From positions 5,233-69,232 of the forward strand of contig JBHGXW010000045.1 in the NCBI GenBank assembly GCA_041920465.1: 64,000 nucleotides of DNA, given 5' to 3'. Below are positions 1-64,000 of the stretch, in pieces. The translations under genes were made by a program, and so were the position numbers. This DNA comes from Paenibacillaceae bacterium. Lineage in GTDB: Bacteria > Bacillota > Bacilli > Brevibacillales > Brevibacillaceae. Under the pieces are notes generated by a model, which saw only the letters and a program-made list of their open reading frames with translations, ran no database searches and was not told the origin of the DNA. Numbering within the stretch: the first letter of the stretch is position 1; each line of letters begins with the position of its first letter.

Positions 1-1
1 A

Positions 2-967
2 TGGGGAGGAGCCGGCGCGGACTTCATGTCATATATTTTGGCAATTCATGAGATATCCAAGGTTAGCGCGACAGTAGGGGTAATTCTCTCAGTCCATACA
101 TCTGTAGGCACCAATCCGATTCTCTACTTCGGCAGTCACGAACAAAAGAATAAATACGTCAGAAAGCTGGCGGCTGGAGAATACCTTGGCGCCTTTGCAC
201 TCACGGAACCAAGTGCCGGATCAGATGCCGGCAGTATTCGTACAACAGCGGTCCGCCAAGGGGACGAATACATTCTGAATGGTTCGAAGATATTTATTAC
301 CAACGGCGGCGAAGCGGATGTTTATATTACATTTGCCGTAACCGACCCTTCCAAAGGAACCAGAGGAATCAGTGCGTTTATCGTCGAAAAAGATACCCCA
401 GGATTTACCGTCGGGAAGAAAGAAAAGAAAATGGGTCTGCATGGCTCCAACACGACAGAGCTGATTTTCGAAGATGCAAGAGTGCCTGCCGAAAATCTGC
501 TTGGAAAAGAAGGAGACGGCTTCACCATTGCGATGGCTAACCTCGATTCCGGGCGGATCGGCATTGCCGCACAAGCTTTGGGAATTGCGGAAGCAGCTTT
601 TGAGTACGCCAAAGAATACGCAAAAGAACGCAAGCAATTCGGAGAGCCGATTGCCCATAAGCAAGCCATTGCCTTCAAGCTGGCCGATATGGCTACATTG
701 GTTGAGGCTGCCCGACTGCTTGTCTTCCAGGCCGCATCGCTTAGAAACCAAGGACGCCCTTGCGGAAAAGAAGCTTCCATGGCCAAACGTTTTGCTTCCG
801 ATGCGGCAATGAAAATCACGACAGAAGCCATCCAGGTATTCGGCGGATATGGCTACAGCCGTGAGTATCCGGTGGAGCGCTTGTTCCGCGATGCCAAGAT
901 CACCCAGATCTACGAAGGCACCAATCAGATTCAAAGAATCGTTATCGCTAAGCATTTATTCTCATAA
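2..967 (+). CDS. acyl-CoA dehydrogenase (5'-truncated by window edge)
   Basis: The frame is open from position 2 (WGGAGADF precedes the ORF-track Met). Motifs [47 protein letters not shown]. Confidence 0.95.
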
Positions 968-992
968 ACCTAATTGTCAGGAGTGTAGAGAA

Positions 993-2135
993 ATGGACTT
1001 TCGTTTAACCGAAGAACAAGAAATGCTGCGCAAAATGATCAGGGATTTCGCTGAGGAGCATGTAGCCCCTACAGCAGCGGAACGCGATGAAGAAGAGCGT
1101 TTTGATCGTTCCATCTTCGAGAAGATGGCTGAGCTTGGCCTTACCGGTATCCCATGGCCGGAAGAATACGGCGGAGCAGGGGCAGACTATGTAAGCTATG
1201 TCTTGGCGGTAGAAGAGCTTTCCCGTGTTGACGCATCGATTGGTGTTACCCTTTCCGCTCATGTATCGCTGGCCAGTTGGCCGATCTACAAGTTTGGAAC
1301 GGAAGAACAAAAACAAAAATTCCTCCGCCCGCTTGCAGAAGGCAAGAAAATGGGCGCATACTGCTTGACCGAGCCTGGCTCCGGTTCCGACTCTGCCGGC
1401 ATGCGCACAACTGCGGTGAAAGACGGCGACCATTATATTTTGAACGGAAGCAAAATCTTTATTACCAATGCGGGTGAAGCGGAAATTTATATTGTGTTTG
1501 CCGTTACCGATCCAACGCTTAAACATAAAGGAGTTACCGCATTTATCGTCGAAAAAGGAATGCCGGGCTTCACTATGGGTAAAAAAGAGAAGAAACTGGG
1601 TATCCGTTCTTCCACAACATTAGAAGTAATCTTTGAAGATGTTCGCGTACCCAAAGAAAACATGCTGGGTGAAGAAGGCCAAGGCTTCAAAATTGCCATG
1701 ATGACCCTTGACGGAGGTCGTAACGGAATTGCGGCACAAGCTTTGGGGATTGCCCAAGGAGCTTATGAACACGCTCTTAATTATGCCAAAGAACGCAACC
1801 AGTTCGGCAAACCGATTGCCGCGTTGCAGGCGATCCAGTTCAAGCTGGCCGATATGGCAACCAAGATTGAGGCTGCCCGTTTGCTCACCTATCAGGCTGC
1901 CTGGCTGGAAGATCAAGGACTGCCGTATGGCAAAGCATCTGCCATGTCCAAAGTATTTGCCGGCGATACAGCAATGGAAGTAACGACGGAAGCGGTGCAA
2001 ATCTTTGGCGGATATGGCTACACCCGCGAATATCCGGTTGAACGCTTCATGCGCGATGCGAAAATTACCCAAATCTATGAAGGTACAAACGAAATTCAAC
2101 GTGTCGTAATTAGTAACTACCTCCTCAAAGAATAG
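993..2135 (+). CDS. acdA: acyl-CoA dehydrogenase (short/branched-chain type)
   Basis: ATG at 993 after aggag RBS. Motifs [53 protein letters not shown]. Confidence 0.93.
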
Positions 2136-2148
2136 AGGGAACAACGTT

Positions 2149-3090
2149 ATGCACGAAATTACTCGTCGGATTCTCGCAGGTGATGTGCGGGGGGCAGCCC
2201 GCGCCATTACCTGCATAGAGAACGATTATCCGGAGCGGACCCAAATCTTGCGGGAGATTTTTCCTTATACCGGACGAGCCAAATTAATCGGGATTACCGG
2301 TACTCCCGGTGCGGGGAAAAGTTCACTGGTAGACTCTCTCATCAGCTATCTTCGCTCCAAACAATTGAGTGTCGGTATTGTTGCAGTTGATCCGACCAGT
2401 CCTTTTACGGGCGGGGCATTGCTGGGAGATCGGGTGCGGATGCAGAAGCATGCAACTGATCCAGGGGTGTTTATCCGCAGCATGGGAACGAGGGGAAGTC
2501 TCGGCGGCTTATCCCGCAACACCAAAGATGCTGTCCGAATCCTGGATGCATACGGGTGTGACATCATCCTGATCGAAACGGTTGGGGTTGGCCAATCTGA
2601 ATTGGATGTTATGAATATTGTCGATTCCACCCTTGTGCTGTTGAATCCGGGCGGTGGAGATTCGGTTCAGGCTTTCAAAGCAGGGATCATGGAGATAGCC
2701 GATTTATTCGTCATTAATAAGGCAGATCTTCCGGGCGCGGATAAATTGGAAATCGAAGTGGAGCAGATGCTGGATTTGGTCAAACATGATGCCCCGTGGC
2801 GTCCGCCGGTAATTAAAACAATTTCGACCCAGAACCAAGGCATTGATCAACTGTGGCAGGAAACGATCCGTCACCATGAATATCTTCACCAAAGCGGGGA
2901 ATGGGAGCAAAGAAGATCCCGCCATCTGCGTGAGGAAGTTGTAGATATTGTGAACCATCAAATCTATCAGCGGATGATTCGCGGGATTGAGTCGGGAGCT
3001 TTTGCCGAACAATTGGCTAACGTAGCGGCAAGACGGGAAGATCCATACGGCGTAGCTGATGAGATAGTCAAGAAATGGTTTCACGAATAG
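2149..3090 (+). CDS. meaB: MeaB/ArgK-family GTPase (B12-mutase chaperone)
   Basis: GITGTPGAGKSS P-loop, [33 protein letters not shown]. Confidence 0.93.
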   Translation: MHEITRRILAGDVRGAARAITCIENDYPERTQILREIFPYTGRAKLIGITGTPGAGKSSLVDSLISYLRSKQLSVGIVAVDPTSPFTGGALLGDRVRMQKHATDPGVFIRSMGTRGSLGGLSRNTKDAVRILDAYGCDIILIETVGVGQSELDVMNIVDSTLVLLNPGGGDSVQAFKAGIMEIADLFVINKADLPGADKLEIEVEQMLDLVKHDAPWRPPVIKTISTQNQGIDQLWQETIRHHEYLHQSGEWEQRRSRHLREEVVDIVNHQIYQRMIRGIESGAFAEQLANVAARREDPYGVADEIVKKWFHE

Positions 3091-3234
3091 TTCATGGGCG
3101 TACGTCATCGTGAGATTTAAGGATTGTAGAGCAGATTCCTCTAGACGTATAATAGTACAAAAGAGGTGCCGCAATCTTTAATTCTTAAATATCCTCTGAT
3201 CAAACGCTCAGTCAGGGGAAGGGGAGAGTCTGAC

Positions 3235-3864
3235 GTGATTGAAAAGAAGAAACTGATTCCTTCTCTGGTGAAGGATCCCAAATTAATAGAAAAACGCCGT
3301 GAACAAATCATCGAAGCAGCTGTTGACTTGTTTATTCACAAGGGATTTCACAAAACGACGACAAGAGAGATTGCCAGGGCTTCCGGTTTTAGTATCGGGA
3401 CGCTGTATGAATATATCGAGTCCAAGGAAGATGTCCTTTATCTAGTCTGCGACGCGATTCATGCAGAGGTGGAGAAACGCTTGCGTGAAGCCATCACGTT
3501 TAAAGGAACAGGGCTCAAAGTACTAAAAATGGCGCTAAGAAGCTTTTTCCGCGTGATGGACCAAATGAGCGACCGGGTACTCCTTATCTATCAAGAAACC
3601 AAGTCTTTGCCGCTCGAGACGCTTCGCTATGTGCTTGGCAGAGAAGAAGCCATTACCGCGATTTTTGAAGAAATCCTGCAAAAAGGCATTGCCGACGGAT
3701 CGATTACAATCGATGAGAAGCATGTCAAATTGATGGCTCACAACATTATGGTACTGGGTGAAATGTGGGTATTCAGACGCTGGACCATGCACAAGCATTA
3801 CACGCTGGATGAATATATCGAAAAGCAGACAGCCCTTCTGCTGCGGGAAGTTAGCGCCGAGTAG
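3235..3864 (+). CDS. TetR/AcrR-family transcriptional regulator
   Basis: GTG at 3235 after ggggag RBS. N-terminal HTH AAVDLFIHKGFHKTTTREIARASGFSIGTLYEY. Confidence 0.92.
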   Translation: MIEKKKLIPSLVKDPKLIEKRREQIIEAAVDLFIHKGFHKTTTREIARASGFSIGTLYEYIESKEDVLYLVCDAIHAEVEKRLREAITFKGTGLKVLKMALRSFFRVMDQMSDRVLLIYQETKSLPLETLRYVLGREEAITAIFEEILQKGIADGSITIDEKHVKLMAHNIMVLGEMWVFRRWTMHKHYTLDEYIEKQTALLLREVSAE

Positions 3865-3927
3865 GTAACGAGTAGGTTAACTTAGTGAAATCGGTTAAAT
3901 AGAGGAATGTAAGAGGAGGTACGAGAA

Positions 3928-6900
3928 ATGGAAACAGAAGTGTATCGCCCGACGAACAAAATTCGCTTTGTAACGGCAGCCAGCCTGTATGATGGCCATG
4001 ATGCCTCAATCAATATCATGCGGCGGATTCTTCAATCCTCTGGTGCGGAAGTGATTCACCTGGGGCACAACCGCTCCGTTGACGAAGTAGTAACTGCGGC
4101 CATTCAAGAGGATGTGCAGGGTATCGCTGTCAGCTCGTATCAGGGCGGCCACGTGGAGTATTTCAAGTATATGATTGATCTCTTGAGAGAACGCGGTGCC
4201 GGCCATATTCGCGTTTTTGGCGGCGGCGGCGGAGTTATTGTGCCGCGTGAAATCCGTGAGTTGGAAGAGTACGGGGTTGCGAAAATCTTTTCACCGGACG
4301 ACGGACGCACGCTTGGCCTGCAGGGCATGATCAATCACATGCTTCGAGAAACTGACTTTCCGACAGTGAAGCAGGTAGAACGAGAGATTGAAGAATTGCG
4401 TGAACAGAACCATAAAGCGGTAGCCCGTTTAATCTCTGTTGCGGAATATGCCGTCCAGAATTCCTCTGTTTTTCAACCGATTGAAGAAAAACTGCCGCAG
4501 CCTGAACACGTCATTCCCGTGTTAGGGATTACCGGTACGGGTGGAGCGGGAAAAAGTTCATTAACGGACGAACTGGTACGCCGCTACATCCATACATGGA
4601 ACGATAAAACGGTTGCCATTCTCTCCATCGATCCGTCTAAGCAAAAAACAGGCGGAGCGCTTCTCGGGGACCGGATTCGCATGAACGCCAACAATTCGCC
4701 GCGCGTCTTCATGCGAAGCTTGGCGACCCGTAAATCTGGCTCCGAGCTGTCTATGGCAGTAACAGACGCCTTGAAGGTGTTGAAAGCGGCCAAATTCGAT
4801 CTGATTATCGTGGAGACAAGCGGTATCGGCCAGGGAGACGCCCAAGTAAAAGATATTTGTGATGTCGCGATGTATGTCATGACAAGTGAGTTCGGGGCTC
4901 CGTCTCAGCTTGAGAAAATTGATATGCTGGATTTTGCCGATGTGATTGCCATCAATAAGTTTGATCGCAAAGGCTCTGAGGACGCGCTTCGTGAAGTGCG
5001 CAAACAGTATCGCCGCAATCACAGCCTGTTTGATTTGCCGGATGACAAGATTCCTGTATACGGTACGATTGCCAGCCAATTTAACGACCAGGGAACCAAT
5101 GTCCTGTTTGCCGCAGTAATGAAAAAAATTGTGGAGAAAACGGGTGTTGATTGGAATGTAGGCCACTTGGATTCCACTCCGGTAGCCGTCCAGAAGAAAT
5201 CGCTGATTCCGGCAGACCGTATTGGCTATCTTCAGGAGATTGCGAATACTGTGCGTAATTATCGCAAATTTACGGAAGAACAGTCGGGTATTGCCCGCAA
5301 GTTGTATCAATTGCATGGCGCGAAGGAGACGCTTCTCGCCGCCAATTTGGAAAATGGAAACGATTTGATTGCGGCAATTGATCGTCAAATCGCTCATTTT
5401 GAAAGCAAGCTGCATCCTGAATGCCGCCGTATTCTCGACAATTGGCCTTCCTTGAAAGAAGCTTATAAACAAGACCAACTCGTTACCAAAGTACGGGATA
5501 AGGAGATTGTTACCAAGCTGTATACCGAATCTCTCTCCGGTACCCGTATTCCGAAGGTAAGCCTCCCGCAGTTTGAAGATTGGGGCGAGATTCTCAAGTG
5601 GTCCTTGAAAGAAAACGTACCGGGTGAATTCCCGTATACCGCGGGGGTATTCCCGTTCAAGCGTGAAGGGGAGGATCCAAGACGCCAATTCGCCGGAGAG
5701 GGAACACCGGAGCGTACCAACCGCCGTTTCCACTTCTTGTCCAAGAACGATGAAGCTAAGCGTCTCAGTACCGCGTTTGACAGTGTTACGCTGTACGGGG
5801 AAGACCCTGACTACCGTCCGGACATTTACGGTAAAATTGGTACCAGTGGCGTAAGCATCTGTACCCTTGAGGACATGAAGAAGCTGTATGCAGGATTTGA
5901 CTTGTGTGCGCCGTCCACATCCGTTTCCATGACCATTAACGGGCCGGCCCCGATGATCCTTGCCATGTATATGAATACTGCCATCGATCAACAGGTGGAG
6001 AAGTTTGTGGAGCGGGAAGGACGCCAGCCGAATGCGGAGGAGCTTGAGAAGATTAAAGCCTACACGTTGGCTACTGTCCGCGGAACCGTTCAGGCGGATA
6101 TCCTGAAAGAAGATCAAGGACAGAATACGTGTATCTTCTCAACCGAGTTTGCGCTGCGGATGATGGGAGATATTCAGCAGTATTTCATTGACAACAAAGT
6201 ACGCAACTACTATTCCGTCTCCATCTCCGGGTACCATATTGCCGAAGCGGGTGCCAACCCGATTTCCCAATTGGCTTTCACGCTGGCTAACGGCTTCACC
6301 TACATTGAATATTATCTGAGCCGCGGCATGCACATTGACGATTTCGCGCCGAATTTGTCCTTTTTCTTCTCCAACGGTCTTGATCCGGAATATACCGTGA
6401 TTGGACGCGTTGCCCGCCGTATCTGGGCGACTGCGTTGAAGAACAAGTACGGAGCGAATGAGCGCAGCCAGAAGCTGAAGTACCATATTCAAACGTCCGG
6501 CCGATCTCTGCACGCGCAGGAAATGGATTTCAACGATATTCGCACGACACTTCAGGCATTGATTGCGATCTACGACAACTGCAACTCGCTTCACACCAAT
6601 GCGTACGATGAAGCCATCACAACGCCAACCGAGAATTCCGTACGCCGTGCGATGGCGATTCAGATGATTATCAACAAAGAGTTAGGCCTTGCCAAGAACG
6701 AAAATCCATTGCAAGGTTCCTTCATTATCGAAGAGTTAACGGACCTCGTCGAAGAAGCTGTTCTTCAGGAATTCGAGCGGATCAGTGCCCGCGGCGGCGT
6801 ATTGGGCGCGATGGAAACCCAGTATCAACGCGGCAAAATTCAAGATGAGTCGATGTACTACGAGATGAAGAAACATACCGGTGAATTGCCGATTATCGGG

Positions 6901-7179
6901 GTTAATACCTTCCTCAACCCGAATTCTTCTGAAGAAGACTACGAAATTGAACTGGCACGAGCGACTGAGGAGGAGAAAGAGCAGCAGATTCAGAACCTGC
7001 GCGCCTTCCAAGAGGCTCACCGCGAAGAAGCCGGTCCGGCGCTTCGCCGACTCCAGGAAGTGGCTGTTTCCGGCGGCAACATCTTTGCGGAGCTGATGGA
7101 AACGGTAAAAGTGGCTTCCCTTGGTCAAATTACCGCAGCCCTTTACGAAGTAGGCGGACAATACCGCCGCAATATGTAA
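3928..7179 (+). CDS. icmF: fused isobutyryl-CoA mutase/GTPase IcmF (AdoCbl-dependent)
   Basis: 1083 aa. N-terminal B12-binding domain (DGHD, LGHNRS), central G-domain (GTGGAGKSS), C-terminal mutase domain ([26 protein letters not shown]). Confidence 0.95.
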
Positions 7180-7183
7180 AGTT

Positions 7184-7224
7184 ACCCACACGGCGTTAGC
7201 TTACGCAGTGCCGTGCGGGACCCC
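7184..7224 (-). repeat. REP-like hairpin R1 (reverse orientation)
   Basis: Reverse complement ggggt-cccgcacggc-15 nt-gccgtgtggg-t matches the family consensus; lies 5 nt after the icmF stop. Confidence 0.8.
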
Positions 7225-7260
7225 AGTTCTTCTGGCATGGCAGCATCGGCTAAATACAAG

Positions 7261-7295
7261 ATCCCCCGGAGCATTTTTGCCCGAGGGATTTTTTT
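7261..7295 (+). terminator. intrinsic terminator after icmF
   Basis: atccc...gggat stem followed by a T-run. Confidence 0.6.
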
Positions 7296-7652
7296 GTAAT
7301 ATTGCACTAGCATTGCATAAAACTTTATGGTTCTTGTCAAGCAAACTAACTTGTTGGGCATAGCAGTAAACTTAGGGTATTAATTGGTATTTAGAATCTT
7401 CCGTCTTTTTGTTGATTGACTTTTCAAGCAAAAAGGCCATAAACAAATTCGTTAAGATGCTCTATATCACCGATTTCAAACTGGCACAGAGTTTCCTCAT
7501 AGATCTTCTCAGGATTCCATTAAGCTTTTTTCAATTTGAATTATTTTATGGCTTGCAACGGAAGGAAAAAATACGATGGAGGATCCTGGAACTTTGCAAA
7601 TAAAAATAAAATAATAAGGTGTGCCTTGATCGTAAAAGCAATAAAAATGTTG

Positions 7653-7693
7653 TTGACATATATTTGTATGGCGGTTATATTTGTATCATACAA
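7653..7693 (+). promoter_or_regulatory. sigma-A promoter of marR with overlapping palindrome
   Basis: TTGACA (7653-7658), 17 bp, TATATT (7676-7681). Palindrome TTGTAT-C-ATACAA at 7681-7693. Confidence 0.7.
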
Positions 7694-7747
7694 TAATACA
7701 CATTATGCATTTTTTGTATGGTGTTCAATATAGTGAAAGGAGTTCCA

Positions 7748-8191
7748 ATGAACACATCACTTTTCCATGAGTTTGTAAATGAAGTTATTAAAATGTCTGG
7801 ACTACTCGGGAGAGAAACGTCGGTAGTCGCGAACTTAACTCCAAAACAGTGTCATATCATTATGGAAATTGGCACGAAAACTCTGCGTAATGGAGATTTG
7901 GCCATCTCATTAGGTGTTGATCCGTCGACTTTGACTAGAACGCTGGAACCCTTGGTTAAACATGGATTATTAAAGCGAGATCTCAATCCAACCAATCGCA
8001 GAGAAGTTTTAATTAGCCTCACTGATGCAGGTTTGGACACTTTACAGTTTATCCAAAGTCAATTGCACAATATGTTTAACCACATATTGTCTCAAATCCC
8101 GAGTGATCGTAGGCAGGAGGTTGAAAATAGTTTAGGGTTATTGCTTTCCATCATGAAAAGTAAAAACCATCACTCCCATATGCTTAAATAA
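7748..8191 (+). CDS. MarR-family transcriptional regulator
   Basis: ATG at 7748 after aaggag. LAISLGVDPSTLTRTLEPLVKHGLLKR...DRREVLISLT-type wHTH (here NRREVLISLT). Confidence 0.92.
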   Translation: MNTSLFHEFVNEVIKMSGLLGRETSVVANLTPKQCHIIMEIGTKTLRNGDLAISLGVDPSTLTRTLEPLVKHGLLKRDLNPTNRREVLISLTDAGLDTLQFIQSQLHNMFNHILSQIPSDRRQEVENSLGLLLSIMKSKNHHSHMLK

Positions 8192-8334
8192 GAAGAGGGT
8201 GGGTGATTTCTCACCCATTCCGATTCTTTGGTGAAAAAAATGATTGTCCAGGAAGGAGAGATGTAAAAAATTTTAGCATTTCATATACCGTACTGCCGTA
8301 TAGTATATTTTGTGAAGTGGAAGGATGATTTCAT

Positions 8335-9855
8335 TTGAAGACAAATGTTGGAGCTGTTCTTATCGCTCTGTTATTGGGCGTATTCATGGAGAATTTAGAT
8401 CACACTATCATGGCATCTGCACTACCCACAATCGTTTCAGACTTGAGTGGCATGGATATCTTTTCTTGGGTATTTTCTGTTTATCTCTTAACCTCAACGA
8501 TTTTTATTCCGGTTTTCGGAAAGTTAGCGGATCAATACGGTAAGAAACCGTTTCTATTGATCGGATTTATTACTTTCGTGTTGGCGTCAATTTTATCAGC
8601 CAATGCAGAAACAATGGGACAGCTTATTTTGTACCGTGCCTTGCAAGGAATGGGAGCAGCACCGCTGATGCCAATTGCTTTCTCGATGATATTTGACCTT
8701 GTCAAACCAGAGAAACAAGGCCATATGCAAGGGTTATTTGCGATCGTAAACGGCGTTTCCATGATTGCCGGACCCATTGTAGGTGCCTTTTTAACTGATC
8801 ACTTTGGTTGGAACTGGGTCTTTCTCATCAATATCCCGCTCGGTGTGATCGCAACCATTCTCATCCTTCTGTTCTACAAGGAGCAAAAAGTGAGTAAACA
8901 AGCATCTATTGATTATGCCGGTACGGTTCTATTGGTGATGGCTATTACACCATTCATGCTGGGGCTGGTTATGGGAGGAAAAGAATATGGCTGGTTATCA
9001 TGGCAGATTATCGGTCTATTTACGACAAGTTTCTTTTTCTCTTATCTCTTGATCCAAATTGAGAAAAAAGCGAAGGAGCCTATCATATCATTACAGCTTT
9101 TTAATCGTAAGGTAGTATCATCCACAAGTATCGCGTTCCTCCAAGGGATCGTTTTGATCGGTGTAATGACTTATATTCCTTTCTTCATTCAAGGGATTTG
9201 GGGAGGGACTGCCACACAGGTTGGAAATTTGATAACCGGAATGATTATAGCCCTTATGGTAGGAGCAGCCATGGGAAGTCATCTTATGGCGAAAATGTCA
9301 GCTAGAGCCCTCATTGTTTTTTCGGCAATCCTTATGGCGGGAAGCAGTGTCGCTTTCGTTCAATTAGAAGCTAGCTCTACTCCCTTGTTTTTGTTGATTA
9401 CACTTATTGTCATGGGATTAGGTATGGGGCCGCTGATGCCGCTTACCACTCTTCTTGCACAGAATGCCGTGTCAAAAGAACATACCACGAGTGTTACCTC
9501 GCTTGTCTCTTTCTATCGGAATATCGGAATGGCAGTAGGAAGCAATATTCTTGCGATATTTGTAAATCTCGGTTTGAGCACCTCTATGGATAAAATTGCG
9601 AAAGATTTTACAAACATTTCGCCACAAATTTTGGCAAGAATTGAGGATCCGAATCTGTTACTGAATGGAAAACTCCAAGCTGGAATACCACAAGAACTTA
9701 TCAACCTTATGAAGGCGGGATTAAGCATAGGTATTTCCAACGTATTTATTGCTTGTTTCGCTGTGATCGCACTGATGATTCTCTTTAGTTTACTTGCAGG
9801 TAAAGAAAAACTCGTAAGTCATTCGGACGGACAAAAGAAATTTGGTTTCCATTAA
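8335..9855 (+). CDS. MFS drug:H+ antiporter, DHA2 (14-TMS) type
   Basis: TTG start. LDHTIMASALPTI, FGKLADQYGKK (motif A), RALQGMG, GPIVGAFLTDHFGWNWVFLINIPLG. Confidence 0.93.
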   Translation: MKTNVGAVLIALLLGVFMENLDHTIMASALPTIVSDLSGMDIFSWVFSVYLLTSTIFIPVFGKLADQYGKKPFLLIGFITFVLASILSANAETMGQLILYRALQGMGAAPLMPIAFSMIFDLVKPEKQGHMQGLFAIVNGVSMIAGPIVGAFLTDHFGWNWVFLINIPLGVIATILILLFYKEQKVSKQASIDYAGTVLLVMAITPFMLGLVMGGKEYGWLSWQIIGLFTTSFFFSYLLIQIEKKAKEPIISLQLFNRKVVSSTSIAFLQGIVLIGVMTYIPFFIQGIWGGTATQVGNLITGMIIALMVGAAMGSHLMAKMSARALIVFSAILMAGSSVAFVQLEASSTPLFLLITLIVMGLGMGPLMPLTTLLAQNAVSKEHTTSVTSLVSFYRNIGMAVGSNILAIFVNLGLSTSMDKIAKDFTNISPQILARIEDPNLLLNGKLQAGIPQELINLMKAGLSIGISNVFIACFAVIALMILFSLLAGKEKLVSHSDGQKKFGFH

Positions 9856-9894
9856 AATACTGCAATTTGCATATGTACTTAGGGAGGAAAAGAA

Positions 9895-10419
9895 ATGAAC
9901 ATACAGCTTTTACAGTGGGGAATGTTTTCCTTTATGCTGGGACTGGTCTTGTCCCTGCCGCTTGCGGCTGTTTATTACCAAAAGAATTCACCGTTAACGA
10001 AAATTTTTACGAACCCCAGAAAGCTAAAATCAGCCCATCTCGATTTTTTCACGCAAGCTTTTGCCAGCGCATTTGTGTATCTGTTGGAATTTTGTACAAA
10101 AATGGAGTTTCCAAATTACGTGGTCATACCCCTTGTTTTTGGAACCATAGTGAATCCGCTGATCCTACTAATAGAATCTACACCCATATACCGTTCAGGA
10201 TACTTTAAAATTGTATACATGCTACTTCGAGTAACAAGTCCACTGTCGTTGTTTTTTGCTTGGACTGTCATAGCTGTAGTCTTTTTGCCGGGACTCTTGA
10301 AACTCCTGCTGGTTATCTTTATTCTGGTTGGGCTGTTGCTGATCTTGGTCTATTATGGGAAATTCAACCAACTGACTGATAGCTCTCCTCGATTTCGGCA
10401 GGATGAGCACCAGGTTTGA
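9895..10419 (+). CDS. small integral membrane protein, hydroxylaminobenzene mutase / styrene oxide isomerase-like
   Basis: aggagg RBS and 4-5 hydrophobic segments. LLQWGMFSFMLGLVL...NPRKLKSAHLD resembles, from memory, the Hab-mutase N-terminal pattern (G..LF.LGL...NPRMGLSAHLE). CDS is confident; family call is tentative. Confidence 0.55.
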   Translation: MNIQLLQWGMFSFMLGLVLSLPLAAVYYQKNSPLTKIFTNPRKLKSAHLDFFTQAFASAFVYLLEFCTKMEFPNYVVIPLVFGTIVNPLILLIESTPIYRSGYFKIVYMLLRVTSPLSLFFAWTVIAVVFLPGLLKLLLVIFILVGLLLILVYYGKFNQLTDSSPRFRQDEHQV

Positions 10420-10438
10420 TTGAACTCAGGAGGTAATA

Positions 10439-11218
10439 TTGATGAAAAACCGTAATGTTTTGATAACAGGAGCCAGCAGTGGAATTGGATATGAATTTGC
10501 GAAGATTTTTGCAAAAAAGGAAAATAATCTTATCCTTGTCGCTCGGAATCGAACGAGATTAGAGGAAATTCGTGCGGAGCTCATGGCAAAGGATATCACG
10601 ATTACCATTATTGAAAAGGACCTTTCATTACCAAATGCAGCTATGGATGTCTACAACGAAGTGAAAAGTCAAAATCAGCGGGTTGATGTTCTTATCAATA
10701 GTGCTGGATTTGGTCTGCAGGGGAATTTTGATGAATTGAATCTTCAACAACAGCACAATATGATGCATGTAAATATGGTATCTTTGACTGAACTTACACA
10801 TCTGTTTGTGCAAGATATGATAGGCCAGAAATTTGGCAGGATTTTAAACATTGGCTCCATTGCCTCTTTTATTTCCATGCCTTCTATGAGTGTTTACGCT
10901 GCAACAAAAGCCTACGTACTATCGTTTTCTGAATCCTTGTCAAATGAACTGAAACGGTATGGAGACATTTCCGTTACGGCTCTATGTCCCGGGCCCACGA
11001 AAACGAATTTTGTGAAGGCAGCAAACATGGTGAGTATGGAGGAAATGTATAACCGATTTGGCATGTCTGCTTCCATTGTAGCTCAGGCCGGATATGAGGC
11101 TCTAATCAAGGGAAGGCCCATTGAGATCCCTGGGAAAAGGTTTTCTCTAAGCATCATGGCGACTCGTTTTCTCCCCAGAAAATTGGTTCAAAAATTGATG
11201 ATGATTGTAAACAAGTAG
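10439..11218 (+). CDS. short-chain dehydrogenase/reductase (DltE/YqjQ-like)
   Basis: TGASSGIG, NSAG, catalytic YAATK, CPGPTKT. Confidence 0.93.
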   Translation: MMKNRNVLITGASSGIGYEFAKIFAKKENNLILVARNRTRLEEIRAELMAKDITITIIEKDLSLPNAAMDVYNEVKSQNQRVDVLINSAGFGLQGNFDELNLQQQHNMMHVNMVSLTELTHLFVQDMIGQKFGRILNIGSIASFISMPSMSVYAATKAYVLSFSESLSNELKRYGDISVTALCPGPTKTNFVKAANMVSMEEMYNRFGMSASIVAQAGYEALIKGRPIEIPGKRFSLSIMATRFLPRKLVQKLMMIVNK

Positions 11219-11222
11219 TTTT

Positions 11223-11375
11223 TTGGTGGTTTCTTTGGGCGCTGGCACACTGGCAGCTGCGTTCGCAGTTTCATCTGCGGTATTCGGAAACCTCGGTTCG
11301 TGTGTTGGCGGGATAATTCTATCATACTATGGCGGTGCCGATATGTTCCTCGTAATCTCGAAAGTGGTAAGCTAA
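11223..11375 (+). pseudogene. probable C-terminal remnant of an MFS (DHA1-like) transporter
   Basis: Open frame LVVSLGAGTLAAAFAVSSAVFGNLGSCVGGIILSYYGGADMFLVISKVVS* resembles the TM11 G...GG motif region of DHA1 transporters; no RBS. Confidence 0.45.
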
Positions 11376-11432
11376 CGCAGAACGTAACTCAGGATCTTTT
11401 AAACTACAACGAATAAGGAGTGGGGATGTGCT

Positions 11433-12068
11433 TTGAAAAAACAATGGTCGGTAGGAATTCTCGTATTTAATCAGGTTGACGCTTTTGATTTCGTCGGTCC
11501 GTCTGAAATTCTCTCAATCGCCCGATACACAACGGATGAAGTTCAGAATATGCTTCTTGGGAAGGAAGGAGATAAACAAAAGCCGTTTCTGGTTTATACC
11601 ATTTCGGAAACAGGAGAAGCGGTAACAGCCAGCAATGGGCTACGCATATTGCCTGATTACAGTATTGAGAACGCTCCGCATTTTGACATACTCCTAATTC
11701 CCGGCGCGTTTTTCCCAGATATCAAAAAGGTGATGGCCAATGACAAGGTAATTAAATGGATTCACGCCCGGATGAAAAATGTGGAACTGATGACATCAGT
11801 TTGCAGCGGTGCTTTGGTTTTGGCACAAGCGGGACTTTTAAACGGAAAAAAGGCAACAACCAACCGTAAAGCGCTTGATTTTATGCAGAAAATTTTTCCC
11901 GAAGTAACCGTAATTCGCGACTGTAAGTTTGTGGATGAGGGGAATGTTATTACTTCGCAAGGGCCTGACGCAGGGATTTATCTAGCTTTTCATCTTATCA
12001 AAAGGTTAATGGGATTGGAAGCAAGTCACATCGCAGCTGACACCCTGGAGTTTGATGGCGATATTTAA
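11433..12068 (+). CDS. DJ-1/PfpI-family protein
   Basis: TTG start after aaggag. DFVGP, DILLIPG, nucleophile elbow SVCSGA, LLNGKKATT, VDEGNVITSQG. Confidence 0.92.
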   Translation: MKKQWSVGILVFNQVDAFDFVGPSEILSIARYTTDEVQNMLLGKEGDKQKPFLVYTISETGEAVTASNGLRILPDYSIENAPHFDILLIPGAFFPDIKKVMANDKVIKWIHARMKNVELMTSVCSGALVLAQAGLLNGKKATTNRKALDFMQKIFPEVTVIRDCKFVDEGNVITSQGPDAGIYLAFHLIKRLMGLEASHIAADTLEFDGDI

Positions 12069-12336
12069 AAAAACAAGAGTCTGCGAATAACGAGATGTAG
12101 AATGGCTCTTCCTAAAATCTAAGTATTGTAGAGATGGTGAAGGTACTTTTGAAGAAAACAGCCGGTTTTTACTGGCTTGCCTTTAGAACAGTTTATAGGC
12201 TATTTACCCAGCAAATCAATCGCGCGATCCCCGTTTTCGTGAACTCACAACGGAATAGGTATAAAAATAGGAATAAATGAAGTGTCCAAGGCAAACCCCA
12301 ATCATTACTGCTGCTTCTAGTTTTGACGCTGTTCGT

Positions 12337-12414
12337 TTAAATATTCGCAAAATCCGCCGAAGTCAATTCTTGCAGTTTTTCAAAGTCGATCACACGTCTG
12401 CCATTTTCTATTCG
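12337..12414 (-). pseudogene. possible 3' remnant of an XRE/Cro HTH regulator
   Basis: Minus strand reads RIENGRRVIDFEKLQELTSADFANI*, resembling the XRE S-R-I-E-N-G motif; 5' part abuts the repeat at 12414. Confidence 0.35.
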
Positions 12415-12480
12415 AGAGAAGCCGGACTTGAATACAACTTCGCAAGCTGTAACGGGAGGCACGAAAGGACAACGTTTTTC
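12414..12480. repeat. 67-bp repeat, right end of the MITE-like element at 48253-48540
   Basis: gagagaagccggacttga...cgcaagctgtaacgg(g)aggcacgaaaggacaacg..tttttc aligns to 48474-48540 with 5 substitutions and 2 one-base indels (manual count). Confidence 0.85.
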
Positions 12481-12504
12481 TGAGTGGATAAGAATTTATA
12501 AGTT

Positions 12505-12546
12505 GGGGGCCCCGCCGGGCGCAACGATAGTTATAGCCCGGTGGGT
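12505..12546 (+). repeat. REP-like hairpin R2
   Basis: ggggg-c-cccgccgggc-gcaacgatagttata-gcccggtggg-t, followed by tttc. Confidence 0.8.
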
Positions 12547-12656
12547 TTTCTTATTTGGCCCTGATTCCCCATGGGAAGACAATAGTTTGAAACTCTTGCA
12601 TTTTCGGTTAAAATGAGGAATACTGTATGATAGCCAAGTTATTGTTGTGAAAGGAC

Positions 12657-13190
12657 GTGCACGGCTTGAGTCAATTACTCCAAAATATCGATCAAGAGAA
12701 GCTTAATGAAATGGCGATGGTTGACATCGCATTTGAGATCTTAAAGGAACAAAACCGTCCCTATAATTTCCGTGAATTAATGGGGGAGATTGCCGCGCTA
12801 CGTAACATGACTGAAGAACAAATGATGTCTATGATAGCTCAAGTCTATACTGAAGTAAACATCGACGGACGCTTCATTTGCCTGGGAGATAACACTTGGG
12901 GCTTGAAACGCTGGTATCCAATGGAAACAGTGGAAGAAAGTCAAGAAGGCGGCGGCAAGAAGAAAAAACTGGTTTCCGACGACGACTTCGACGACGATTA
13001 CGAATTGGATGAAGAACTGGATGAAGTGTATGAAGAAGATGACGATCTCATTGCCTACGACGATGAAGAGGACTTCATCGACGAAGACCTGGATGACGAT
13101 GATGAGATTGAAGAAGACCTCGATGAAGAAGAGCTGTTTGAAGAGGATTTGGTGGACGAAGAGCTTGAAGAAGAAAATGAAGAGGATTAA
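12657..13190 (+). CDS. rpoE: RNA polymerase delta subunit
   Basis: QVYTEVNIDGRFICLGDNTWGLKRWYP, K-tract and D/E-rich tail; directly upstream of pyrG. Confidence 0.96.
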   Translation: MHGLSQLLQNIDQEKLNEMAMVDIAFEILKEQNRPYNFRELMGEIAALRNMTEEQMMSMIAQVYTEVNIDGRFICLGDNTWGLKRWYPMETVEESQEGGGKKKKLVSDDDFDDDYELDEELDEVYEEDDDLIAYDDEEDFIDEDLDDDDEIEEDLDEEELFEEDLVDEELEEENEED

Positions 13191-13200
13191 TGATCAATCC

Positions 13201-15009
<1,809 letters not shown>

Positions 15010-15032
15010 CCTTTGACATATAATATTCGATT

Positions 15033-15064
15033 AAGGAGAGTGCGGGTTCAGCATTCTCCTTTTT
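15033..15064 (+). terminator. intrinsic terminator after pyrG
   Basis: aaggagagtgc/gcattctcctt stem followed by a T-run. Confidence 0.75.
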
Positions 15065-15098
15065 CACTAGCCAAAGAATATCTTTTCTTGCAGATAAG

Positions 15099-15125
15099 GG
15101 AGGATTTTCCTGTTGATTAGAGAAT
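15099..15125 (+). promoter_or_regulatory. sigma-H-type promoter of spo0F
   Basis: GGAGGATTT-11 bp-AGAGAAT fits RNAGGAWWW-N11/12-RNNGAAT. Confidence 0.7.
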
Positions 15126-15192
15126 TTTTAAACGTTGATACTAGCTCTTGATGCAGAATAATCCTAATCATCTTCACTAGGGGGAAAGGAAA

Positions 15193-15558
15193 ATGCAAAA
15201 GAAAAAGGTGTTAGTAGTAGATGATCAATACGGAATCCGAATCCTTTTATATGAGGTGCTGGGCAAGGAAGGATATTCAACGTTTCAAGCAGCAAACGGC
15301 AAACAGGCATTGGAAATCGTGCAGAAGGAACACCCCCATCTCGTTATCCTTGATATGAAAATACCAGGTATGGATGGGATAGAAATTTTGAAACACATCA
15401 AGAAGATCGACCAGAATATCAAAGTGATCATGATGACGGCGTACGGTGAGCTTGACATGATTAAAGAAGCAACTCAGTTGGGTGCACTTACCCATTTCAC
15501 CAAACCGTTCGATATTGATGAGTTGCGCCATGCCGTGAATCAGCAGTTGGCAGGGTGA
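15193..15558 (+). CDS. spo0F: sporulation initiation phosphotransferase F
   Basis: [48 protein letters not shown]; between pyrG and fba. Confidence 0.96.
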
Positions 15559-15648
15559 AAAGCTGTTAACCAAATGGACACCTGTTAAGTTGGGTTCAAT
15601 TGTGGTATAATAAGCCGTGTTGTTACAACAACAATTGGAGGAGGAATC

Positions 15649-16509
15649 ATGCTTATGCCACTCGTACCTATGACCGCATTTTTAGAAGACGTAAAGAAAA
15701 ATAAATATGCGGTAGGCCAATTCAACATCAACAACCTTGAGTTCGTGCAAGCTATCACAGATGCGGCGATCGAAGAAAAGTCTCCGGTAATCTTCGGTGT
15801 ATCCGAAGGCGCGATGCGTTACATGGGACTTGAATATACCGTAGCGATGGCTAAAGTGGCTGCAGAACGTGCAGGTGTACCTGTTGCACTCCATCTTGAC
15901 CATGGAAGCAGCTTTGAAGTTGTCATGAAATGTATCCGTGCCGGATTCTCTTCTGTCATGTTTGACGGCTCCCATTATCCTTTGGAAGAAAACATTCGTT
16001 TGACCAAGCAGGTAGTTGAAGCTGCTCATGCGGTTGGGGTTTCTGTTGAAGGCGAATTAGGCACAATCGGCGGTACTGAAGATGACCTCTCTGTAGATGA
16101 AGAACATGCAGCCTTGGCTAAACCGGATGAAGCGATTCGCTTCTGGGAAGAGACCAAAGTTGACTATTTGGCAATCGCCGTTGGTACAGCTCACGGTTTA
16201 TATAAAGGCGTGCCAAAAATTCATTACGATATTATCGATGAAGTTGCCAAAAACATTGGCGCACCGATTGTATTGCACGGTGGTTCCGGTGTTCCGGACG
16301 AAGCGATTGTCACTGCAATCAGCCATGGTGTAGGTAAAATCAACGTAAATACCGAGAACCAGGTAGCTTGTACAGAAGTGATTCGCAAAGTATTGGCTGA
16401 AAAACCAAAAGAAATCGACCCACGCAAATATCTCGGTCCTGCTCGTGAAGCAATTAAAGAAGTTGTTAAAGGTAAAATGCGTTTGTTTGGTAGCAGCAAC
16501 CGTGCCTAA
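15649..16509 (+). CDS. fbaA: class II fructose-1,6-bisphosphate aldolase
   Basis: [28 protein letters not shown]. Confidence 0.96.
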
Positions 16510-16523
16510 TTAGGAGGGTGCCC

Positions 16524-17168
16524 ATGCGATTTTTTATAGATACAGCCAATGTCGAAGAGATACGGGAGATTCATGATTGGGGCGTTGTGGCCGGCGTTAC
16601 AACCAACCCCTCGCTTGTTGCGAAAGAAGGCCGTGATTTTATCGAGACTCTGAAAGAGATTATCGACATAGTAGACGGTCCGATTAGTGCCGAGGTTATC
16701 AGTCTTGATGCCAAGGGTATGATTGAAGAGGGCGAAAAATTGGCCTCTTTGTCCAAAAACATCGTCGTAAAAATCCCGATGACGGAAGACGGATTGAAAG
16801 CGGTAAAGGCATTAGCAAAGCGAAAAATCAAAACGAACGTAACATTGATCTTCAATCCGAACCAGGCACTTTTAGCAGCACGTGCTGGAGCTACATATGT
16901 CTCTCCGTTTTTGGGACGTTTGGATGATATCGGACACGATGGGCTTCAACTAATTACGCAGATAGCGGAAATTTTTGCTGTTCATGATATTGAAACAGAG
17001 ATTATCGCTGCCAGCATTCGCCATCCGTTGCATGTCACCGAAGCGGCTCGCCGTGGATCTCATATAGCGACAATTCCTTATAAAGTGTTCAAGCAGCTTT
17101 TGCAGCACCCGCTTACGGATCTTGGAATTCAAAAGTTCCTGGCCGACTGGGAAGGCATGCAAAAGTAG
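16524..17168 (+). CDS. tal: transaldolase (Fsa-type)
   Basis: [33 protein letters not shown]. Confidence 0.95.
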
Positions 17169-17279
17169 CGGTTTTAATCGGTTATTGATGTTGGAGCACC
17201 TTTTCCCCGCAGGAGAAGGTGCTCCTTTCGGGAGAACGCCGACTGCTAAAGATACGAGTAAACCTAGGGAGAGCGAACA

Positions 17280-18551
17280 ATGGAGAAACTGATCGTACGA
17301 GGGGGTAAACCGCTTTCCGGCAAAGTGGTGATCAGTGGGGCGAAGAATAGTGCGGTAGCCTTGATCCCGGCCGCATTGATTGCCGACGGCCCGGTAGTGA
17401 TCGGAAATTTGCCCCATATTCAAGATGTTGAGATCTACGTAGAGCTGCTTCGTGAATTGGGAGCGGACGTTCTGTTTGAAGAAGACTGGATGGAAATTGA
17501 CAGCAGGTCTATTCAACAAATTGTGATGCCGAACGGGCGAATAAAAAAACTGCGTGCTTCATATTATTTATGGGGTGCTTTGCTTGCCAAATTTGGCGAA
17601 GCGCAAATCGGCTTGCCGGGCGGATGCGATCTGGGCCCGAGACCGGTAGATCAGCATATCAAAGGATTTGAAGCGTTGGGCGCACGAGTAGAAAATCGAA
17701 ACGGCGTCATGACAATTAAAGCACGGAAGTTGAAAGGTGCCAGAATCTATCTGGATATTGTAAGTGTGGGGGCTACGATTAACATTATGTTGGCAGCCAC
17801 ACGGGCAGAGGGCATAACGATTATTGAAAATGCGGCGCGTGAGCCGGAAATTGTAGATGTAGCAACCTTATTGAACAATATGGGGGCCAATATCAAAGGT
17901 GCCGGTACAGATGTCATTCGTATACAAGGCGTCAGTCAACTGCACGGATGCCGACACACAATTATCCCTGACCGGATTGAAGCGGGAACCTACATGATTG
18001 CCGCTGCTGCAACCCGTGGAGATGTAATTATTGAAAACGTTATCCCTAAGCATTTAGAGCCTGTTACGGCCAAGCTGAGGGAATTGGGAGCGATTGTCGA
18101 AGTCGGAGATGACACCGTGCGGGTGATAGGGCAAGAAAAATACCGATCAATTGATGTGAAAACCAATCCGTATCCGGGCTTCCCGACCGATTTGCAACAA
18201 CCGATGACGGCTCTTTTGACTCAGGCCAATGGCTCCAGTATTGTAACCGACAATATTTACGGAGCTCGTTTCCGCCATGTGGATGAGCTGCGAAGAATGG
18301 GAGCCGGCATGAAAGTGGAAGGCAGATCAGCCATCATCGAAGGTGGCAAGAAATTGATGGGAGCCAAAGTCGTGGCAACTGATTTGCGGGCTGGGGCAGC
18401 ACTGGTAATTGCCGGATTAATTGCGGAAGGCATAACCGAGATTGACGGTTTGTCGCATATTGATCGCGGTTATGAGAATTTAGTGGGAAAATTACGAAGT
18501 CTGGGAGCAGATACGCTTCGGAAGATCCAAAAACAGACGGAATGCAAATAG
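17280..18551 (+). CDS. murAB: UDP-N-acetylglucosamine 1-carboxyvinyltransferase 2
   Basis: [42 protein letters not shown]; MurAB position after tal. Confidence 0.93.
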
Positions 18552-18595
18552 AACCTTCAAAAACAAAGGATCGCCAATAAAAGGAGAGGTTAAAG

Positions 18596-19558
18596 ATGGA
18601 GCGGAGTTTAACGCTTGAATTAGTGCGCGTAACGGAAGCGGCAGCTTTGGCTTCAGCCCGTTGGATGGGACTTGGCAAGAAAGATGAAGCGGACGATGCA
18701 GCGACGACGGCTATGCGCAAAGAATTTGAGAACGTTCCAATGGAAGGGGTCGTGGTGATCGGCGAAGGAGAAATGGACGAGGCTCCGATGCTGTATATCG
18801 GGGAAAAGCTTGGACAAGGTGTTCCACCGTATGTAGATGTTGCGGTCGACCCTCTCGAAGGAACCAATATCGTGGCCAAGGGGACGTGGAACGCTATTTC
18901 GGTTATTGCCATTGCGGACCGTGGCAATCTTCTGCATGCACCTGATATGTATATGGAGAAAATTGCGGTAGGCCCCAAAGCAGTGGGCAAGGTAGATATT
19001 AATGCGCCGGTCATTGATAATCTCAAAGCCCTTTCGCAAGCATTGGGAAAAGATATGAGTGACCTCGTCGCCATCGTCTTGGATCGAGACCGTCACCAAA
19101 AAGTAATTCATGAGATCCGCCAGGCGGGAGCCCGGATCAAATTAATCCCGGATGGCGATGTAGCAGCGGCGATTAATACCGCGTTTCCTGATACGGGCGT
19201 AGACATTTTGTTTGGTTCCGGCGGTGCCCCGGAAGGCGTATTGGCTGCCGTTGCCCTGAAATGTCTGGGTGGAGAAATTCAAGGGAAGCTCTTGCCGCAG
19301 AGTCCGGAAGAAGAGCAGCGCTGTATCCAAATGGGGTTGAAGAACCCGCACCAAGTTCTGTTTATGGATGATTTGGTCAAAGGTGATGACGCTATTTTTG
19401 CTGCCACAGGGGTTACAGATGGGGAGCTTTTGCGCGGCGTGCGTTTCCAAGGGACAAGAGCAACTACCCATTCAGTCGTCATGCGGGCCAAGACAGGAAC
19501 AGTGCGTTTCATTGAAGGAAACCATCGCTTGGAGCGGAAACCGCGATTTGTATTGTAA
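18596..19558 (+). CDS. glpX: class II fructose-1,6-bisphosphatase
   Basis: [43 protein letters not shown]. Confidence 0.96.
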
Positions 19559-19610
19559 ATCCTAGGCTAGAATAGAGGAAGAGAAGACGTAAAGAGTGGT
19601 GGAATAGTAC

Positions 19611-20948
19611 GTGCTGTTATCCGAGTTAGAAGAAATGAAGTTAACCGAGCTATATAAGCTTGCCAAAGAGTTCCAAATCACGTCTTACTCGCAGATGAAA
19701 AAGAAGGAACTAATCTTCGCGATTCTGAGAGCAAGAGCGGAACGAGACGGATTGATGTTTATGGAAGGCGTCCTGGACATCCTGCCGGAAGGGTACGGTT
19801 TCCTGCGCCCGATCAACTATTTGCCGAGTTCTGAGGATATTTATATTTCTCAGTCACAGATACGGCGTTTTGACCTAAGAATGGGTGACCTGGTATCAGG
19901 GAAAGTTCGCCCTCCCAAAGAAAATGAACGATATTTTGGCTTGTTGCAAGTGGAAGCAGTAAACGGAGAAGACCCCGAATTGGCGTCAGAACGCCTTCAC
20001 TTCCCCGCCTTAACACCGCTTTATCCCCAAAAGAAGCTAGTTTTAGAGACAACACCCTCCAAGCTTTCAGCCCGACTTATGGACTTGTTGGCACCGGTTG
20101 GTTTGGGACAGCGCGGACTCATTGTGGCCCCGCCCAAAGCAGGTAAAACTGTGTTATTGAAGGAAATTGCCAACAGCATAACAGAAAATCACCCGGACAT
20201 TTCCTTATTTGTGCTATTGATCGACGAACGTCCGGAAGAAGTAACCGATATGCAGCGCTCTGTTAAAGGTGAAGTAATTGCTTCTACCTTTGATGAACTG
20301 CCCGAAAACCATATCAAGGTTGCGGAATTGGTGCTGGAGCGAGCGAAACGGCTTGTTGAACATAAAAAAGATGTGGTCATTCTGCTGGATTCCATCACCC
20401 GTTTGGCACGCGCTTACAATTTGGTCATTCCGCCAAGCGGGCGCACGCTGTCGGGCGGTATCGATCCAGCGGCTTTCCACCGTCCCAAGAGATTCTTCGG
20501 TTCGGCTCGGAACATTGAGGAAGGCGGCAGCTTGACGATCCTGGCGACAGCTTTGGTAGAAACCGGGTCGAGAATGGATGACGTCATCTATGAAGAGTTC
20601 AAGGGAACCGGCAATATGGAATTGCATCTAGACCGCAAGCTGGCAGAGCGCCGTATTTTCCCGGCGATCGACATTCGCCGGTCCGGTACACGCAGGGAAG
20701 AACTTTTGCTTTCCAAAGAAGAGTTGGACAAACTTTGGGCGATTCGCAAGAGCATGTCCGACAGCCAGGAATTTGTCGAGTCGTTCCTGAAGAAGCTGCA
20801 AGACACCAAGACGAATGAAGAATTTTTGGCTACGGTCGATCTCAAAGATTCCAGGTCGGAAGCAGCAGTGACAGCAACGGCAACAACAACTTCAACGGCA
20901 AGAACCAGTCGAAGCACCAAACAATCCACAACGACGGCCAAATCATAA
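19611..20948 (+). CDS. rho: transcription termination factor Rho
   Basis: [36 protein letters not shown]; S/T-rich C-terminal tail. Confidence 0.98.
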
Positions 20949-21015
20949 GGCCGTCATTTTTTTTGCGGAGATCGCATAGAGATAAAAGGATCGTGGTGAG
21001 AAGGAGGAAGCAGGA

Positions 21016-21912
21016 ATGGGATACTCGGAAATGCCAATGACGTTTGCCAATTCGGAAGAGGCCAAACAAAGCGTTATTGAAAAAACACTGTTTCAAGTAT
21101 TTAATCCGTTTGCCTCTTTAACATCATCAGGAGAGTACGCTCCACAAGCGGCTGCGATATCGTATACCGTTCAACCGGGAGATACGCTTTCAGAGATTGC
21201 TTACAAGTACGGAATTACGCTGACGGAGTTAATCAGAGAAAACAAGATATCCAATCCCAACATGGTAGGAATCGGTATGAAACTGGTCATTGGACAAAAT
21301 CATGTGCCGCATACCGTAAGCCGTGGCGAAACACTTGAGCAAATCGCTCAACGATATGATATTCCGAAGCAAAAGATCATTGCCCGGAACCCTCTTCTGC
21401 AGGTTTTGCCGGATAACCTGTATGTTGGACAGGTTTTGTACATACCCATCGCGGCAGCAAAACCGGTTATGGCAGGCAACTTTCCGGTCCGAAAATCAAT
21501 GGCGCAAGCGGCCAGCCGAAGTATCTTTCGCAGCAGAATGATGGACTGGCCGGTTCAGGATGCGACGATTACCAGCGGGTTTGGCATGAGATGGGGCAAA
21601 ATGCATAAGGGCGTTGATCTGTGGAATGAAGCCAAGGGAAATACGGCGATCCTGGCAGCAAAGGATGGCGTTGTTGTCGATGCCGGTGCCAATCATGAAG
21701 GATACGGTTACATGGTGGTTATTGATCACGGAGATGGTTTGCATACTTACTATGCCCATTTGCGCAAAATCCTGGTGACAATCGGGCAAGTGGTTCAACG
21801 CGGACAAAAAATAGGCTACATGGGTCGAACGGGTGATTCAACCGGGTACCATCTGCATTTTGAAGTAAGACAAGATGACGTTCCCATGAATCCGCTTCGC
21901 TATCTTAGATAA
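21016..21912 (+). CDS. LysM x2 + M23 peptidase
   Basis: YTVQPGDTLSEIA and HTVSRGETLEQIA LysM repeats; HKGVD (HxxxD), YAHL and HLHFEV (HxH). Confidence 0.92.
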   Translation: MGYSEMPMTFANSEEAKQSVIEKTLFQVFNPFASLTSSGEYAPQAAAISYTVQPGDTLSEIAYKYGITLTELIRENKISNPNMVGIGMKLVIGQNHVPHTVSRGETLEQIAQRYDIPKQKIIARNPLLQVLPDNLYVGQVLYIPIAAAKPVMAGNFPVRKSMAQAASRSIFRSRMMDWPVQDATITSGFGMRWGKMHKGVDLWNEAKGNTAILAAKDGVVVDAGANHEGYGYMVVIDHGDGLHTYYAHLRKILVTIGQVVQRGQKIGYMGRTGDSTGYHLHFEVRQDDVPMNPLRYLR

Positions 21913-21954
21913 CGCTGAAACTGGTCAATCCCTGTCCGTGAGGGTTCCCTTACA

Positions 21955-21983
21955 TTTACAACGTTCTTTTAATACGATACAAT
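21955..21983 (+). promoter_or_regulatory. sigma-A promoter of the radical SAM gene
   Basis: TTTACA-17 bp-TACAAT. Confidence 0.6.
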
Positions 21984-22007
21984 GTCTGCAGCAAAACAGG
22001 GAAGGGA

Positions 22008-23282
22008 TTGTACACAATGAATTTGGTATATGCGGACGAGTGTGGCAAGGTTTATGATCATCCGGGTATCTGGTCGGTTGCCAGAAACGGTGATATGTTA
22101 ACCGAGATCCTCGAAGAAGAGCTGATTCCGTTGCCGGAGGGGGCGACGCTGGTTAGCCTGCCGGATACGGAACCTGTAGGGATGGATCCTGAAACTGGTG
22201 AAATGATGAAACTGTCGGGATATACCGCAGTTGGCGCCTTGCTGCCGCAGGGATATACCCGATTGCTTTTGCCCGGATATGTAAAGAAAGACAAAGAGAA
22301 AAAATTTCCGTTGTTTGGATATACCGCAGTTGTTTGGAAGGATGGTGGTTTCTGGGTTGCCGGACGCAAGAGCGACGAGCCGCCAAAATGGAATCCGCTC
22401 AACTATCCGATGGACGAATTAAGAAGCTTGGTCGGTAAAACGCTGGAAGAGTTCCCAGACAATCGCATTCTAAAGCATCTATCCCATTGCGCGCTGGAAT
22501 ACGAATGCTTGACGGCTTCCAATAACTTCTTCCATCGCTGGGAAGCAGCTTTGCCCGTTTCCTATACCTGTAATGCCGGATGCTTCGGATGCATCTCCGA
22601 ACAGCCGGCAGACAGCGGATTTGTGGCACCACAGACGAGAATGAACTTCAAGCCGACAGAGGACGAATTGGTAGAGGTAATGCTTCACCATCTGCAAACG
22701 CCGGAAAGCATAATCAGCTTCGGGCAGGGATGTGAAGGGGAACCGTCAACAATGGCCTCGATTATTATTCCTGCCATCCGCCGGGTTCGCCAGCAAACGG
22801 ATATGGGGTATATCAACATCAACACCAATGCCGGATTGACCGATCATATCAAAGGGATCGTAGATGCTGGCCTTGACTTGATGCGGATCAGTACGATTAG
22901 CGCCATCGAGGAACATTACAACGCGTATTATCGCCCGCGCGGTTATACGCTGGAGAACGTGGCTCGTTCCGCCGAATACGCTTCCTCACAAGGTGTGTAT
23001 ACGTCGATTAATTATTTGTGCTTCCCGGGAGTGTTTGACCGCGAAGAAGAAATGGAAGCGATGATCGAGTTTATCCGCCGTACAGGGATTAAGCTGATTC
23101 AGCTTCGCAATCTAAATATTGATCCCGACAGCTACTTGGCGATGATTCCGAAGGCGCAGGGCGAAATTTTCGGGATGAAACAGGCGATTGAGATTTATCA
23201 GCAAGAGCTGCCAGATGTTGTCATCGGCTCCTTTACCCATATTCCCCCGCAAGACATGCGCCGCAGCAAAAAAATGGTCTAA
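22008..23282 (+). CDS. radical SAM protein of unknown function
   Basis: CNAGCFGC (CxxxCxxC, 22569-22592), SFGQGCEGEP, NINTNA; TTG start with RBS. Confidence 0.9.
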   Translation: MYTMNLVYADECGKVYDHPGIWSVARNGDMLTEILEEELIPLPEGATLVSLPDTEPVGMDPETGEMMKLSGYTAVGALLPQGYTRLLLPGYVKKDKEKKFPLFGYTAVVWKDGGFWVAGRKSDEPPKWNPLNYPMDELRSLVGKTLEEFPDNRILKHLSHCALEYECLTASNNFFHRWEAALPVSYTCNAGCFGCISEQPADSGFVAPQTRMNFKPTEDELVEVMLHHLQTPESIISFGQGCEGEPSTMASIIIPAIRRVRQQTDMGYININTNAGLTDHIKGIVDAGLDLMRISTISAIEEHYNAYYRPRGYTLENVARSAEYASSQGVYTSINYLCFPGVFDREEEMEAMIEFIRRTGIKLIQLRNLNIDPDSYLAMIPKAQGEIFGMKQAIEIYQQELPDVVIGSFTHIPPQDMRRSKKMV

Positions 23283-23329
23283 CAACAGCCTATTGCATTC
23301 GTTAACCGGACATGATAATATCTTTTCAT

Positions 23330-23383
23330 GTGCGTTTATATAACTCTGTTTCGGTAGACGATTCAGGGCGGAAAGAGGTGGAA
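23330..23383 (+). promoter_or_regulatory. probable L31 (rpmE) leader RNA
   Basis: ataactctgtttc...gattcagggcgg immediately 5' of rpmE resembles the conserved Firmicutes rpmE leader (recalled, not searched). Confidence 0.5.
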
Positions 23384-23386
23384 ATG

Positions 23387-23587
23387 ATGAAACAAGGAAT
23401 TCATCCTAATTACAATCTGGTAAAAGTTACTTGTGCTTGCGGTAACGAGTTTGAATCCGGTTCTGTGAAACAAGCTCTTCGCGTAGAGATCTGCTCTAAC
23501 TGCCACCCATTCTTCACAGGTAAACAAAAATTTGTAGATGCAGGTGGACGTGTAGATCGTTTCAAACGCAAATACAACCTTTCTTAA
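23387..23587 (+). CDS. rpmE: 50S ribosomal protein L31, Zn-binding type A
   Basis: [16 protein letters not shown]...[13 protein letters not shown]...GGRVDRF. Confidence 0.98.
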
Positions 23588-23593
23588 TGCAAA

Positions 23594-23633
23594 CCAAGAA
23601 CCAGGTAGGGATTCTCTGCCTGGTTTTTTTCTT
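23594..23633 (+). terminator. intrinsic terminator after rpmE
   Basis: aaccaggtaggg/ctctgcctggtt stem followed by a T-run. Confidence 0.75.
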
Positions 23634-23644
23634 TCTACGACTCA

Positions 23645-23673
23645 TTGGCGGGACCGACCCAAAATGGTATGAT
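23645..23673 (+). promoter_or_regulatory. putative sigma-A promoter of tdk
   Basis: TTGGCG-17 bp-TATGAT with extended -10 TG. Confidence 0.5.
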
Positions 23674-23711
23674 GGTACATGATTGCCTGAACGAAGGGCT
23701 AATAATTTGTT

Positions 23712-23735
23712 GGGGTCCCGCCGGGCTCGGTGGGT
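23712..23735 (+). repeat. internally deleted REP-like hairpin R3
   Basis: ggggtcccgccgggc-tcggtgggt(tttct): the flanks match R2 but the loop region is missing. Confidence 0.7.
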
Positions 23736-23756
23736 TTTCTTAGGGGGAAACGCAAG

Positions 23757-24374
23757 GTGGCACAACTATACTTCCGATATGGTGCAATGAATGCATCCAA
23801 ATCCATACAACTGTTAACGGTAGCACATAATTATGAGCAATCAGGCAAAAAAGTGATTGTGCTGACTCCGGCAATTGATGATCGATACGGTGTTGGCAAA
23901 GTGGCTTCACGGGTGGGAATAAGCCGTGACGCGATTCCGATTCATTTCGAGACTGATATTTTTCGGATTGTGGAAGAGCAGGAAAGCAGACCTGATTGCG
24001 TCTTGATTGATGAAGGGCAATTCCTTGGTCCGCATCATGTCTCTCAAATTGCCAATATTGTTGATCTCCTGCAAATACCGGTAATTGTCTACGGATTGTT
24101 AAAAAACTTTAAAAACGAGTTGTTTGAAGGAAGCCAACACTTGTTGTGTGAAGCGGATAAAATTGAGGAAATCAAGACGGTTTGCGTATATTGCAACAAG
24201 AAAGCGACGCATATTTTGAAGTTTAAAGACGGTGAACCGGTTTATACGGGACAAACCATCGAGATCGGCGGAGAAGAGACGTACAGCAGTGTTTGTCGCC
24301 GCCATTATTACAATCCCCCCGTCAACAGTTTAGGACGACAGTCGGAAGAAGAATGCTCCATTCATGAAATTTGA
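23757..24374 (+). CDS. tdk: thymidine kinase
   Basis: GAMNASKS, LIDEGQF, C..C and C..H Zn-ligand pairs, IGGEETY; GTG start. Confidence 0.95.
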   Translation: MAQLYFRYGAMNASKSIQLLTVAHNYEQSGKKVIVLTPAIDDRYGVGKVASRVGISRDAIPIHFETDIFRIVEEQESRPDCVLIDEGQFLGPHHVSQIANIVDLLQIPVIVYGLLKNFKNELFEGSQHLLCEADKIEEIKTVCVYCNKKATHILKFKDGEPVYTGQTIEIGGEETYSSVCRRHYYNPPVNSLGRQSEEECSIHEI

Positions 24375-24452
24375 CTGCAAGATTCCGCAAGAAGGATAAA
24401 TAATGCCACTTCCTGCACAAACTACGCATATCAACAGGAGGTGGCTTTTGTT

Positions 24453-24953
24453 ATGCAAAAACCGGTATTCAATTGGCTGCGTTGTTTTTCGCTCGGCTTA
24501 ATCGGCAGTCTTTTGGCCGCAATGGTAGGCTGCAACTCAACCTCTTCTCCCGATGGACGGAGCTACGGGGTCAGAAGCATGGATCCAACGCAAAACTCCA
24601 CTCGTGTGACCGATTACAACCGGGATGTGATTGATCGGGGAAGTTATCCAGTGGAAGACCGGGATGAATTGATGGGGCGAAACGATAATCCGAATCTGGT
24701 GATTGGTCATCAGGAGGTTCAGAATACAGGGCTGGATGTCCGCAACCTGCAGATGATGGCAAAGAGCGTGCCGGGGGTGGAAAATGCGAGAATCACCTTG
24801 AGCGGAGATAATGCATATGTAACGTTAGACTTGATACCCAATGTAACGGCAGGTCAGGCAAGAGATATTGAGCGGCGGGTGATTACGGCCTTAACGCAAA
24901 AAGTGCCGCGCTACGATTTTCATATTACCTCCAACGACGGGTATCACCGGTAA
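24453..24953 (+). CDS. YhcN/YlaJ-family sporulation lipoprotein
   Basis: Lipobox AAMVGC; C-terminal VPGVENARITLSGDNAYV...HITSN domain. Confidence 0.7.
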   Translation: MQKPVFNWLRCFSLGLIGSLLAAMVGCNSTSSPDGRSYGVRSMDPTQNSTRVTDYNRDVIDRGSYPVEDRDELMGRNDNPNLVIGHQEVQNTGLDVRNLQMMAKSVPGVENARITLSGDNAYVTLDLIPNVTAGQARDIERRVITALTQKVPRYDFHITSNDGYHR

Positions 24954-24956
24954 ATA

Positions 24957-24996
24957 ACCCGCCCGACTACAGCTAGCGCTACGTCGGGCGGGCCCC
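24957..24996 (-). repeat. REP-like hairpin R4 (reverse orientation)
   Basis: Reverse complement gggg-cccgcccgac-gtagcgctagctgta-gtcgggcggg-t. Confidence 0.8.
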
Positions 24997-25098
24997 ACAA
25001 GGCTCATGATCCTGAGCCTTTTTTCTTTGACTTATATGTGGTTTTCTTCTATAATTATACTGTTATCGAGCAATTTGTTAATTTGGGGTGAAATTACG

Positions 25099-26172
25099 GT
25101 GTTAAATCGCTTATCTGCAGTTGAAGAGCGGTATGAAGAAGTTACCAACCTATTGTGTGACCCCGACGTCATCAATGACACCAAAAAGTTGCGGGAATTA
25201 TCCAAGGAACAGTCCTCTTTGGAAGAGACAGTAACCGTTTATCGTGAATATAAATCTGTTGTGCAGCAGCTGGAAGACGCTAAGGCGATGTTCGAAGAAA
25301 AGCTGGACGACGAAATGCGGGAAATGGTCAAGATGGAAATCTCTGACCTGACTGAACGGAAGGAACAACTGGAACAAAAACTGAAAATCCTGCTTTTGCC
25401 GAAAGATCCGAATGACGACAAAAACGTAATTGTCGAAATTCGCGGTGCGGCAGGCGGTGACGAAGCGGCGTTGTTTGCTGCTGACTTGTTCCGTATGTAT
25501 ACCCGTTTTGCTGAGCGTCATGGCTTTAAAGTAGAAATCCTCGAAGCGAACCCGACGGACATTGGCGGCTACAAAGAGATTATCTTCTCGGTAAATGGCC
25601 GCGGTGCATACAGCAAGCTCAAATTCGAGAGTGGTGCACACCGGGTGCAGCGCATTCCGGCAACTGAGTCGGGCGGCCGCATTCACACCTCTACTTCCAC
25701 CGTCATTGTGTTACCGGAAGTAGAAGAGTTGGAAGTCGAGTTGAACGAAAAAGACATTCGTGTGGATACATTCTGTTCCAGCGGCGCTGGCGGACAAAGT
25801 GTTAACACCACCAAATCGGCTGTTCGCGTAACGCATATTCCTACGGGAATTGTGGTTTCCTGTCAGGATGAGAAATCACAGAACTCCAACAAGGAAAAGG
25901 CGCTCCGCGTTCTTCGCGCCCGTTTGTTTGACTTCTATCAGCAGCAAGCGATGGCAGAGCAGGATGCGACACGCAAGAGCCTGGTGGGAACTGGTGACCG
26001 AAGTGAGCGTATTCGTACGTACAACTTCCCGCAAAGCCGCGTAACCGATCATCGCATTGGTCTTACTTTGCACCGGCTGGACACCATCCTGGATGGAGAT
26101 TTGGATGAGGTAATTGACAACCTGATCCTGCATGAACAGACGGAGTTGATGAAAAGTCATGCTTCCGCTTAA
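25099..26172 (+). CDS. prfA: peptide chain release factor 1
   Basis: PAT tripeptide (RIPATES), GGQ motif; GTG at 25099. Confidence 0.98.
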
Positions 26173-27058
26173 TGCGATGAAGATAACGACGATCCGAGAA
26201 GCCCATCTGGGGGCTTCTTCTTTTTTACGGGAAGCGGGAAGTGCGGACCCTAAGTTCGAAGCGGAACTGCTGCTTCGCCATGTCCTCAATATGGACCGAA
26301 CCGCCTTCTTGATTTCCATGCAAGAACCAATTGCCCAAGAGGCGGTTGAAAAGCTGGCCGTTCTTTGTCAACGACGGGCCAAGCGCGAACCGATTCAATA
26401 TATGATCGGGAAGCAAGAGTTCTACGGGAGGGATTTTTGTGTCGCACCTGGTGTTTTAATCCCTCGTCCGGAGACAGAGATATTAATTGAACAGATCCTT
26501 AAACAAGCCGGGCAGCTTTGGTTGAATGAAGAACCGCTTGATGTTGTTGATATTGGGACGGGAAGTGGAGCTATTGCCCTGACACTTGCATGTGAGCGCC
26601 CGGAATGGAATATTTCTACGATCGATCTCTCGATGGATGCCATTTCGATAGCACGCCGGAATGCCGAGGCTTTGGGAGTGGCCGAGCGGGTTCAATTTCT
26701 GAACGGCGATCTAGCCGAGCCGCTCATCTCGGGTAACAAGCAGGTGGATATTCTCGTATCGAATCCACCCTATATTCCAAGCGCGGATGTGAATGAACTG
26801 GACGAAGAAGTTCGTGATTACGAACCCATATTGGCGTTGGATGGCGGAGAGGATGGGCTTGATTGCTACCGCCGGATTTGTTCAGCCCTTCCGCAGATTT
26901 TGAAACCGGTGGCGCTTGTCGGTTTTGAAGTGGGGATTCATCAAGCTCAAGCTGTGGCCGAACTGCTTCAATCCTCCAATCAGATTGATGAAGTGCTGAT
27001 TGTTCCCGATTTGGCGGGAATCGACAGGGTGGTATTGGGCTGGCGAAGCCGATTCTAG
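26159..27058 (+). CDS. prmC: release factor glutamine methyltransferase
   Basis: [34 protein letters not shown]. Confidence 0.96.
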
Positions 27059-27063
27059 ACTTG

Positions 27064-27122
27064 CCCCGCCCGGCGCTTTTCTGGGCTCCGCTCGGCGTAG
27101 CCTACGCTGTGGCCGAGCGGGT
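27064..27122 (+). repeat. REP-like hairpin R5 with a partial unit upstream
   Basis: gggc-tccgctcggc-gtagcctacgctgtg-gccgagcggg-t (27083-27122), preceded by ccccgcccggcgc. Confidence 0.78.
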
Positions 27123-27167
27123 TACGTCAGCTAAAGTAGGATGGGTATAAATTTGATAGAGAACCGC

Positions 27168-27196
27168 GTATAAATGATAGATTTCCTGTCTATACT
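27168..27196 (+). promoter_or_regulatory. sigma-F-type promoter of spoIIR
   Basis: GTATA-15 bp-GTCTATACT; spoIIR is sigma-F dependent in B. subtilis. Confidence 0.5.
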
Positions 27197-27253
27197 GACG
27201 GCTAGAGAGATAAGAAATCCTTCCGTTAGAGAAAATGAGGGGAGACGGTCATA

Positions 27254-27994
27254 ATGAAGCGGTTCTTTTTTATTCTGTTTGCATTCACGATGGTGATCAT
27301 GAGTTGGGAAGCACAACGGTCGGCTTCAGCCAATGCGCTGGACAACGGGCCTATTCCCAAAGAGTCGATTCGGCTTCGAATCATTGCCAACAGTGATTCT
27401 TTTCAGGATCAATGGCTAAAACGCAAAGTACGCGATTCCATTGTGGAGCAGATGAACCAATGGGTAAAGGACCTGCATTCATATGACGAAGCCCGTTCAT
27501 TTGTGGCAAAGAAATTGCCAAAGCTTCAACAAATCGTAGACAATACCATTCAACAATATGGTTTTTCTTATAAAGCAGTGGTTGATTTCGGCAAAGTGCC
27601 GTTTCCGACCAAATTGTACGGCTCTTATGTATATCCGGCCGGTGACTATGAAGCACTGCGTGTGCGGATCGGAGAAGCCAAAGGCCAAAACTGGTGGTGC
27701 GTATTGTTCCCGCCTCTCTGCTTCATTGATATGTCCAATGGAGATGCCGTAGTTGCCAAAAAACAGCAGCAGCCATGGTTCACGCGTGAATACGATGATC
27801 TCGAAGAAGAGAAGCGGCTGATGCGCGAGAAAACATCCGCAGATATTGTGGATTATGTGGATAATACTGTGAATGAACAGCCGCAGCAAGAACTTCTTGA
27901 ACGGCAAGATGAGGTGGCAAGGGCAGAAGCCCCGGCCGTTCCTGAAGTGGAAGTGCGATTTTACTTATGGGATAAGCTTGTCTCTTTCTTTTGA
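27254..27994 (+). CDS. spoIIR: stage II sporulation protein R
   Basis: IRLRIIANSDS..DQWLKRKVRD, FPTKLYG, GQNWWCVLFPPLCF, EVRFYL. Confidence 0.95.
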   Translation: MKRFFFILFAFTMVIMSWEAQRSASANALDNGPIPKESIRLRIIANSDSFQDQWLKRKVRDSIVEQMNQWVKDLHSYDEARSFVAKKLPKLQQIVDNTIQQYGFSYKAVVDFGKVPFPTKLYGSYVYPAGDYEALRVRIGEAKGQNWWCVLFPPLCFIDMSNGDAVVAKKQQQPWFTREYDDLEEEKRLMREKTSADIVDYVDNTVNEQPQQELLERQDEVARAEAPAVPEVEVRFYLWDKLVSFF

Positions 27995-28231
27995 TAACCT
28001 TTCATATTGCTCCCCCTATTCCTACCTTTTCATTTGAAAGGTAGGTTTTTTTACTTGCTTTTATCCACAGGTTATACACAGGCTGTTGAAAACTTTAGGG
28101 GGAGATTCTATACTAGGGAAACGAACCGTTGCAGATCAACGGATAGAAAGGGTTTGCAAGATGGAAACGAAAGTTTGGAATGTGGATAAAAATGTGGAGA
28201 AAAATCCAAGCTGTGCACATATTGTGGATGC
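27847..28231. promoter_or_regulatory. DnaA-box cluster
   Basis: TTATNCACA matches: 27856-64, 28061-69, 28072-80, 28181-89. One-mismatch boxes at 27847, 27868 and 28193. Confidence 0.75.
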
Positions 28232-29228
28232 CGCCCGCCTGCTGCGGGAAGGCGAGGTAGTTGCTTTTCCGACCGAAACTGTATATGGACTAGGTGCCAA
28301 TGCATTGAGAGATGAGGCTGTGGAAAAAATATTTACCGCAAAAGGCAGGCCAAGCGACAACCCGCTAATTGTTCATATCGGCGAACTGGCCCAGATCTCC
28401 ATGATTGCGAGAGAGATTCCGCCAAAAGCAAGGCAGGTAATCGACGCTTTTTGGCCGGGACCGTTAACCGTTATCCTGCCCAAGACGGATGCAGTAGCCA
28501 CAAGGGTAACGGCCAATCTGGACACGGTTGGAGTAAGAATGCCTGATCATCCGGTTGCGCTCGCGTTGATCCGGGAAGCGGGCGTGCCGATTGCAGCCCC
28601 AAGCGCCAATCGTTCCGGTCGTCCAAGTCCTACAACAGCTGCGCACGTGCTGGAAGATTTAGAGGGGCGGATTGCGGGAATAGTGGATGCCGGCAGCGCA
28701 GGAGTAGGTGTCGAATCAACGGTTTTGGACATGACGGTTGAGCCGCCGATGATTCTTCGTCCGGGCGGCATTACCTTGGAACAGCTGCAGGAAGTTATCG
28801 GAGAAGTTCAGATTGACCCCGCTTTTCTCGCTGCAGAAGTGCAAACGCCCCGTTCTCCCGGCATGAAATATACGCACTATGCACCGAAGGGCGAGTTGTG
28901 GATTGTTTCGGGAGAATCTCAAAAGGCTCAGTTAAAAATGACCGAAATGCTCCAACAGGCCAAGGAACATGGCAAAAAAACAGGTGTTCTTGCTCCCAAA
29001 GAAACCGTTCAACTGTGGGAACAGACAGAATACGCCGATGTCGTGTTGGAATGCGGCTCAATCGGGGATTTGAGCAGTGTGGCCCGTGATTTGTATGCCA
29101 CGCTTCGCAAGTTCGACGAGCTTGGCGTGGAGTTCATGATCGCTGAAGCGTTCCCCAAGCTTGACATGGGGCTTGCTGTCATGAACAGATTGGAGAAAGC
29201 TGCAGGTGGAAGAATAATCAGCGTGTAG
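28161..29228 (+). CDS. sua5: threonylcarbamoyl-AMP synthase Sua5/TsaC2 (YwlC)
   Basis: VAFPTETVYGLG, KGRPSDNPLIVH, AAPSANRSG, PGMKYTHYAP. Confidence 0.96.
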   Translation: METKVWNVDKNVEKNPSCAHIVDAARLLREGEVVAFPTETVYGLGANALRDEAVEKIFTAKGRPSDNPLIVHIGELAQISMIAREIPPKARQVIDAFWPGPLTVILPKTDAVATRVTANLDTVGVRMPDHPVALALIREAGVPIAAPSANRSGRPSPTTAAHVLEDLEGRIAGIVDAGSAGVGVESTVLDMTVEPPMILRPGGITLEQLQEVIGEVQIDPAFLAAEVQTPRSPGMKYTHYAPKGELWIVSGESQKAQLKMTEMLQQAKEHGKKTGVLAPKETVQLWEQTEYADVVLECGSIGDLSSVARDLYATLRKFDELGVEFMIAEAFPKLDMGLAVMNRLEKAAGGRIISV

Positions 29229-29285
29229 GACGAATCTTTCCCTTCTTGTCCGCATAAGGTGAAGTGACAGGGAGGGTGGCTATTC

Positions 29286-29846
29286 ATGGATCTTTCATTA
29301 ATCCAATGGGGGCAGTTCTTCACTTTGCTAATGATTGCTTGTGCGCTTGGAATGGATGCGTTCTCCTTGGGAATCGGAGTCGGCATGAGCGGCATGCGCT
29401 TGAAAGAAATTATCAAAGTAAGCATTACGATCGGACTGTTTCACATTGGAATGCCTCTCTTGGGATTCTTTATTGGCATGTATCTTTCCGAGATTATAGG
29501 CGGTATCGCTATTTTGATTGGCGGCGGCATCCTCATGACCCTTGGGTTGCATATGCTGTGGAACGGATTCTTTCGTTCAGATGAATCCAGTATGATGCAA
29601 ACAAGAGGGTTGGGTTTATTTTTATTTGCTTTCAGCGTCAGTCTTGATGCGCTTTCTGTTGGTTTTTCTTTCGGACTTATTGAGGTAAATATTTTTCTTG
29701 CCGTGATTTTGTTCGGCCTGATGGGGGCGATGATGGCGGGATGTGGTCTCATTTTGGGAAGAAGCGTAGGCGGCTGGCTTGGCGAGTACAGTGAAGTACT
29801 GGGGGGAATTATCCTATTGGTATTTGGTATCCGGTTTATGCTATAA
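29286..29846 (+). CDS. mntP: MntP-family manganese efflux pump (YwlD)
   Basis: ALGMDAF and SVSLDAL repeats; about 6 TM segments. Confidence 0.88.
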   Translation: MDLSLIQWGQFFTLLMIACALGMDAFSLGIGVGMSGMRLKEIIKVSITIGLFHIGMPLLGFFIGMYLSEIIGGIAILIGGGILMTLGLHMLWNGFFRSDESSMMQTRGLGLFLFAFSVSLDALSVGFSFGLIEVNIFLAVILFGLMGAMMAGCGLILGRSVGGWLGEYSEVLGGIILLVFGIRFML

Positions 29847-29891
29847 ACAAGGTAGTATGCAAAAGGATGCGATCGTCACAGGAGGTACGGA

Positions 29892-30341
29892 ATGCGTATA
29901 CTATTCGTTTGTACGGGCAATACCTGCAGAAGCCCGATGGCTGAGGCGTTGTTCCGTGCGAAACTCAAGGATTCTTCTATATCGGTTCAATCAGCGGGGA
30001 TAGCAGCCCTGGATGGGTCAAAAGCTTCCGAGCATGCCCGCAAAGTGCTGGAAAACCGCGGAATTCGTCATCAGCATCAATCCCAGCGTCTGCATCAAGA
30101 ATTGGTCTCGTGGGCGGACATCATTCTTACCATGACCAAAGCGCATAAGGACACCATTCAGGAATGGTTCCCCGACGCTTCGCACAAAACCTTTACCCTC
30201 AAAGAATACATCGGCTGCAGCCATAATCTTGATATTGCCGATCCGTTCGGAGGCAGCCTGGGAACCTACGAACAGTGCGCCAGCGAGATAGACGAGTCAC
30301 TGGAAAAACTGCATGAAAAATTAACCCGTTCGCTTCGGTGA
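29892..30341 (+). CDS. ywlE: low-molecular-weight protein arginine/tyrosine phosphatase
   Basis: CTGNTCRS P-loop, DIADPFGG; B. subtilis ywlE synteny. Confidence 0.92.
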   Translation: MRILFVCTGNTCRSPMAEALFRAKLKDSSISVQSAGIAALDGSKASEHARKVLENRGIRHQHQSQRLHQELVSWADIILTMTKAHKDTIQEWFPDASHKTFTLKEYIGCSHNLDIADPFGGSLGTYEQCASEIDESLEKLHEKLTRSLR

Positions 30342-30384
30342 CTGTATTGCTGCTTGGCAGTATCAGCCTTTTATTGGTAAAATA

Positions 30385-30397
30385 AATTCCGAACATT
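30385..30397 (+). promoter_or_regulatory. PurR PurBox upstream of rpiB-ywlG-glyA
   Basis: AATTCCGAACATT matches AWWWCCGAACWWT exactly. Confidence 0.55.
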
Positions 30398-30521
30398 TTT
30401 GTTACGCGATATAGTAAATGTAAAGTTTTATCGGTATTTTTGCGAAAAAATGCTGCCTTATCTATTTCCTTGTGAAGAAATCATGTATAATACAAGAAAA
30501 TGATGAAAACGGAGGTCCAAC

Positions 30522-30968
30522 ATGAAAGTGGCGCTGGCTGCCGACCACGGCGGTTTTAAACTGAAAGAAGAGATTAAGCAGTTGCTTGCATCAATGAATA
30601 TTGCCTTCGAAGATTTTGGTTGTGAGTGCGAAGCTTCTGTCGATTACCCCGACTTTGCCTTACCGGTTGCCGAGAAGGTGGCGGCAGGGGAGTTTGATCG
30701 CGGAATTCTGGTATGCGGGACAGGGATAGGAATGTCCATTGCGGCAAATAAGGTACCTGGCATTCGTTGTGCCCTCGTTCACGATACGTTTTCTGCCAAG
30801 GCAACCCGCCAACACAACGATTCCAACATCCTTGCCATGGGTGAAAGGGTAATCGGGCCTGGTTTGGCATTGGAGATTGTAAAAATTTGGCTGGAAACCG
30901 ATTTTGAAGGCGGACGCCATACCAGAAGGGTGGAAAAGATTAAGGAGATCGAGCAGAAATGGTCATGA
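30522..30968 (+). CDS. rpiB: ribose-5-phosphate isomerase B
   Basis: ADHGG, CGTGIG, NKVPGIRCA, FEGGRH. Confidence 0.96.
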   Translation: MKVALAADHGGFKLKEEIKQLLASMNIAFEDFGCECEASVDYPDFALPVAEKVAAGEFDRGILVCGTGIGMSIAANKVPGIRCALVHDTFSAKATRQHNDSNILAMGERVIGPGLALEIVKIWLETDFEGGRHTRRVEKIKEIEQKWS

Positions 30969-31057
30969 CCGTTTCTGTAGACCGCAAGCGGTCACATCCA
31001 ATTTGATGAAAAACGTCGAGACGTTTTTCACAGTAAAACACGTGGGAGTGAAGTAAG

Positions 31058-31627
31058 GTGGATTTCTCCCTCATTATGCAGCAGGTAAGAACCATTGTTA
31101 CCGAGGTCGCGGACAAAGCATCTCTTGCCGCGGGTAAAATTCTGGTGATTGGTTGCAGTACAAGCGAAGTGTTAGGGAAACAGATCGGGAAAGCCGGAAG
31201 TGCCGAGGTAGCAGCAGCCCTGTTCAACGGGATTGAAGAGGTCGCTTTGGCACGAGGCTTTGCTTTGGCTTTTCAATGTTGTGAACACCTAAACCGTGCC
31301 TTGGTTGTAGATCGCGCCACCATGGAAAATTTTCGGCTGGAAGAAGTAACGGTCATTCCTGTCCCGAAAGCAGGCGGTGCGATGGCTGCCCACGCCTACA
31401 CGAAGATGAACTCTCCCGTTGTGGTGGAATCGATACAGGCAGATGCCGGAATCGATATTGGAGATACGTTTATCGGCATGCATCTAAAGCGTGTAGCCGT
31501 TCCAATTCGGACAAGTTTACGTTCCATTGGTGAAGCTCATGTGACTGCGGCTTACACCCGTCCGAAACTGATTGGAGGCGCAAGAGCAGTTTACGAGATG
31601 ACACAAGCTAACAACAGCTGCTCGTAG
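31058..31627 (+). CDS. ywlG: YwlG / TIGR01440-family protein
   Basis: GCSTSEV, QCCEHLNRALVV, GIDIGDTFIGMHL, RPKLIGGARA; synteny. Confidence 0.9.
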   Translation: MDFSLIMQQVRTIVTEVADKASLAAGKILVIGCSTSEVLGKQIGKAGSAEVAAALFNGIEEVALARGFALAFQCCEHLNRALVVDRATMENFRLEEVTVIPVPKAGGAMAAHAYTKMNSPVVVESIQADAGIDIGDTFIGMHLKRVAVPIRTSLRSIGEAHVTAAYTRPKLIGGARAVYEMTQANNSCS

Positions 31628-31701
31628 TCCGGTACATAATGAACCCTACAACTTTATTTAGCCAATAGGGGAAACCCCACAAATCTAGGAGGAGATAAGC
31701 C

Positions 31702-32952
31702 ATGTTCGAGTTTTTGAAAAAGCAAGATCCGCAAATAGCGGAAGCAGTACGCCTGGAGTTAAGCAGACAGCGTGACAAAATCGAATTGATCGCATCCGAG
31801 AACTTTGTCAGCCGTGCCGTTATGGAAGCTGCAGGAACAGTCCTTACCAACAAATACGCGGAAGGCTATCCGTCCCGTCGCTATTACGGCGGATGTGAAT
31901 ATGTCGATATTGCCGAAAACATCGCTCGCGACCGGGTAAAACAAATCTTCGGAGCAGAGCATGCAAACGTACAACCTCATTCCGGGGCTCAAGCCAATAT
32001 GGCTGTTTATTTTGCCATCTTGAAGCCGGGCGATACGGTATTGGGTATGAACTTGTCACACGGCGGACATTTAACTCACGGAAGTCCTGTTAACTTCTCC
32101 GGTACACTCTACAATTTTGTCGATTACGGTGTAGATGAAAAGACGCATCAGATTGATTACGATGTCGTTCGTGCCAAAGCGCTTGAGCACAAACCGAAAT
32201 TGCTCGTTGCCGGGGCAAGCGCATATCCGCGCATCATCGATTTCGCAAAATTGCGTGAGATTGCTGATGAAGTAGGGGCTTACCTCATGGTAGACATGGC
32301 GCATATCGCTGGCTTGGTTGCAGCCGGGCTTCATCCAAATCCGGTGCCGCATGCCCATTTTGTAACTTCCACTACCCATAAAACTCTCCGCGGGCCACGC
32401 GGCGGTTTGATTCTTTGCAAAGAAGAGTTTGCCAAAGCGATCGATAAGTCTGTGTTCCCGGGAGTTCAAGGCGGTCCGCTGATGCATATCATCGCTGCCA
32501 AAGCTGTCGCGTTCGGCGAAGCGCTCCAACCGGAATTCAAAGAGTATGCATCCCGCATTGTCAAAAACGCAAAGGCATTTGCCGATGCCTTGATCGAACA
32601 AGGACTTACGCTGGTTTCTGGCGGAACAGATAATCACCTTGTCCTCGTTGACGTTCGCAACCTCGGTTTAACCGGTAAAGTGGCTGAACATTTGCTGGAT
32701 GAGGTGAATATTACCACCAACAAAAATACGATTCCGTATGATCCGGAAAGCCCGTTTGTAACCAGCGGTATCCGTATGGGTACGCCGGCGGTAACCACCC
32801 GCGGCTTTGATGAAGAAGCGATGAGAGAAGTAGCTTCTATCATTGCGTTGACCCTGAAGAATCCGGAAGATACGGATAAGCACCAGGAAGCCCGCGAACG
32901 TGTAGCTGCCTTGTGTGCCCGTTTCCCAATGTATGAAGGACTTGAAATCTAA
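31702..32952 (+). CDS. glyA: serine hydroxymethyltransferase
   Basis: [26 protein letters not shown]. Confidence 0.98.
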
Positions 32953-33026
32953 TATCCGGAAGACAGAATACATTACCGAGCCTCCTGCCAGCCTATGCAG
33001 GAGGTTTTTTCTCAATTTCTGAAAAA

Positions 33027-33055
33027 TTGACGTTGCCCTTATGCTCCTTTATGAT
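33027..33055 (+). promoter_or_regulatory. sigma-A promoter of upp
   Basis: TTGACG-17 bp-TATGAT. Confidence 0.65.
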
Positions 33056-33142
33056 AAGAAAGATGTGTCCAAATTAACGATGCGGTTGGACTGTACTTTG
33101 GTTACTGAAAACGATTGGATGAACAGAAACGGGGGAAATGTT

Positions 33143-33772
33143 ATGAGTCGAGTCTATGTGTTTGACCATCCGCTGATTCAACACAAGCTTACTTTTATTC
33201 GAGACAAGCATACCGGAACCAAGGAATTCCGCGAGCTGGTGAACGAAGTGGCAACACTGATGGCGTACGAAATTACCCGCGATATGCCGCTTGAAGATAC
33301 TGTGATTGAGACGCCGGTTGGTCCTTGCAATGCGAAAGTAATCTCCGGCAAAAAAGTAGGGTTAATTCCAATCTTGCGGGCTGGACTTGGCATGGTTGAC
33401 GGTATTTTGAAGTTGATTCCGGCTGCCAAGGTTGGGCATATTGGACTTTATCGCGACCCAGAAACATTATCTCCGGTTGAGTACTATGTAAAGCTCCCTA
33501 CAGATATTGAAGAACGCGATTTGATTGTCATTGACCCAATGCTTGCTACTGGCGGATCGGCTTCGGCAGCACTAACCGCACTGAAAAATCGCGGTGCGAA
33601 ACATCTCAAATTAATGTGTCTGATCGCCGCTCCGGAAGGGGTTCAATTGGTTCAAGACGAACATCCGGACGTGGACATTTTCGTAGCTGCCGTGGACGAA
33701 AAACTGAATGACCACGGTTATATTGTTCCTGGATTAGGCGATGCAGGTGACCGTCTATTCGGGACGAAGTAG
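33143..33772 (+). CDS. upp: uracil phosphoribosyltransferase
   Basis: [36 protein letters not shown]. Confidence 0.98.
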
Positions 33773-33780
33773 GTGTTCAT

Positions 33781-34941
33781 ATGAGTAAAATCAAAGTAAT
33801 GACTGTATTCGGAACACGCCCTGAAGCCATTAAAATGGCCCCATTGGTGCACGAATTGAAAAAACGCCCTGAGCATATTCAGCCCATCGTCTGTGTCACG
33901 GCGCAGCACCGGCAGATGCTGGATCAGGTGTTGGAAATCTTCCGGATTAAGCCTGATATTGATTTGAACATCATGAAAGACCGGCAAACTCTCGTTGATG
34001 TGACGGTTCGCGCTTTGGAGAGCCTCGACCAGGTGATGAAGACAGCGAAACCGGATATTGTGCTGGTGCACGGTGATACCACGACTACGTTTGTGGCAAG
34101 TTTGGCTGCTTTCTACAATCAAATTGCCGTTGGTCACGTAGAAGCGGGACTTCGCACATGGGACAAGTATTCTCCGTTCCCGGAAGAGATGAACCGACAG
34201 CTGACAGGAGTCATGGCTGATCTTCATTTCGCTCCGACAGACGGATCTGCCGATAACCTGCGCCGCGAGAACAAGCCGGAGTCGGCTATTTACATTACCG
34301 GCAATACGGCCATTGACGCCCTGCATACGACCGTTCGCGACGACTACCAGCATCCCGTTCTGGAGCAGGTTGCCGGTAAAAAGATGGTGTTGATGACAGC
34401 TCATCGCAGGGAAAATCTCGGTGAGCCGATGCGCCGTATCTTCAGGGCTGTTCGGCGTCTGGTGGAACAGCACGAAGATATCGCCGTCGTTTACCCTGTC
34501 CATTTAAACCCTGCCGTGCAAGAGGTGGCACAAGAAATTTTGGCCGGTCATGATCGGATCCATCTCATTGCTCCGCTTGATGCGTTTGATTTCCACAATT
34601 TTGCACGACGTGCCCACTTGATTCTGACTGATTCAGGCGGTGTACAGGAAGAAGCGCCGTCATTGGGTGTTCCTGTGCTGGTGTTGCGGGATACAACAGA
34701 GCGTCCGGAAGGGATTGAGGCAGGCACCCTGAAACTGGCGGGAACGGACGAAGAACAAGTTTATGGCTTGGCCAATGAACTGTTAACCGATGCCGCTGCC
34801 TATGAGAAAATGGCGAAAGCAGCTAATCCGTATGGGGACGGGGAAGCTTCCCGCCGGATTGTGGACGCCATTTTGTATCACTTCGGCATTTTGTCGGAAC
34901 GTCCGCAGCCGTTTCAACCGGGTAAAACAAAACAGCAGTGA
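33781..34941 (+). CDS. wecB: UDP-N-acetylglucosamine 2-epimerase (non-hydrolysing, MnaA)
   Basis: FGTRPEAIKMAP, HVEAGLRT, TDSGGVQEEAP, NPYGDG. Confidence 0.96.
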   Translation: MSKIKVMTVFGTRPEAIKMAPLVHELKKRPEHIQPIVCVTAQHRQMLDQVLEIFRIKPDIDLNIMKDRQTLVDVTVRALESLDQVMKTAKPDIVLVHGDTTTTFVASLAAFYNQIAVGHVEAGLRTWDKYSPFPEEMNRQLTGVMADLHFAPTDGSADNLRRENKPESAIYITGNTAIDALHTTVRDDYQHPVLEQVAGKKMVLMTAHRRENLGEPMRRIFRAVRRLVEQHEDIAVVYPVHLNPAVQEVAQEILAGHDRIHLIAPLDAFDFHNFARRAHLILTDSGGVQEEAPSLGVPVLVLRDTTERPEGIEAGTLKLAGTDEEQVYGLANELLTDAAAYEKMAKAANPYGDGEASRRIVDAILYHFGILSERPQPFQPGKTKQQ

Positions 34942-35131
34942 GGTTTTTCAACGAAAATAGCTTTTCCTCTGTTTATCTGGGGCGTCGAATCGGCGTCTCC
35001 TTCTTTTTGGATTGAAAAGAAAGTTAATCGCTTTTCTCATCCATAGAAAATGAAACTTACCCCAATCTTCTTACGTCTATACCATTATAGAGATCAGAGA
35101 GTAATAGATTTGGTTGGAGAGGAGTTACACG

Positions 35132-38100
35132 ATGAAGAAGAGATCGCAGAGGCTGTTGTCGCTGTTTGCCGCAACAGTTCTGGCTTGGGGTTCCATCATT
35201 CCGATGGCTTCTGAAGTTGCCCAAGCCGCCAATTCGGTCAGTTCACTCGCGTTGGGATGGCAGACGCCGATAGGGGAAGGAACGAGGCTGTACAAATATT
35301 CCAAAATGTTTGGAACCCAATCGGCAACCATCTATGTCACAAAAGTAGATTTGAATAATCCATACGTGGAAGTAAAGCCGATTTACGGAACCAATCAGCA
35401 ATTAACCAGTAAGCAAACGGTCTCCCAGATGGCTAACGAGACAGGAGCGATTGCCGCGGTTAATGCTGACTTCTTCAACACAACAAAGCGCGGGGCACCG
35501 TTTGGAATCGTCATGAAAGACAAAGAGCTGGTTGCCTCCATGGCGCATATTCCGTTTTGGTACAGCTTTGGGATTACCAGTGACAAGACGGCAGCCATCA
35601 CCAAGTTCGGCTTTCAGGGTAAGGTAACCGCGGAAGATGGAACGGCTTATACGCTCCGGGGAATAAACAAGGAAGAATATAACCCCGGTGACGGGCTAAA
35701 AAGCCACGTCAACCAATTGAATCTGTATACACCTAAATTCGGCAAGACAAGCCTGGGAGTAATCCCGAATTATAAACATGTGGTGGAAGTTGTATTTGTT
35801 GACGGTGTGGCAACCGAGTTACGCGTCGATCAACCGGGGGCAACGATCCCGGCAAACGGGTTCGTATTATGGGGAAATGGGCAGGCTGCTCAATTCCTGG
35901 AACAGCATGTACCGATCGGCTCCAAAGTGCAAATCGATTATCAAACCACCCCGACTGATCAGGATTGGGCACAAGCGGTAGGCGGGCACGTCCTCTTGGT
36001 TGATCAGGGTGTTCCGTTGACATCGTTTCCTACCGACAGCTACGTTCAGGGAATTAACGCCCATACCGCAGTCGGTATCTCGCAAGATGGGAAAACGCTC
36101 TGGATCGTTGCGGTTGAGAAAAGCGCAACCAGCCGCGGTGTCAACTTGGCTGAACTGGCGCAAATCATGGTCGAGCTGGGTGCTTATCGGGCGATGAACT
36201 TCGATGGCGGAGGATCAACCGCCATGGCGACCCGACTTCCGGGAGAAACGGAAGCGAAGGTGGCCATGCAGCCCAAAGAAGGCTCGGAACGCAGGGTGCC
36301 GACCGGCTTGGCTGTTTACAATACGGCAACGCCTGGCTCGCTTGTCAGCTTCCAAATTGTCGGGCCTACTGAGGTCTTGATCGGCCAGGAAGCGGAGTAT
36401 ACCGCTGCCAAAGGCTACGATAATCACTATTTGCCTTTCAAAATTAACCCGTCCGACGTGGTATGGAGTTCTACGCAGTCAGACGCCGGTGTAATCACAA
36501 ATAACCGGTTTACCGCTACAAAACCGGGAACTGTCGGACTAGTGGCCCAAGTCGGCGGAATCACGCAACAACGGCAAATTCGAGTATTCAGCGGAAGCGA
36601 CATTGCAAGCATTGATATCTCTCCTTCACCTGTGTTTGTGGGACTTGGACAAACCATGGATCTCGATGTGAAGGTCAAAACGAAGAACGGCAAGCTGATC
36701 ACAGCTACTCCCAAAAGCGTGACGGGATCGGTTGATTCCAATTTGGCGGCACTTAACGACAACCTGCAAATCGTGGCTGGAGACCATGAAGGAAAAGCCA
36801 ATCTGACACTTTCCTATGATGGGGTTTCCGCCACTGTACCGGTAATTATCGGAGAGATGGAGCAGCCGTGGCTTACCTTTGACAATCAGGTTGGCATGTA
36901 TCATACGGCGTATCCTGAAAGCATAAGTAAACAAGGCTCCTTCAAAGCAGTTACCGGTGACGATACGCCGATTTATCGCTCCAAAAAGTCGGCGGAGCTT
37001 ACCTACAATTTTGCCGGCGCTCCCAAAACCGATGTGCGAATCGCCTACGGACGCATCGGTTCCAATCCGGTTCCAATCCCAGGCAAGCCGTTTGGCTTAG
37101 GTGTATGGGTTTTCGGCGATAACAGCAATCATTGGCTGCGGGCAGAAGTGATTGATGCCAAAGGGAAGCTCCACTACGTAGATTTGGCAAAGCAAATTGA
37201 CTGGACAGGCTGGAAACAAGTGAAGGGCTCCTTCCCGCCTGATGCTGTTTATCCGCTGTCTCTGCGCAGCATTTACATTGTGAACAAGCCGGAAGAGACA
37301 GAGCTGAGACCGGAACAAGGAACGCTTTACTTTGACGAGCTTTCCTTGCTTTATCCGTATGACGCTTCTAAAAAAGTAACCGGAACAGACGTCATTCCGG
37401 CAAAGTCAGGCAAACTCTCCCTGGGTACCGAGCTGGATATGGGTTACTCGTTCCAATCGGCGGCAGCATTTTTAGATAAAGCAAGAATCGATGTTCAATC
37501 GATCGTCAAGCGACAGGTTCCCGGCTATGTCCCGGCCGATTATTCCTTTAGCCTAAAGCCGCTTGCCTTGAAGAAGGGTAAAGAGGATCAGTTGAGCACA
37601 CATCCGGTTACGCTTACCTTTACCCCTAAACAGTGGATCAAAGGAAAAGGGATTGGATTATTGTACGTCAATGAAGCGAACCAAACGTTTGACGTATTAA
37701 GCGGACAAATGGACCCAAACCGCAACTGGATCTATCAGGTGAACTCTTACGGCACCTATATTCCTTACTATCTGGATGCCGCGAGCGACTCACCGTTCCT
37801 CGATATAATCAATCATCCGGCACGCACGGAAATTGCCAGCATGGCGGCCAAAGGCTATGTAAAAGGCCTTGAACCGGACGTGTTCGGACCGGAAGTACCG
37901 TTAACCCGTGCGCAGTTCGTTACCTTGCTGGCCCGTGTGTACGAGTGGAAGCTTCCGGATAAGCCAAAACTCTCTTTTAAGGACAAAGTGCCTGCATACG
38001 CTGCGGGAGCGGTTCAAGTGGCACTCTCGAAGGGAATTGTCAAAGGCTACGATGACAAAACATTCAAGCCGGACAAAACCATTTCCCGTGCCGAAGCCGC

Positions 38101-38311
38101 TGTCATTCTTGACCGGCTCCTGAAGCAGAAAGCGGCGCCCGCGCAATCCTTAACCGACAAGAAGTCCTGGCCAAAATGGGCGGCTGGGGCCATCAATAAT
38201 ATTGTCGGACTTGGATTAATGGACCCGCTTGGCAACAAGTTTGAGCCGAACAAACCGACGACCCGCTCTGTGTTCGTCGTAGCGTTGTATCGTATTTTGG
38301 AGAAGAAATAG
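35132..38311 (+). CDS. secreted phosphodiester glycosidase (NAGPA-like) with Ig/CBM-like domains and C-terminal SLH repeats
   Basis: Signal peptide; AAVNADFF and MNFDGGGST NAGPA motifs; SLH motifs FGPEVPLTRAQ, FKPDKTISRAE, FEPNKPTTRS. Confidence 0.85.
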   Translation: MKKRSQRLLSLFAATVLAWGSIIPMASEVAQAANSVSSLALGWQTPIGEGTRLYKYSKMFGTQSATIYVTKVDLNNPYVEVKPIYGTNQQLTSKQTVSQMANETGAIAAVNADFFNTTKRGAPFGIVMKDKELVASMAHIPFWYSFGITSDKTAAITKFGFQGKVTAEDGTAYTLRGINKEEYNPGDGLKSHVNQLNLYTPKFGKTSLGVIPNYKHVVEVVFVDGVATELRVDQPGATIPANGFVLWGNGQAAQFLEQHVPIGSKVQIDYQTTPTDQDWAQAVGGHVLLVDQGVPLTSFPTDSYVQGINAHTAVGISQDGKTLWIVAVEKSATSRGVNLAELAQIMVELGAYRAMNFDGGGSTAMATRLPGETEAKVAMQPKEGSERRVPTGLAVYNTATPGSLVSFQIVGPTEVLIGQEAEYTAAKGYDNHYLPFKINPSDVVWSSTQSDAGVITNNRFTATKPGTVGLVAQVGGITQQRQIRVFSGSDIASIDISPSPVFVGLGQTMDLDVKVKTKNGKLITATPKSVTGSVDSNLAALNDNLQIVAGDHEGKANLTLSYDGVSATVPVIIGEMEQPWLTFDNQVGMYHTAYPESISKQGSFKAVTGDDTPIYRSKKSAELTYNFAGAPKTDVRIAYGRIGSNPVPIPGKPFGLGVWVFGDNSNHWLRAEVIDAKGKLHYVDLAKQIDWTGWKQVKGSFPPDAVYPLSLRSIYIVNKPEETELRPEQGTLYFDELSLLYPYDASKKVTGTDVIPAKSGKLSLGTELDMGYSFQSAAAFLDKARIDVQSIVKRQVPGYVPADYSFSLKPLALKKGKEDQLSTHPVTLTFTPKQWIKGKGIGLLYVNEANQTFDVLSGQMDPNRNWIYQVNSYGTYIPYYLDAASDSPFLDIINHPARTEIASMAAKGYVKGLEPDVFGPEVPLTRAQFVTLLARVYEWKLPDKPKLSFKDKVPAYAAGAVQVALSKGIVKGYDDKTFKPDKTISRAEAAVILDRLLKQKAAPAQSLTDKKSWPKWAAGAINNIVGLGLMDPLGNKFEPNKPTTRSVFVVALYRILEKK

Positions 38312-38371
38312 CCAAAGAGCCAGACGTCTGCCCTCAGGTGATAAGGGAAAGGCGGTCTGGCTTTTTCATTT

Positions 38372-38427
38372 GCTCCCGCCCGGCGCAACAAGGACGTTGA
38401 GTTTAGCCGACTTATAGCCGGGGGGTA
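38372..38427 (+). repeat. degenerate REP-like unit R6
   Basis: gctcccgcccggcgcaac...ttatagccgggggg: both arms match R2, with an expanded loop. Confidence 0.55.
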
Positions 38428-38451
38428 TAATTGCGAACTGTTTAGAATATT

Positions 38452-38479
38452 GCAGGAATATTACGACTTGAGAAAGAAT
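38452..38479 (+). promoter_or_regulatory. sigma-H-type promoter of the thiolase gene
   Basis: GCAGGAATA-12 bp-AAAGAAT. Confidence 0.55.
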
Positions 38480-38525
38480 TAATTTGAGGTAGATGTCCAA
38501 ACAATTTTCCCAAGGAGTGGTAACG

Positions 38526-39716
38526 ATGAGTCATAAAGAAGTTGTCATCGTCAGCGCTGTACGCACTGCAATCGGAAACTTCCAAGGATCACTGGCAGGT
38601 ATTAGTGCTCCCAAACTAGGTGCTGTGGTACTGGAAGCCGCATTAAGCAGAGCGGGGGTAGACAAGTCATTGGTCGGTGAAGTGATATTAGGCAACGTGC
38701 TGCAGGCGGGCCTCGGCCAGAATCCGGCAAGACAGGCAGCGATTCAAGCGGGTTTTGGTCATGAAGTTCCGGCGATGACAATCAACAAAGTTTGTGGCTC
38801 TGGTTTGAAAGCGGTACATCTGGCAACACAATCTATTTTGGCTGGCGATTCTGACATTATTTTGGCCGGCGGCATGGAAAACATGAGCCAAGCTCCTTAT
38901 CTTTTGGAAGGTGCACGCAGCGGTTACCGGATGGGAGATTCCAAAGTGGTAGACTCCATGATTCGAGATGGGTTATGGTGTGCTTTTAATGATTATCACA
39001 TGGGGATTACGGCGGAGAATTTATGTGAACACTATGGATTGACACGTGAAGAACAGGACGAGTTTTCTGCTTGGAGTCAGGAAAAGGCTCAAAGAGCAAT
39101 TGCCGAAGGACGATTCAAAGACGAGATTGTTCCGGTAGCCATTCCTCAGAAAAAGGGCGATCCGCTGCTGTTTGAAGTGGATGAATTCCCGCGTGCCGGA
39201 GTAACTGTAGAAGCACTTGGCAAACTGCGTCCTGCATTCAAAAAAGACGGCAGCGTTACGGCCGGAAATGCTTCCGGTATAAATGACGGAGCTGCAGCCT
39301 TATTAATTATGTCCCGTGAAAAAGCGGATGAGCTGGGACTGAAACCATTGGCCCGGATCGTTGCCAATGCAAGTGCCGGGGTTGACCCGAAAATAATGGG
39401 TATCGGTCCCGTTCCGGCAACCAAACGCGTGCTGGAAAAAGCATCTCTCACTTTGGATGACATGGACTTGATTGAAGCGAATGAAGCGTTTGCCGCACAG
39501 TCTTTGGCGGTTGGCAAGGATCTGGGAGTCAATCGTGACAAACTGAACGTGAACGGTGGAGCAATCGCTCTGGGACACCCGATTGGTGCCAGCGGTGCAA
39601 GGATTTTAGTCACACTTGTACATGAATTGCAAAAACGCGACGAAGCCAGATATGGCCTGGCAACTCTATGCATCGGAGGAGGTCAAGGGGTCGCCACAAT
39701 AATAGAGAAATTGTGA
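38526..39716 (+). CDS. acetyl-CoA C-acetyltransferase (thiolase)
   Basis: [31 protein letters not shown]. Confidence 0.96.
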
Positions 39717-39845
39717 ACGAATTGTGAACGCTTTGTGGCTGAATACTAGTGAAAGTTGACAAATCTAATAATTCTTCGTTAATATGGATGAGGGCATGAG
39801 GCAAGTTCACGCCCTCTCCTTTTGTGAAAAAAGGGGGTCTTTCGA

Positions 39846-40055
39846 TTGTCTAAACTGGATAATCCGTGGCAGGCCATTATATTTGTCAGCTTGATCGGAG
39901 TCGATTTGGCTGTCTGTGTCTTAGCTGGATTTTGGTTGGGGCAATACATAGATCGCGTGTATGGGACAAATCCTTGGTTTATGATTGTGGGTTTGTTTTT
40001 GGGATTAGGAACCGGTGTTTATAGTGTTTATCGGCTCGTACGCGCTTACTTGTAG
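39846..40055 (+). CDS. atpZ: AtpZ/AtpQ-family F0F1 accessory protein
   Basis: LAGFWLGQYIDRVYGTNPWFMIVGLFLG; first gene of the atp operon. Confidence 0.8.
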   Translation: MSKLDNPWQAIIFVSLIGVDLAVCVLAGFWLGQYIDRVYGTNPWFMIVGLFLGLGTGVYSVYRLVRAYL

Positions 40056-40070
40056 TTGGGAGCACTGAAG

Positions 40071-40439
40071 ATGCAAACGTTTACCTCGGCAATGCGCATG
40101 GTATTTCGCTATGCTTTTTTTAGTATGGCGATTGTTATGGCACTCTGGGCCCTGTTGCCTGAGCGTCGTTTATTTTTACAAAGCTTATTGCTAGGGATGG
40201 CGGCAAGCGTGATTAACGGTGCTGTACTCTGGAGCAAGACGTGGCGGGTCGGGGAATCAGCCGTGAATCCCAAGGTTCGCCCCAAGGGAACGGGCATGAT
40301 GCAGCGTTTGGTCGTTGCCGGATTTGCAGTCTATCTGACGATGCGTTTCCCGGAACACTTTATGCTGGCCGGTGTCTTGATCGGTCTATTCCTCATCCAA
40401 CTCCTAAGTCTCTTATTGGTTAATCGATTTTTAAAATAG
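40071..40439 (+). CDS. atpI: ATP synthase protein I
   Basis: Four-TM hydrophobic protein between atpZ and atpB. Confidence 0.8.
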   Translation: MQTFTSAMRMVFRYAFFSMAIVMALWALLPERRLFLQSLLLGMAASVINGAVLWSKTWRVGESAVNPKVRPKGTGMMQRLVVAGFAVYLTMRFPEHFMLAGVLIGLFLIQLLSLLLVNRFLK

Positions 40440-40509
40440 AGCCTTACCGTCTTTTTTTCTGTTGTCTCCTGTTTTATTACACCAATAGCTGATAGAAAGG
40501 GGTGAAATC

Positions 40510-41319
40510 ATGCATCATTTTTCGCCGCGTTTTGAAGTGGCAGGTATGGTATTTGACATACCAACAATGATTATGACTGTAGTAACTGCTCTTGTGGTGT
40601 TCTTTCTCATTTTGGGATTGACTCGCAATATGTCGGCAGGGGTGCCGCGCGGTGCACAAAACTTCATGGAATGGGTTATTGATTTCGTAAAAGGAATCGC
40701 CGGCAACTTCATGGATGCCAAAACCTCCGCCAAATTTGTGACACTGGGACTGACGCTCTTCCTCTATATTTTTGTCGGAAACCAGCTCGGTCTGTTGTTT
40801 AACGTCAACGTTACCTACAAAGGACATATCAGCGAAAGCTTTATGAATATGTTGACGCTTTCCGGAACAGAGGAAGCACAGCACCATAAACAGGAAGCAA
40901 TCACTAAGGAACTTGAAGAACAGGGAGTAACCGTTTCCTATTGGAAATCGCCTACTGCTGCGCCTAGTGTAACGTTCTCTCTAGCGCTTCTGGTTCTCTT
41001 GTATGCACACTACCTGGGACTTCGCAAAGGTGTCGGGAAATACCTCAAGCATTACATTGAGCCAAACCCGGGGATCTTGCCGCTACACTTGATGGAAGAG
41101 TTCGTCATCAAACCGCTGACGCTTCCATTGCGTCTATTCGGTAACATTTTTGCCGGTGAGGTCTTGATCTCCGTATTGCTTGGTGCGGGAGTTGTTGTTG
41201 CAACTCTGCCGCTTGTCGTATGGCTCGGTTACTCCGTATTCGTAGGTTCTGTGCAGGCATTTATCTTCACGACACTTACCATGGTGTACATTTCACAAAA
41301 AGTGAACGATCACCACTAA
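40510..41319 (+). CDS. atpB: ATP synthase subunit a
   Basis: PRGAQNFMEW, LTLPLRLFGNIFAGE, QAFIFTTL. Confidence 0.97.
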   Translation: MHHFSPRFEVAGMVFDIPTMIMTVVTALVVFFLILGLTRNMSAGVPRGAQNFMEWVIDFVKGIAGNFMDAKTSAKFVTLGLTLFLYIFVGNQLGLLFNVNVTYKGHISESFMNMLTLSGTEEAQHHKQEAITKELEEQGVTVSYWKSPTAAPSVTFSLALLVLLYAHYLGLRKGVGKYLKHYIEPNPGILPLHLMEEFVIKPLTLPLRLFGNIFAGEVLISVLLGAGVVVATLPLVVWLGYSVFVGSVQAFIFTTLTMVYISQKVNDHH

Positions 41320-41356
41320 TCATCAAATCAAACTAAAATTTGTGTAATCACCTTAA

Positions 41357-41590
<234 letters not shown>

Positions 41591-41722
41591 TAGTCAAAAG
41601 TATCAAATGGGCGGGGGCTTGACCTTCGCCTCTCTTTTGTAGTGTTTTATGGCTTCTCGTAACGATGGAGAGGAAGCCAGTTTGTATAGGATTCTCCTGT
41701 ATGTCAGGAAGGAGTGAACCAA

Positions 41723-42226
41723 ATGATCGACTTAGGATCCGTATCCCTTGAGTGGGGCACGATGCTGTTCCAGGCTCTCGTCTTCCTTGTGCTCTTGTTG
41801 TTGGTGCGCAAGTTTGCGATGGGACCTGCAATGGCAGTTATGGAAAAACGCCGTCAGCATATTGAAAACGAAATCTCTGCTGCTGAGCGCAATCGTCAGG
41901 AAGCAGAAGCGCTTTTGGCTGAGCAACGCCGTATCCTGGATGAAGCGCGTACGGAAGCAAAAGCAATTCTTGATCGTGTAACCAAACAGGCAAATGACGA
42001 ATCCGCTCGAATTGTAGAAGAAGCGAAAGCGACTGCTGAGCGATTGAAAGCAGATGCTTCCGCTGAATTGGCTCGTGAAGTGGAAAAAGCAAAAGCTGAG
42101 CTGCGTGACCAAATGGCAGGACTCTCCGTATTGCTCGCTTCCAAAATTATTGAGAAAGAATTGGATGAAGCTGCCCAAAAGGCAAGCGTTGATCAATTCC
42201 TCAAACAAGTAGGGGATCGCCTATGA
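41723..42226 (+). CDS. atpF: ATP synthase subunit b
   Basis: N-terminal TM segment followed by a coiled coil; operon position. Confidence 0.96.
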   Translation: MIDLGSVSLEWGTMLFQALVFLVLLLLVRKFAMGPAMAVMEKRRQHIENEISAAERNRQEAEALLAEQRRILDEARTEAKAILDRVTKQANDESARIVEEAKATAERLKADASAELAREVEKAKAELRDQMAGLSVLLASKIIEKELDEAAQKASVDQFLKQVGDRL

Positions 42227-42750
42227 GCGGAGCAGTAGCCAAGCGCTATGCTCGTGCACTGTTCGAAGTAGCCAAAGAGCGTGGGCTGATCGATAAGTTG
42301 GAAGCCGAATTGAAATTGATTGTGGAAGCTGTCAACCAAAACGCAGATCTTACCAGAATTTTAATGCACCCTCACATTGCTGCTGACGCGAAGAAAAACC
42401 TGTTAAAAGAAGTTTTTCAAGAACACGTAGCGGATGAAACCATGAATTTTTTGGGTGTATTGATTGATAATGGCCGTGAATCCCAACTGTCTGAGATTGC
42501 AAGCTATTATGTTGGATTGGCGAACGAAGAGCGTGGTATCGCCGATGCAATTGTTACCACCGCGAAACCGCTTAACCAAGAAGAGGCGCAGCAATTGGCT
42601 TCGAGATTTGGGCAATTACTCAACAAGACGCTTCGCATTCAAACCGTTGTAGATCCATCCATCATGGGTGGCGTCGTGGTGAAAATCGGCGATCGTCTGT
42701 ACGATGGTAGCATCAAACGTAAATTGGAACACTTCGCGCATCAACTATAA
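42223..42750 (+). CDS. atpH: ATP synthase subunit delta
   Basis: VAKRYARALF, VDPSIMGGVVVKIGD..YDGS. Confidence 0.97.
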   Translation: MSGAVAKRYARALFEVAKERGLIDKLEAELKLIVEAVNQNADLTRILMHPHIAADAKKNLLKEVFQEHVADETMNFLGVLIDNGRESQLSEIASYYVGLANEERGIADAIVTTAKPLNQEEAQQLASRFGQLLNKTLRIQTVVDPSIMGGVVVKIGDRLYDGSIKRKLEHFAHQL

Positions 42751-42779
42751 GATGTCTGGATGAATGGGGTGAAAGATAA

Positions 42780-44291
<1,512 letters not shown>

Positions 44292-44364
44292 TCTTCCCGC
44301 ATAATTGACATCTTTTGCGTGCCGGGGCATTTACCTGGTACGCATCCCCAAGGTGGTGAAATGA

Positions 44365-45222
44365 GTGGCTCAAGGAACACGTGAAATAAAGCGTCGGATT
44401 AAAAGTATCAAGAATACCCGTCAAATTACCAAAGCGATGAAGATGGTGGCAGCGGCTAAGCTTCGCCGTGCGCAAGAGAAAGCAGAAGCAGCTCGCCCTT
44501 ATGCGCGCAAGATCCAAGAAGTAATCGCCAGTATTGCTTCCGGATCATCGAGTGCGAAACATCCGATGCTGCAATCCAGACCTGTGAAAAAGACCGGTTA
44601 TATCGTTATTACATCTGACCGTGGTCTGGCAGGCGGATACAATGGAAACATGATCCGCAAGGTTGTTCAAACAATTCGCGAAAACCATAAGTCTCAGGAT
44701 GAATACGCGCTGTTTGTCATTGGACGCAAAGGCCGCGACTTCTTCAAGAAGCGCAATTTCCCGGTGATGGAAGAGGTTGTGGGATTGCCTGAGAGTCCGT
44801 CCTTCTCGGACATTAAGAAAATCGCGAGTGCAGCAGTGAATTTGTTTGCAGACGAGAAAATTGACGAATTGTACCTCTGCTATAACGAGTTCCAAAGCGC
44901 AATCTCGCAGATACCTCAAGTTACCCGCTTGCTCCCGTTGCAAGCCGTAGAAAGTGCGGAGCGCAAGATCAACTATGAATACGAGCCTTCTGCAGAAGAA
45001 GTGCTTTCTGTGCTCTTGCCGAAGTACGCTGAGACATTGATTTACAGTGCGTTGCTCGATGCAAAAGCGGCTTTCTATGGTGCTCAAATGACGGCGATGG
45101 GTAACGCAACGGATAACGCTAGTGATATGATTGACCGTCTGACATTGTTCTTTAACCGTGCTCGTCAAGCGTCGATTACGCAAGAGATCTCTGAGATCGT
45201 CGCAGGTGCGAACGCGCTGTAA
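44365..45222 (+). CDS. atpG: ATP synthase subunit gamma
   Basis: [36 protein letters not shown]. Confidence 0.98.
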
Positions 45223-45254
45223 TCGTCAACCAGGCTTTACAAGTAAGCTTTTAG

Positions 45255-46679
<1,425 letters not shown>

Positions 46680-46706
46680 GACAACCCTGGAAAGGGGAGA
46701 CGGTAA

Positions 46707-47111
46707 GTGAGCAAGATGACAGTTGAAGTCGTAACTCCCGAACGGGTTGTCTATAGCGGTGAAGCAACAATGGTAATTGCACGCGGCGTTGATGGGGATC
46801 TTGGTATTTTGCCAAACCATATGCCGCTGGTTACCCCGCTGAAAATCGCGCCAGTTCGGATCAAAACCGAGGGCGACAAAGAGACGCAAATCGCCGTTAG
46901 CGGCGGCTTCATGGAAGTCCGCGGCGATAAAGTAACCATTCTTGCTGAAACAGCTGAGCTGCCGGAAGATATCGATGTAGCTCGTGCCCAAGCAGCAAAA
47001 GCGCGTGCAGAGCAACGCCTCATTGAGAAGCACCCTGACCTCGATCAGCGTCGTGCAGAGCTTGCCTTGCAACGTGCGATGGCGCGTCTTGAAGTCACCA
47101 ATAAACGTTAA
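46707..47111 (+). CDS. atpC: ATP synthase subunit epsilon
   Basis: [30 protein letters not shown]. Confidence 0.97.
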
Positions 47112-47117
47112 TAGAGA

Positions 47118-47148
47118 ATCCCTGCTTGCGATATGCGGCAGGGATTTT
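47118..47148 (+). terminator. atp operon terminator
   Basis: aatccctgc/gcagggatt stem followed by Ts. Confidence 0.75.
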
Positions 47149-47232
47149 TACTCGTTGCATGGCCTTTACCCGCTACATTCCTTTACTTGCTACAGGCTGT
47201 TGTTCTTCACAGACCGATGTGTCAGGACGATG

Positions 47233-47261
47233 CGGTTTAGCCGGGATATAGCCGGGAGGGC
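47233..47261 (+). repeat. degenerate REP-like right half R7
   Basis: cggtttagccgggatatagccgggagggc resembles R8 (cggcttagcgtagcttaagccgggtgggc). Confidence 0.4.
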
Positions 47262-47382
47262 AGGGTTTTTTATTGGTAATGCACACCACTTTAAGTGTAT
47301 AATAGTTCTGATATAGATTTTTGTGCCATTTGGGGAATCTTACTACTAATGATGTCAATACATTGGCAAGGAGAGTGGCTTC

Positions 47383-48126
47383 ATGCAAACAATTCGAGAC
47401 GTCCGGAAAACGGCGAACGATGATACAATTATACCGAATGGATTTACTGCTAATGGATGGGGAAGTATCCTTTCACATGAAATGAAGGTTCTTTTTCAAG
47501 GGCTCTGCTATGTTGTATCCAAATTTGATACCAAAGCAGAAATGAATAAGGCACTCGACGGCATCCGAGGCTTGAGAGGCACGTTTGCTCCGCTTGAAAA
47601 AAGCTTATTCAAGTCAGAGGAATCTTATGAAGGGTACCGTCAGCACATCGAGAAACATCGGGAATTTTTGGAACGGTCCGGATATACATATCCTTCTTCC
47701 CGCGATGAAGCAATTGAGTTGTTCGTAAAGTGGGGATTAGTTCTTGATCAAGGTGATGCTTGGGACGTACCGATCACACCATTCCCGGATGTACAAGATA
47801 TTTTCACGTTGACAGACGTTGAAAAAATGGCGTTAAACACAATTAAACTGGAAGCGCTGGTTCACCCGATCTTCAGCAAATTGATTCTTGCTCTGCATGA
47901 AAAGGATGAAGAAACGTTCCATCTCTCCAAGGCAGACCTGAAGGAAATGTTACAAGTAAATGATTCTCTTCTTCTTGAGGTGCTGATCAAACTGGTGCCT
48001 TACCTGAAACAGCCGATCGACAATATTCAAGAGATTCCGGAAGACGAAAAAATGGAGATCAGTGTTGTGTGGGAACGTATTTATGAGGACTTTTTAGGCG
48101 ATAAAAATCCTCAAGCTGTCCAATAA
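47383..48126 (+). CDS. hypothetical protein (possibly DUF6042)
   Basis: 247-aa ORF with RBS (aaggagag) and its own terminator; family name from memory only. Confidence 0.8.
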   Translation: MQTIRDVRKTANDDTIIPNGFTANGWGSILSHEMKVLFQGLCYVVSKFDTKAEMNKALDGIRGLRGTFAPLEKSLFKSEESYEGYRQHIEKHREFLERSGYTYPSSRDEAIELFVKWGLVLDQGDAWDVPITPFPDVQDIFTLTDVEKMALNTIKLEALVHPIFSKLILALHEKDEETFHLSKADLKEMLQVNDSLLLEVLIKLVPYLKQPIDNIQEIPEDEKMEISVVWERIYEDFLGDKNPQAVQ

Positions 48127-48308
48127 TTCCATATCAATATCAATGTAAGCATGAGGGAGGACTCTTGTCCTTCTTTTTTTGTGCTATAAAAGAAAGTTTA
48201 ATCGCTTTAAATTAAAGTGGTTAAACTTTCTTTCCAATCGCGCAGCCAGTGGGAAAAACGATTGTCCATTTCGCAGCGACTTTTACAGCGCAAGCCCAGG
48301 CGCTCGCT

Positions 48309-48348
48309 GGGGCCCCGCTCGGCTTAGCGTAGCTTAAGCCGGGTGGGC
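48309..48348 (+). repeat. REP-like hairpin R8
   Basis: gggg-c-cccgctcggc-ttagcgtagcttaa-gccgggtggg-c. Confidence 0.8.
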
Positions 48349-48368
48349 AAAAATCGTCAGGAGAAAAA

Positions 48369-48408
48369 GGGTCCCGACCGGCGCCACGTAAGTTATGGCC
48401 GGGTGGGT
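48369..48408 (+). repeat. REP-like hairpin R9
   Basis: gggt-cccgaccggc-gccacgtaagttatg-gccgggtggg-t. Confidence 0.8.
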
Positions 48409-48624
48409 AAAAAAAGTGGTCAAGCAGCAAAACGAAGGACAAGGCTACGGTTTTGACCACTTCCTGACGATGAGAGAGAAGCCGGACTTGATCGCAGCTG
48501 CGCAAGCTGTAACGGAGGCACGAAAGGACAACGATTTTTCTTGTTGTGCAAATCTTGCCGAATCGCGCCAATAAATTTATCTAAAAAAATAGATTTTTGT
48601 TATAAAAAAATTTTAAAGAATAAA

Positions 48625-48651
48625 AAAGGAATTTGGATTGTTATCCAGAAT
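48625..48651 (+). promoter_or_regulatory. sigma-H-type promoter of the M6 protease gene
   Basis: AAAGGAATT-11 bp-CCAGAAT. Confidence 0.5.
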
Positions 48652-48783
48652 TTGTTAAGAACAGATTAAGAATTGGTGAAATAATAGGAAACTTGCAATA
48701 ATTAATGTTATCTCTCATACATTCCTATTGTTTGATCATCTCTTAATTTTCAACTATTAACACGAATGGAAAGGATGGTTGAA

Positions 48784-51039
48784 TTGAAGATCAGCAAGGT
48801 CATGGCAGGTCTCCTCTCTTCTGCTCTAGTGCTGGGGTCCGTGGTAGTAGCACCTCTTTCAACTGCAGCGAAATCACAGAAGTTCGAACAACAGGAGAAA
48901 CAGATCGATTGGGGAGTCATTAACTTTGATCGTCTGGCAAAGAACTTGATCAAGAAGGGTATGATTGATGAGGATGCTTCGCCGGAAGAAATCGAAAAAG
49001 CAGTAACCAGGTACGTTATGAAACGCGACATTCCGGAAGGCATTGATACATCTTCCAGCTTCGGGAAAAAAGCGGTTAAGACGAAGGCGGCAGCCGATGC
49101 CAAGATTAGCAAGAAGGCAAACAACATGAAGGAAGATTCCAAAGAGGCGAAATTCCGTGACGCTCACAAAGATAACATCGTCATGGCTTTGGTTGAGTAC
49201 CCGGATTTCTCCCACAATCAGCTTCCTCAAGCGGAAGACAGTCTGTGGACCAAAGATTTCAGCCAGGAGCATTATGAGAATATGCTCTTCAACCCATATG
49301 GCTACCGCACTCCTGAAGGTGTAAAGCTGACTACGATGGCTCAATACTACTATGAGGAGTCGGGTGGAACCTGGTCCGTTGACGGAGTCGTTACGCCCTG
49401 GATTACGGCACAACATGATGAAGCCTACTACGGCGGCAATGATGAGGATGGCAACGACAAGGCACCTCGTGATCTTGTGCTGGAAACTCTTGAAGCTGTT
49501 GGTGAATCGATCCAAGGTAACGAAGAAAAATATGACCAGCGCGACCCGTACGATATTGATGGTGATGGAAACATTATGGAGCCGGATGGGTTGTTGGATA
49601 ACCTGATGGTTGTTCACGCTGGTGTCGGTGAAGAAACTGGTGAGCGTGACCAAGCCATTTGGTCGCATCGCTGGACTTTGAAAAAGCCAACTCCGATTCC
49701 TGGGACCAAATTGAAAGCATATGATTACATGATCCAGCCAGAAGATGGCGCTGTGGGTGTTTTCGCTCATGAATATGGCCACAACCTTGGTCTTCCGGAT
49801 CTATATGATACGACTCGTTCTGGCTTGGGGTCTCCGGTTGGTTCCTGGTCCATCATGTCTTCCGGTAGCTGGAACGGAGTTATTTTGGGTACCCAGCCGA
49901 CAGCATTTGATCCTTGGTGCAAACTTGAGCTGCAAGCAAGGTATGGCGGAAACTGGTTGAAACCGCGTGTAATCGATCAAGAAGACATCAAAACGAAACG
50001 CAAGTTTACCCTTGACGAAGGCGTAAGCATGGATCCGAAGAACAAGGTCCTCAAAATTAACTTGCCAAAGGTAGAAGCGAAGCCGCCAGTTCAACCGTAT
50101 GAAGGCGATTACTCATACTTCTCCGACAAAGGTGACGATCTCAACACCAAAATGACATCTCCGGAAATCGATCTGACTGGTGCAAAAGAAGTGAAACTCA
50201 GCTTCGACGCATGGAGACAAATCGAAACCGGATACGACGCTCTTTACCTGCATATCATCGATGCAGCTACAGGTGACTACCTGAAAAAAGAATTCAAAAC
50301 TTGGGACGACGATACCAAGGGCTGGGTGAAAGAAGAGATTGACCTGTCCGAATTCGCCGGCAAGAAAATCAAAATACAATTTAACTATGTAACAGATGGC
50401 GGATTGGCCTTGGATGCGTTCTATTCTGACAACTATGTAGTAGAAGCAGACGGCAAGGTTGTATTTGAAGATGATGCTGAAGGAGAACCTAAGTTTGACC
50501 TGGACGGATTTACTCACTTTGATGGCACCGGAACCATGCACGAAGCGTACTATCTGATTGAATACCGTACGCACAATGGCGTTGATGAAGGTCTGGCTAA
50601 CTACAACCGCAACATGACATTTTTTGCTTACGATCCTGGTATGGTCGTTTGGTATTACGACGGCCGTTATGGGAAGACTTCTGACAACCATACAGGGGAT
50701 CACCCGGGTGAAGGCTTTATCGGAGTGGTGGACGCTCACCAAGACGTTCGTTACTGGGATGGCGATGAGAGCAAGCCAGCAGGTGACCGTTATCAAGTAA
50801 ACGATGCGGCATTCGGATTGCATGAGACTTCCGGTATCCATATTAACTACATCAACGGAACGTTGGATTACGATAGCTTGCCTGCTGTACCAGTTTTCTA
50901 TGACAAAAACGACTACAGCATGCCTGGTGCAGAAGATGTTGGTAAGATTCTCCAACAATTGGGCATCCAAATAAAAGTACTGAAAGAGAACAAGAGCAAA
51001 ACCGAGCTGACAATCGAGGTTTCCAAGAAAAAAGACTAA
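48784..51039 (+). CDS. inhA: immune inhibitor A-type M6 metalloprotease
   Basis: Signal peptide; HEYGHNLGLPDLYD (HExxHxxGxxD); WSIMSSGSW; MAM-like insert; NHTGDHPGEGF. TTG at 48784 fits the RBS. Confidence 0.93.
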   Translation: MKISKVMAGLLSSALVLGSVVVAPLSTAAKSQKFEQQEKQIDWGVINFDRLAKNLIKKGMIDEDASPEEIEKAVTRYVMKRDIPEGIDTSSSFGKKAVKTKAAADAKISKKANNMKEDSKEAKFRDAHKDNIVMALVEYPDFSHNQLPQAEDSLWTKDFSQEHYENMLFNPYGYRTPEGVKLTTMAQYYYEESGGTWSVDGVVTPWITAQHDEAYYGGNDEDGNDKAPRDLVLETLEAVGESIQGNEEKYDQRDPYDIDGDGNIMEPDGLLDNLMVVHAGVGEETGERDQAIWSHRWTLKKPTPIPGTKLKAYDYMIQPEDGAVGVFAHEYGHNLGLPDLYDTTRSGLGSPVGSWSIMSSGSWNGVILGTQPTAFDPWCKLELQARYGGNWLKPRVIDQEDIKTKRKFTLDEGVSMDPKNKVLKINLPKVEAKPPVQPYEGDYSYFSDKGDDLNTKMTSPEIDLTGAKEVKLSFDAWRQIETGYDALYLHIIDAATGDYLKKEFKTWDDDTKGWVKEEIDLSEFAGKKIKIQFNYVTDGGLALDAFYSDNYVVEADGKVVFEDDAEGEPKFDLDGFTHFDGTGTMHEAYYLIEYRTHNGVDEGLANYNRNMTFFAYDPGMVVWYYDGRYGKTSDNHTGDHPGEGFIGVVDAHQDVRYWDGDESKPAGDRYQVNDAAFGLHETSGIHINYINGTLDYDSLPAVPVFYDKNDYSMPGAEDVGKILQQLGIQIKVLKENKSKTELTIEVSKKKD

Positions 51040-51131
51040 CCCATTGATACCAATATACCGTAAGCCAGGCTAAATCGAGCTAAATTTTAAGTCCTGAAAA
51101 CATAAAAACATATACAAGTGTTTAATATTGT

Positions 51132-51165
51132 AAAGGCTTAGGGACAATATCTCTAAGCCTTTTTT
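51132..51165 (+). terminator. terminator after inhA
   Basis: aaaggcttaggg/ctctaagccttt stem followed by a T-run. Confidence 0.75.
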
Positions 51166-51219
51166 CTGATTGTGTCAAGAGGTAAAACAAAGTATTTCTT
51201 ACAATAGTAAGGCTTTTGT

Positions 51220-51278
51220 TAGACACAAGAATAGGGTTTTGCTATAATGATGTAGGTATTTTCTTGTACTCAGTACAA
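51220..51278 (+). promoter_or_regulatory. sigma-A promoter of the nuo operon and downstream 15-bp palindrome
   Basis: TAGACA-17 bp-TATAAT (51220-51248); TTGTACT-C-AGTACAA (51264-51278). Confidence 0.65.
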
Positions 51279-51292
51279 CGGAGGGGAATTCG

Positions 51293-51664
51293 ATGAGTGC
51301 AATCTATGCAAACAATTATGTGATTGTTGCCATCTTTATCTTCCTTGGCGTACTGCTTCCGGTAGCTACCGTCAGTATTGTTGGACCATTGGTTCGCCCT
51401 AACAATCCTACTCCCGAAAAGCAGACGACCTATGAAAGTGGTAACATACCCGTTGGGGACAGTTGGGTCCGGTTTAATATTAAGTATTATATTTTTGCCC
51501 TGCTGTTCGTTATCTTTGATGTTGAGACATTGTTTCTCTATCCATGGGCAGTGGCGTATAATCAGCTAGGCCTTTTTGCTTTAGTAGAAATGGTTATCTT
51601 CATTTTGCTTTTAGTTATTGGACTAGTTTATGCCTGGAGAAAGAAGGTGCTTGAATGGAGCTAG
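51293..51664 (+). CDS. nuoA: NADH-quinone oxidoreductase subunit A
   Basis: [24 protein letters not shown]. Confidence 0.96.
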
Positions 51665-52173
51665 ATCTTACGAACGTTGCGCCTGAGCTGCAGGAAGAAA
51701 TGAAGCGGAATGTGATGTTTACAACAATGGAAACGCTTAAAGGCTGGGTACGCAGTAACTCACTTTGGCCTTTATCGTTCGGATTGGCTTGCTGTGCGAT
51801 CGAAATGATGGCTACAGGCGGTTCGAATTACGATTTTGACCGTTTTGGAGTTATTTTCCGGGCTTCCCCTCGCCATTCAGACGTGATGATTGTTGCCGGA
51901 ACAGTAACGAAGAAAATGGCACCGCTTTTACGTCGTTTATACGACCAAATGCCTGAACCGAAATGGGTAGTGGCAATGGGTTCTTGTGCAACAGCAGGCG
52001 GGCCTTATATCAAATCTTATAGCGTAGTAAAAGGTGTCGATCAGATTGTACCGGTAGATGTGTACATACCTGGTTGCCCACCAAGTCCAGTTGCCCTTAT
52101 CTATGGAATTAATAAATTACAAGAAAAGATTCGCTATGAAGCGAAGACTGGGAAGAAGGTGACCAGTCAATGA
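51655..52173 (+). CDS. nuoB: subunit B
   Basis: [32 protein letters not shown]. Confidence 0.97.
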
Positions 52174-52925
52174 GTGAGGAAAAACGCAAACCTACTCCTG
52201 AAGAAAAGGCAGCCGCAGCAGCAAAGGCCAAAGCAGCAGCAGCCGCTGCAGCCGCAGCAAAAGCCAAGGCGGCGCGGGAAGCAGAAGGCGGAGCGCCTCA
52301 GGAAACTGGCGGAGATGATGCGGACGCGAAAGCGAAAGCAGCCGCAGCAGCAAAAGCCAAAGCAGCAGCCGCCGCAGCCGCGAAAGCGAAAGTAGCCGGA
52401 GCGGAAGGAGAGACAGGAGCAGAAGCTGCAGCACCGAAGGCTCCATCTAAAAACCAGCCATACTTGGATAAGTATGTGAAAGTAATCACTTCTAAATTAG
52501 GTTCTGATGTGATAGAAGCTTCCTATATTAATGAATTGGCCAAAGATGTGCCGACTATCGTTGTAAAAAATGAACGACTTCATGATGTGGCCAAACTTCT
52601 CAAAGAAGATGGAGAACTGCACTTCGAGTATCTGTCCAACTTGCATGGGGTAGATTACGAGGATCGCATGGAAGTTTATTATCATCTCTATTCTTATAAA
52701 AATCGACAAAGTATTGCGGTGAAAGTGAAAACAAACCGTGAAACTCCTACCGTTGCTTCTGTAATGGATATTTGGGAGGGGGCAAACTTTAACGAGCGGG
52801 AGACTTATGATTTGCTCGGCATTAATTTCCCGGGACATAAGGATTTACGTCGAATTTTGCTCTCTGATGACTGGGTAGGTCATCCTCTCCGTAAAGACTA
52901 TGAACAGTTCGACGAGGGGGTGTAG
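52170..52925 (+). CDS. nuoC: subunit C with Ala/Lys-rich N-terminal extension
   Basis: [23 protein letters not shown]; AAAAKAK repeats at the N-terminus. Confidence 0.95.
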
Positions 52926-52928
52926 GAG

Positions 52929-54077
52929 ATGAGTGCTGATATGACATCAACTGCAAATAAATCATTCGTGGATACAGGGCTTCGTACTGAAGAAATGCTC
53001 CTGAACGTCGGCCCGCAACACCCTAGTACGCACGGGGTGTTCCGTTTGGTTGTAAAAATCGACGGGGAAACAATCAAAGAAGCTACTCCGGTAATCGGCT
53101 ATCTGCACCGGGGAACTGAAAAACTGGCAGAAAACCTCAATTATCAACAAATTATTCCTTATACAGACCGACTCGACTATCTTTCCGCTATGACGAATAA
53201 CTATGTGCTTTGTCATGCAGTTGAGACGATGATGGGTCTTCAAATTCCGGAACGCGCAGAATTCCTTCGTCTGATTGTGATGGAGCTAAACCGCATCGCC
53301 AGCCACTTTGTGTGGTGGGGCACCTATCTTCTCGATATCGGGGCCATGAGCCCATTCTTGTTTGCTTTCCGTGACCGCGAGAAGATTCTCGATTTGTTCA
53401 ATGAATTGTGCGGAGCTCGTTTAACCTACAATTACATGCGGATTGGCGGCGTAAAGTGGGATGCTCCTCCGGGATGGATTGAGAAGGCGAAAGATTTCGT
53501 TCAATACATGAAGAAGGAATTGACGAACTACCATCGTCTGGTTAGCGGGAATGAAATCTTTATCAACCGTTTAAAAGGCATCGGCAAATATGACCGTGAA
53601 ACCGCCCTTAACCACTCTTTGTCTGGTGTTTTGCTTCGCTGTACAGGAGAGAAATGGGATCTTCGCAAAGATGAACCATACTGTATTTACGACCGTTTTG
53701 AATTTGATGTGCCAACCGCTACAGAAGGCGACTGTTTGTCTCGCTACCAGCTGCGCCTTGCTGAAATTGAGCAATCTCTGCGAATTTTGGAACAAGCTCT
53801 CGATCAGTTCCCGAAAGAAGGGGAAGTAATGGGCAAAGTTCCAAAAGTGCTTCGTCCGCCAGTCGGTGAAACTTATGTCCGCGTTGAATCGCCGCGTGGA
53901 GAAATCGGCGTCTACATCGCAAGCCAAGGTAAGGATAAGCCATGGCGTTTGAAACTCCGCCGCCCTTCCTTTAACAACCTGCAGATCCTTACGAAGCTGT
54001 TAGAGGGAGAAAATATGGCAAACATGATTGCTATTTTGGGTAGTATCGACATCGTGTTAGGGGAGGTTGACGCGTAA
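52929..54077 (+). CDS. nuoD: subunit D
   Basis: NVGPQHPSTHGVFRL, GYLHRGTEK, ESPRGE, GEVDA. Confidence 0.97.
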   Translation: MSADMTSTANKSFVDTGLRTEEMLLNVGPQHPSTHGVFRLVVKIDGETIKEATPVIGYLHRGTEKLAENLNYQQIIPYTDRLDYLSAMTNNYVLCHAVETMMGLQIPERAEFLRLIVMELNRIASHFVWWGTYLLDIGAMSPFLFAFRDREKILDLFNELCGARLTYNYMRIGGVKWDAPPGWIEKAKDFVQYMKKELTNYHRLVSGNEIFINRLKGIGKYDRETALNHSLSGVLLRCTGEKWDLRKDEPYCIYDRFEFDVPTATEGDCLSRYQLRLAEIEQSLRILEQALDQFPKEGEVMGKVPKVLRPPVGETYVRVESPRGEIGVYIASQGKDKPWRLKLRRPSFNNLQILTKLLEGENMANMIAILGSIDIVLGEVDA

Positions 54078-55090
54078 TGACGGAACTTTTACACCAAGCG
54101 CCCTCTCTGACCAATACCATACTGTTTCTTTTGGCAGGGGTAGCTCTTTTATTGGTCGTTCTAGGATTCGTTACCTATGCAATCTATTTTGAACGTAAGG
54201 TAATCGGTTGGATGCAATTGCGTATTGGTCCGAACCGGGTGGGTCCGCTCGGTTTGCTCCAAACAGTAGCTGACGTGGCAAAGCTGTTGTTAAAAGAGGA
54301 TACCCGTCCGAAAAATGCTGACAAAGTGCTGTTTGCATTAGCTCCGGTAGTCGCCTATGCTCCTGCGTTTGCTGTACTGGCGGCTATTCCATTCACAGAT
54401 AAAATTCATTTCGCCGATTTGGGTATCGGTGTACTTTATTACATCGCTTTGTCCGGTATTACGGTAATCGGTGTAATCATGGGCGGTTGGGCTTCGAACA
54501 ACAAATACTCCCTTATCGGGGGATTGCGTTCTGCCGCCCAGATGATCAGTTACGAAGTTCCGCTTGTCATGTCGGTTGTAGGGATTATCCTGATGACGGG
54601 AAGCATGAACCTGCGTGACATCGTTGAAGCGCAGCGTGACGTGTGGAATATTGTTCCGCAATTTATTGCCTTTGTCGTTTTCGTGATTGCAGCACAAGCA
54701 GAGCTGAACCGCACACCGTTCGACTTGCCGGAAGCAGAGTCAGAACTTGTTGCCGGTTATCACGTTGAGTATTCCGGCTTCCGTTTTGCCATGTTCATGT
54801 TGGCTGAATACGTGTATATGTTCGGTATGGGAGCGCTCATTACCATCCTGTTCTTGGGCGGATGGCTTCCGCCTTTCGGATTCCTAAGTTTTATTCCGGG
54901 AGTCGTTTGGTTTATCCTGAAGTTTTTACTGTATGTCTTCTTCCAATTCTGGCTTCGTGCTACCATGCCTCGCTTGCGTGTTGACCAACTGATGTCATTT
55001 GCTTGGAAAGGTCTTCTGCCGCTTGCACTTTTCAACATACTGCTGACAGCCGTTGTCATTTCTGTTCAGAACGGTTCGTTGGGGCAGTAA
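54077..55090 (+). CDS. nuoH: subunit H
   Basis: ERKVIGWMQLRIGPNRVG, RTPFDLPEAESELVAG. Confidence 0.97.
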   Translation: MTELLHQAPSLTNTILFLLAGVALLLVVLGFVTYAIYFERKVIGWMQLRIGPNRVGPLGLLQTVADVAKLLLKEDTRPKNADKVLFALAPVVAYAPAFAVLAAIPFTDKIHFADLGIGVLYYIALSGITVIGVIMGGWASNNKYSLIGGLRSAAQMISYEVPLVMSVVGIILMTGSMNLRDIVEAQRDVWNIVPQFIAFVVFVIAAQAELNRTPFDLPEAESELVAGYHVEYSGFRFAMFMLAEYVYMFGMGALITILFLGGWLPPFGFLSFIPGVVWFILKFLLYVFFQFWLRATMPRLRVDQLMSFAWKGLLPLALFNILLTAVVISVQNGSLGQ

Positions 55091-55128
55091 GCCGCTAAAG
55101 CCATTCAAATCGTAAGGGGGGAAACACA

Positions 55129-55542
55129 ATGCTAGGCTTTGCAAAAGGGCTGGGGTTTATTTTAAAGAAGCTGACGGAAAAGAATGTAACGCATTTCTAT
55201 CCGGACGTTCCGTACCCGATGCCACCGCGCTTTCGTGGAATTCAGCACTTTTCACCTGAGAAATGCATTGTTTGTAACCAATGTGCACGTATTTGCCCGA
55301 CTGAATGTATCTCGTTAACCGGAAAACCGCATCCGGATCCAACGAAGAAGGGCAAAATTATCGACACGTATGATATTAACTTTGAAATCTGTATTCTTTG
55401 TGACTTGTGTACAGAGGTTTGTCCGACAAATGCCATTGTCATGTCGAACAATTATGAGCTGGCTACTTACAGCAGAGATGAACTGTTTAAAAACCTGAAG
55501 TGGCTAGATGATAACAATACAAACGTCAGGGAGGAAAACTAA
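55129..55542 (+). CDS. nuoI: subunit I
   Basis: Two CxxCxxCxxxCP motifs. Confidence 0.96.
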   Translation: MLGFAKGLGFILKKLTEKNVTHFYPDVPYPMPPRFRGIQHFSPEKCIVCNQCARICPTECISLTGKPHPDPTKKGKIIDTYDINFEICILCDLCTEVCPTNAIVMSNNYELATYSRDELFKNLKWLDDNNTNVREEN

Positions 55543-55544
55543 CA

Positions 55545-56057
55545 ATGAGTGCTTCATTTGTAGCGTTTTTTATCCTTTCCCTGTTAACAATCGGGGGAGC
55601 TGTTTTCATGATCAGCTTCAACCGGGTTGTACATATGGTGATAGCCATAGGGGTGACGTTTCTTAGTATCGCAGGCCTTTTCGTTCTGTTGGAGGCTGAA
55701 TTTGTAGCGGTTTCTCAAGTGCTTGTTTATTCAGGAGCCATTTCCATCCTGATGCTGTTTGGCATAATGCTGACCAAACATGATGCGAATGAGGCGGGAG
55801 TAAACCGGGCACAAAACAAGATTCTTACCTTCATCGGTGTAGCTGCGTTCTTTGTCACCGTATTCATGGGGATTCAAAACACCGTATGGCCAGGGGGAAC
55901 ACAAAACCCTTCTGATCCAGCCATAAGCAATGTAAAACAAATCGGTATTGAAGTATTCACGAAATACGTGATTCCATTTGAACTTGTGTCTGTCCTGTTG
56001 CTTGTTGCGCTTGTAGGTGCAATTATCATGGCGAAGAAGGAGGGGGACAAAGGATGA
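55545..56057 (+). CDS. nuoJ: subunit J
   Basis: [29 protein letters not shown]. Confidence 0.95.
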
Positions 56058-56365
56058 GTGTACCATTATCCTCATATTTATTGGTCGCCCTGATTCTCTT
56101 CAGTGTCGGATTGTATGGCGCCCTAACCAAAAAAAGTGCCATCATTGTTCTTCTTTCCATCGAGCTGATGCTGAATGCAGTAAATATCAATCTCGTTGCT
56201 TTTGCCAAATACGGAATGTTTGCCTCCATTACAGGCCAAATCTTCACGTTATTTACCATGACGGTAGCGGCGGCAGAAGTAGCAGTCGGAATTGCCATTC
56301 TCCTCTCGCTGTATCGAAACCGCGATACTGTGGATGTTGACGAGATGGACACGATGAAACGCTAG
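56054..56365 (+). CDS. nuoK: subunit K
   Basis: [18 protein letters not shown]. Confidence 0.96.
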
Positions 56366-56389
56366 AAAAGGAAAAGGATAGGTGAACAT

Positions 56390-58306
56390 ATGGATACGAT
56401 AATGCAATACGCCTGGCTTATCCCTCTTTTTCCGCTCTTCGCTTTCATCTTGATCGTCTCGTTCGGTCGTCAGTTGAAAGAGGGATCGGTTTTTGTAGGA
56501 GTTCTGGCAATCGGAATCTCCTTTGCCATGGCAGTAATGACCTTCTTGGAGAGATTCAAAGAAGGGGCAACGGATTTCAAATACGTGGTTGACTGGCTGC
56601 AAATCGGCGATACAGTCGTCCGTATGGGCTATGAGGTTAACCAACTGAATGCATTGATGCTGGTAATCGTTACATTCGTCAGCTTGCTTGTGCAAATCTA
56701 CTCCAAAGGATACATGCATGGCGACGAACGCTTCCCGGTGTTCTATCAATATTTGTCGCTCTTTACTTTCTCCATGTTAGGGCTTGTGATTTCTCCCAAC
56801 TTGCTGCAGGTGTATATCTTCTGGGAGTTAGTAGGGGTATGTTCGTTCTTGCTCGTAGGTTTCTACTTCTTTAAACCGGAAGCAAAAGCGGCAGCGAAAA
56901 AAGCGTTCATCGTGACTCGTGTCGGTGACGTTGGATTGTTTATCGGGATTGCGCTTTTGTTCTGGTGGACAGGAAGCTTTGATTACTCCGAGATTTTTAA
57001 TGCAATTTCAGCGGGCCGTTTGGAGCCTTGGATGATCACGCTGTCGGCTATCCTGATCTTTATTGGTGCCGTTGGTAAATCCGGTCAATTCCCGCTCCAT
57101 ACCTGGTTGCCGGACGCGATGGAAGGTCCTACGCCAGTGTCTGCATTGATTCACGCCGCAACGATGGTTGCTGCGGGTGTTTATTTGGTAGCGGCAGCAT
57201 ATCCGCTGTTTGTCGCTTCTCCAACAGCGCTTAATGTAGTGGCTTACATCGGAGGATTTACAGCTATCTTTGCGGCATCCATCGGTTTGACTCAGCGCGA
57301 TATCAAACGGGTTTTGGCTTACTCAACCGTCAGCCAGCTTGGTTACATGATGCTGGCACTTGGGGCGGCAGGAGCTGCCGGTTATGTAGCCGGTACGTTC
57401 CATCTGATGACTCACGCGTTCTTTAAAGCATTGCTGTTCTTGGCAGCAGGCAGCGTGATCCATGCCGTTCATACCCAGGACATTTTCGAAATGGGCGGGT
57501 TGTGGAAGAAAATGCCGGTTACCGCTTGGTCTTTCTTGATCGGCTGCCTGGCGATCGCCGGTATTCCGCCGTTTGCCGGATTCTGGTCCAAAGAAGAAAT
57601 TCTCGGCTCCGTCTACCTAGCAGGCCGGATGGATCTGTTGTGGATGGCAATTATTGCGGCGTTCTTTACAGCGTTCTACATGTTCCGCTTGTTCTTCCTT
57701 ACCTTTGTCGGAAAGCCAAGAGGTACAGGCCATGAAAAAGCGCATGAATCACCTGCTGTTATGACTTTACCGTTAATTCTGCTTGCGATACTTGCGGTTA
57801 TCGCCGGTTTTGTGAATACGCCGTTCTCTCCGGTCTTGCATCATTGGTTATTGTCTGGATCAACAGGTGAAGTGATTGCCAATACATTTGGACATGAAGA
57901 AGGCCATGCAGCTGCTTGGGTCCAAATCATGGCGATTCTCGTTTCCGTACTCGGTATTGCCTTGGCCTATCTCATGTATGCAAAGCAGTCGCTCTCCCGC
58001 GATTGGATTGCTCGCCCAATGCCTTGGCTGTATCAGCTCTCTTACCGCAAATATTATGTGGATGAAATTTATCACGCTGTGTTTGTTCAACCGCTTAAAT
58101 CAATTGGTTGGGTGCTTGATCTGTTTGACCGTTATGTAGTAGACGGCCTTGTGCAATTGGTAGTCTTTATTACGAATGGTATTGGGGCCGCACACGCTCG
58201 TATTCAGAACGGACAGATGCAAACATACGGATTTGTGGTGTTGGTTGGTCTCATTCTCCTAGTAATCGGACTTACAGCGTTTGGAGGTGTCCCTGGTGTT
58301 AAATAG
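56390..58306 (+). CDS. nuoL: subunit L
   Basis: KSGQFPLHTWLPDAMEGPTPVSALIHAATMV, THAFFKALLF. Confidence 0.97.
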   Translation: MDTIMQYAWLIPLFPLFAFILIVSFGRQLKEGSVFVGVLAIGISFAMAVMTFLERFKEGATDFKYVVDWLQIGDTVVRMGYEVNQLNALMLVIVTFVSLLVQIYSKGYMHGDERFPVFYQYLSLFTFSMLGLVISPNLLQVYIFWELVGVCSFLLVGFYFFKPEAKAAAKKAFIVTRVGDVGLFIGIALLFWWTGSFDYSEIFNAISAGRLEPWMITLSAILIFIGAVGKSGQFPLHTWLPDAMEGPTPVSALIHAATMVAAGVYLVAAAYPLFVASPTALNVVAYIGGFTAIFAASIGLTQRDIKRVLAYSTVSQLGYMMLALGAAGAAGYVAGTFHLMTHAFFKALLFLAAGSVIHAVHTQDIFEMGGLWKKMPVTAWSFLIGCLAIAGIPPFAGFWSKEEILGSVYLAGRMDLLWMAIIAAFFTAFYMFRLFFLTFVGKPRGTGHEKAHESPAVMTLPLILLAILAVIAGFVNTPFSPVLHHWLLSGSTGEVIANTFGHEEGHAAAWVQIMAILVSVLGIALAYLMYAKQSLSRDWIARPMPWLYQLSYRKYYVDEIYHAVFVQPLKSIGWVLDLFDRYVVDGLVQLVVFITNGIGAAHARIQNGQMQTYGFVVLVGLILLVIGLTAFGGVPGVK

Positions 58307-59849
58307 CATGTTGCTTACGCTGATCACGTTTTCACCACTTCTTGCTATTCTCGTCATCGCGTTCATTCCGAAGCATCAGGGTGGCGTGGTTAAGCAAATC
58401 GGGATTCTCGGAACCCTCTTACCGCTTGTTTTGTCCTTAATGCTGTTTGCCCATTTTGATTATCAAAAGCCTGACATGCAGTTCGTAGAGAAGACAAACT
58501 GGATCACCATTCCGGCTACTCTCGATCAGGCTGGCAAGCTGTATTCCTTGAAGATCGATTATGAAATGGGTGTAGATGGGGTTTCCATGCCGTTGGTTTT
58601 GCTGACGTCCATAATCGGAACTCTTGCAGCCATCGCTTCCACTCATCTCAAAAAACGTCTGAAAGAGTATTTCATTCTGTTCCACATCCTGTTAATGGGA
58701 ATGTTCGGGGTATTCGCTACCCAAAACTTGTTCCTGTTCTTCATCTTCTTCGAAATGACGCTCGTTCCGATGTATTTCCTGATCGGGATTTGGGGGTACT
58801 CCGAGCGTGAACGTGCCGCGAACAAGTTCTTGTTGTACAACGGCGTTGGTTCTGCGATTATGCTGATTGCGTTCATCACGATTTATATGAATGTACCGAA
58901 TGCCAATGGCGATCTCACCATGAACATGGGTGAATTGACACAAGCATTATCCCAGGCAAGCAATCCGATGCTTCAGCATGTGAGTGAAACGCTTCGTTTT
59001 TGCTTGTTCCTGGCCTTGTTTATTGCCTTTGGCATCAAGCTGCCGATCTTCCCGTTCCACACTTGGATGCTGAAAGTTCACGTACAAGCACCGCCTTCTA
59101 TCGTTATGATCCACTCCGGTATCCTGCTGAAGATGGGTGCGTATGGTCTTTTGCGTATGGGAATCGGATTCTTCCCTGAACAGGCGTACTCGTTTGCAAA
59201 ATGGATGGCTGTGCTTGGTCTGATCAATATTTTGTACGGGGCAATCATTGCTTTTGTACAGAAAGATCTCAAAATGGTCATGGCTTACTCCAGTATCAGC
59301 CACATGGGTGTTGTTCTCTTCGGATTTGCCGCGATGAACACCGTAGGGTTCCAGGGAGCCATCTTCCAAGTGGTTTCTCACGGCTTTATCTCCGCGCTGA
59401 TGTTCTTCCTGATCGGAGTAATCTGGGAGCGTGTCGGTACATCCGATATTTCCGAACTGGGCGGTTTAGCGAAGTCGATGCCATTTGTCAGCGGCATCCT
59501 GCTGACGGCGGCCATGGCTTCTCTGGGGCTGCCGGGCATGTCCGGATTTATCAGCGAATTCCTCTCTTTCCTGGGACTTTTCGGTGTGATGCCGGGCGTT
59601 GCGGCTGTTGGTGCACTCGGGCTGATTTTGACCGCTGCGTACCTGCTTCGCGCTATCCTTCGTACAACATTCGGCCCTACACAGGAGCGTTATCTTCAAC
59701 TAGCTGATGCACAACCGGTTGAAGTAATTCCGATGGTGGTATTGTTGGGCTTCATCATCTTGATTGGTATCTATCCGGCGGTACTTAGCGATCCGCTGCA
59801 AGAAACATTGAAAACAATCGTGCCAATCGTTCAAGGGATAGGGGGGTAA
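58296..59849 (+). CDS. nuoM: subunit M
   Basis: FFEMTLVPMY, KLPIFPFHTW, LKMGAYG, SHG; GTG start overlapping the nuoL end. Confidence 0.96.
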   Translation: MLNSMLLTLITFSPLLAILVIAFIPKHQGGVVKQIGILGTLLPLVLSLMLFAHFDYQKPDMQFVEKTNWITIPATLDQAGKLYSLKIDYEMGVDGVSMPLVLLTSIIGTLAAIASTHLKKRLKEYFILFHILLMGMFGVFATQNLFLFFIFFEMTLVPMYFLIGIWGYSERERAANKFLLYNGVGSAIMLIAFITIYMNVPNANGDLTMNMGELTQALSQASNPMLQHVSETLRFCLFLALFIAFGIKLPIFPFHTWMLKVHVQAPPSIVMIHSGILLKMGAYGLLRMGIGFFPEQAYSFAKWMAVLGLINILYGAIIAFVQKDLKMVMAYSSISHMGVVLFGFAAMNTVGFQGAIFQVVSHGFISALMFFLIGVIWERVGTSDISELGGLAKSMPFVSGILLTAAMASLGLPGMSGFISEFLSFLGLFGVMPGVAAVGALGLILTAAYLLRAILRTTFGPTQERYLQLADAQPVEVIPMVVLLGFIILIGIYPAVLSDPLQETLKTIVPIVQGIGG

Positions 59850-59855
59850 GCAACC

Positions 59856-61367
59856 ATGACGACAAATATTTTGACTCAGTACAATTGGAGCTACCTTCTG
59901 CCCGAACTCATCATTCTCGGTTGTGCAACGTTGCTTTCCTTGCTCGATCTGTTTATGGGCAAAAGAACAAGCCGGGCATTGCTTAGCTGGTTAGCTCTGG
60001 CAGGCGTTGTTCTTGCAGGATTCTTCGTAATGTCCAATGTGAATGCGCTCGATAAACCATATTCCTATATGGCCGATATGCTGCGCGTGGATGATTTCGG
60101 CAATGCCTTTAAATTGTTGTTCTTAGGCGGGGTAGCATTTACCTTGATTCTTTCGCAATCCTATATGCAAAAGGGCGAAATTACTCATCAGGGCGAATAT
60201 TACTATCTGCTCTTGACCGGTCTCTTAGGGGCTATGGTTATGGCTTCTTCCGCAGATTTGATTACCTTGTTCGTAGGGCTTGAATTGCTTTCTATCTCTT
60301 CTTATGTATTGGTAGGTATGCGCAAGTCGGCCCTGCAATCCAACGAAGCTGCATTTAAATATGTGGTATCCGGTGGAATTGCGACTGCCGTTACCCTGTT
60401 CGGTATGTCTTACCTGTACGGGATTACCGGTACAACGAACCTTTACGAAATCGCGTCACGTTTGGCCGATGCTTACTCCAACGGATTCGAATTTCTGGTG
60501 CTCTTGTCGTTTGCCTTAATGGTATCCGGCCTTGGATTCAAAATTGCGACCGTTCCGAATCACATGTGGGCTCCTGACGTTTATCAAGGAGCGCCTACTC
60601 CGGTTACAGCCTTCTTGGCGGTGGTATCCAAAGCTGCCGGTTTCGCTCTGGTAATCCGTTTGATGTTCCTTGCTTTCTACGGTGTGTACGGAGGTCCGCA
60701 CAACCTGACCCTGTTCCTGTCCATCGTAGCGGGATTGTCGATGATCATCGGTAATACCATGGCTGTTCGACAAACCAACGTGAAACGGATGATGGCTTAC
60801 TCCGGTATTGCCCAAGCCGGTTATCTGTTGGTTCCGTTTGTGACCATTACGAAGTTTTTCTTCTTTGAACAAGTGATCTTCTATTTGTTCGCATACCTGC
60901 TGATGAGCTTCGGTTCATTCGCCATTATTATGGTAGTAACACGCGATCAGGGAACAGAAGAGATTAAGGCGTTCTCCGGACTGTATCATCGTGCACCGTT
61001 TACAGCGGTAGCCATGACGATTTTCTTGCTCTCGCTGGCAGGGATTCCGGTTTCGGCAGGTTTCTTCGGCAAGTTCTACATTTTCATGAGTTCAATCTTG
61101 ACGAAGCACTTCTGGTTGTCCGCCATCATGATTGCAACCAGCGTTGTTTCTTACTACTACTACTTCGGCATTATCCGTCAAATGTACATGCGCTCAGGCC
61201 AAACGGAAGCGCGGCTTAAACTGCCATTTGGCGTTGCCTTTGTCGTAGCGGTAGCGGTAATTGCTACCTTTGCTTTCGGGATCGTGCCGGAAGTGGCAAC
61301 GCAGTACATCCATAACAGCTTTAATGCGAACTTCGATATTGGCAATCTGGTAGTACCAAGTAAATAA
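59856..61367 (+). CDS. nuoN: subunit N
   Basis: GLELLSISSY, FKIATVPNHMWAPDVYQGAPTP, SLAGIP. Confidence 0.96.
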   Translation: MTTNILTQYNWSYLLPELIILGCATLLSLLDLFMGKRTSRALLSWLALAGVVLAGFFVMSNVNALDKPYSYMADMLRVDDFGNAFKLLFLGGVAFTLILSQSYMQKGEITHQGEYYYLLLTGLLGAMVMASSADLITLFVGLELLSISSYVLVGMRKSALQSNEAAFKYVVSGGIATAVTLFGMSYLYGITGTTNLYEIASRLADAYSNGFEFLVLLSFALMVSGLGFKIATVPNHMWAPDVYQGAPTPVTAFLAVVSKAAGFALVIRLMFLAFYGVYGGPHNLTLFLSIVAGLSMIIGNTMAVRQTNVKRMMAYSGIAQAGYLLVPFVTITKFFFFEQVIFYLFAYLLMSFGSFAIIMVVTRDQGTEEIKAFSGLYHRAPFTAVAMTIFLLSLAGIPVSAGFFGKFYIFMSSILTKHFWLSAIMIATSVVSYYYYFGIIRQMYMRSGQTEARLKLPFGVAFVVAVAVIATFAFGIVPEVATQYIHNSFNANFDIGNLVVPSK

Positions 61368-61479
61368 TCCGTGTATAATCAAGGGGGGAACGGCGAAATG
61401 GCCGGCCCCTCTTCTTTTTTGAATGAATCACATACTCTATGGTCGGGCAAGTATTTTACGGTGTGTAGGAGTGAAGAGA

Positions 61480-61713
61480 ATGGGAGCATTTGGGGTATCG
61501 GCTTTGGTAAATATTTTGGTTTCCATTGTATGTATTGGTCTTAGCTGGTGGGCCTTGCAGGCATTTCGCCTTGATTTATTTGTCAAAAGACCGGACAGCG
61601 CTCAGACAAAGCTTCTGCAGATCATCTTGGCTGTCTTTGTCGGTCACGGGGTAGCCAGCTTTTTTATGGAGTACTTGGGCTGGTCCATGATGCTTAAGGA
61701 ACTGTGGAAGTAG
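61480..61713 (+). CDS. ywzB: YwzB / DUF1146-family membrane protein
   Basis: SWWALQAFRLD..K......LLQIILAV; synteny upstream of ywmB-murAA. Confidence 0.85.
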   Translation: MGAFGVSALVNILVSIVCIGLSWWALQAFRLDLFVKRPDSAQTKLLQIILAVFVGHGVASFFMEYLGWSMMLKELWK

Positions 61714-61807
61714 GGTTCGAACGGGACAACGTTTTTCTTAACTGGTATAAGCCTCCATTTTTCCGTACAAACTGATTTTAACGGGGAAAAAATGGGGGAG
61801 TAGAATC

Positions 61808-62557
61808 ATGGGGAAAATATCAATTTGGCCGAAATGGCTTGTTCTTGTAGCTGTTTTGGGAGCATTATGCTTGCCTGCTGCTTGGGCCGAAGAGACGAAA
61901 GACCAAACCATCGGGAGAATCATCCAAGCCATGGAAGCAAGCGGAGCAAAACCGACAGAGATTGAAGTAAGAACAAGCATCGATCTGGGATTTGTCCGCA
62001 CGACCAAAGACCTATTCACGCTGGCGAATGACTGGAGTGAGAGGTTGGATTTGCCGAGTCAGGCTAATGTTTTTCCTGAGGAAGACCATGTTGTCTATGA
62101 AACTCAGGCACAAAAAGGGCAAACTTCAATTTTTTTCCGGATGATTGGTGTACCTCAGGACAAAGCGTTTCATACATATCTTGTGCTGAGGTTGAAAGGA
62201 AATCGCATTCATTCACAAGATGTTGAAAAATGGCGTGGTCAAGTAACGGCACTCTTCAAAAAGGCTTCAAGGATTCCGCAATTTAGCACTTGTATTCGCG
62301 GAATATACAGTGATAAACTGAGTGTTGATCAGCAGGGGGACAAGGTTCGTACCGTTCTCTCTGCCTTGGAAGCGAGTGAAATTGAGCGCCTTCAAGATGA
62401 GACGGTACTTAGTATCTCTGCCCACACCGAGTTATGGAAACCCTACATCACGACTGGGCAAAGCAAGATGAACGTTCAGGTGGCAACTCATCTGGATACC
62501 CTTCACTCCATTACTCGGATCACAATAGGGACACCGATCATCACAGCGGAATACTAA
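61808..62557 (+). CDS. ywmB: YwmB-family TATA-box-binding-like protein
   Basis: Signal/TM N-terminus; C-terminal MNVQVA...TIGTPIITAEY; directly upstream of murAA. Confidence 0.8.
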   Translation: MGKISIWPKWLVLVAVLGALCLPAAWAEETKDQTIGRIIQAMEASGAKPTEIEVRTSIDLGFVRTTKDLFTLANDWSERLDLPSQANVFPEEDHVVYETQAQKGQTSIFFRMIGVPQDKAFHTYLVLRLKGNRIHSQDVEKWRGQVTALFKKASRIPQFSTCIRGIYSDKLSVDQQGDKVRTVLSALEASEIERLQDETVLSISAHTELWKPYITTGQSKMNVQVATHLDTLHSITRITIGTPIITAEY

Positions 62558-62578
62558 AGCTACGCGGAGGGATATCAT

Positions 62579-63913
62579 TTGGAAAAAATCGTTGTCCGCG
62601 GTGGTAAGGCATTAGCGGGAAATGTGAAAGTTTCAGGCGCAAAAAACGCAGTACTTCCCATTATTGCAGCATCGATTCTTGCGGAAGAAGGAACAAGCGT
62701 CATTCATGACGTACCAGCGCTTGATGATGTTTATACAATTTGCGAGTTATTAAAAACACTCCAGGTTGATGTTACATATGATGGCGAAACTTTGAAAATT
62801 AATGCCACCAACTTGAACGGCATTGAAGCTTCATATGATTTGGTTCGCAAAATGAGAGCTTCTTTTCTGGTAATGGGGCCGCTTCTTTCCCGAAAAGGTA
62901 AAGCGCGTATCGCTCTGCCGGGCGGATGTGCAATTGGGACTAGGCCGATTGACCAGCATCTCAAAGGATTTGAGGCTATGGGAGCCAAGATTGACATCGG
63001 ACAAGGATTTATCGAAGCTGAAGTAGAAGGACGCCTCAAAGGAGCCAAAATTTATCTGGATATTGCCAGCGTGGGAGCTACCGAAAATATCATGATGGCC
63101 GCTTCTCTTGCAGAAGGGATTACTGTCATCGAGAATGCGGCAGAAGAACCGGAAATCGTGGATTTGGCTAACTTCCTGAACAGCATGGGTGCCAAAATTC
63201 GCGGTGCGGGAACCGGTTCCATCCGGATTGAGGGCGTGGAACGCCTGAAGGGCTGCACTCATTGCGTGATCCCTGACAGGATTGAAGCAGGAACATTTAT
63301 GGTGGCAGCCGCGATTACGGGCGGCGATGTGTTTGTGGAAGGAGCAATTTGTGATCATTTGAAGCCGATCACGGCCAAGCTCCGGGAGATGGGTGTAGAA
63401 GTTGAGGAGCATGAGAACGGTGTCCGCGTACGCCGGACTGGTCCGCTAAAAGCTGTAGACGTGAAGACACTTCCATACCCGGGCTTCCCGACGGATATGC
63501 AATCCCAAATGATGGCATTGCTTTTAGCTTCCGAAGGCACAAGCATTGTGACGGAAACCGTGTTTGAGAATCGTTTTATGCATGTGGAAGAGTTTCGCCG
63601 CATGAGTGCCAACATTAAGATTGAAGGGCGCAGCGCGATCATTGAAGGCGGTATTAAGCTGACCGGAAGCAAGGTTTGCGCGACCGATCTACGGGCTGGG
63701 GCCGCATTAATTTTGGCCGGATTAATAGCCGAAGGAGAAACCGAAGTGGGCGGTCTGCATCATATTGACCGGGGATATGTGGATATTACCGGTAAACTGC
63801 AAGCGCTTGGAGCCAACATCGAACGAGTCAAAGTGGTTGAGCAGCCTGTTGCGGAATTGCGCGAAACCAAACCGCAGCCTGTAAAAGTGAATTTATCTCC
63901 TAACTTTGCATAA
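62579..63913 (+). CDS. murAA: UDP-N-acetylglucosamine 1-carboxyvinyltransferase 1
   Basis: [41 protein letters not shown]. Confidence 0.96.
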
Positions 63914-63925
63914 TCACAAAAGCCG

Positions 63926-63953
63926 AGACTTCCGCTAATAACGGAAGTCTTTT
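63926..63953 (+). terminator. terminator after murAA
   Basis: agacttccg/cggaagtct stem followed by ttt. Confidence 0.7.
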
Positions 63954-64000
63954 CTATTAAGGTTTTTTTTCCCTTTAGGGACCCGACCTTCTGTGCTATG

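Follow-up and report, generated by a model that had tools for sequence, protein, structure and literature searches.

What are the short G+C-rich hairpins that recur in both orientations along the 64-kb window (the whole stretch of 64,000 nucleotides analysed here), which an earlier note read as a small, possibly mobilisable single-stranded DNA (ssDNA) hairpin family? The family itself is confirmed. All six full hairpins lie where they had been placed, and they score 49–65 bits with a covariance model (R1) that was built on genome-wide hairpin copies and then scanned over the 3.7-Mb genome containing the window (G000; Table 1). They are indeed all intergenic, the flanking genes being icmF, DJ-1/HARE-HTH, prfA, prmC/spoIIR and DUF6042/InhA. 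Stem position 4 is a G-T pair in four of the six, as reported, and G-C in the 24957 and 27083 copies. Two of the proposed degenerate copies stand, 23712 as an apical deletion and 38372 as a long-loop remnant; 47233 comprises only a 3′ half, and 63978, where the sequence is cut by the window end, gave no nhmmer match and was not confirmed.

Table 1. Hairpins and associated repeat elements in the 64-kb window.
Feature	Position	Strand	R1 score (bits)	Context or composition
Solo hairpin	7182..7225	-	57.2	3 nt past icmF stop codon, antisense to icmF
C modular repeat, tail fragment	12414..12481	+		..GGCACGAAAGGACAACGTTTTTCTGA
Leader-type element, ~70 nt	12486..12556	+		GGATAAGAATTTATAAGTT-GGGGGC-hairpin-TTTTCTTA
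Hairpin of leader-type element	12505..12548	+	64.9	
Collapsed derivative, apical part deleted	23712..23742	+		GGGGT-CCCGCC-GGGCTC-GGTGGG-TTTTCTTA
Solo hairpin	24955..24998	-	58.5	
Solo hairpin	27081..27124	+	48.9	Between prmC and spoIIR
Long-loop variant remnant (deletion form)	38372..38431	+		
Partial, 3′ half only, weak	47233..47275	+	No match	..TATAGCCGGGAGGG, then T-run
Full C modular repeat	48186..48542	+		Directly 3′ of terminator T-run; two nested hairpins
Nested hairpin 1	48308..48350	+	53.7	Site 1 of C repeat
Nested hairpin 2	48367..48410	+	54.8	A-G mismatch at stem position 5

The hairpin next to icmF has the stem CCCGCACGGC/GCCGTGTGGG with G-T at position 4. That upstream of prfA lies past the stop codon of a 170-aa ORF and ahead of the terminator of the same ORF, and the copy between prmC and spoIIR immediately follows ..GCTTTTCTG. 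The T-run tail of the C repeat fragment is the site that precedes the leader-type element. The collapsed copy has the shape of a plain terminator, and a consensus terminator scan calls it one. In the long-loop remnant, part of a 60-nt loop insert separates CCCGCCCGGC-GCAAC, the 5′ arm, from TTATAGCCGGGGGG, the 3′ arm. In the full C repeat a palindromic head (GAAAGTTTAATCGCTTTAAATTAAAGTGGTTAAACTTTC) is joined to a tail (..GGACAACGATTTTTCTT) by a body whose long stem is split; the A-rich internal loop of this stem is occupied by the second nested hairpin.

The family extends well beyond these few copies: G000 contains 110–131 matches to R1, and 117 by nhmmer (E ≤ 1e-3). Among relatives within the family, R1 counts are patchy and range from 0 to > 148 (110 in G000, > 148 in G004, 97 in G009, 28 in G001), with multiple matches also in Brevibacillus sp. 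H7 and SYP-B805; the same scan of other families of the class returned none. By crude ORF calls, ORFs (87% of the genome) hold 18 of the 117 copies, and contig edges 23. Rfam covariance models matched neither the hairpins nor the two larger repeats described below (L and C). The hairpin has no counterpart among Rfam families, insertion sequence (IS) ends or the searched literature, in line with the earlier statement that it was not recognized for Brevibacillus-like bacteria.

Each unit consists of GGGG(C), a 10-bp G+C stem, a 15-nt loop and then usually TTTTCTTA. The loop is composed of an internal loop and a 3-bp helix under a C-GNNA-G cap, and its length is sharply preferred (142 hairpins of this stem type have 15 nt, versus 31–49 at each other length). 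The 5′ tag reads GGGGC in 55 of 115 copies; most of the others have xGGGC or GGGxC. At stem position 4, 90 of 115 G000 copies have the G-T wobble; relatives have GU28/AU11/GC5, and A-C never occurs there on the consensus strand. The commonest subtype carries an A-G mismatch at stem position 5. The stems quoted in the earlier note and their complementary changes are correct, and covariation, counted at positions left free by the selection pattern, is seen at stem pairs 12-37 (CG23/UA6/AU1), 13-36 (CG25/GC4) and 15-34 (GC19/AU12) and at loop pair 21-28 (GC21/AU10). In all, pairing holds in 97% of cells, compared with 26–47% when the partners are slid. Each of three independent sets (G000 itself, other genera and the copies in rRNA) shows compensatory changes, with 97–99% of its stem cells paired. 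DNA folding gives a top strand that is 2–4 kcal/mol more stable than the bottom strand.

Comparison of orthologous sites shows that positions are not fixed. The 24957 copy is missing from the corresponding site in G001, G002, G003 and G009; G002 lacks block 27084–27147, which corresponds to the 27083 copy, and the prmC-spoIIR spacer is shorter in G001, G003 and G004 than in the window. Occupancy of other repeats varies too. The L and C repeats, each with ~100 copies in the genome, carry the hairpin as an internal module, with three internal sites that hold 0, 1 or 2 modules; some copies have an A-run after the hairpin. That many hairpins are modules of larger elements had been missed at first reading. 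In 23S rRNA the hairpin occupies the apical loops of three helices; nine relatives have such copies, in seven different combinations among them, and G008, G048, G051 and G063 have them in only some of the operons. Patchy counts, empty orthologous sites and this variable occupancy of other repeats and of 23S rRNA all favour the view that the element is possibly mobilisable; strain-level polymorphism was not seen.

Leader-type copies lie directly 3′ of terminator-like T-runs. The left flank varies around SS-T6-7-R (positions -8 to -2 are T in 17–25 of 27 copies in H7 and in 12–16 of 18 in G000, except for -4, which is C in 11), and the right end is constant (GGGTTTTCTTA). Nested and rRNA sites depart from this motif; not all are T-rich, and one is a GCAA loop. 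Neither terminal inverted repeats longer than 6 nt nor target duplications were found. All 17 pairs of hairpins less than 1 kb apart are in direct orientation, and no genes were found between them.

Local GC skew served to gauge strand bias (the G000 assembly is a draft). In 88 of 101 G000 copies the consensus strand, which bears the wobble, is also the G>C strand; the same is true of 42/46 in Brevibacillus sp. H7 and 6/6 in SYP-B805. For nested copies the figure is 46/46, against 73.5% of genes; for solo copies it is just 76%, not above that of genes. Where flanking genes are opposed to the skew, hairpins side with the skew by 5:1. The claim that structure follows the orientation of the element and not of the mRNA is borne out by this tracking of skew and by antisense copies, which keep the G-T pair (see below).

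The earlier note looked to a RAYT or IS200-type TnpA flanked by copies. Both genes are present in G000, one encoding an intact IS200 TnpA (162 bits) and the other a RAYT-like protein with HUH and Y motifs (71 bits against an NCBIfam cut-off of 80), but neither is flanked: no hairpin occurs within 1.5 kb of either Y1 gene (the RAYT-like gene was checked in G000 and G004). Since neither has flanking copies, a Y1 enzyme for the hairpin is unproven. Only G000 and G004, the two genomes richest in hairpins, have the RAYT-like gene, which may be frameshifted in the latter; it is absent from G009 (97 hairpins), G001 (28) and all other genomes. In G008, which has 12 copies of IS200, dispersed hairpins are lacking, and G001 has only a distant IS200 relative (29% identity). 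Across genomes, hairpin number appears to correlate poorly with the presence of either enzyme. R1 gave no match to the IS200 loci, ends included, at E ≤ 1. The resident IS200 nevertheless resembles the hairpin in architecture and in the first ~10 nt of its left end, and in nothing else: its copies also lie directly 3′ of T-runs, it starts with GTATAA.GAA (hairpin leader GT(G)TATAAGAA) and its right end is a GC hairpin plus 7–8 nt, as in the element. In G004 one IS200 sits exactly between a T-run and a hairpin leader.

REP/BIME repeats and REPINs are processed by the Y1 transposase RAYT, or TnpA-REP (PMC3333891; PMC3116915; PMC3733652), and BOX, RUP, bcr1 and ERIC are named as background repeats (PMC3733652). 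A GTAG or CGTC tetranucleotide lies 5′ of the REP hairpin foot (PMC3333891; PMC3733652), and binding of TnpA-REP requires a non-complementary stem position (PMC3333891). The present hairpin is likewise an imperfect, mostly extragenic palindrome of REP size (~44 nt with its tag, within 35–45 nt) in ~100 or more copies, with a conserved tetranucleotide directly 5′ of its foot, a conserved non-Watson–Crick stem position (G-T at position 4, with A-G at position 5 in the commonest subtype), subfamily stem changes that keep complementarity, clusters at one locus and a host genome with a RAYT-like HUH gene in single copy. The specific REP/RAYT analogy is not supported. In place of GTAG or CGTC the tag is GGGG(C), the copies stand alone or in direct tandem and never form the inverted pairs typical of BIMEs and REPINs, and, unlike a REPtron, the sole RAYT-like gene is below cut-off, unflanked and absent from hairpin-rich G009. 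The host is a Bacillota family and not a proteobacterium, the loop has a conserved inner helix, and the sites follow T-runs or lie inside rRNA.

IS200/IS605 elements act on the top strand only, where subterminal hairpins are recognized together with a guide that lies 5′ of the hairpin foot, and on the lagging-strand template (PMC3333891; PMC6006769). Gene-less derivatives (PATEs) are known, for example in Geobacillus stearothermophilus, and trans-mobilization by a single resident tnpA is the norm for such elements (PMC10055086; PMC6006769). As in these elements, the hairpin is strand-specific and close to the end, there are no inverted terminal repeats or target duplications, insertion is 3′ of a short motif, and the presumed active strand lies, by local GC skew, mostly on the lagging-strand template; T-run target, left terminus and right-end design are shared with the resident IS200. 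Unlike IS200 or a PATE, the element has a single hairpin with no counterpart of the left-end one, is not significantly similar to either IS200 end and terminates in TTTTCTTA as against TTATGACT; no TnpB or omega-RNA was found in G000, and IS200-rich genomes such as G008 and G012 can lack the hairpin. It fails the membership tests for both REP/RAYT and PATEs.

Other repeats offer partial parallels. Pneumococcal BOX elements have boxB modules between boxA and boxC, much as L and C repeats carry 0, 1 or 2 hairpins between fixed head and tail modules; there is no sequence relation, and the hairpin also occurs solo, in rRNA and after terminators, with strict strand bias. Bacterial 23S intervening or expansion sequences are short extra stem-loops at variable helix tips that differ by operon and species. 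The rRNA copies share this placement and variability, but one 44-nt module is found in three helices and also as a dispersed intergenic repeat. Bacterial class C group II introns insert directly after a terminator stem, and the hairpin too lies just after terminator stem and T-run in the terminator's orientation; it is only 44–105 nt long and shows no ribozyme or reverse-transcriptase signature in the Rfam scan.

We infer that the active form is ssDNA, and propose, with about an even chance of being right, that the hairpin is a non-autonomous element moved in trans by a Y1 HUH tyrosine transposase. It would act as a hairpin on one DNA strand, that bearing the G-T wobble, which would be the lagging-strand template in most copies, and would be moved or copied as ssDNA, following either the 'peel-and-paste' route of IS200/IS605 or the way in which TnpA-REP processes REPs. 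Stem, wobble and 5′ tag may be the features recognized. Landing would occur in unpaired DNA beside stable helices: in T-rich tails belonging to intrinsic terminators or to earlier copies, the latter giving direct tandem arrays, in loops of the two larger non-autonomous repeats, and in apical loops of 23S rRNA helices.

Could the hairpins instead be functional RNAs, intrinsic terminators or 3′-end stabilizers kept by selection on transcripts, with an orientation that reflects genes and not DNA mobility? Most stems are followed by TTTTCTTA, most copies are situated 3′ of genes (in tandem contexts, 33 of 46 are sense), RNA typically has GNRA-like loops and G-U wobbles, 23S rRNA tolerates the module in its sense strand, and the collapsed copy scores as a terminator. 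Yet among solo and leader-type copies in tandem contexts 14 of 33 are antisense, and seven lie between divergent genes; this placement is not that of intrinsic terminators in sense orientation at gene 3′ ends, although the form fits many copies. The G-T pair is kept on the element's own strand in 11 of the 14 antisense copies (12 of 19 sense), a terminator usually already precedes the hairpin, and the strand bias of nested copies exceeds that of genes. Identical copies, patchy species distribution and filled or empty sites demand a copying process in any case, and we consider this explanation very improbable.

We think equally little of a classical MITE, in which a DDE transposase would bind the stem arms, in double-stranded form, as terminal inverted repeats (TIRs) and the loop of 15 nt would be a minimal interior. 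The same arms do enclose 60 nt or ~130 nt in variants, leader TAAGAA and tail TTCTTA form a 6-bp inverted repeat, and degraded IS4/IS1182-like transposase fragments exist in the genome; but left and right flanks are unlike, with no target-site duplication, arms covary among subfamilies where TIRs would stay conserved, wobble, 5′ G tag and 3′ T tail are all strand-asymmetric, and both the marked strand bias and the solely direct tandem pairs are at odds with it. No intact DDE transposase lies within such ends, and the genome has no multi-copy transposase. Judged by TIRs, target-site duplication and a cognate DDE insertion sequence, the element does not test as a TIR-type MITE. A structure-specific nuclease or recombinase might work on hairpins once extruded, or an RNA intermediate might be turned back into DNA and inserted behind terminators and in the loops of genes for structured RNAs; movement by such a non-Y1 agent is unlikely but deserves more weight. 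The poor correlation with IS200 and RAYT-like genes, the invariably sense orientation in 23S helix loops and structured repeats, and the A-run after some hairpins are consistent with it. Against it, no group II intron or other RNA family matches, no candidate gene adjoins the hairpins or lies between close pairs, and selection alone can account for placement in rRNA loops.

Since the copies are numerous, their positions vary among relatives and they match no Rfam family, IS end or searched paper, the reading of a small, possibly mobilisable ssDNA-hairpin family is supported. Intermittent presence among relatives, together with nesting in other repeats and in 23S rRNA genes, leads us to conclude that this ~44-base strand-specific stem-loop behaves like an undescribed REP-like mobile hairpin, a non-coding mobile DNA repeat of the Brevibacillaceae.

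The hairpin module studied here (H) carries the 5' tag GGGG(C). Its stem has 10 bp (CCCG-NNN-GRC / GYC-NNN-YGGG) and surrounds a 'loop' of 15-16 nt, which itself encloses a 3-bp helix (AGC/GCT or AAC/GTT) with the cap C-GNNA-G; in the majority of copies the tail TTTTCTTA follows. The earlier note had placed six full copies in the window and all of their coordinates were confirmed. Its degenerate copies fared unevenly: 23712 is a derivative of H that has lost the apical part, 38372 is H-related as a deletion form of a long-loop variant (see below), 47233 retains the bare 3' half only, and 63978 could not be confirmed as H. Across the whole source genome (G000; 3.70 Mb, 76 contigs, 47% G+C), in which the window spans C19:5233-69232, the loose pattern YCCGNNNGRC-N13-16-GYCNNNYGGG is found at 89 loci. 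A covariance model (R1; 44 positions, 13 pairs) built from 31 distinct, exclusively intergenic G000 copies matched 131 times at E<=0.01 and 110 times at E<=1e-4, and nhmmer gave 117 matches at E<=1e-3. Of 115 copies, 90 have the G-T wobble that had been noticed at the fourth stem position. At positions left free by the pattern the arms covary (pair 12-37, CG23/UA6/AU1; 13-36, CG25/GC4; 15-34, GC19/AU12; loop pair 21-28, GC21/AU10), and 97% of alignment cells are paired overall versus 26-47% when the partners are slid. Among generic hairpins with an H-type stem, a loop of 15 nt stands out (142 versus 31-49 for each other length). Neither H nor the repeats that carry it matched an Rfam family at gathering or permissive thresholds (window and four repeat loci); within the window Rfam does recognize, upstream of rpmE, a ribosomal protein leader of the L31-Firmicutes family (38.8 bits).

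Classified from the nhmmer set, H occurs in G000 in several contexts (coordinates are collected in the table). Sixty-two copies are nested at fixed internal sites of two larger non-coding repeats, L (~340 bp, 56 tails) and C (250-360 bp, 37 tails), each of which carries 0, 1 or 2 hairpins; in the window's C repeat with two, the second hairpin interrupts the left arm of the long internal stem. L and C (96 heads in total) have in common a palindromic head with 18-bp arms and terminal ..TTTTCTTA. They are placed after terminator T-runs, and many G000 contigs terminate in one of them. No autonomous form was found, there being zero head-tail pairs spaced 450-4000 bp in G000, and the C repeat had no match in plasmid and phage collections. 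Leader-type units, 13 by nhmmer classification and 18 when a motif scan is added, have the form NNGGATAAGAATTTATAAGTT-GGGGGC-hairpin-TTTTCTTA; the counterpart in Brevibacillus sp. H7 is ~105 nt long, with 30 extra bases separating leader from hairpin. The 42 solo copies in many cases keep an ..AAGTT leader remnant. In the long-loop variants the leader and both arms are intact and the same arms surround structured sequence of 60 nt (about nine copies) or ~130 nt (about six copies), which suggests that the apical loop of H is itself open to insertions. A tandem repeat of 16 nt, ACGTTTCAGTCCCCCG, stands in place of, or after, the tail in some of the L and C repeats. At two further loci the leader ATAGGAATTTATAAATT and the tail TTTTCTTA surround GGCTCGGCAAGTACCGAG, a terminal hairpin of another kind; more than one hairpin type thus uses the leader-and-tail frame.

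Positions of H-containing repeats, related elements and neighbouring features (C-numbers, contigs of G000; L127, locus from G013)
Feature	Sequence and position	Strand	Remark
C repeat	window 48186-48542		two hairpins
L or C repeats, further examples	C30:78800-79230; C12:11547-11832		~100 places genome-wide
Leader-type unit	window 12486-12556
Long-loop variants	C18:7863; C52:37846; C14:95953; C4:31225; C76:60217	-; +; -; -; -
Long-loop variant	window 38372
16-nt tandem repeat	C1:13000-13040; C16:23530-23560; C56:25560-25600; C65:7840-7880
Leader and tail around other hairpin	C43:8430-8519; C63:12330-12410	-; +
RAYT-like gene	C69:53384-53926	-	immediately downstream of ComM/YifB-like Mg-chelatase gene
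IS200	C16:58925-59392	-	tnpA only
IS4/IS1182-like transposase fragments	C63:12790-13476; C68:1500-2040		truncated/frameshifted
L31-Firmicutes leader	window 23344-23377	+
23S hairpins	L127 2962-3006; 3884-3928; 4061-4105
Bacillaceae-1 RNA	L127 1767-1832

In a search of 40 relatives with R1, two congeners of G000 gave 28 and 3 copies, G004 more than 148, G009 97 and G013 24, every one of the last within rRNA operons; most other Brevibacillaceae genomes gave 0-4, and 16 genomes from other families of the class gave none. When 185,579 species genomes were scanned with a pattern, H appeared in multiple copies, among the matches listed, only in Brevibacillus sp. H7, Brevibacillus sp. SYP-B805 and a Paenibacillaceae MAG; the remaining listed matches are single chance occurrences in high-G+C genomes. 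Among the matches listed, the host family is therefore Brevibacillaceae, in line with the earlier reader's guess. The architecture recurs in the pattern-scan genomes with new compensatory variants (for example CCCAGCCGAC/GTCGGCTGGG), and the position-4 pair there is GU28/AU11/GC5 and never A-C.

Comparison of orthologous intergenic regions bore out the expectation of presence/absence differences. The hairpin at window 24957 is missing at the orthologous sites of four relatives (G001, G002, G003, G009); at 27083, G002 lacks the block that in G000 comes directly after ..TTTTCTG, and G001, G003 and G004 have spacers shorter by 70-90 nt. No empty sites were seen at strain level, where a near-identical strain (run X4) carries an identical copy set; the sequencing runs that contain this sequence are DNA from oil-sands metagenomes. 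Gain and loss are most strongly, and most unexpectedly, documented in 23S rRNA. The 24 matches in the closed genome G013 come from eight rRNA operons with three hairpins apiece, all within the 23S gene and on its sense strand. A comparison of the 23S gene at 30 Brevibacillaceae loci gave three sites, each the apical loop of an rRNA helix: s1 (empty, GGAATTTAGAG; filled, GGA[TGGGAC-hairpin-TCC]AGTGAGAG), s2 (empty, GGGTTAATAGCCC; filled, GGGT[GAGGGTC-hairpin-CTG]AGCCC) and s3 (empty, TTAGCGCAAGCGAAG; filled, TTAGC[TTCTGGGC-hairpin-TAGAA]GCGAAG). Nine genomes carry H in seven combinations: all three sites are filled in G013 and G052, s1 and s2 in G063 and G041, s2 and s3 in G051, s1 and s3 in G048 and G008, s2 alone in G068 and s1 alone in G061. 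At the sites recovered, the 21 other loci are empty. Occupancy is limited to some of the operons in G008, G048, G051 and G063. Although trained on intergenic G000 copies only, R1 recognizes the rRNA inserts with scores of 20-42 bits and gives zero matches in empty 23S loci. The stems of the inserts covary (pair 13-36, GC13/UA4/CG3; 14-35, AU8/GC8/GU3) and retain the position-4 wobble (GU13/GC6). Since G013 and G008 have no dispersed H, the rRNA copies may be passed on when rRNA segments are exchanged homologously and by gene conversion. No 23S gene was found in the G000 assembly, and the metagenome contigs examined for it are mixed. In the G013 operon a Bacillaceae-1 RNA (Rfam, 60 bits) and the 5S gene separate 16S from 23S, so that the order is 16S-5S-23S.

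Upstream of leader-type units the flank consists of a G/C-rich stem end, six or seven T and one variable purine. In H7, T is found at positions -8 to -2 in 17-25 of 27 distinct copies; in G000 the figure is 12-16 of 18, except at -4, where C (11/18) gives TTTTCTTA. The hairpin on the upstream side belongs to a native terminator or else forms the right end of a preceding L, C or H copy. Because the left flank is variable and the right end, GGGTTTTCTTA, constant, this is not a target duplication. All 17 hairpin pairs less than 1 kb apart in G000 are direct and none is inverted, as explained by a landing motif that is regenerated by every insertion. At the nested and rRNA sites H occupies loops instead of T-tails; what all H sites share is unpaired sequence adjoining a stable helix, a pattern that in rRNA could arise by selection alone.

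H is also strongly polar with respect to local GC skew (±20 kb; 73.5% of ORFs agree with skew). The wobble strand lies on the G>C strand in 88 of 101 G000 copies (nested, 46/46; leader-type, 11/13; solo, 31/42), in 42/46 from the 8-kb loci of H7 and in 6/6 from SYP-B805. L and C heads behave likewise (66/70, and 8/9 where the upstream gene is opposed), and in tandem gene contexts with genes against skew the hairpins side with skew 5:1. The eight hairpin-bearing operons of G013 are all co-oriented with replication from dnaA, as rRNA operons usually are. In Bacillota the G>C strand is the leading strand, and the wobble strand is thus the lagging-strand template. Folded as ssDNA, the top (wobble) strand of H is 2-4 kcal/mol better than the bottom strand, and 11 of 14 copies antisense to the flanking gene have the wobble on their own strand.

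G000 encodes two Y1 HUH proteins. One is an IS200 TnpA (162 bits to NF033573); the other is RAYT-like (HUH motif NHFHILI, Tyr in SRYIHRNP) and scores 71 bits to NF047646, below the cut-off of 80. The RAYT-like gene is present in G000 and G004 only, among 16 family genomes, and the G004 copy may be frameshifted. The earlier note had proposed looking for a RAYT or IS200-type TnpA flanked by copies; inspection and an R1 scan found no H within 1.5 kb on either side of these genes, and the idea of a REPtron was rejected. IS200, at 94-96% identity in G000, G004, G009, G008 and G012, lies, in G000 and in the relatives' loci, always directly after a T-run, in G004 exactly between T-run and H leader. 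G008 (12 matches, 6 full-length) and G012 have IS200 and no dispersed hairpins. Six copies place the ends at GTATAA(N)GAAAACCCCCAG.., immediately after the T-run, and at ..GCCACCGGCTAAGCCGGTGGTTATGACT. IS200 and H have in common that they land at T-runs, that their left terminus resembles GT(G)TATAAGAA and that a GC hairpin stands 7-8 nt before the right end; with R1, the IS200 hairpins show no significant similarity to H. In G000 the IS200 seemed to share a tail with H (..CGGTGGGTTTTCTTA), but the six copies set the IS200 right end at ..GGTTATGACT and the tail is DNA of the flank. TnpB is absent from G000 and G009, which rules out a TnpB/omega-RNA explanation of L and C. G000 has no multi-copy transposase and no intact DDE transposase bearing H leader or hairpin ends. 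It does contain truncated or frameshifted IS4/IS1182-like fragments, one fused to an IS21 IstB-like remnant; a leader motif beside such a fragment is not the end of that element.

We conclude with high confidence that H is a mobile, non-autonomous hairpin module. That the hairpins are explained by an RNA function as terminators is very improbable: antisense and divergent-promoter copies contradict it and H is positioned after already existing terminators, although sense copies may possibly have been exapted as such. We regard a classical TIR-type MITE as equally doubtful, given the lack of duplications around H, the covariation of its arms and its polarity. The features of H fit the logic of IS200/IS605 and REP/TnpA-REP systems, in which the top strand is active, a guide sequence lies 5' of the hairpin foot, a stem mismatch is required for binding and the lagging-strand template is acted on (PMC3333891, PMC6006769); gene-less derivatives are mobilized in trans (PMC10055086). 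H resembles these systems in its strand-specific structure, its conserved 5' tag and non-Watson-Crick pair, its lack of inverted repeats and duplications, its short landing motif and its lagging-strand-template polarity. We therefore favour a Y1 HUH enzyme that would move H as single-stranded DNA, a reading that, by this analogy, has about an even chance of being correct; the candidate enzymes correlate only weakly with H. Movement by another enzyme or via an RNA intermediate appears unlikely.

H works as REP or PATE elements do, yet falls outside the definitions of both: it differs from REP in its GGGG tag, the absence of inverted pairs and the absence of a REPtron, and from PATE in having a single hairpin and in that the resident IS ends do not match it. 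Its unusual traits are rRNA colonization and terminator-tail homing. No account of H, or of 23S inserts in Brevibacillus, was found in Rfam or in the searchable literature. We tentatively raise the possibility, rather unlikely as it stands, that this 44-nt module with a 5' tag of its own represents a novel class of mobile DNA in Bacillota, built on a single hairpin. A trans-acting HUH enzyme unlinked to the repeats would then drive H, always in the same polarity on the lagging-strand template, into unpaired stretches that adjoin stable helices, whether in terminator tails, in the loops of other repeats or at the apices of 23S rRNA helices, and H would remodel ribosomal RNA as well as intergenic DNA.

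To our knowledge, the spread of REP-like hairpins is poorly understood and nearly all work has been done in Proteobacteria. H adds a case from Gram-positive spore formers in which the tag and the landing context are defined, the wobble is conserved and strand polarity is strong; filled and empty sites occur naturally as pairs, and there are just two candidate Y1 enzymes, readily testable in vitro. H, L and C interrupt assembly at many contig ends and put terminator-like hairpins beside many genes. The same module in three 23S helices, sometimes in one operon only, ties mobile hairpins to rRNA expansion and inter-operon heterogeneity, and the inserts bear on ribosome evolution and rRNA-based typing.

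Follow-up and report, generated by a model that had tools for sequence, protein, structure and literature searches.

The window, the whole stretch of 64,000 nucleotides analyzed here, belongs to a 3.70-Mb draft Brevibacillus genome (76 contigs, 47% G+C), many contigs of which end in repeats of the host type described below. In the spacer between a DUF6042 gene and a gene for a 757-aa secreted protein, a sequence-only reading had marked positions 48253 to 48540 as a 288-bp block. BLAST gave 56 matches to this block in the source genome, 9 of them approximately full length at 89 to 93% identity, so the pattern is not due to chance and the block is a real repeat. Its left boundary did not hold, however. 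Around 30 left flanks are conserved for about 70 nt beyond it, and the full unit in the window therefore runs from approximately 48184 to 48543, roughly 360 bp. It starts directly after the T-run of the terminator of the DUF6042 gene (48153-48176). On the right, conservation ends after ...GTTTTTCTTA or ...GGACAACGTTTTTCTTA in the 43 right ends compared. We refer to the larger repeat as the host element. The parts of the locus, all on the plus strand, are as follows.

48153-48183 (+): intrinsic terminator, stem-loop and T-run, of the upstream DUF6042 gene (47383-48126), found by a terminator scan
48184-48252 (+): AT-rich head, with leader CTATAAAAG, hairpin arms 48189-48210 and 48212-48233 (inverted repeat I2, 91% complementary), then TTTCCAATCGCGCAGCCAGTGG
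48253-48301 (+): left arm of the closing stem, GAAAAACGATTGTCC...TTACAGCGCAAGCCCAGGC, pairing with 48497-48540 and showing compensatory changes between species
48302-48352 (+): site-A segment with REP R8, whose GGGGCCCC start lies at 48309; defined by filled against REP-less copies
48353-48369 (+): initial part of the left arm of the inner stem, ATCGTCAGGA, and the ancestral A-rich bulge GAAAAAG, which every REP-less copy and the sister species G001 have
48370-48416 (+): REP R9 insertion of 47 nt, with arms 48373-48382 and 48398-48407, loop GCCACGTAAGTTATG and an A-run tail; defined by filled against empty paralogues
48417-48423 (+): remainder of the left arm of the inner stem, which together with the ambiguous AG at 48415-48416 reads AGTGGTCAA; inverted repeat I9
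48424-48452 (+): apical loop of the inner hairpin
48453-48471 (+): uninterrupted right arm of the inner stem, TTGACCACTTCCTGACGAT, the best single family marker (35 true genome copies)
48472-48543 (+): right side of the host, with the closing-stem right arm GCTGTAACGGAGGCACGAAAGGACAACGATTTTTC and a terminal TTG (consensus TTA), from 43 right ends

Rereading of the sequence bore out the split palindrome. The right arm is the exact reverse complement of two left pieces, ATCGTCAGGA (48353-48362) and AGTGGTCAA (48415-48423), and the GC-rich hairpin R9 lies between them. Listed as inverted repeats I9 and I10, ATCGTCAGGA and AAGTGGTCAA (48414-48423) both show 100% complementarity to TTGACCACTTCCTGACGAT. 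R9 is matched by a covariance model at C19:53601-53640, and AAAAAG flanks it on both sides, leaving its exact junction ambiguous by 6 nt. The second GC-rich hairpin, R8, had correctly been placed within the block; it lies 60 nt upstream of R9 (direct repeat D3), with arms at 48314-48323 and 48338-48347. The terminal inverted repeats are imperfect and reach a shared TTACAGC, as described: GAAAAACGATTGTCC...TTACAGC (from 48253) faces GCTGTAA...GGACAACGATTTTTC (to 48540), and GAAAAACGATTGTCC... pairs with ...GGACAACGTTTTTC over approximately 40 nt.

Three further features were noted elsewhere in the window. Positions 12414 to 12479 are a solo right-end fragment of the host element, equivalent to positions 222 to 286 of the 288-nt block. 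A standalone REP unit, AAGAATTTATAAGTT-REP-TTTTCTTA, follows 27 nt later at 12506 to 12547. An L31-Firmicutes ribosomal protein leader (RF03156, 38.8 bits) at 23344 to 23377 is the sole Rfam match at gathering score in the window.

The block had been called MITE-like. A classical MITE would be bound at its terminal inverted repeats by a DDE transposase acting in trans, of the IS630, IS5 or IS1595 type, and the short, noncoding, multicopy unit with imperfect terminal inverted repeats of 15 to 40 nt fits that description, as do minimal copies made up of the two ends (C32:20013, C38:41686 and C38:42960). The rest of the label fails. With the copy ends defined at approximately 48184 and after GTTTTTCTTA, no target-site duplication was evident at the window copy, at about 30 left ends or at 43 right ends, which agrees with the earlier observation at this locus. 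The conserved unit extends asymmetrically past the left repeat. A partner sharing the termini had been proposed as a check, and the source genome yielded only chance end pairs; no pair spaced 0.3 to 6 kb apart had extended similarity, and neither the genome nor plasmid, phage and metagenome collections held a longer element with matching ends. The absolute replication-strand orientation reported below also is unexpected for double-stranded cut-and-paste transposition. A DDE transposase with target duplication is probably the wrong mechanism, and we regard the classical MITE explanation as very improbable. The description of a larger, nonautonomous host stands, given about 35 arm-bearing copies and no transposase gene with matching ends found in the genome.

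REP states and the polarity of insertion

The host repeat, short and noncoding, occurs at approximately 67 places in the source genome, and about 35 copies in the 3.7 Mb bear the right arm. REP states were scored among 35 copies anchored on this arm. A search for copies without the inserted segment had been suggested, and it was productive: seven copies carried neither REP, four carried only the site-A REP and at least two carried only R9. Both REPs were present in 9 to 10 copies, and a single "fused" REP was present in 4. Copies without REPs read ATCGTCAGGAGAAAAAGTGGTCAA, in the fuller context ...CCCAGGCTTGTCGTAATCGTCAGGAGAAAAAGTGGTCAAGCAGCG.... The site-A segment of the window copy stands in place of 8 nt, TTGTCGTA, of the REP-less copies, and across copies the site-A REP replaces 6 to 8 nt.

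Polarity is provided by a sister species, Brevibacillus sp. SYSU BS000544 (G001), one of two further genomes in the same GTDB genus. All 11 of its aligned copies lack REPs and keep the A-rich bulge GGGAAAAAAGTGG, and we therefore take the REP-less state to be ancestral. The split of the left arm had been given as a 52-bp segment. A REP does separate the two pieces, but the ancestral arm was already broken by 5 nt, since the G001 copies retain the bulge, and R9 is thus a 47-nt addition inside a preexisting 5-nt A bulge. G001 has a syntenic spacer between the DUF6042 gene and the gene for the 757-aa secreted protein, and this spacer lacks the element; in a second sister species (G002), the spacer below the DUF6042 gene also is without it. 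Together, the copies without R9, the REP-less sister species and the empty orthologous site support the proposed nested insertion, although some REP-less copies may be secondary losses. In the anatomy given above and in the secondary gain of the REPs we have high confidence.

The ancestral REP-less core was found in 2 of 61 genomes of the family, those of the source strain and G001. A scan of genome contigs with the 19-nt arm returned only Brevibacillus sp. SYSU BS000544 and chance matches, and neither plasmid nor phage collections contained a match to the element. In a metagenome scan with the 21-nt right end, the one match was a chance match inside a coding region. An exact-protein look-up for empty alleles in close strains returned Logan contigs that carry the upstream gene and stop within the repeat, and no record for the downstream protein. 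These comparisons show that the element is a modular, young, noncoding repeat of the source Brevibacillus and one sister species.

The route by which REPs reached individual copies is less clear-cut than their late arrival. Across copies, the REPs at site A fall into at least four subtypes whose 5' junctions differ, which points to several events. On a backbone tree built from REP-free columns, REP states are interspersed, which indicates that loss or conversion also occurs; within the source genome, the tree leaves gain, precise loss and conversion inseparable. Some of this pattern would be accounted for if REPs had not transposed within this genome at all, with R9 entering a single time and then being spread or removed by slippage at AAAAAG and by gene conversion or recombination. 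The same R9 junctions and nearly the same R9 sequence recur in about 17 copies, AAAAAG is present on both R9 flanks, and REP-less copies fall in two separate backbone clades beside REP-bearing ones. The fused copies on C10, C33 and at C58:42944 look like REP-by-REP recombinants, and the left end of C54:35300, a standalone-type REP flank, also looks recombinant. We nevertheless consider this explanation unlikely. The REP-less outgroup requires at least one true gain, the subtypes and differing 5' junctions at site A need several events, and nesting recurs independently as REP in REP in G004, a genome of another genus, and as Bacillaceae-1 modules within REP loops (2 of 24 copies of another repeat family).

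Two structural variants of the host were also seen. At C38:42945-43050, an extreme deletion derivative retains the head, approximately 20 nt of left-arm sequence and, fused directly to these, the final 14 nt of the right arm, which indicates that internal deletions across the hairpin are tolerated. In a subfamily, a tandem 16-nt unit, ACGTTTCAGTCCCCCG, is present in 2 to 3 copies at one fixed point of the right end (GGAGGCA|); this unit occurs at 22 places, including C1:13028, C10:597, C16:23556 and C14:47941.

The REP family, nesting and the AT-rich head

The hairpin of approximately 50 bp had been proposed to move as a unit, and its distribution shows a genome-wide family separate from the host. 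The REPs are GC-rich hairpins of 40 to 47 nt, and R8 and R9 share the same orientation. A covariance model identified 96 REP matches in the source genome (approximately 100 with the hidden Markov and covariance models combined); about 44 stand alone between genes, and another repeat family, with 24 copies, has a REP as a fixed component. Across the REP stem, 94% of cells are paired, with double changes at 5 pairs, and 23 of 31 sequences have a G.U at pair 8:36 (pair 4). The leader and tail that belong to standalone REP units are missing from nested REPs.

Nesting extends inward from the REP as well. In 2 of the 24 copies of the fixed-REP family, and in several standalone REPs, the REP loop contains a module of 60 to 110 nt with GUCCU-loop hairpins that matches the Rfam Bacillaceae-1 motif (RF01690). 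In G004, REPs lie inside the loops of other REPs. With REPs in the host, modules in REPs and REPs in REPs, nesting reaches at least three levels.

The source genome contains approximately 25 Bacillaceae-1 matches, 5 of which are above gathering score. Examples lie at C38:179-243, C69:26796-26860, C76:60104-60168 and C30:126425-126486, and none was seen in the window. Most copies are modules of 60 to 110 nt nested in REP hairpin loops, and about 11 near-identical copies are reversed inside standalone REPs; the best two matches sit between tRNA genes (C63:28614 and C31:319). G004 has at least 108 REP matches and looks like the site of a recent burst, with dozens of near-identical copies in which a 50-nt REP lies in the loop of another REP, beside un-nested outer REPs, at loci L093 to L106. 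The REP model was trained on the source genome, and counts in other genera are lower bounds.

The 70-nt extension to the left of the block is itself a repeated module. This AT-rich head consists of a leader, CTATAWAAG, a 20-bp AT-rich hairpin and then TTTCCATTTGCGCAGCCAGTGGA. It is kept in most host copies, and its stem shows compensatory changes between copies. Heads occur at about 100 places in the genome, and 94 of 102 lie on the G-rich strand. At least three repeat bodies follow the head: the core found in the window (about 32 times), a GAAAAACTTCGTCC...GGGACGAAGTCTTTTCTTA body (about 20 times) and the body with the fixed REP (about 25 times). All head-bearing bodies have a closing stem of the GAAAAAC..GTCC / GGAC..GTTTTTC type. 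Two of them end in TTTTCTTA and the third in GGACAGTTTTTC, and standalone REP units have the same kind of ending. Almost all host copies are preceded by a terminator-type hairpin and T-run, and the left flanks are terminator T-runs that often are TTTTCTTA-like or consist of a T-run and a G. Such TTTTCTTA-like left flanks, combined with TTTTCTTA right ends, explain tandem arrays.

The head was observed without any of the listed bodies in G002. A 72-nt module, CTATATAAGACTTTCATGCCGACTTCTTCGGCACC...TTTTCAGGGTA, stands between leader and head hairpin at 13 places (for example, C27:5560-5631 and C12:32140-32210), in 13 of 13 cases on the G-rich strand. A repeat ending in GTGAAGACTCCC at contig ends was considered as an rRNA-operon flank or a group II intron, and it proved to be a third AT-headed repeat family.

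Host fold and replication strand

The consensus fold of the REP-less core in both species is one long hairpin of 55 pairs, 12 of which show compensatory changes. Approximately 58 G.U cells in about 19 columns were counted, compared with 3 A.C cells, and this excess identifies the plus strand as the folding strand. A replication-linked C-to-T bias contributes to the G.T excess. The plus strand folds at -148 kcal/mol (z = -5.6). Both REP sites fall in unpaired columns of the consensus, site A being an unpaired internal loop.

Orientation was scored relative to the G-rich strand, which is the leading strand and has the sequence of the lagging-strand template. The plus strand of the host lay on it in all 35 copies of the source genome and in 11 of 13 copies of G001, as did 38 of 38 left arms and 32 of 36 REPs sampled in G004. 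By crude longest-ORF calls, 74% of the genes of the source genome are on the G-rich strand, and the chance of 35 of 35 at this rate is 0.74^35 = 2.6e-5. The upstream gene was co-oriented in 24 of 28 copies, also by crude longest-ORF calls; replication therefore is the better predictor of orientation. Strand-locked copies of this kind point to spread as single-stranded DNA.

The same fold could instead belong to a structured RNA. The unit would be transcribed, with a start at a -10-like CTATAWAAG within the head or through read-through of the upstream gene, and would act as a small RNA or as a 3'-UTR stabilizer or terminator, and its leading-strand placement would reflect selection for codirectional transcription rather than a transposition mechanism. 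The stability of the plus-strand fold, the compensatory changes and the G.U excess on that strand are all compatible with this notion; strand lock and G.U excess together would also be expected of an RNA codirectional with replication. The upstream gene is mostly co-oriented, the head has a hairpin followed by TTTCTTTCC and so resembles a terminator, and Rfam lists the nested Bacillaceae-1 module as an RNA motif. On the other side, replication strand outperforms the upstream gene as a predictor, and no sigma-70-type promoter was found. The host unit has no match in Rfam 15, either at gathering score in the window or at E<=0.1 in seven loci; only the nested Bacillaceae-1 module of other copies does. 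The repeat tolerates internal additions of 47 to 110 nt, truncated fragments and deletions down to approximately 50 nt, and in this it does not resemble a functional RNA gene. Neither the sister species G002 nor the orthologous site contains the element. An RNA function thus appears improbable to us as the explanation of the family.

Candidate enzymes and relation to known systems

The mobilizing enzyme had been predicted to lie outside the window, and both Y1 transposase genes of the source genome indeed are on other contigs. One encodes a RAYT-like protein (C69:53384-53926), and the other encodes an IS200-type TnpA (C16:58925-59392). The RAYT-like protein has an HUH motif and a YIHRNP motif, and its best match is NF047646, the family of REP-associated tyrosine transposases, at 71 bits, below the NCBIfam cutoff of 80. 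Its gene was found in 2 of 61 genomes, the two richest in REPs, and is absent from the other 59 at E<=1e-10. In both of these genomes, which represent two genera, it is a single-copy gene directly downstream of a comM/yifB-like Mg-chelatase gene (G004:C5:2722-3183 in the second). No REP was detected within 1.5 kb of the RAYT-like gene by the REP model at E<=1 in the source genome (G000) and G004.

The IS200 TnpA lineage (93 to 97% identity) is more widespread, being present in 10 of 61 genomes and 6 genera, including all three of the REP-richest genomes; it is found also in seven genomes with 0 to 1 REPs. All 10 readable left ends of this lineage lie directly after a terminator hairpin and T-run (the copy of the source genome and loci L107 to L117), and the resident IS200 has the same orientation as the host copies. 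Its left-end leader, TGTATAAGAAAA, stands before its hairpin and resembles the head leader CTATATAAGAAAG. The 9-nt leader TATAAGAAA and the type of target are common to the repeats and the IS200 left end, but the hairpins and the right terminus differ, the IS200 right end being TTATGACT and that of the repeats being TTTTCTTA. The REP model found no REP within 1.5 kb of the IS200. The IS200 right end abuts a full REP unit in G004 and a 14-nt REP tail, GGTGGGTTTTCTTA, in the source genome. Comparison of the loci ties neither candidate enzyme to the elements. An origin from TnpB or its omega RNA was rejected: the source genome has no TnpB, and the core is unlike any TnpA/TnpB locus of G000, G001 and G004.

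The explanation that we favor, and hold to be reasonably probable overall, is that of a modular hairpin repeat to which REPs were added later and whose parts are mobilized as single strands. The ancestral form is approximately 200 nt, with a plus strand folding into one long imperfect hairpin; its closing stem is what appears as terminal inverted repeats, and its inner stem, with the 5-nt A bulge, what appears as a split palindrome. Upstream terminator T-run, AT-rich hairpin head and core are the usual order. R8 was gained later in the internal loop (site A) and R9 in the A bulge (site B), both co-oriented and in unpaired regions of the left side. The modules would spread at the replication fork as single-stranded DNA on the lagging-strand template, landing beside T-runs or in exposed loops with no target duplication, and precise loss would be possible. 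A Y1/HUH enzyme would be the likely agent, the candidates being the resident IS200-type TnpA and the RAYT-like protein. Spread by a single-strand Y1 mechanism is the tentative part of this account; we think it plausible and stop short of calling it probable. Single-strand Y1 mobilization has been proposed for REPs (PMC3333891), and for IS200/IS605 elements both excision and insertion are known to use the lagging-strand template, IS608 and ISDra2 being the established cases (PMC5027513).

A broader proposal is that one Y1/HUH system in the Brevibacillaceae drives AT-headed elements, REPs and Bacillaceae-1 hairpins alike, onto T-runs or exposed loops and always on the lagging-strand template. 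This is speculative, and we would sooner doubt it than expect it. If true, it would be the first REPIN/PATE-like system described in Firmicutes, and the orphan Bacillaceae-1 "RNA motif" would at least partly be a DNA hairpin that moves. Understanding of REP-type repeats and their enzymes comes almost solely from proteobacteria, and the present case is from a spore-forming Firmicute. It offers a clean, testable system: two sites have both filled and empty paralogues, an outgroup sets the polarity and three nesting levels lie in unpaired parts of the host. The absolute strand orientation and two candidate Y1 enzymes make it possible to test how small hairpins move, whether by single-strand cut-and-paste, copying at the fork or recombination. 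The repeats are linked to intrinsic terminators and could alter 3'-end formation of many genes. The family matters also for genome assembly, given the many draft contigs that end in repeats.

Several described repeats resemble this element in part. Very small nested dispersed repeats reportedly were described in cyanobacteria by Elhai and coworkers in 2008, and there, as here, small hairpin-type units lie inside other repeats and one another; phylum and sequences differ, and the units described here are co-oriented and confined to unpaired loops and bulges of the host. Correia elements, ERIC/IRU and RUP are noncoding intergenic repeats of 100 to 400 bp with terminal inverted repeats, often near gene ends, and ERIC has size variants that result from internal insertions or deletions. 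The present element is likewise intergenic, folds into a long hairpin and varies in size by internal indels, but it lacks a target duplication, a search of the genome gave no autonomous partner and its replication-strand orientation is strict. The third-level insert in some REP loops matches the Bacillaceae-1 model. That motif is described as a noncoding RNA near rRNA operons, whereas here it is mostly nested in REPs, in either orientation relative to the REP.

REPINs belong to the same comparison as REPs, BIMEs and RAYTs. Like the REP/BIME and TnpA-REP (RAYT) systems of E. coli and Pseudomonas, the REPs described here are GC-rich imperfect palindromes of 30 to 47 nt that are extragenic and number tens to hundreds. 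They have a conserved mismatch or wobble in the stem (here the G.T at pair 4), their hairpins join other short motifs to form BIME-like mosaics, and REP abundance tracks the RAYT-like gene in that the two richest of 61 genomes carry it. A stem mismatch is required for TnpA-REP binding in E. coli, and RAYT genes are "always flanked" by REPs (PMC3333891). Unlike these systems, ours has no GTAG or CGTC tag, the 5' end being GGGGCCCC, and R8 and R9, spaced 60 nt apart, form a direct repeat rather than an inverted doublet. The RAYT-like gene has no nearby REP, its product scores below the family cutoff and its host is a Firmicute. We do not file the system as RAYT/REPIN because flanking REPs, the feature that was tested, were absent. 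A limited literature search found no papers joining RAYT, REPIN and Firmicutes.

PATEs, palindrome-associated transposable elements, are nonautonomous derivatives of IS200/IS605 (PMC5027513, PMC10055086 and PMC7290912). The long closing stem of the host, which PATEs do not need, sets it apart from them, as does the lack of a TnpB in the source genome and of any likeness to the TnpA/TnpB loci of relatives; from the resident IS200 it differs in its hairpins and right terminus. It shares with the resident IS200 the terminator T-run site and a similar left-end leader. With IS200/IS605 elements and PATEs in general, it shares the absence of target duplication, hairpin-bearing ends, insertion beside a short specific sequence and an active strand strongly biased to the lagging-strand template. 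Taken together, the host/REP system works most like RAYT/REPIN systems and the PATEs of IS200/IS605.
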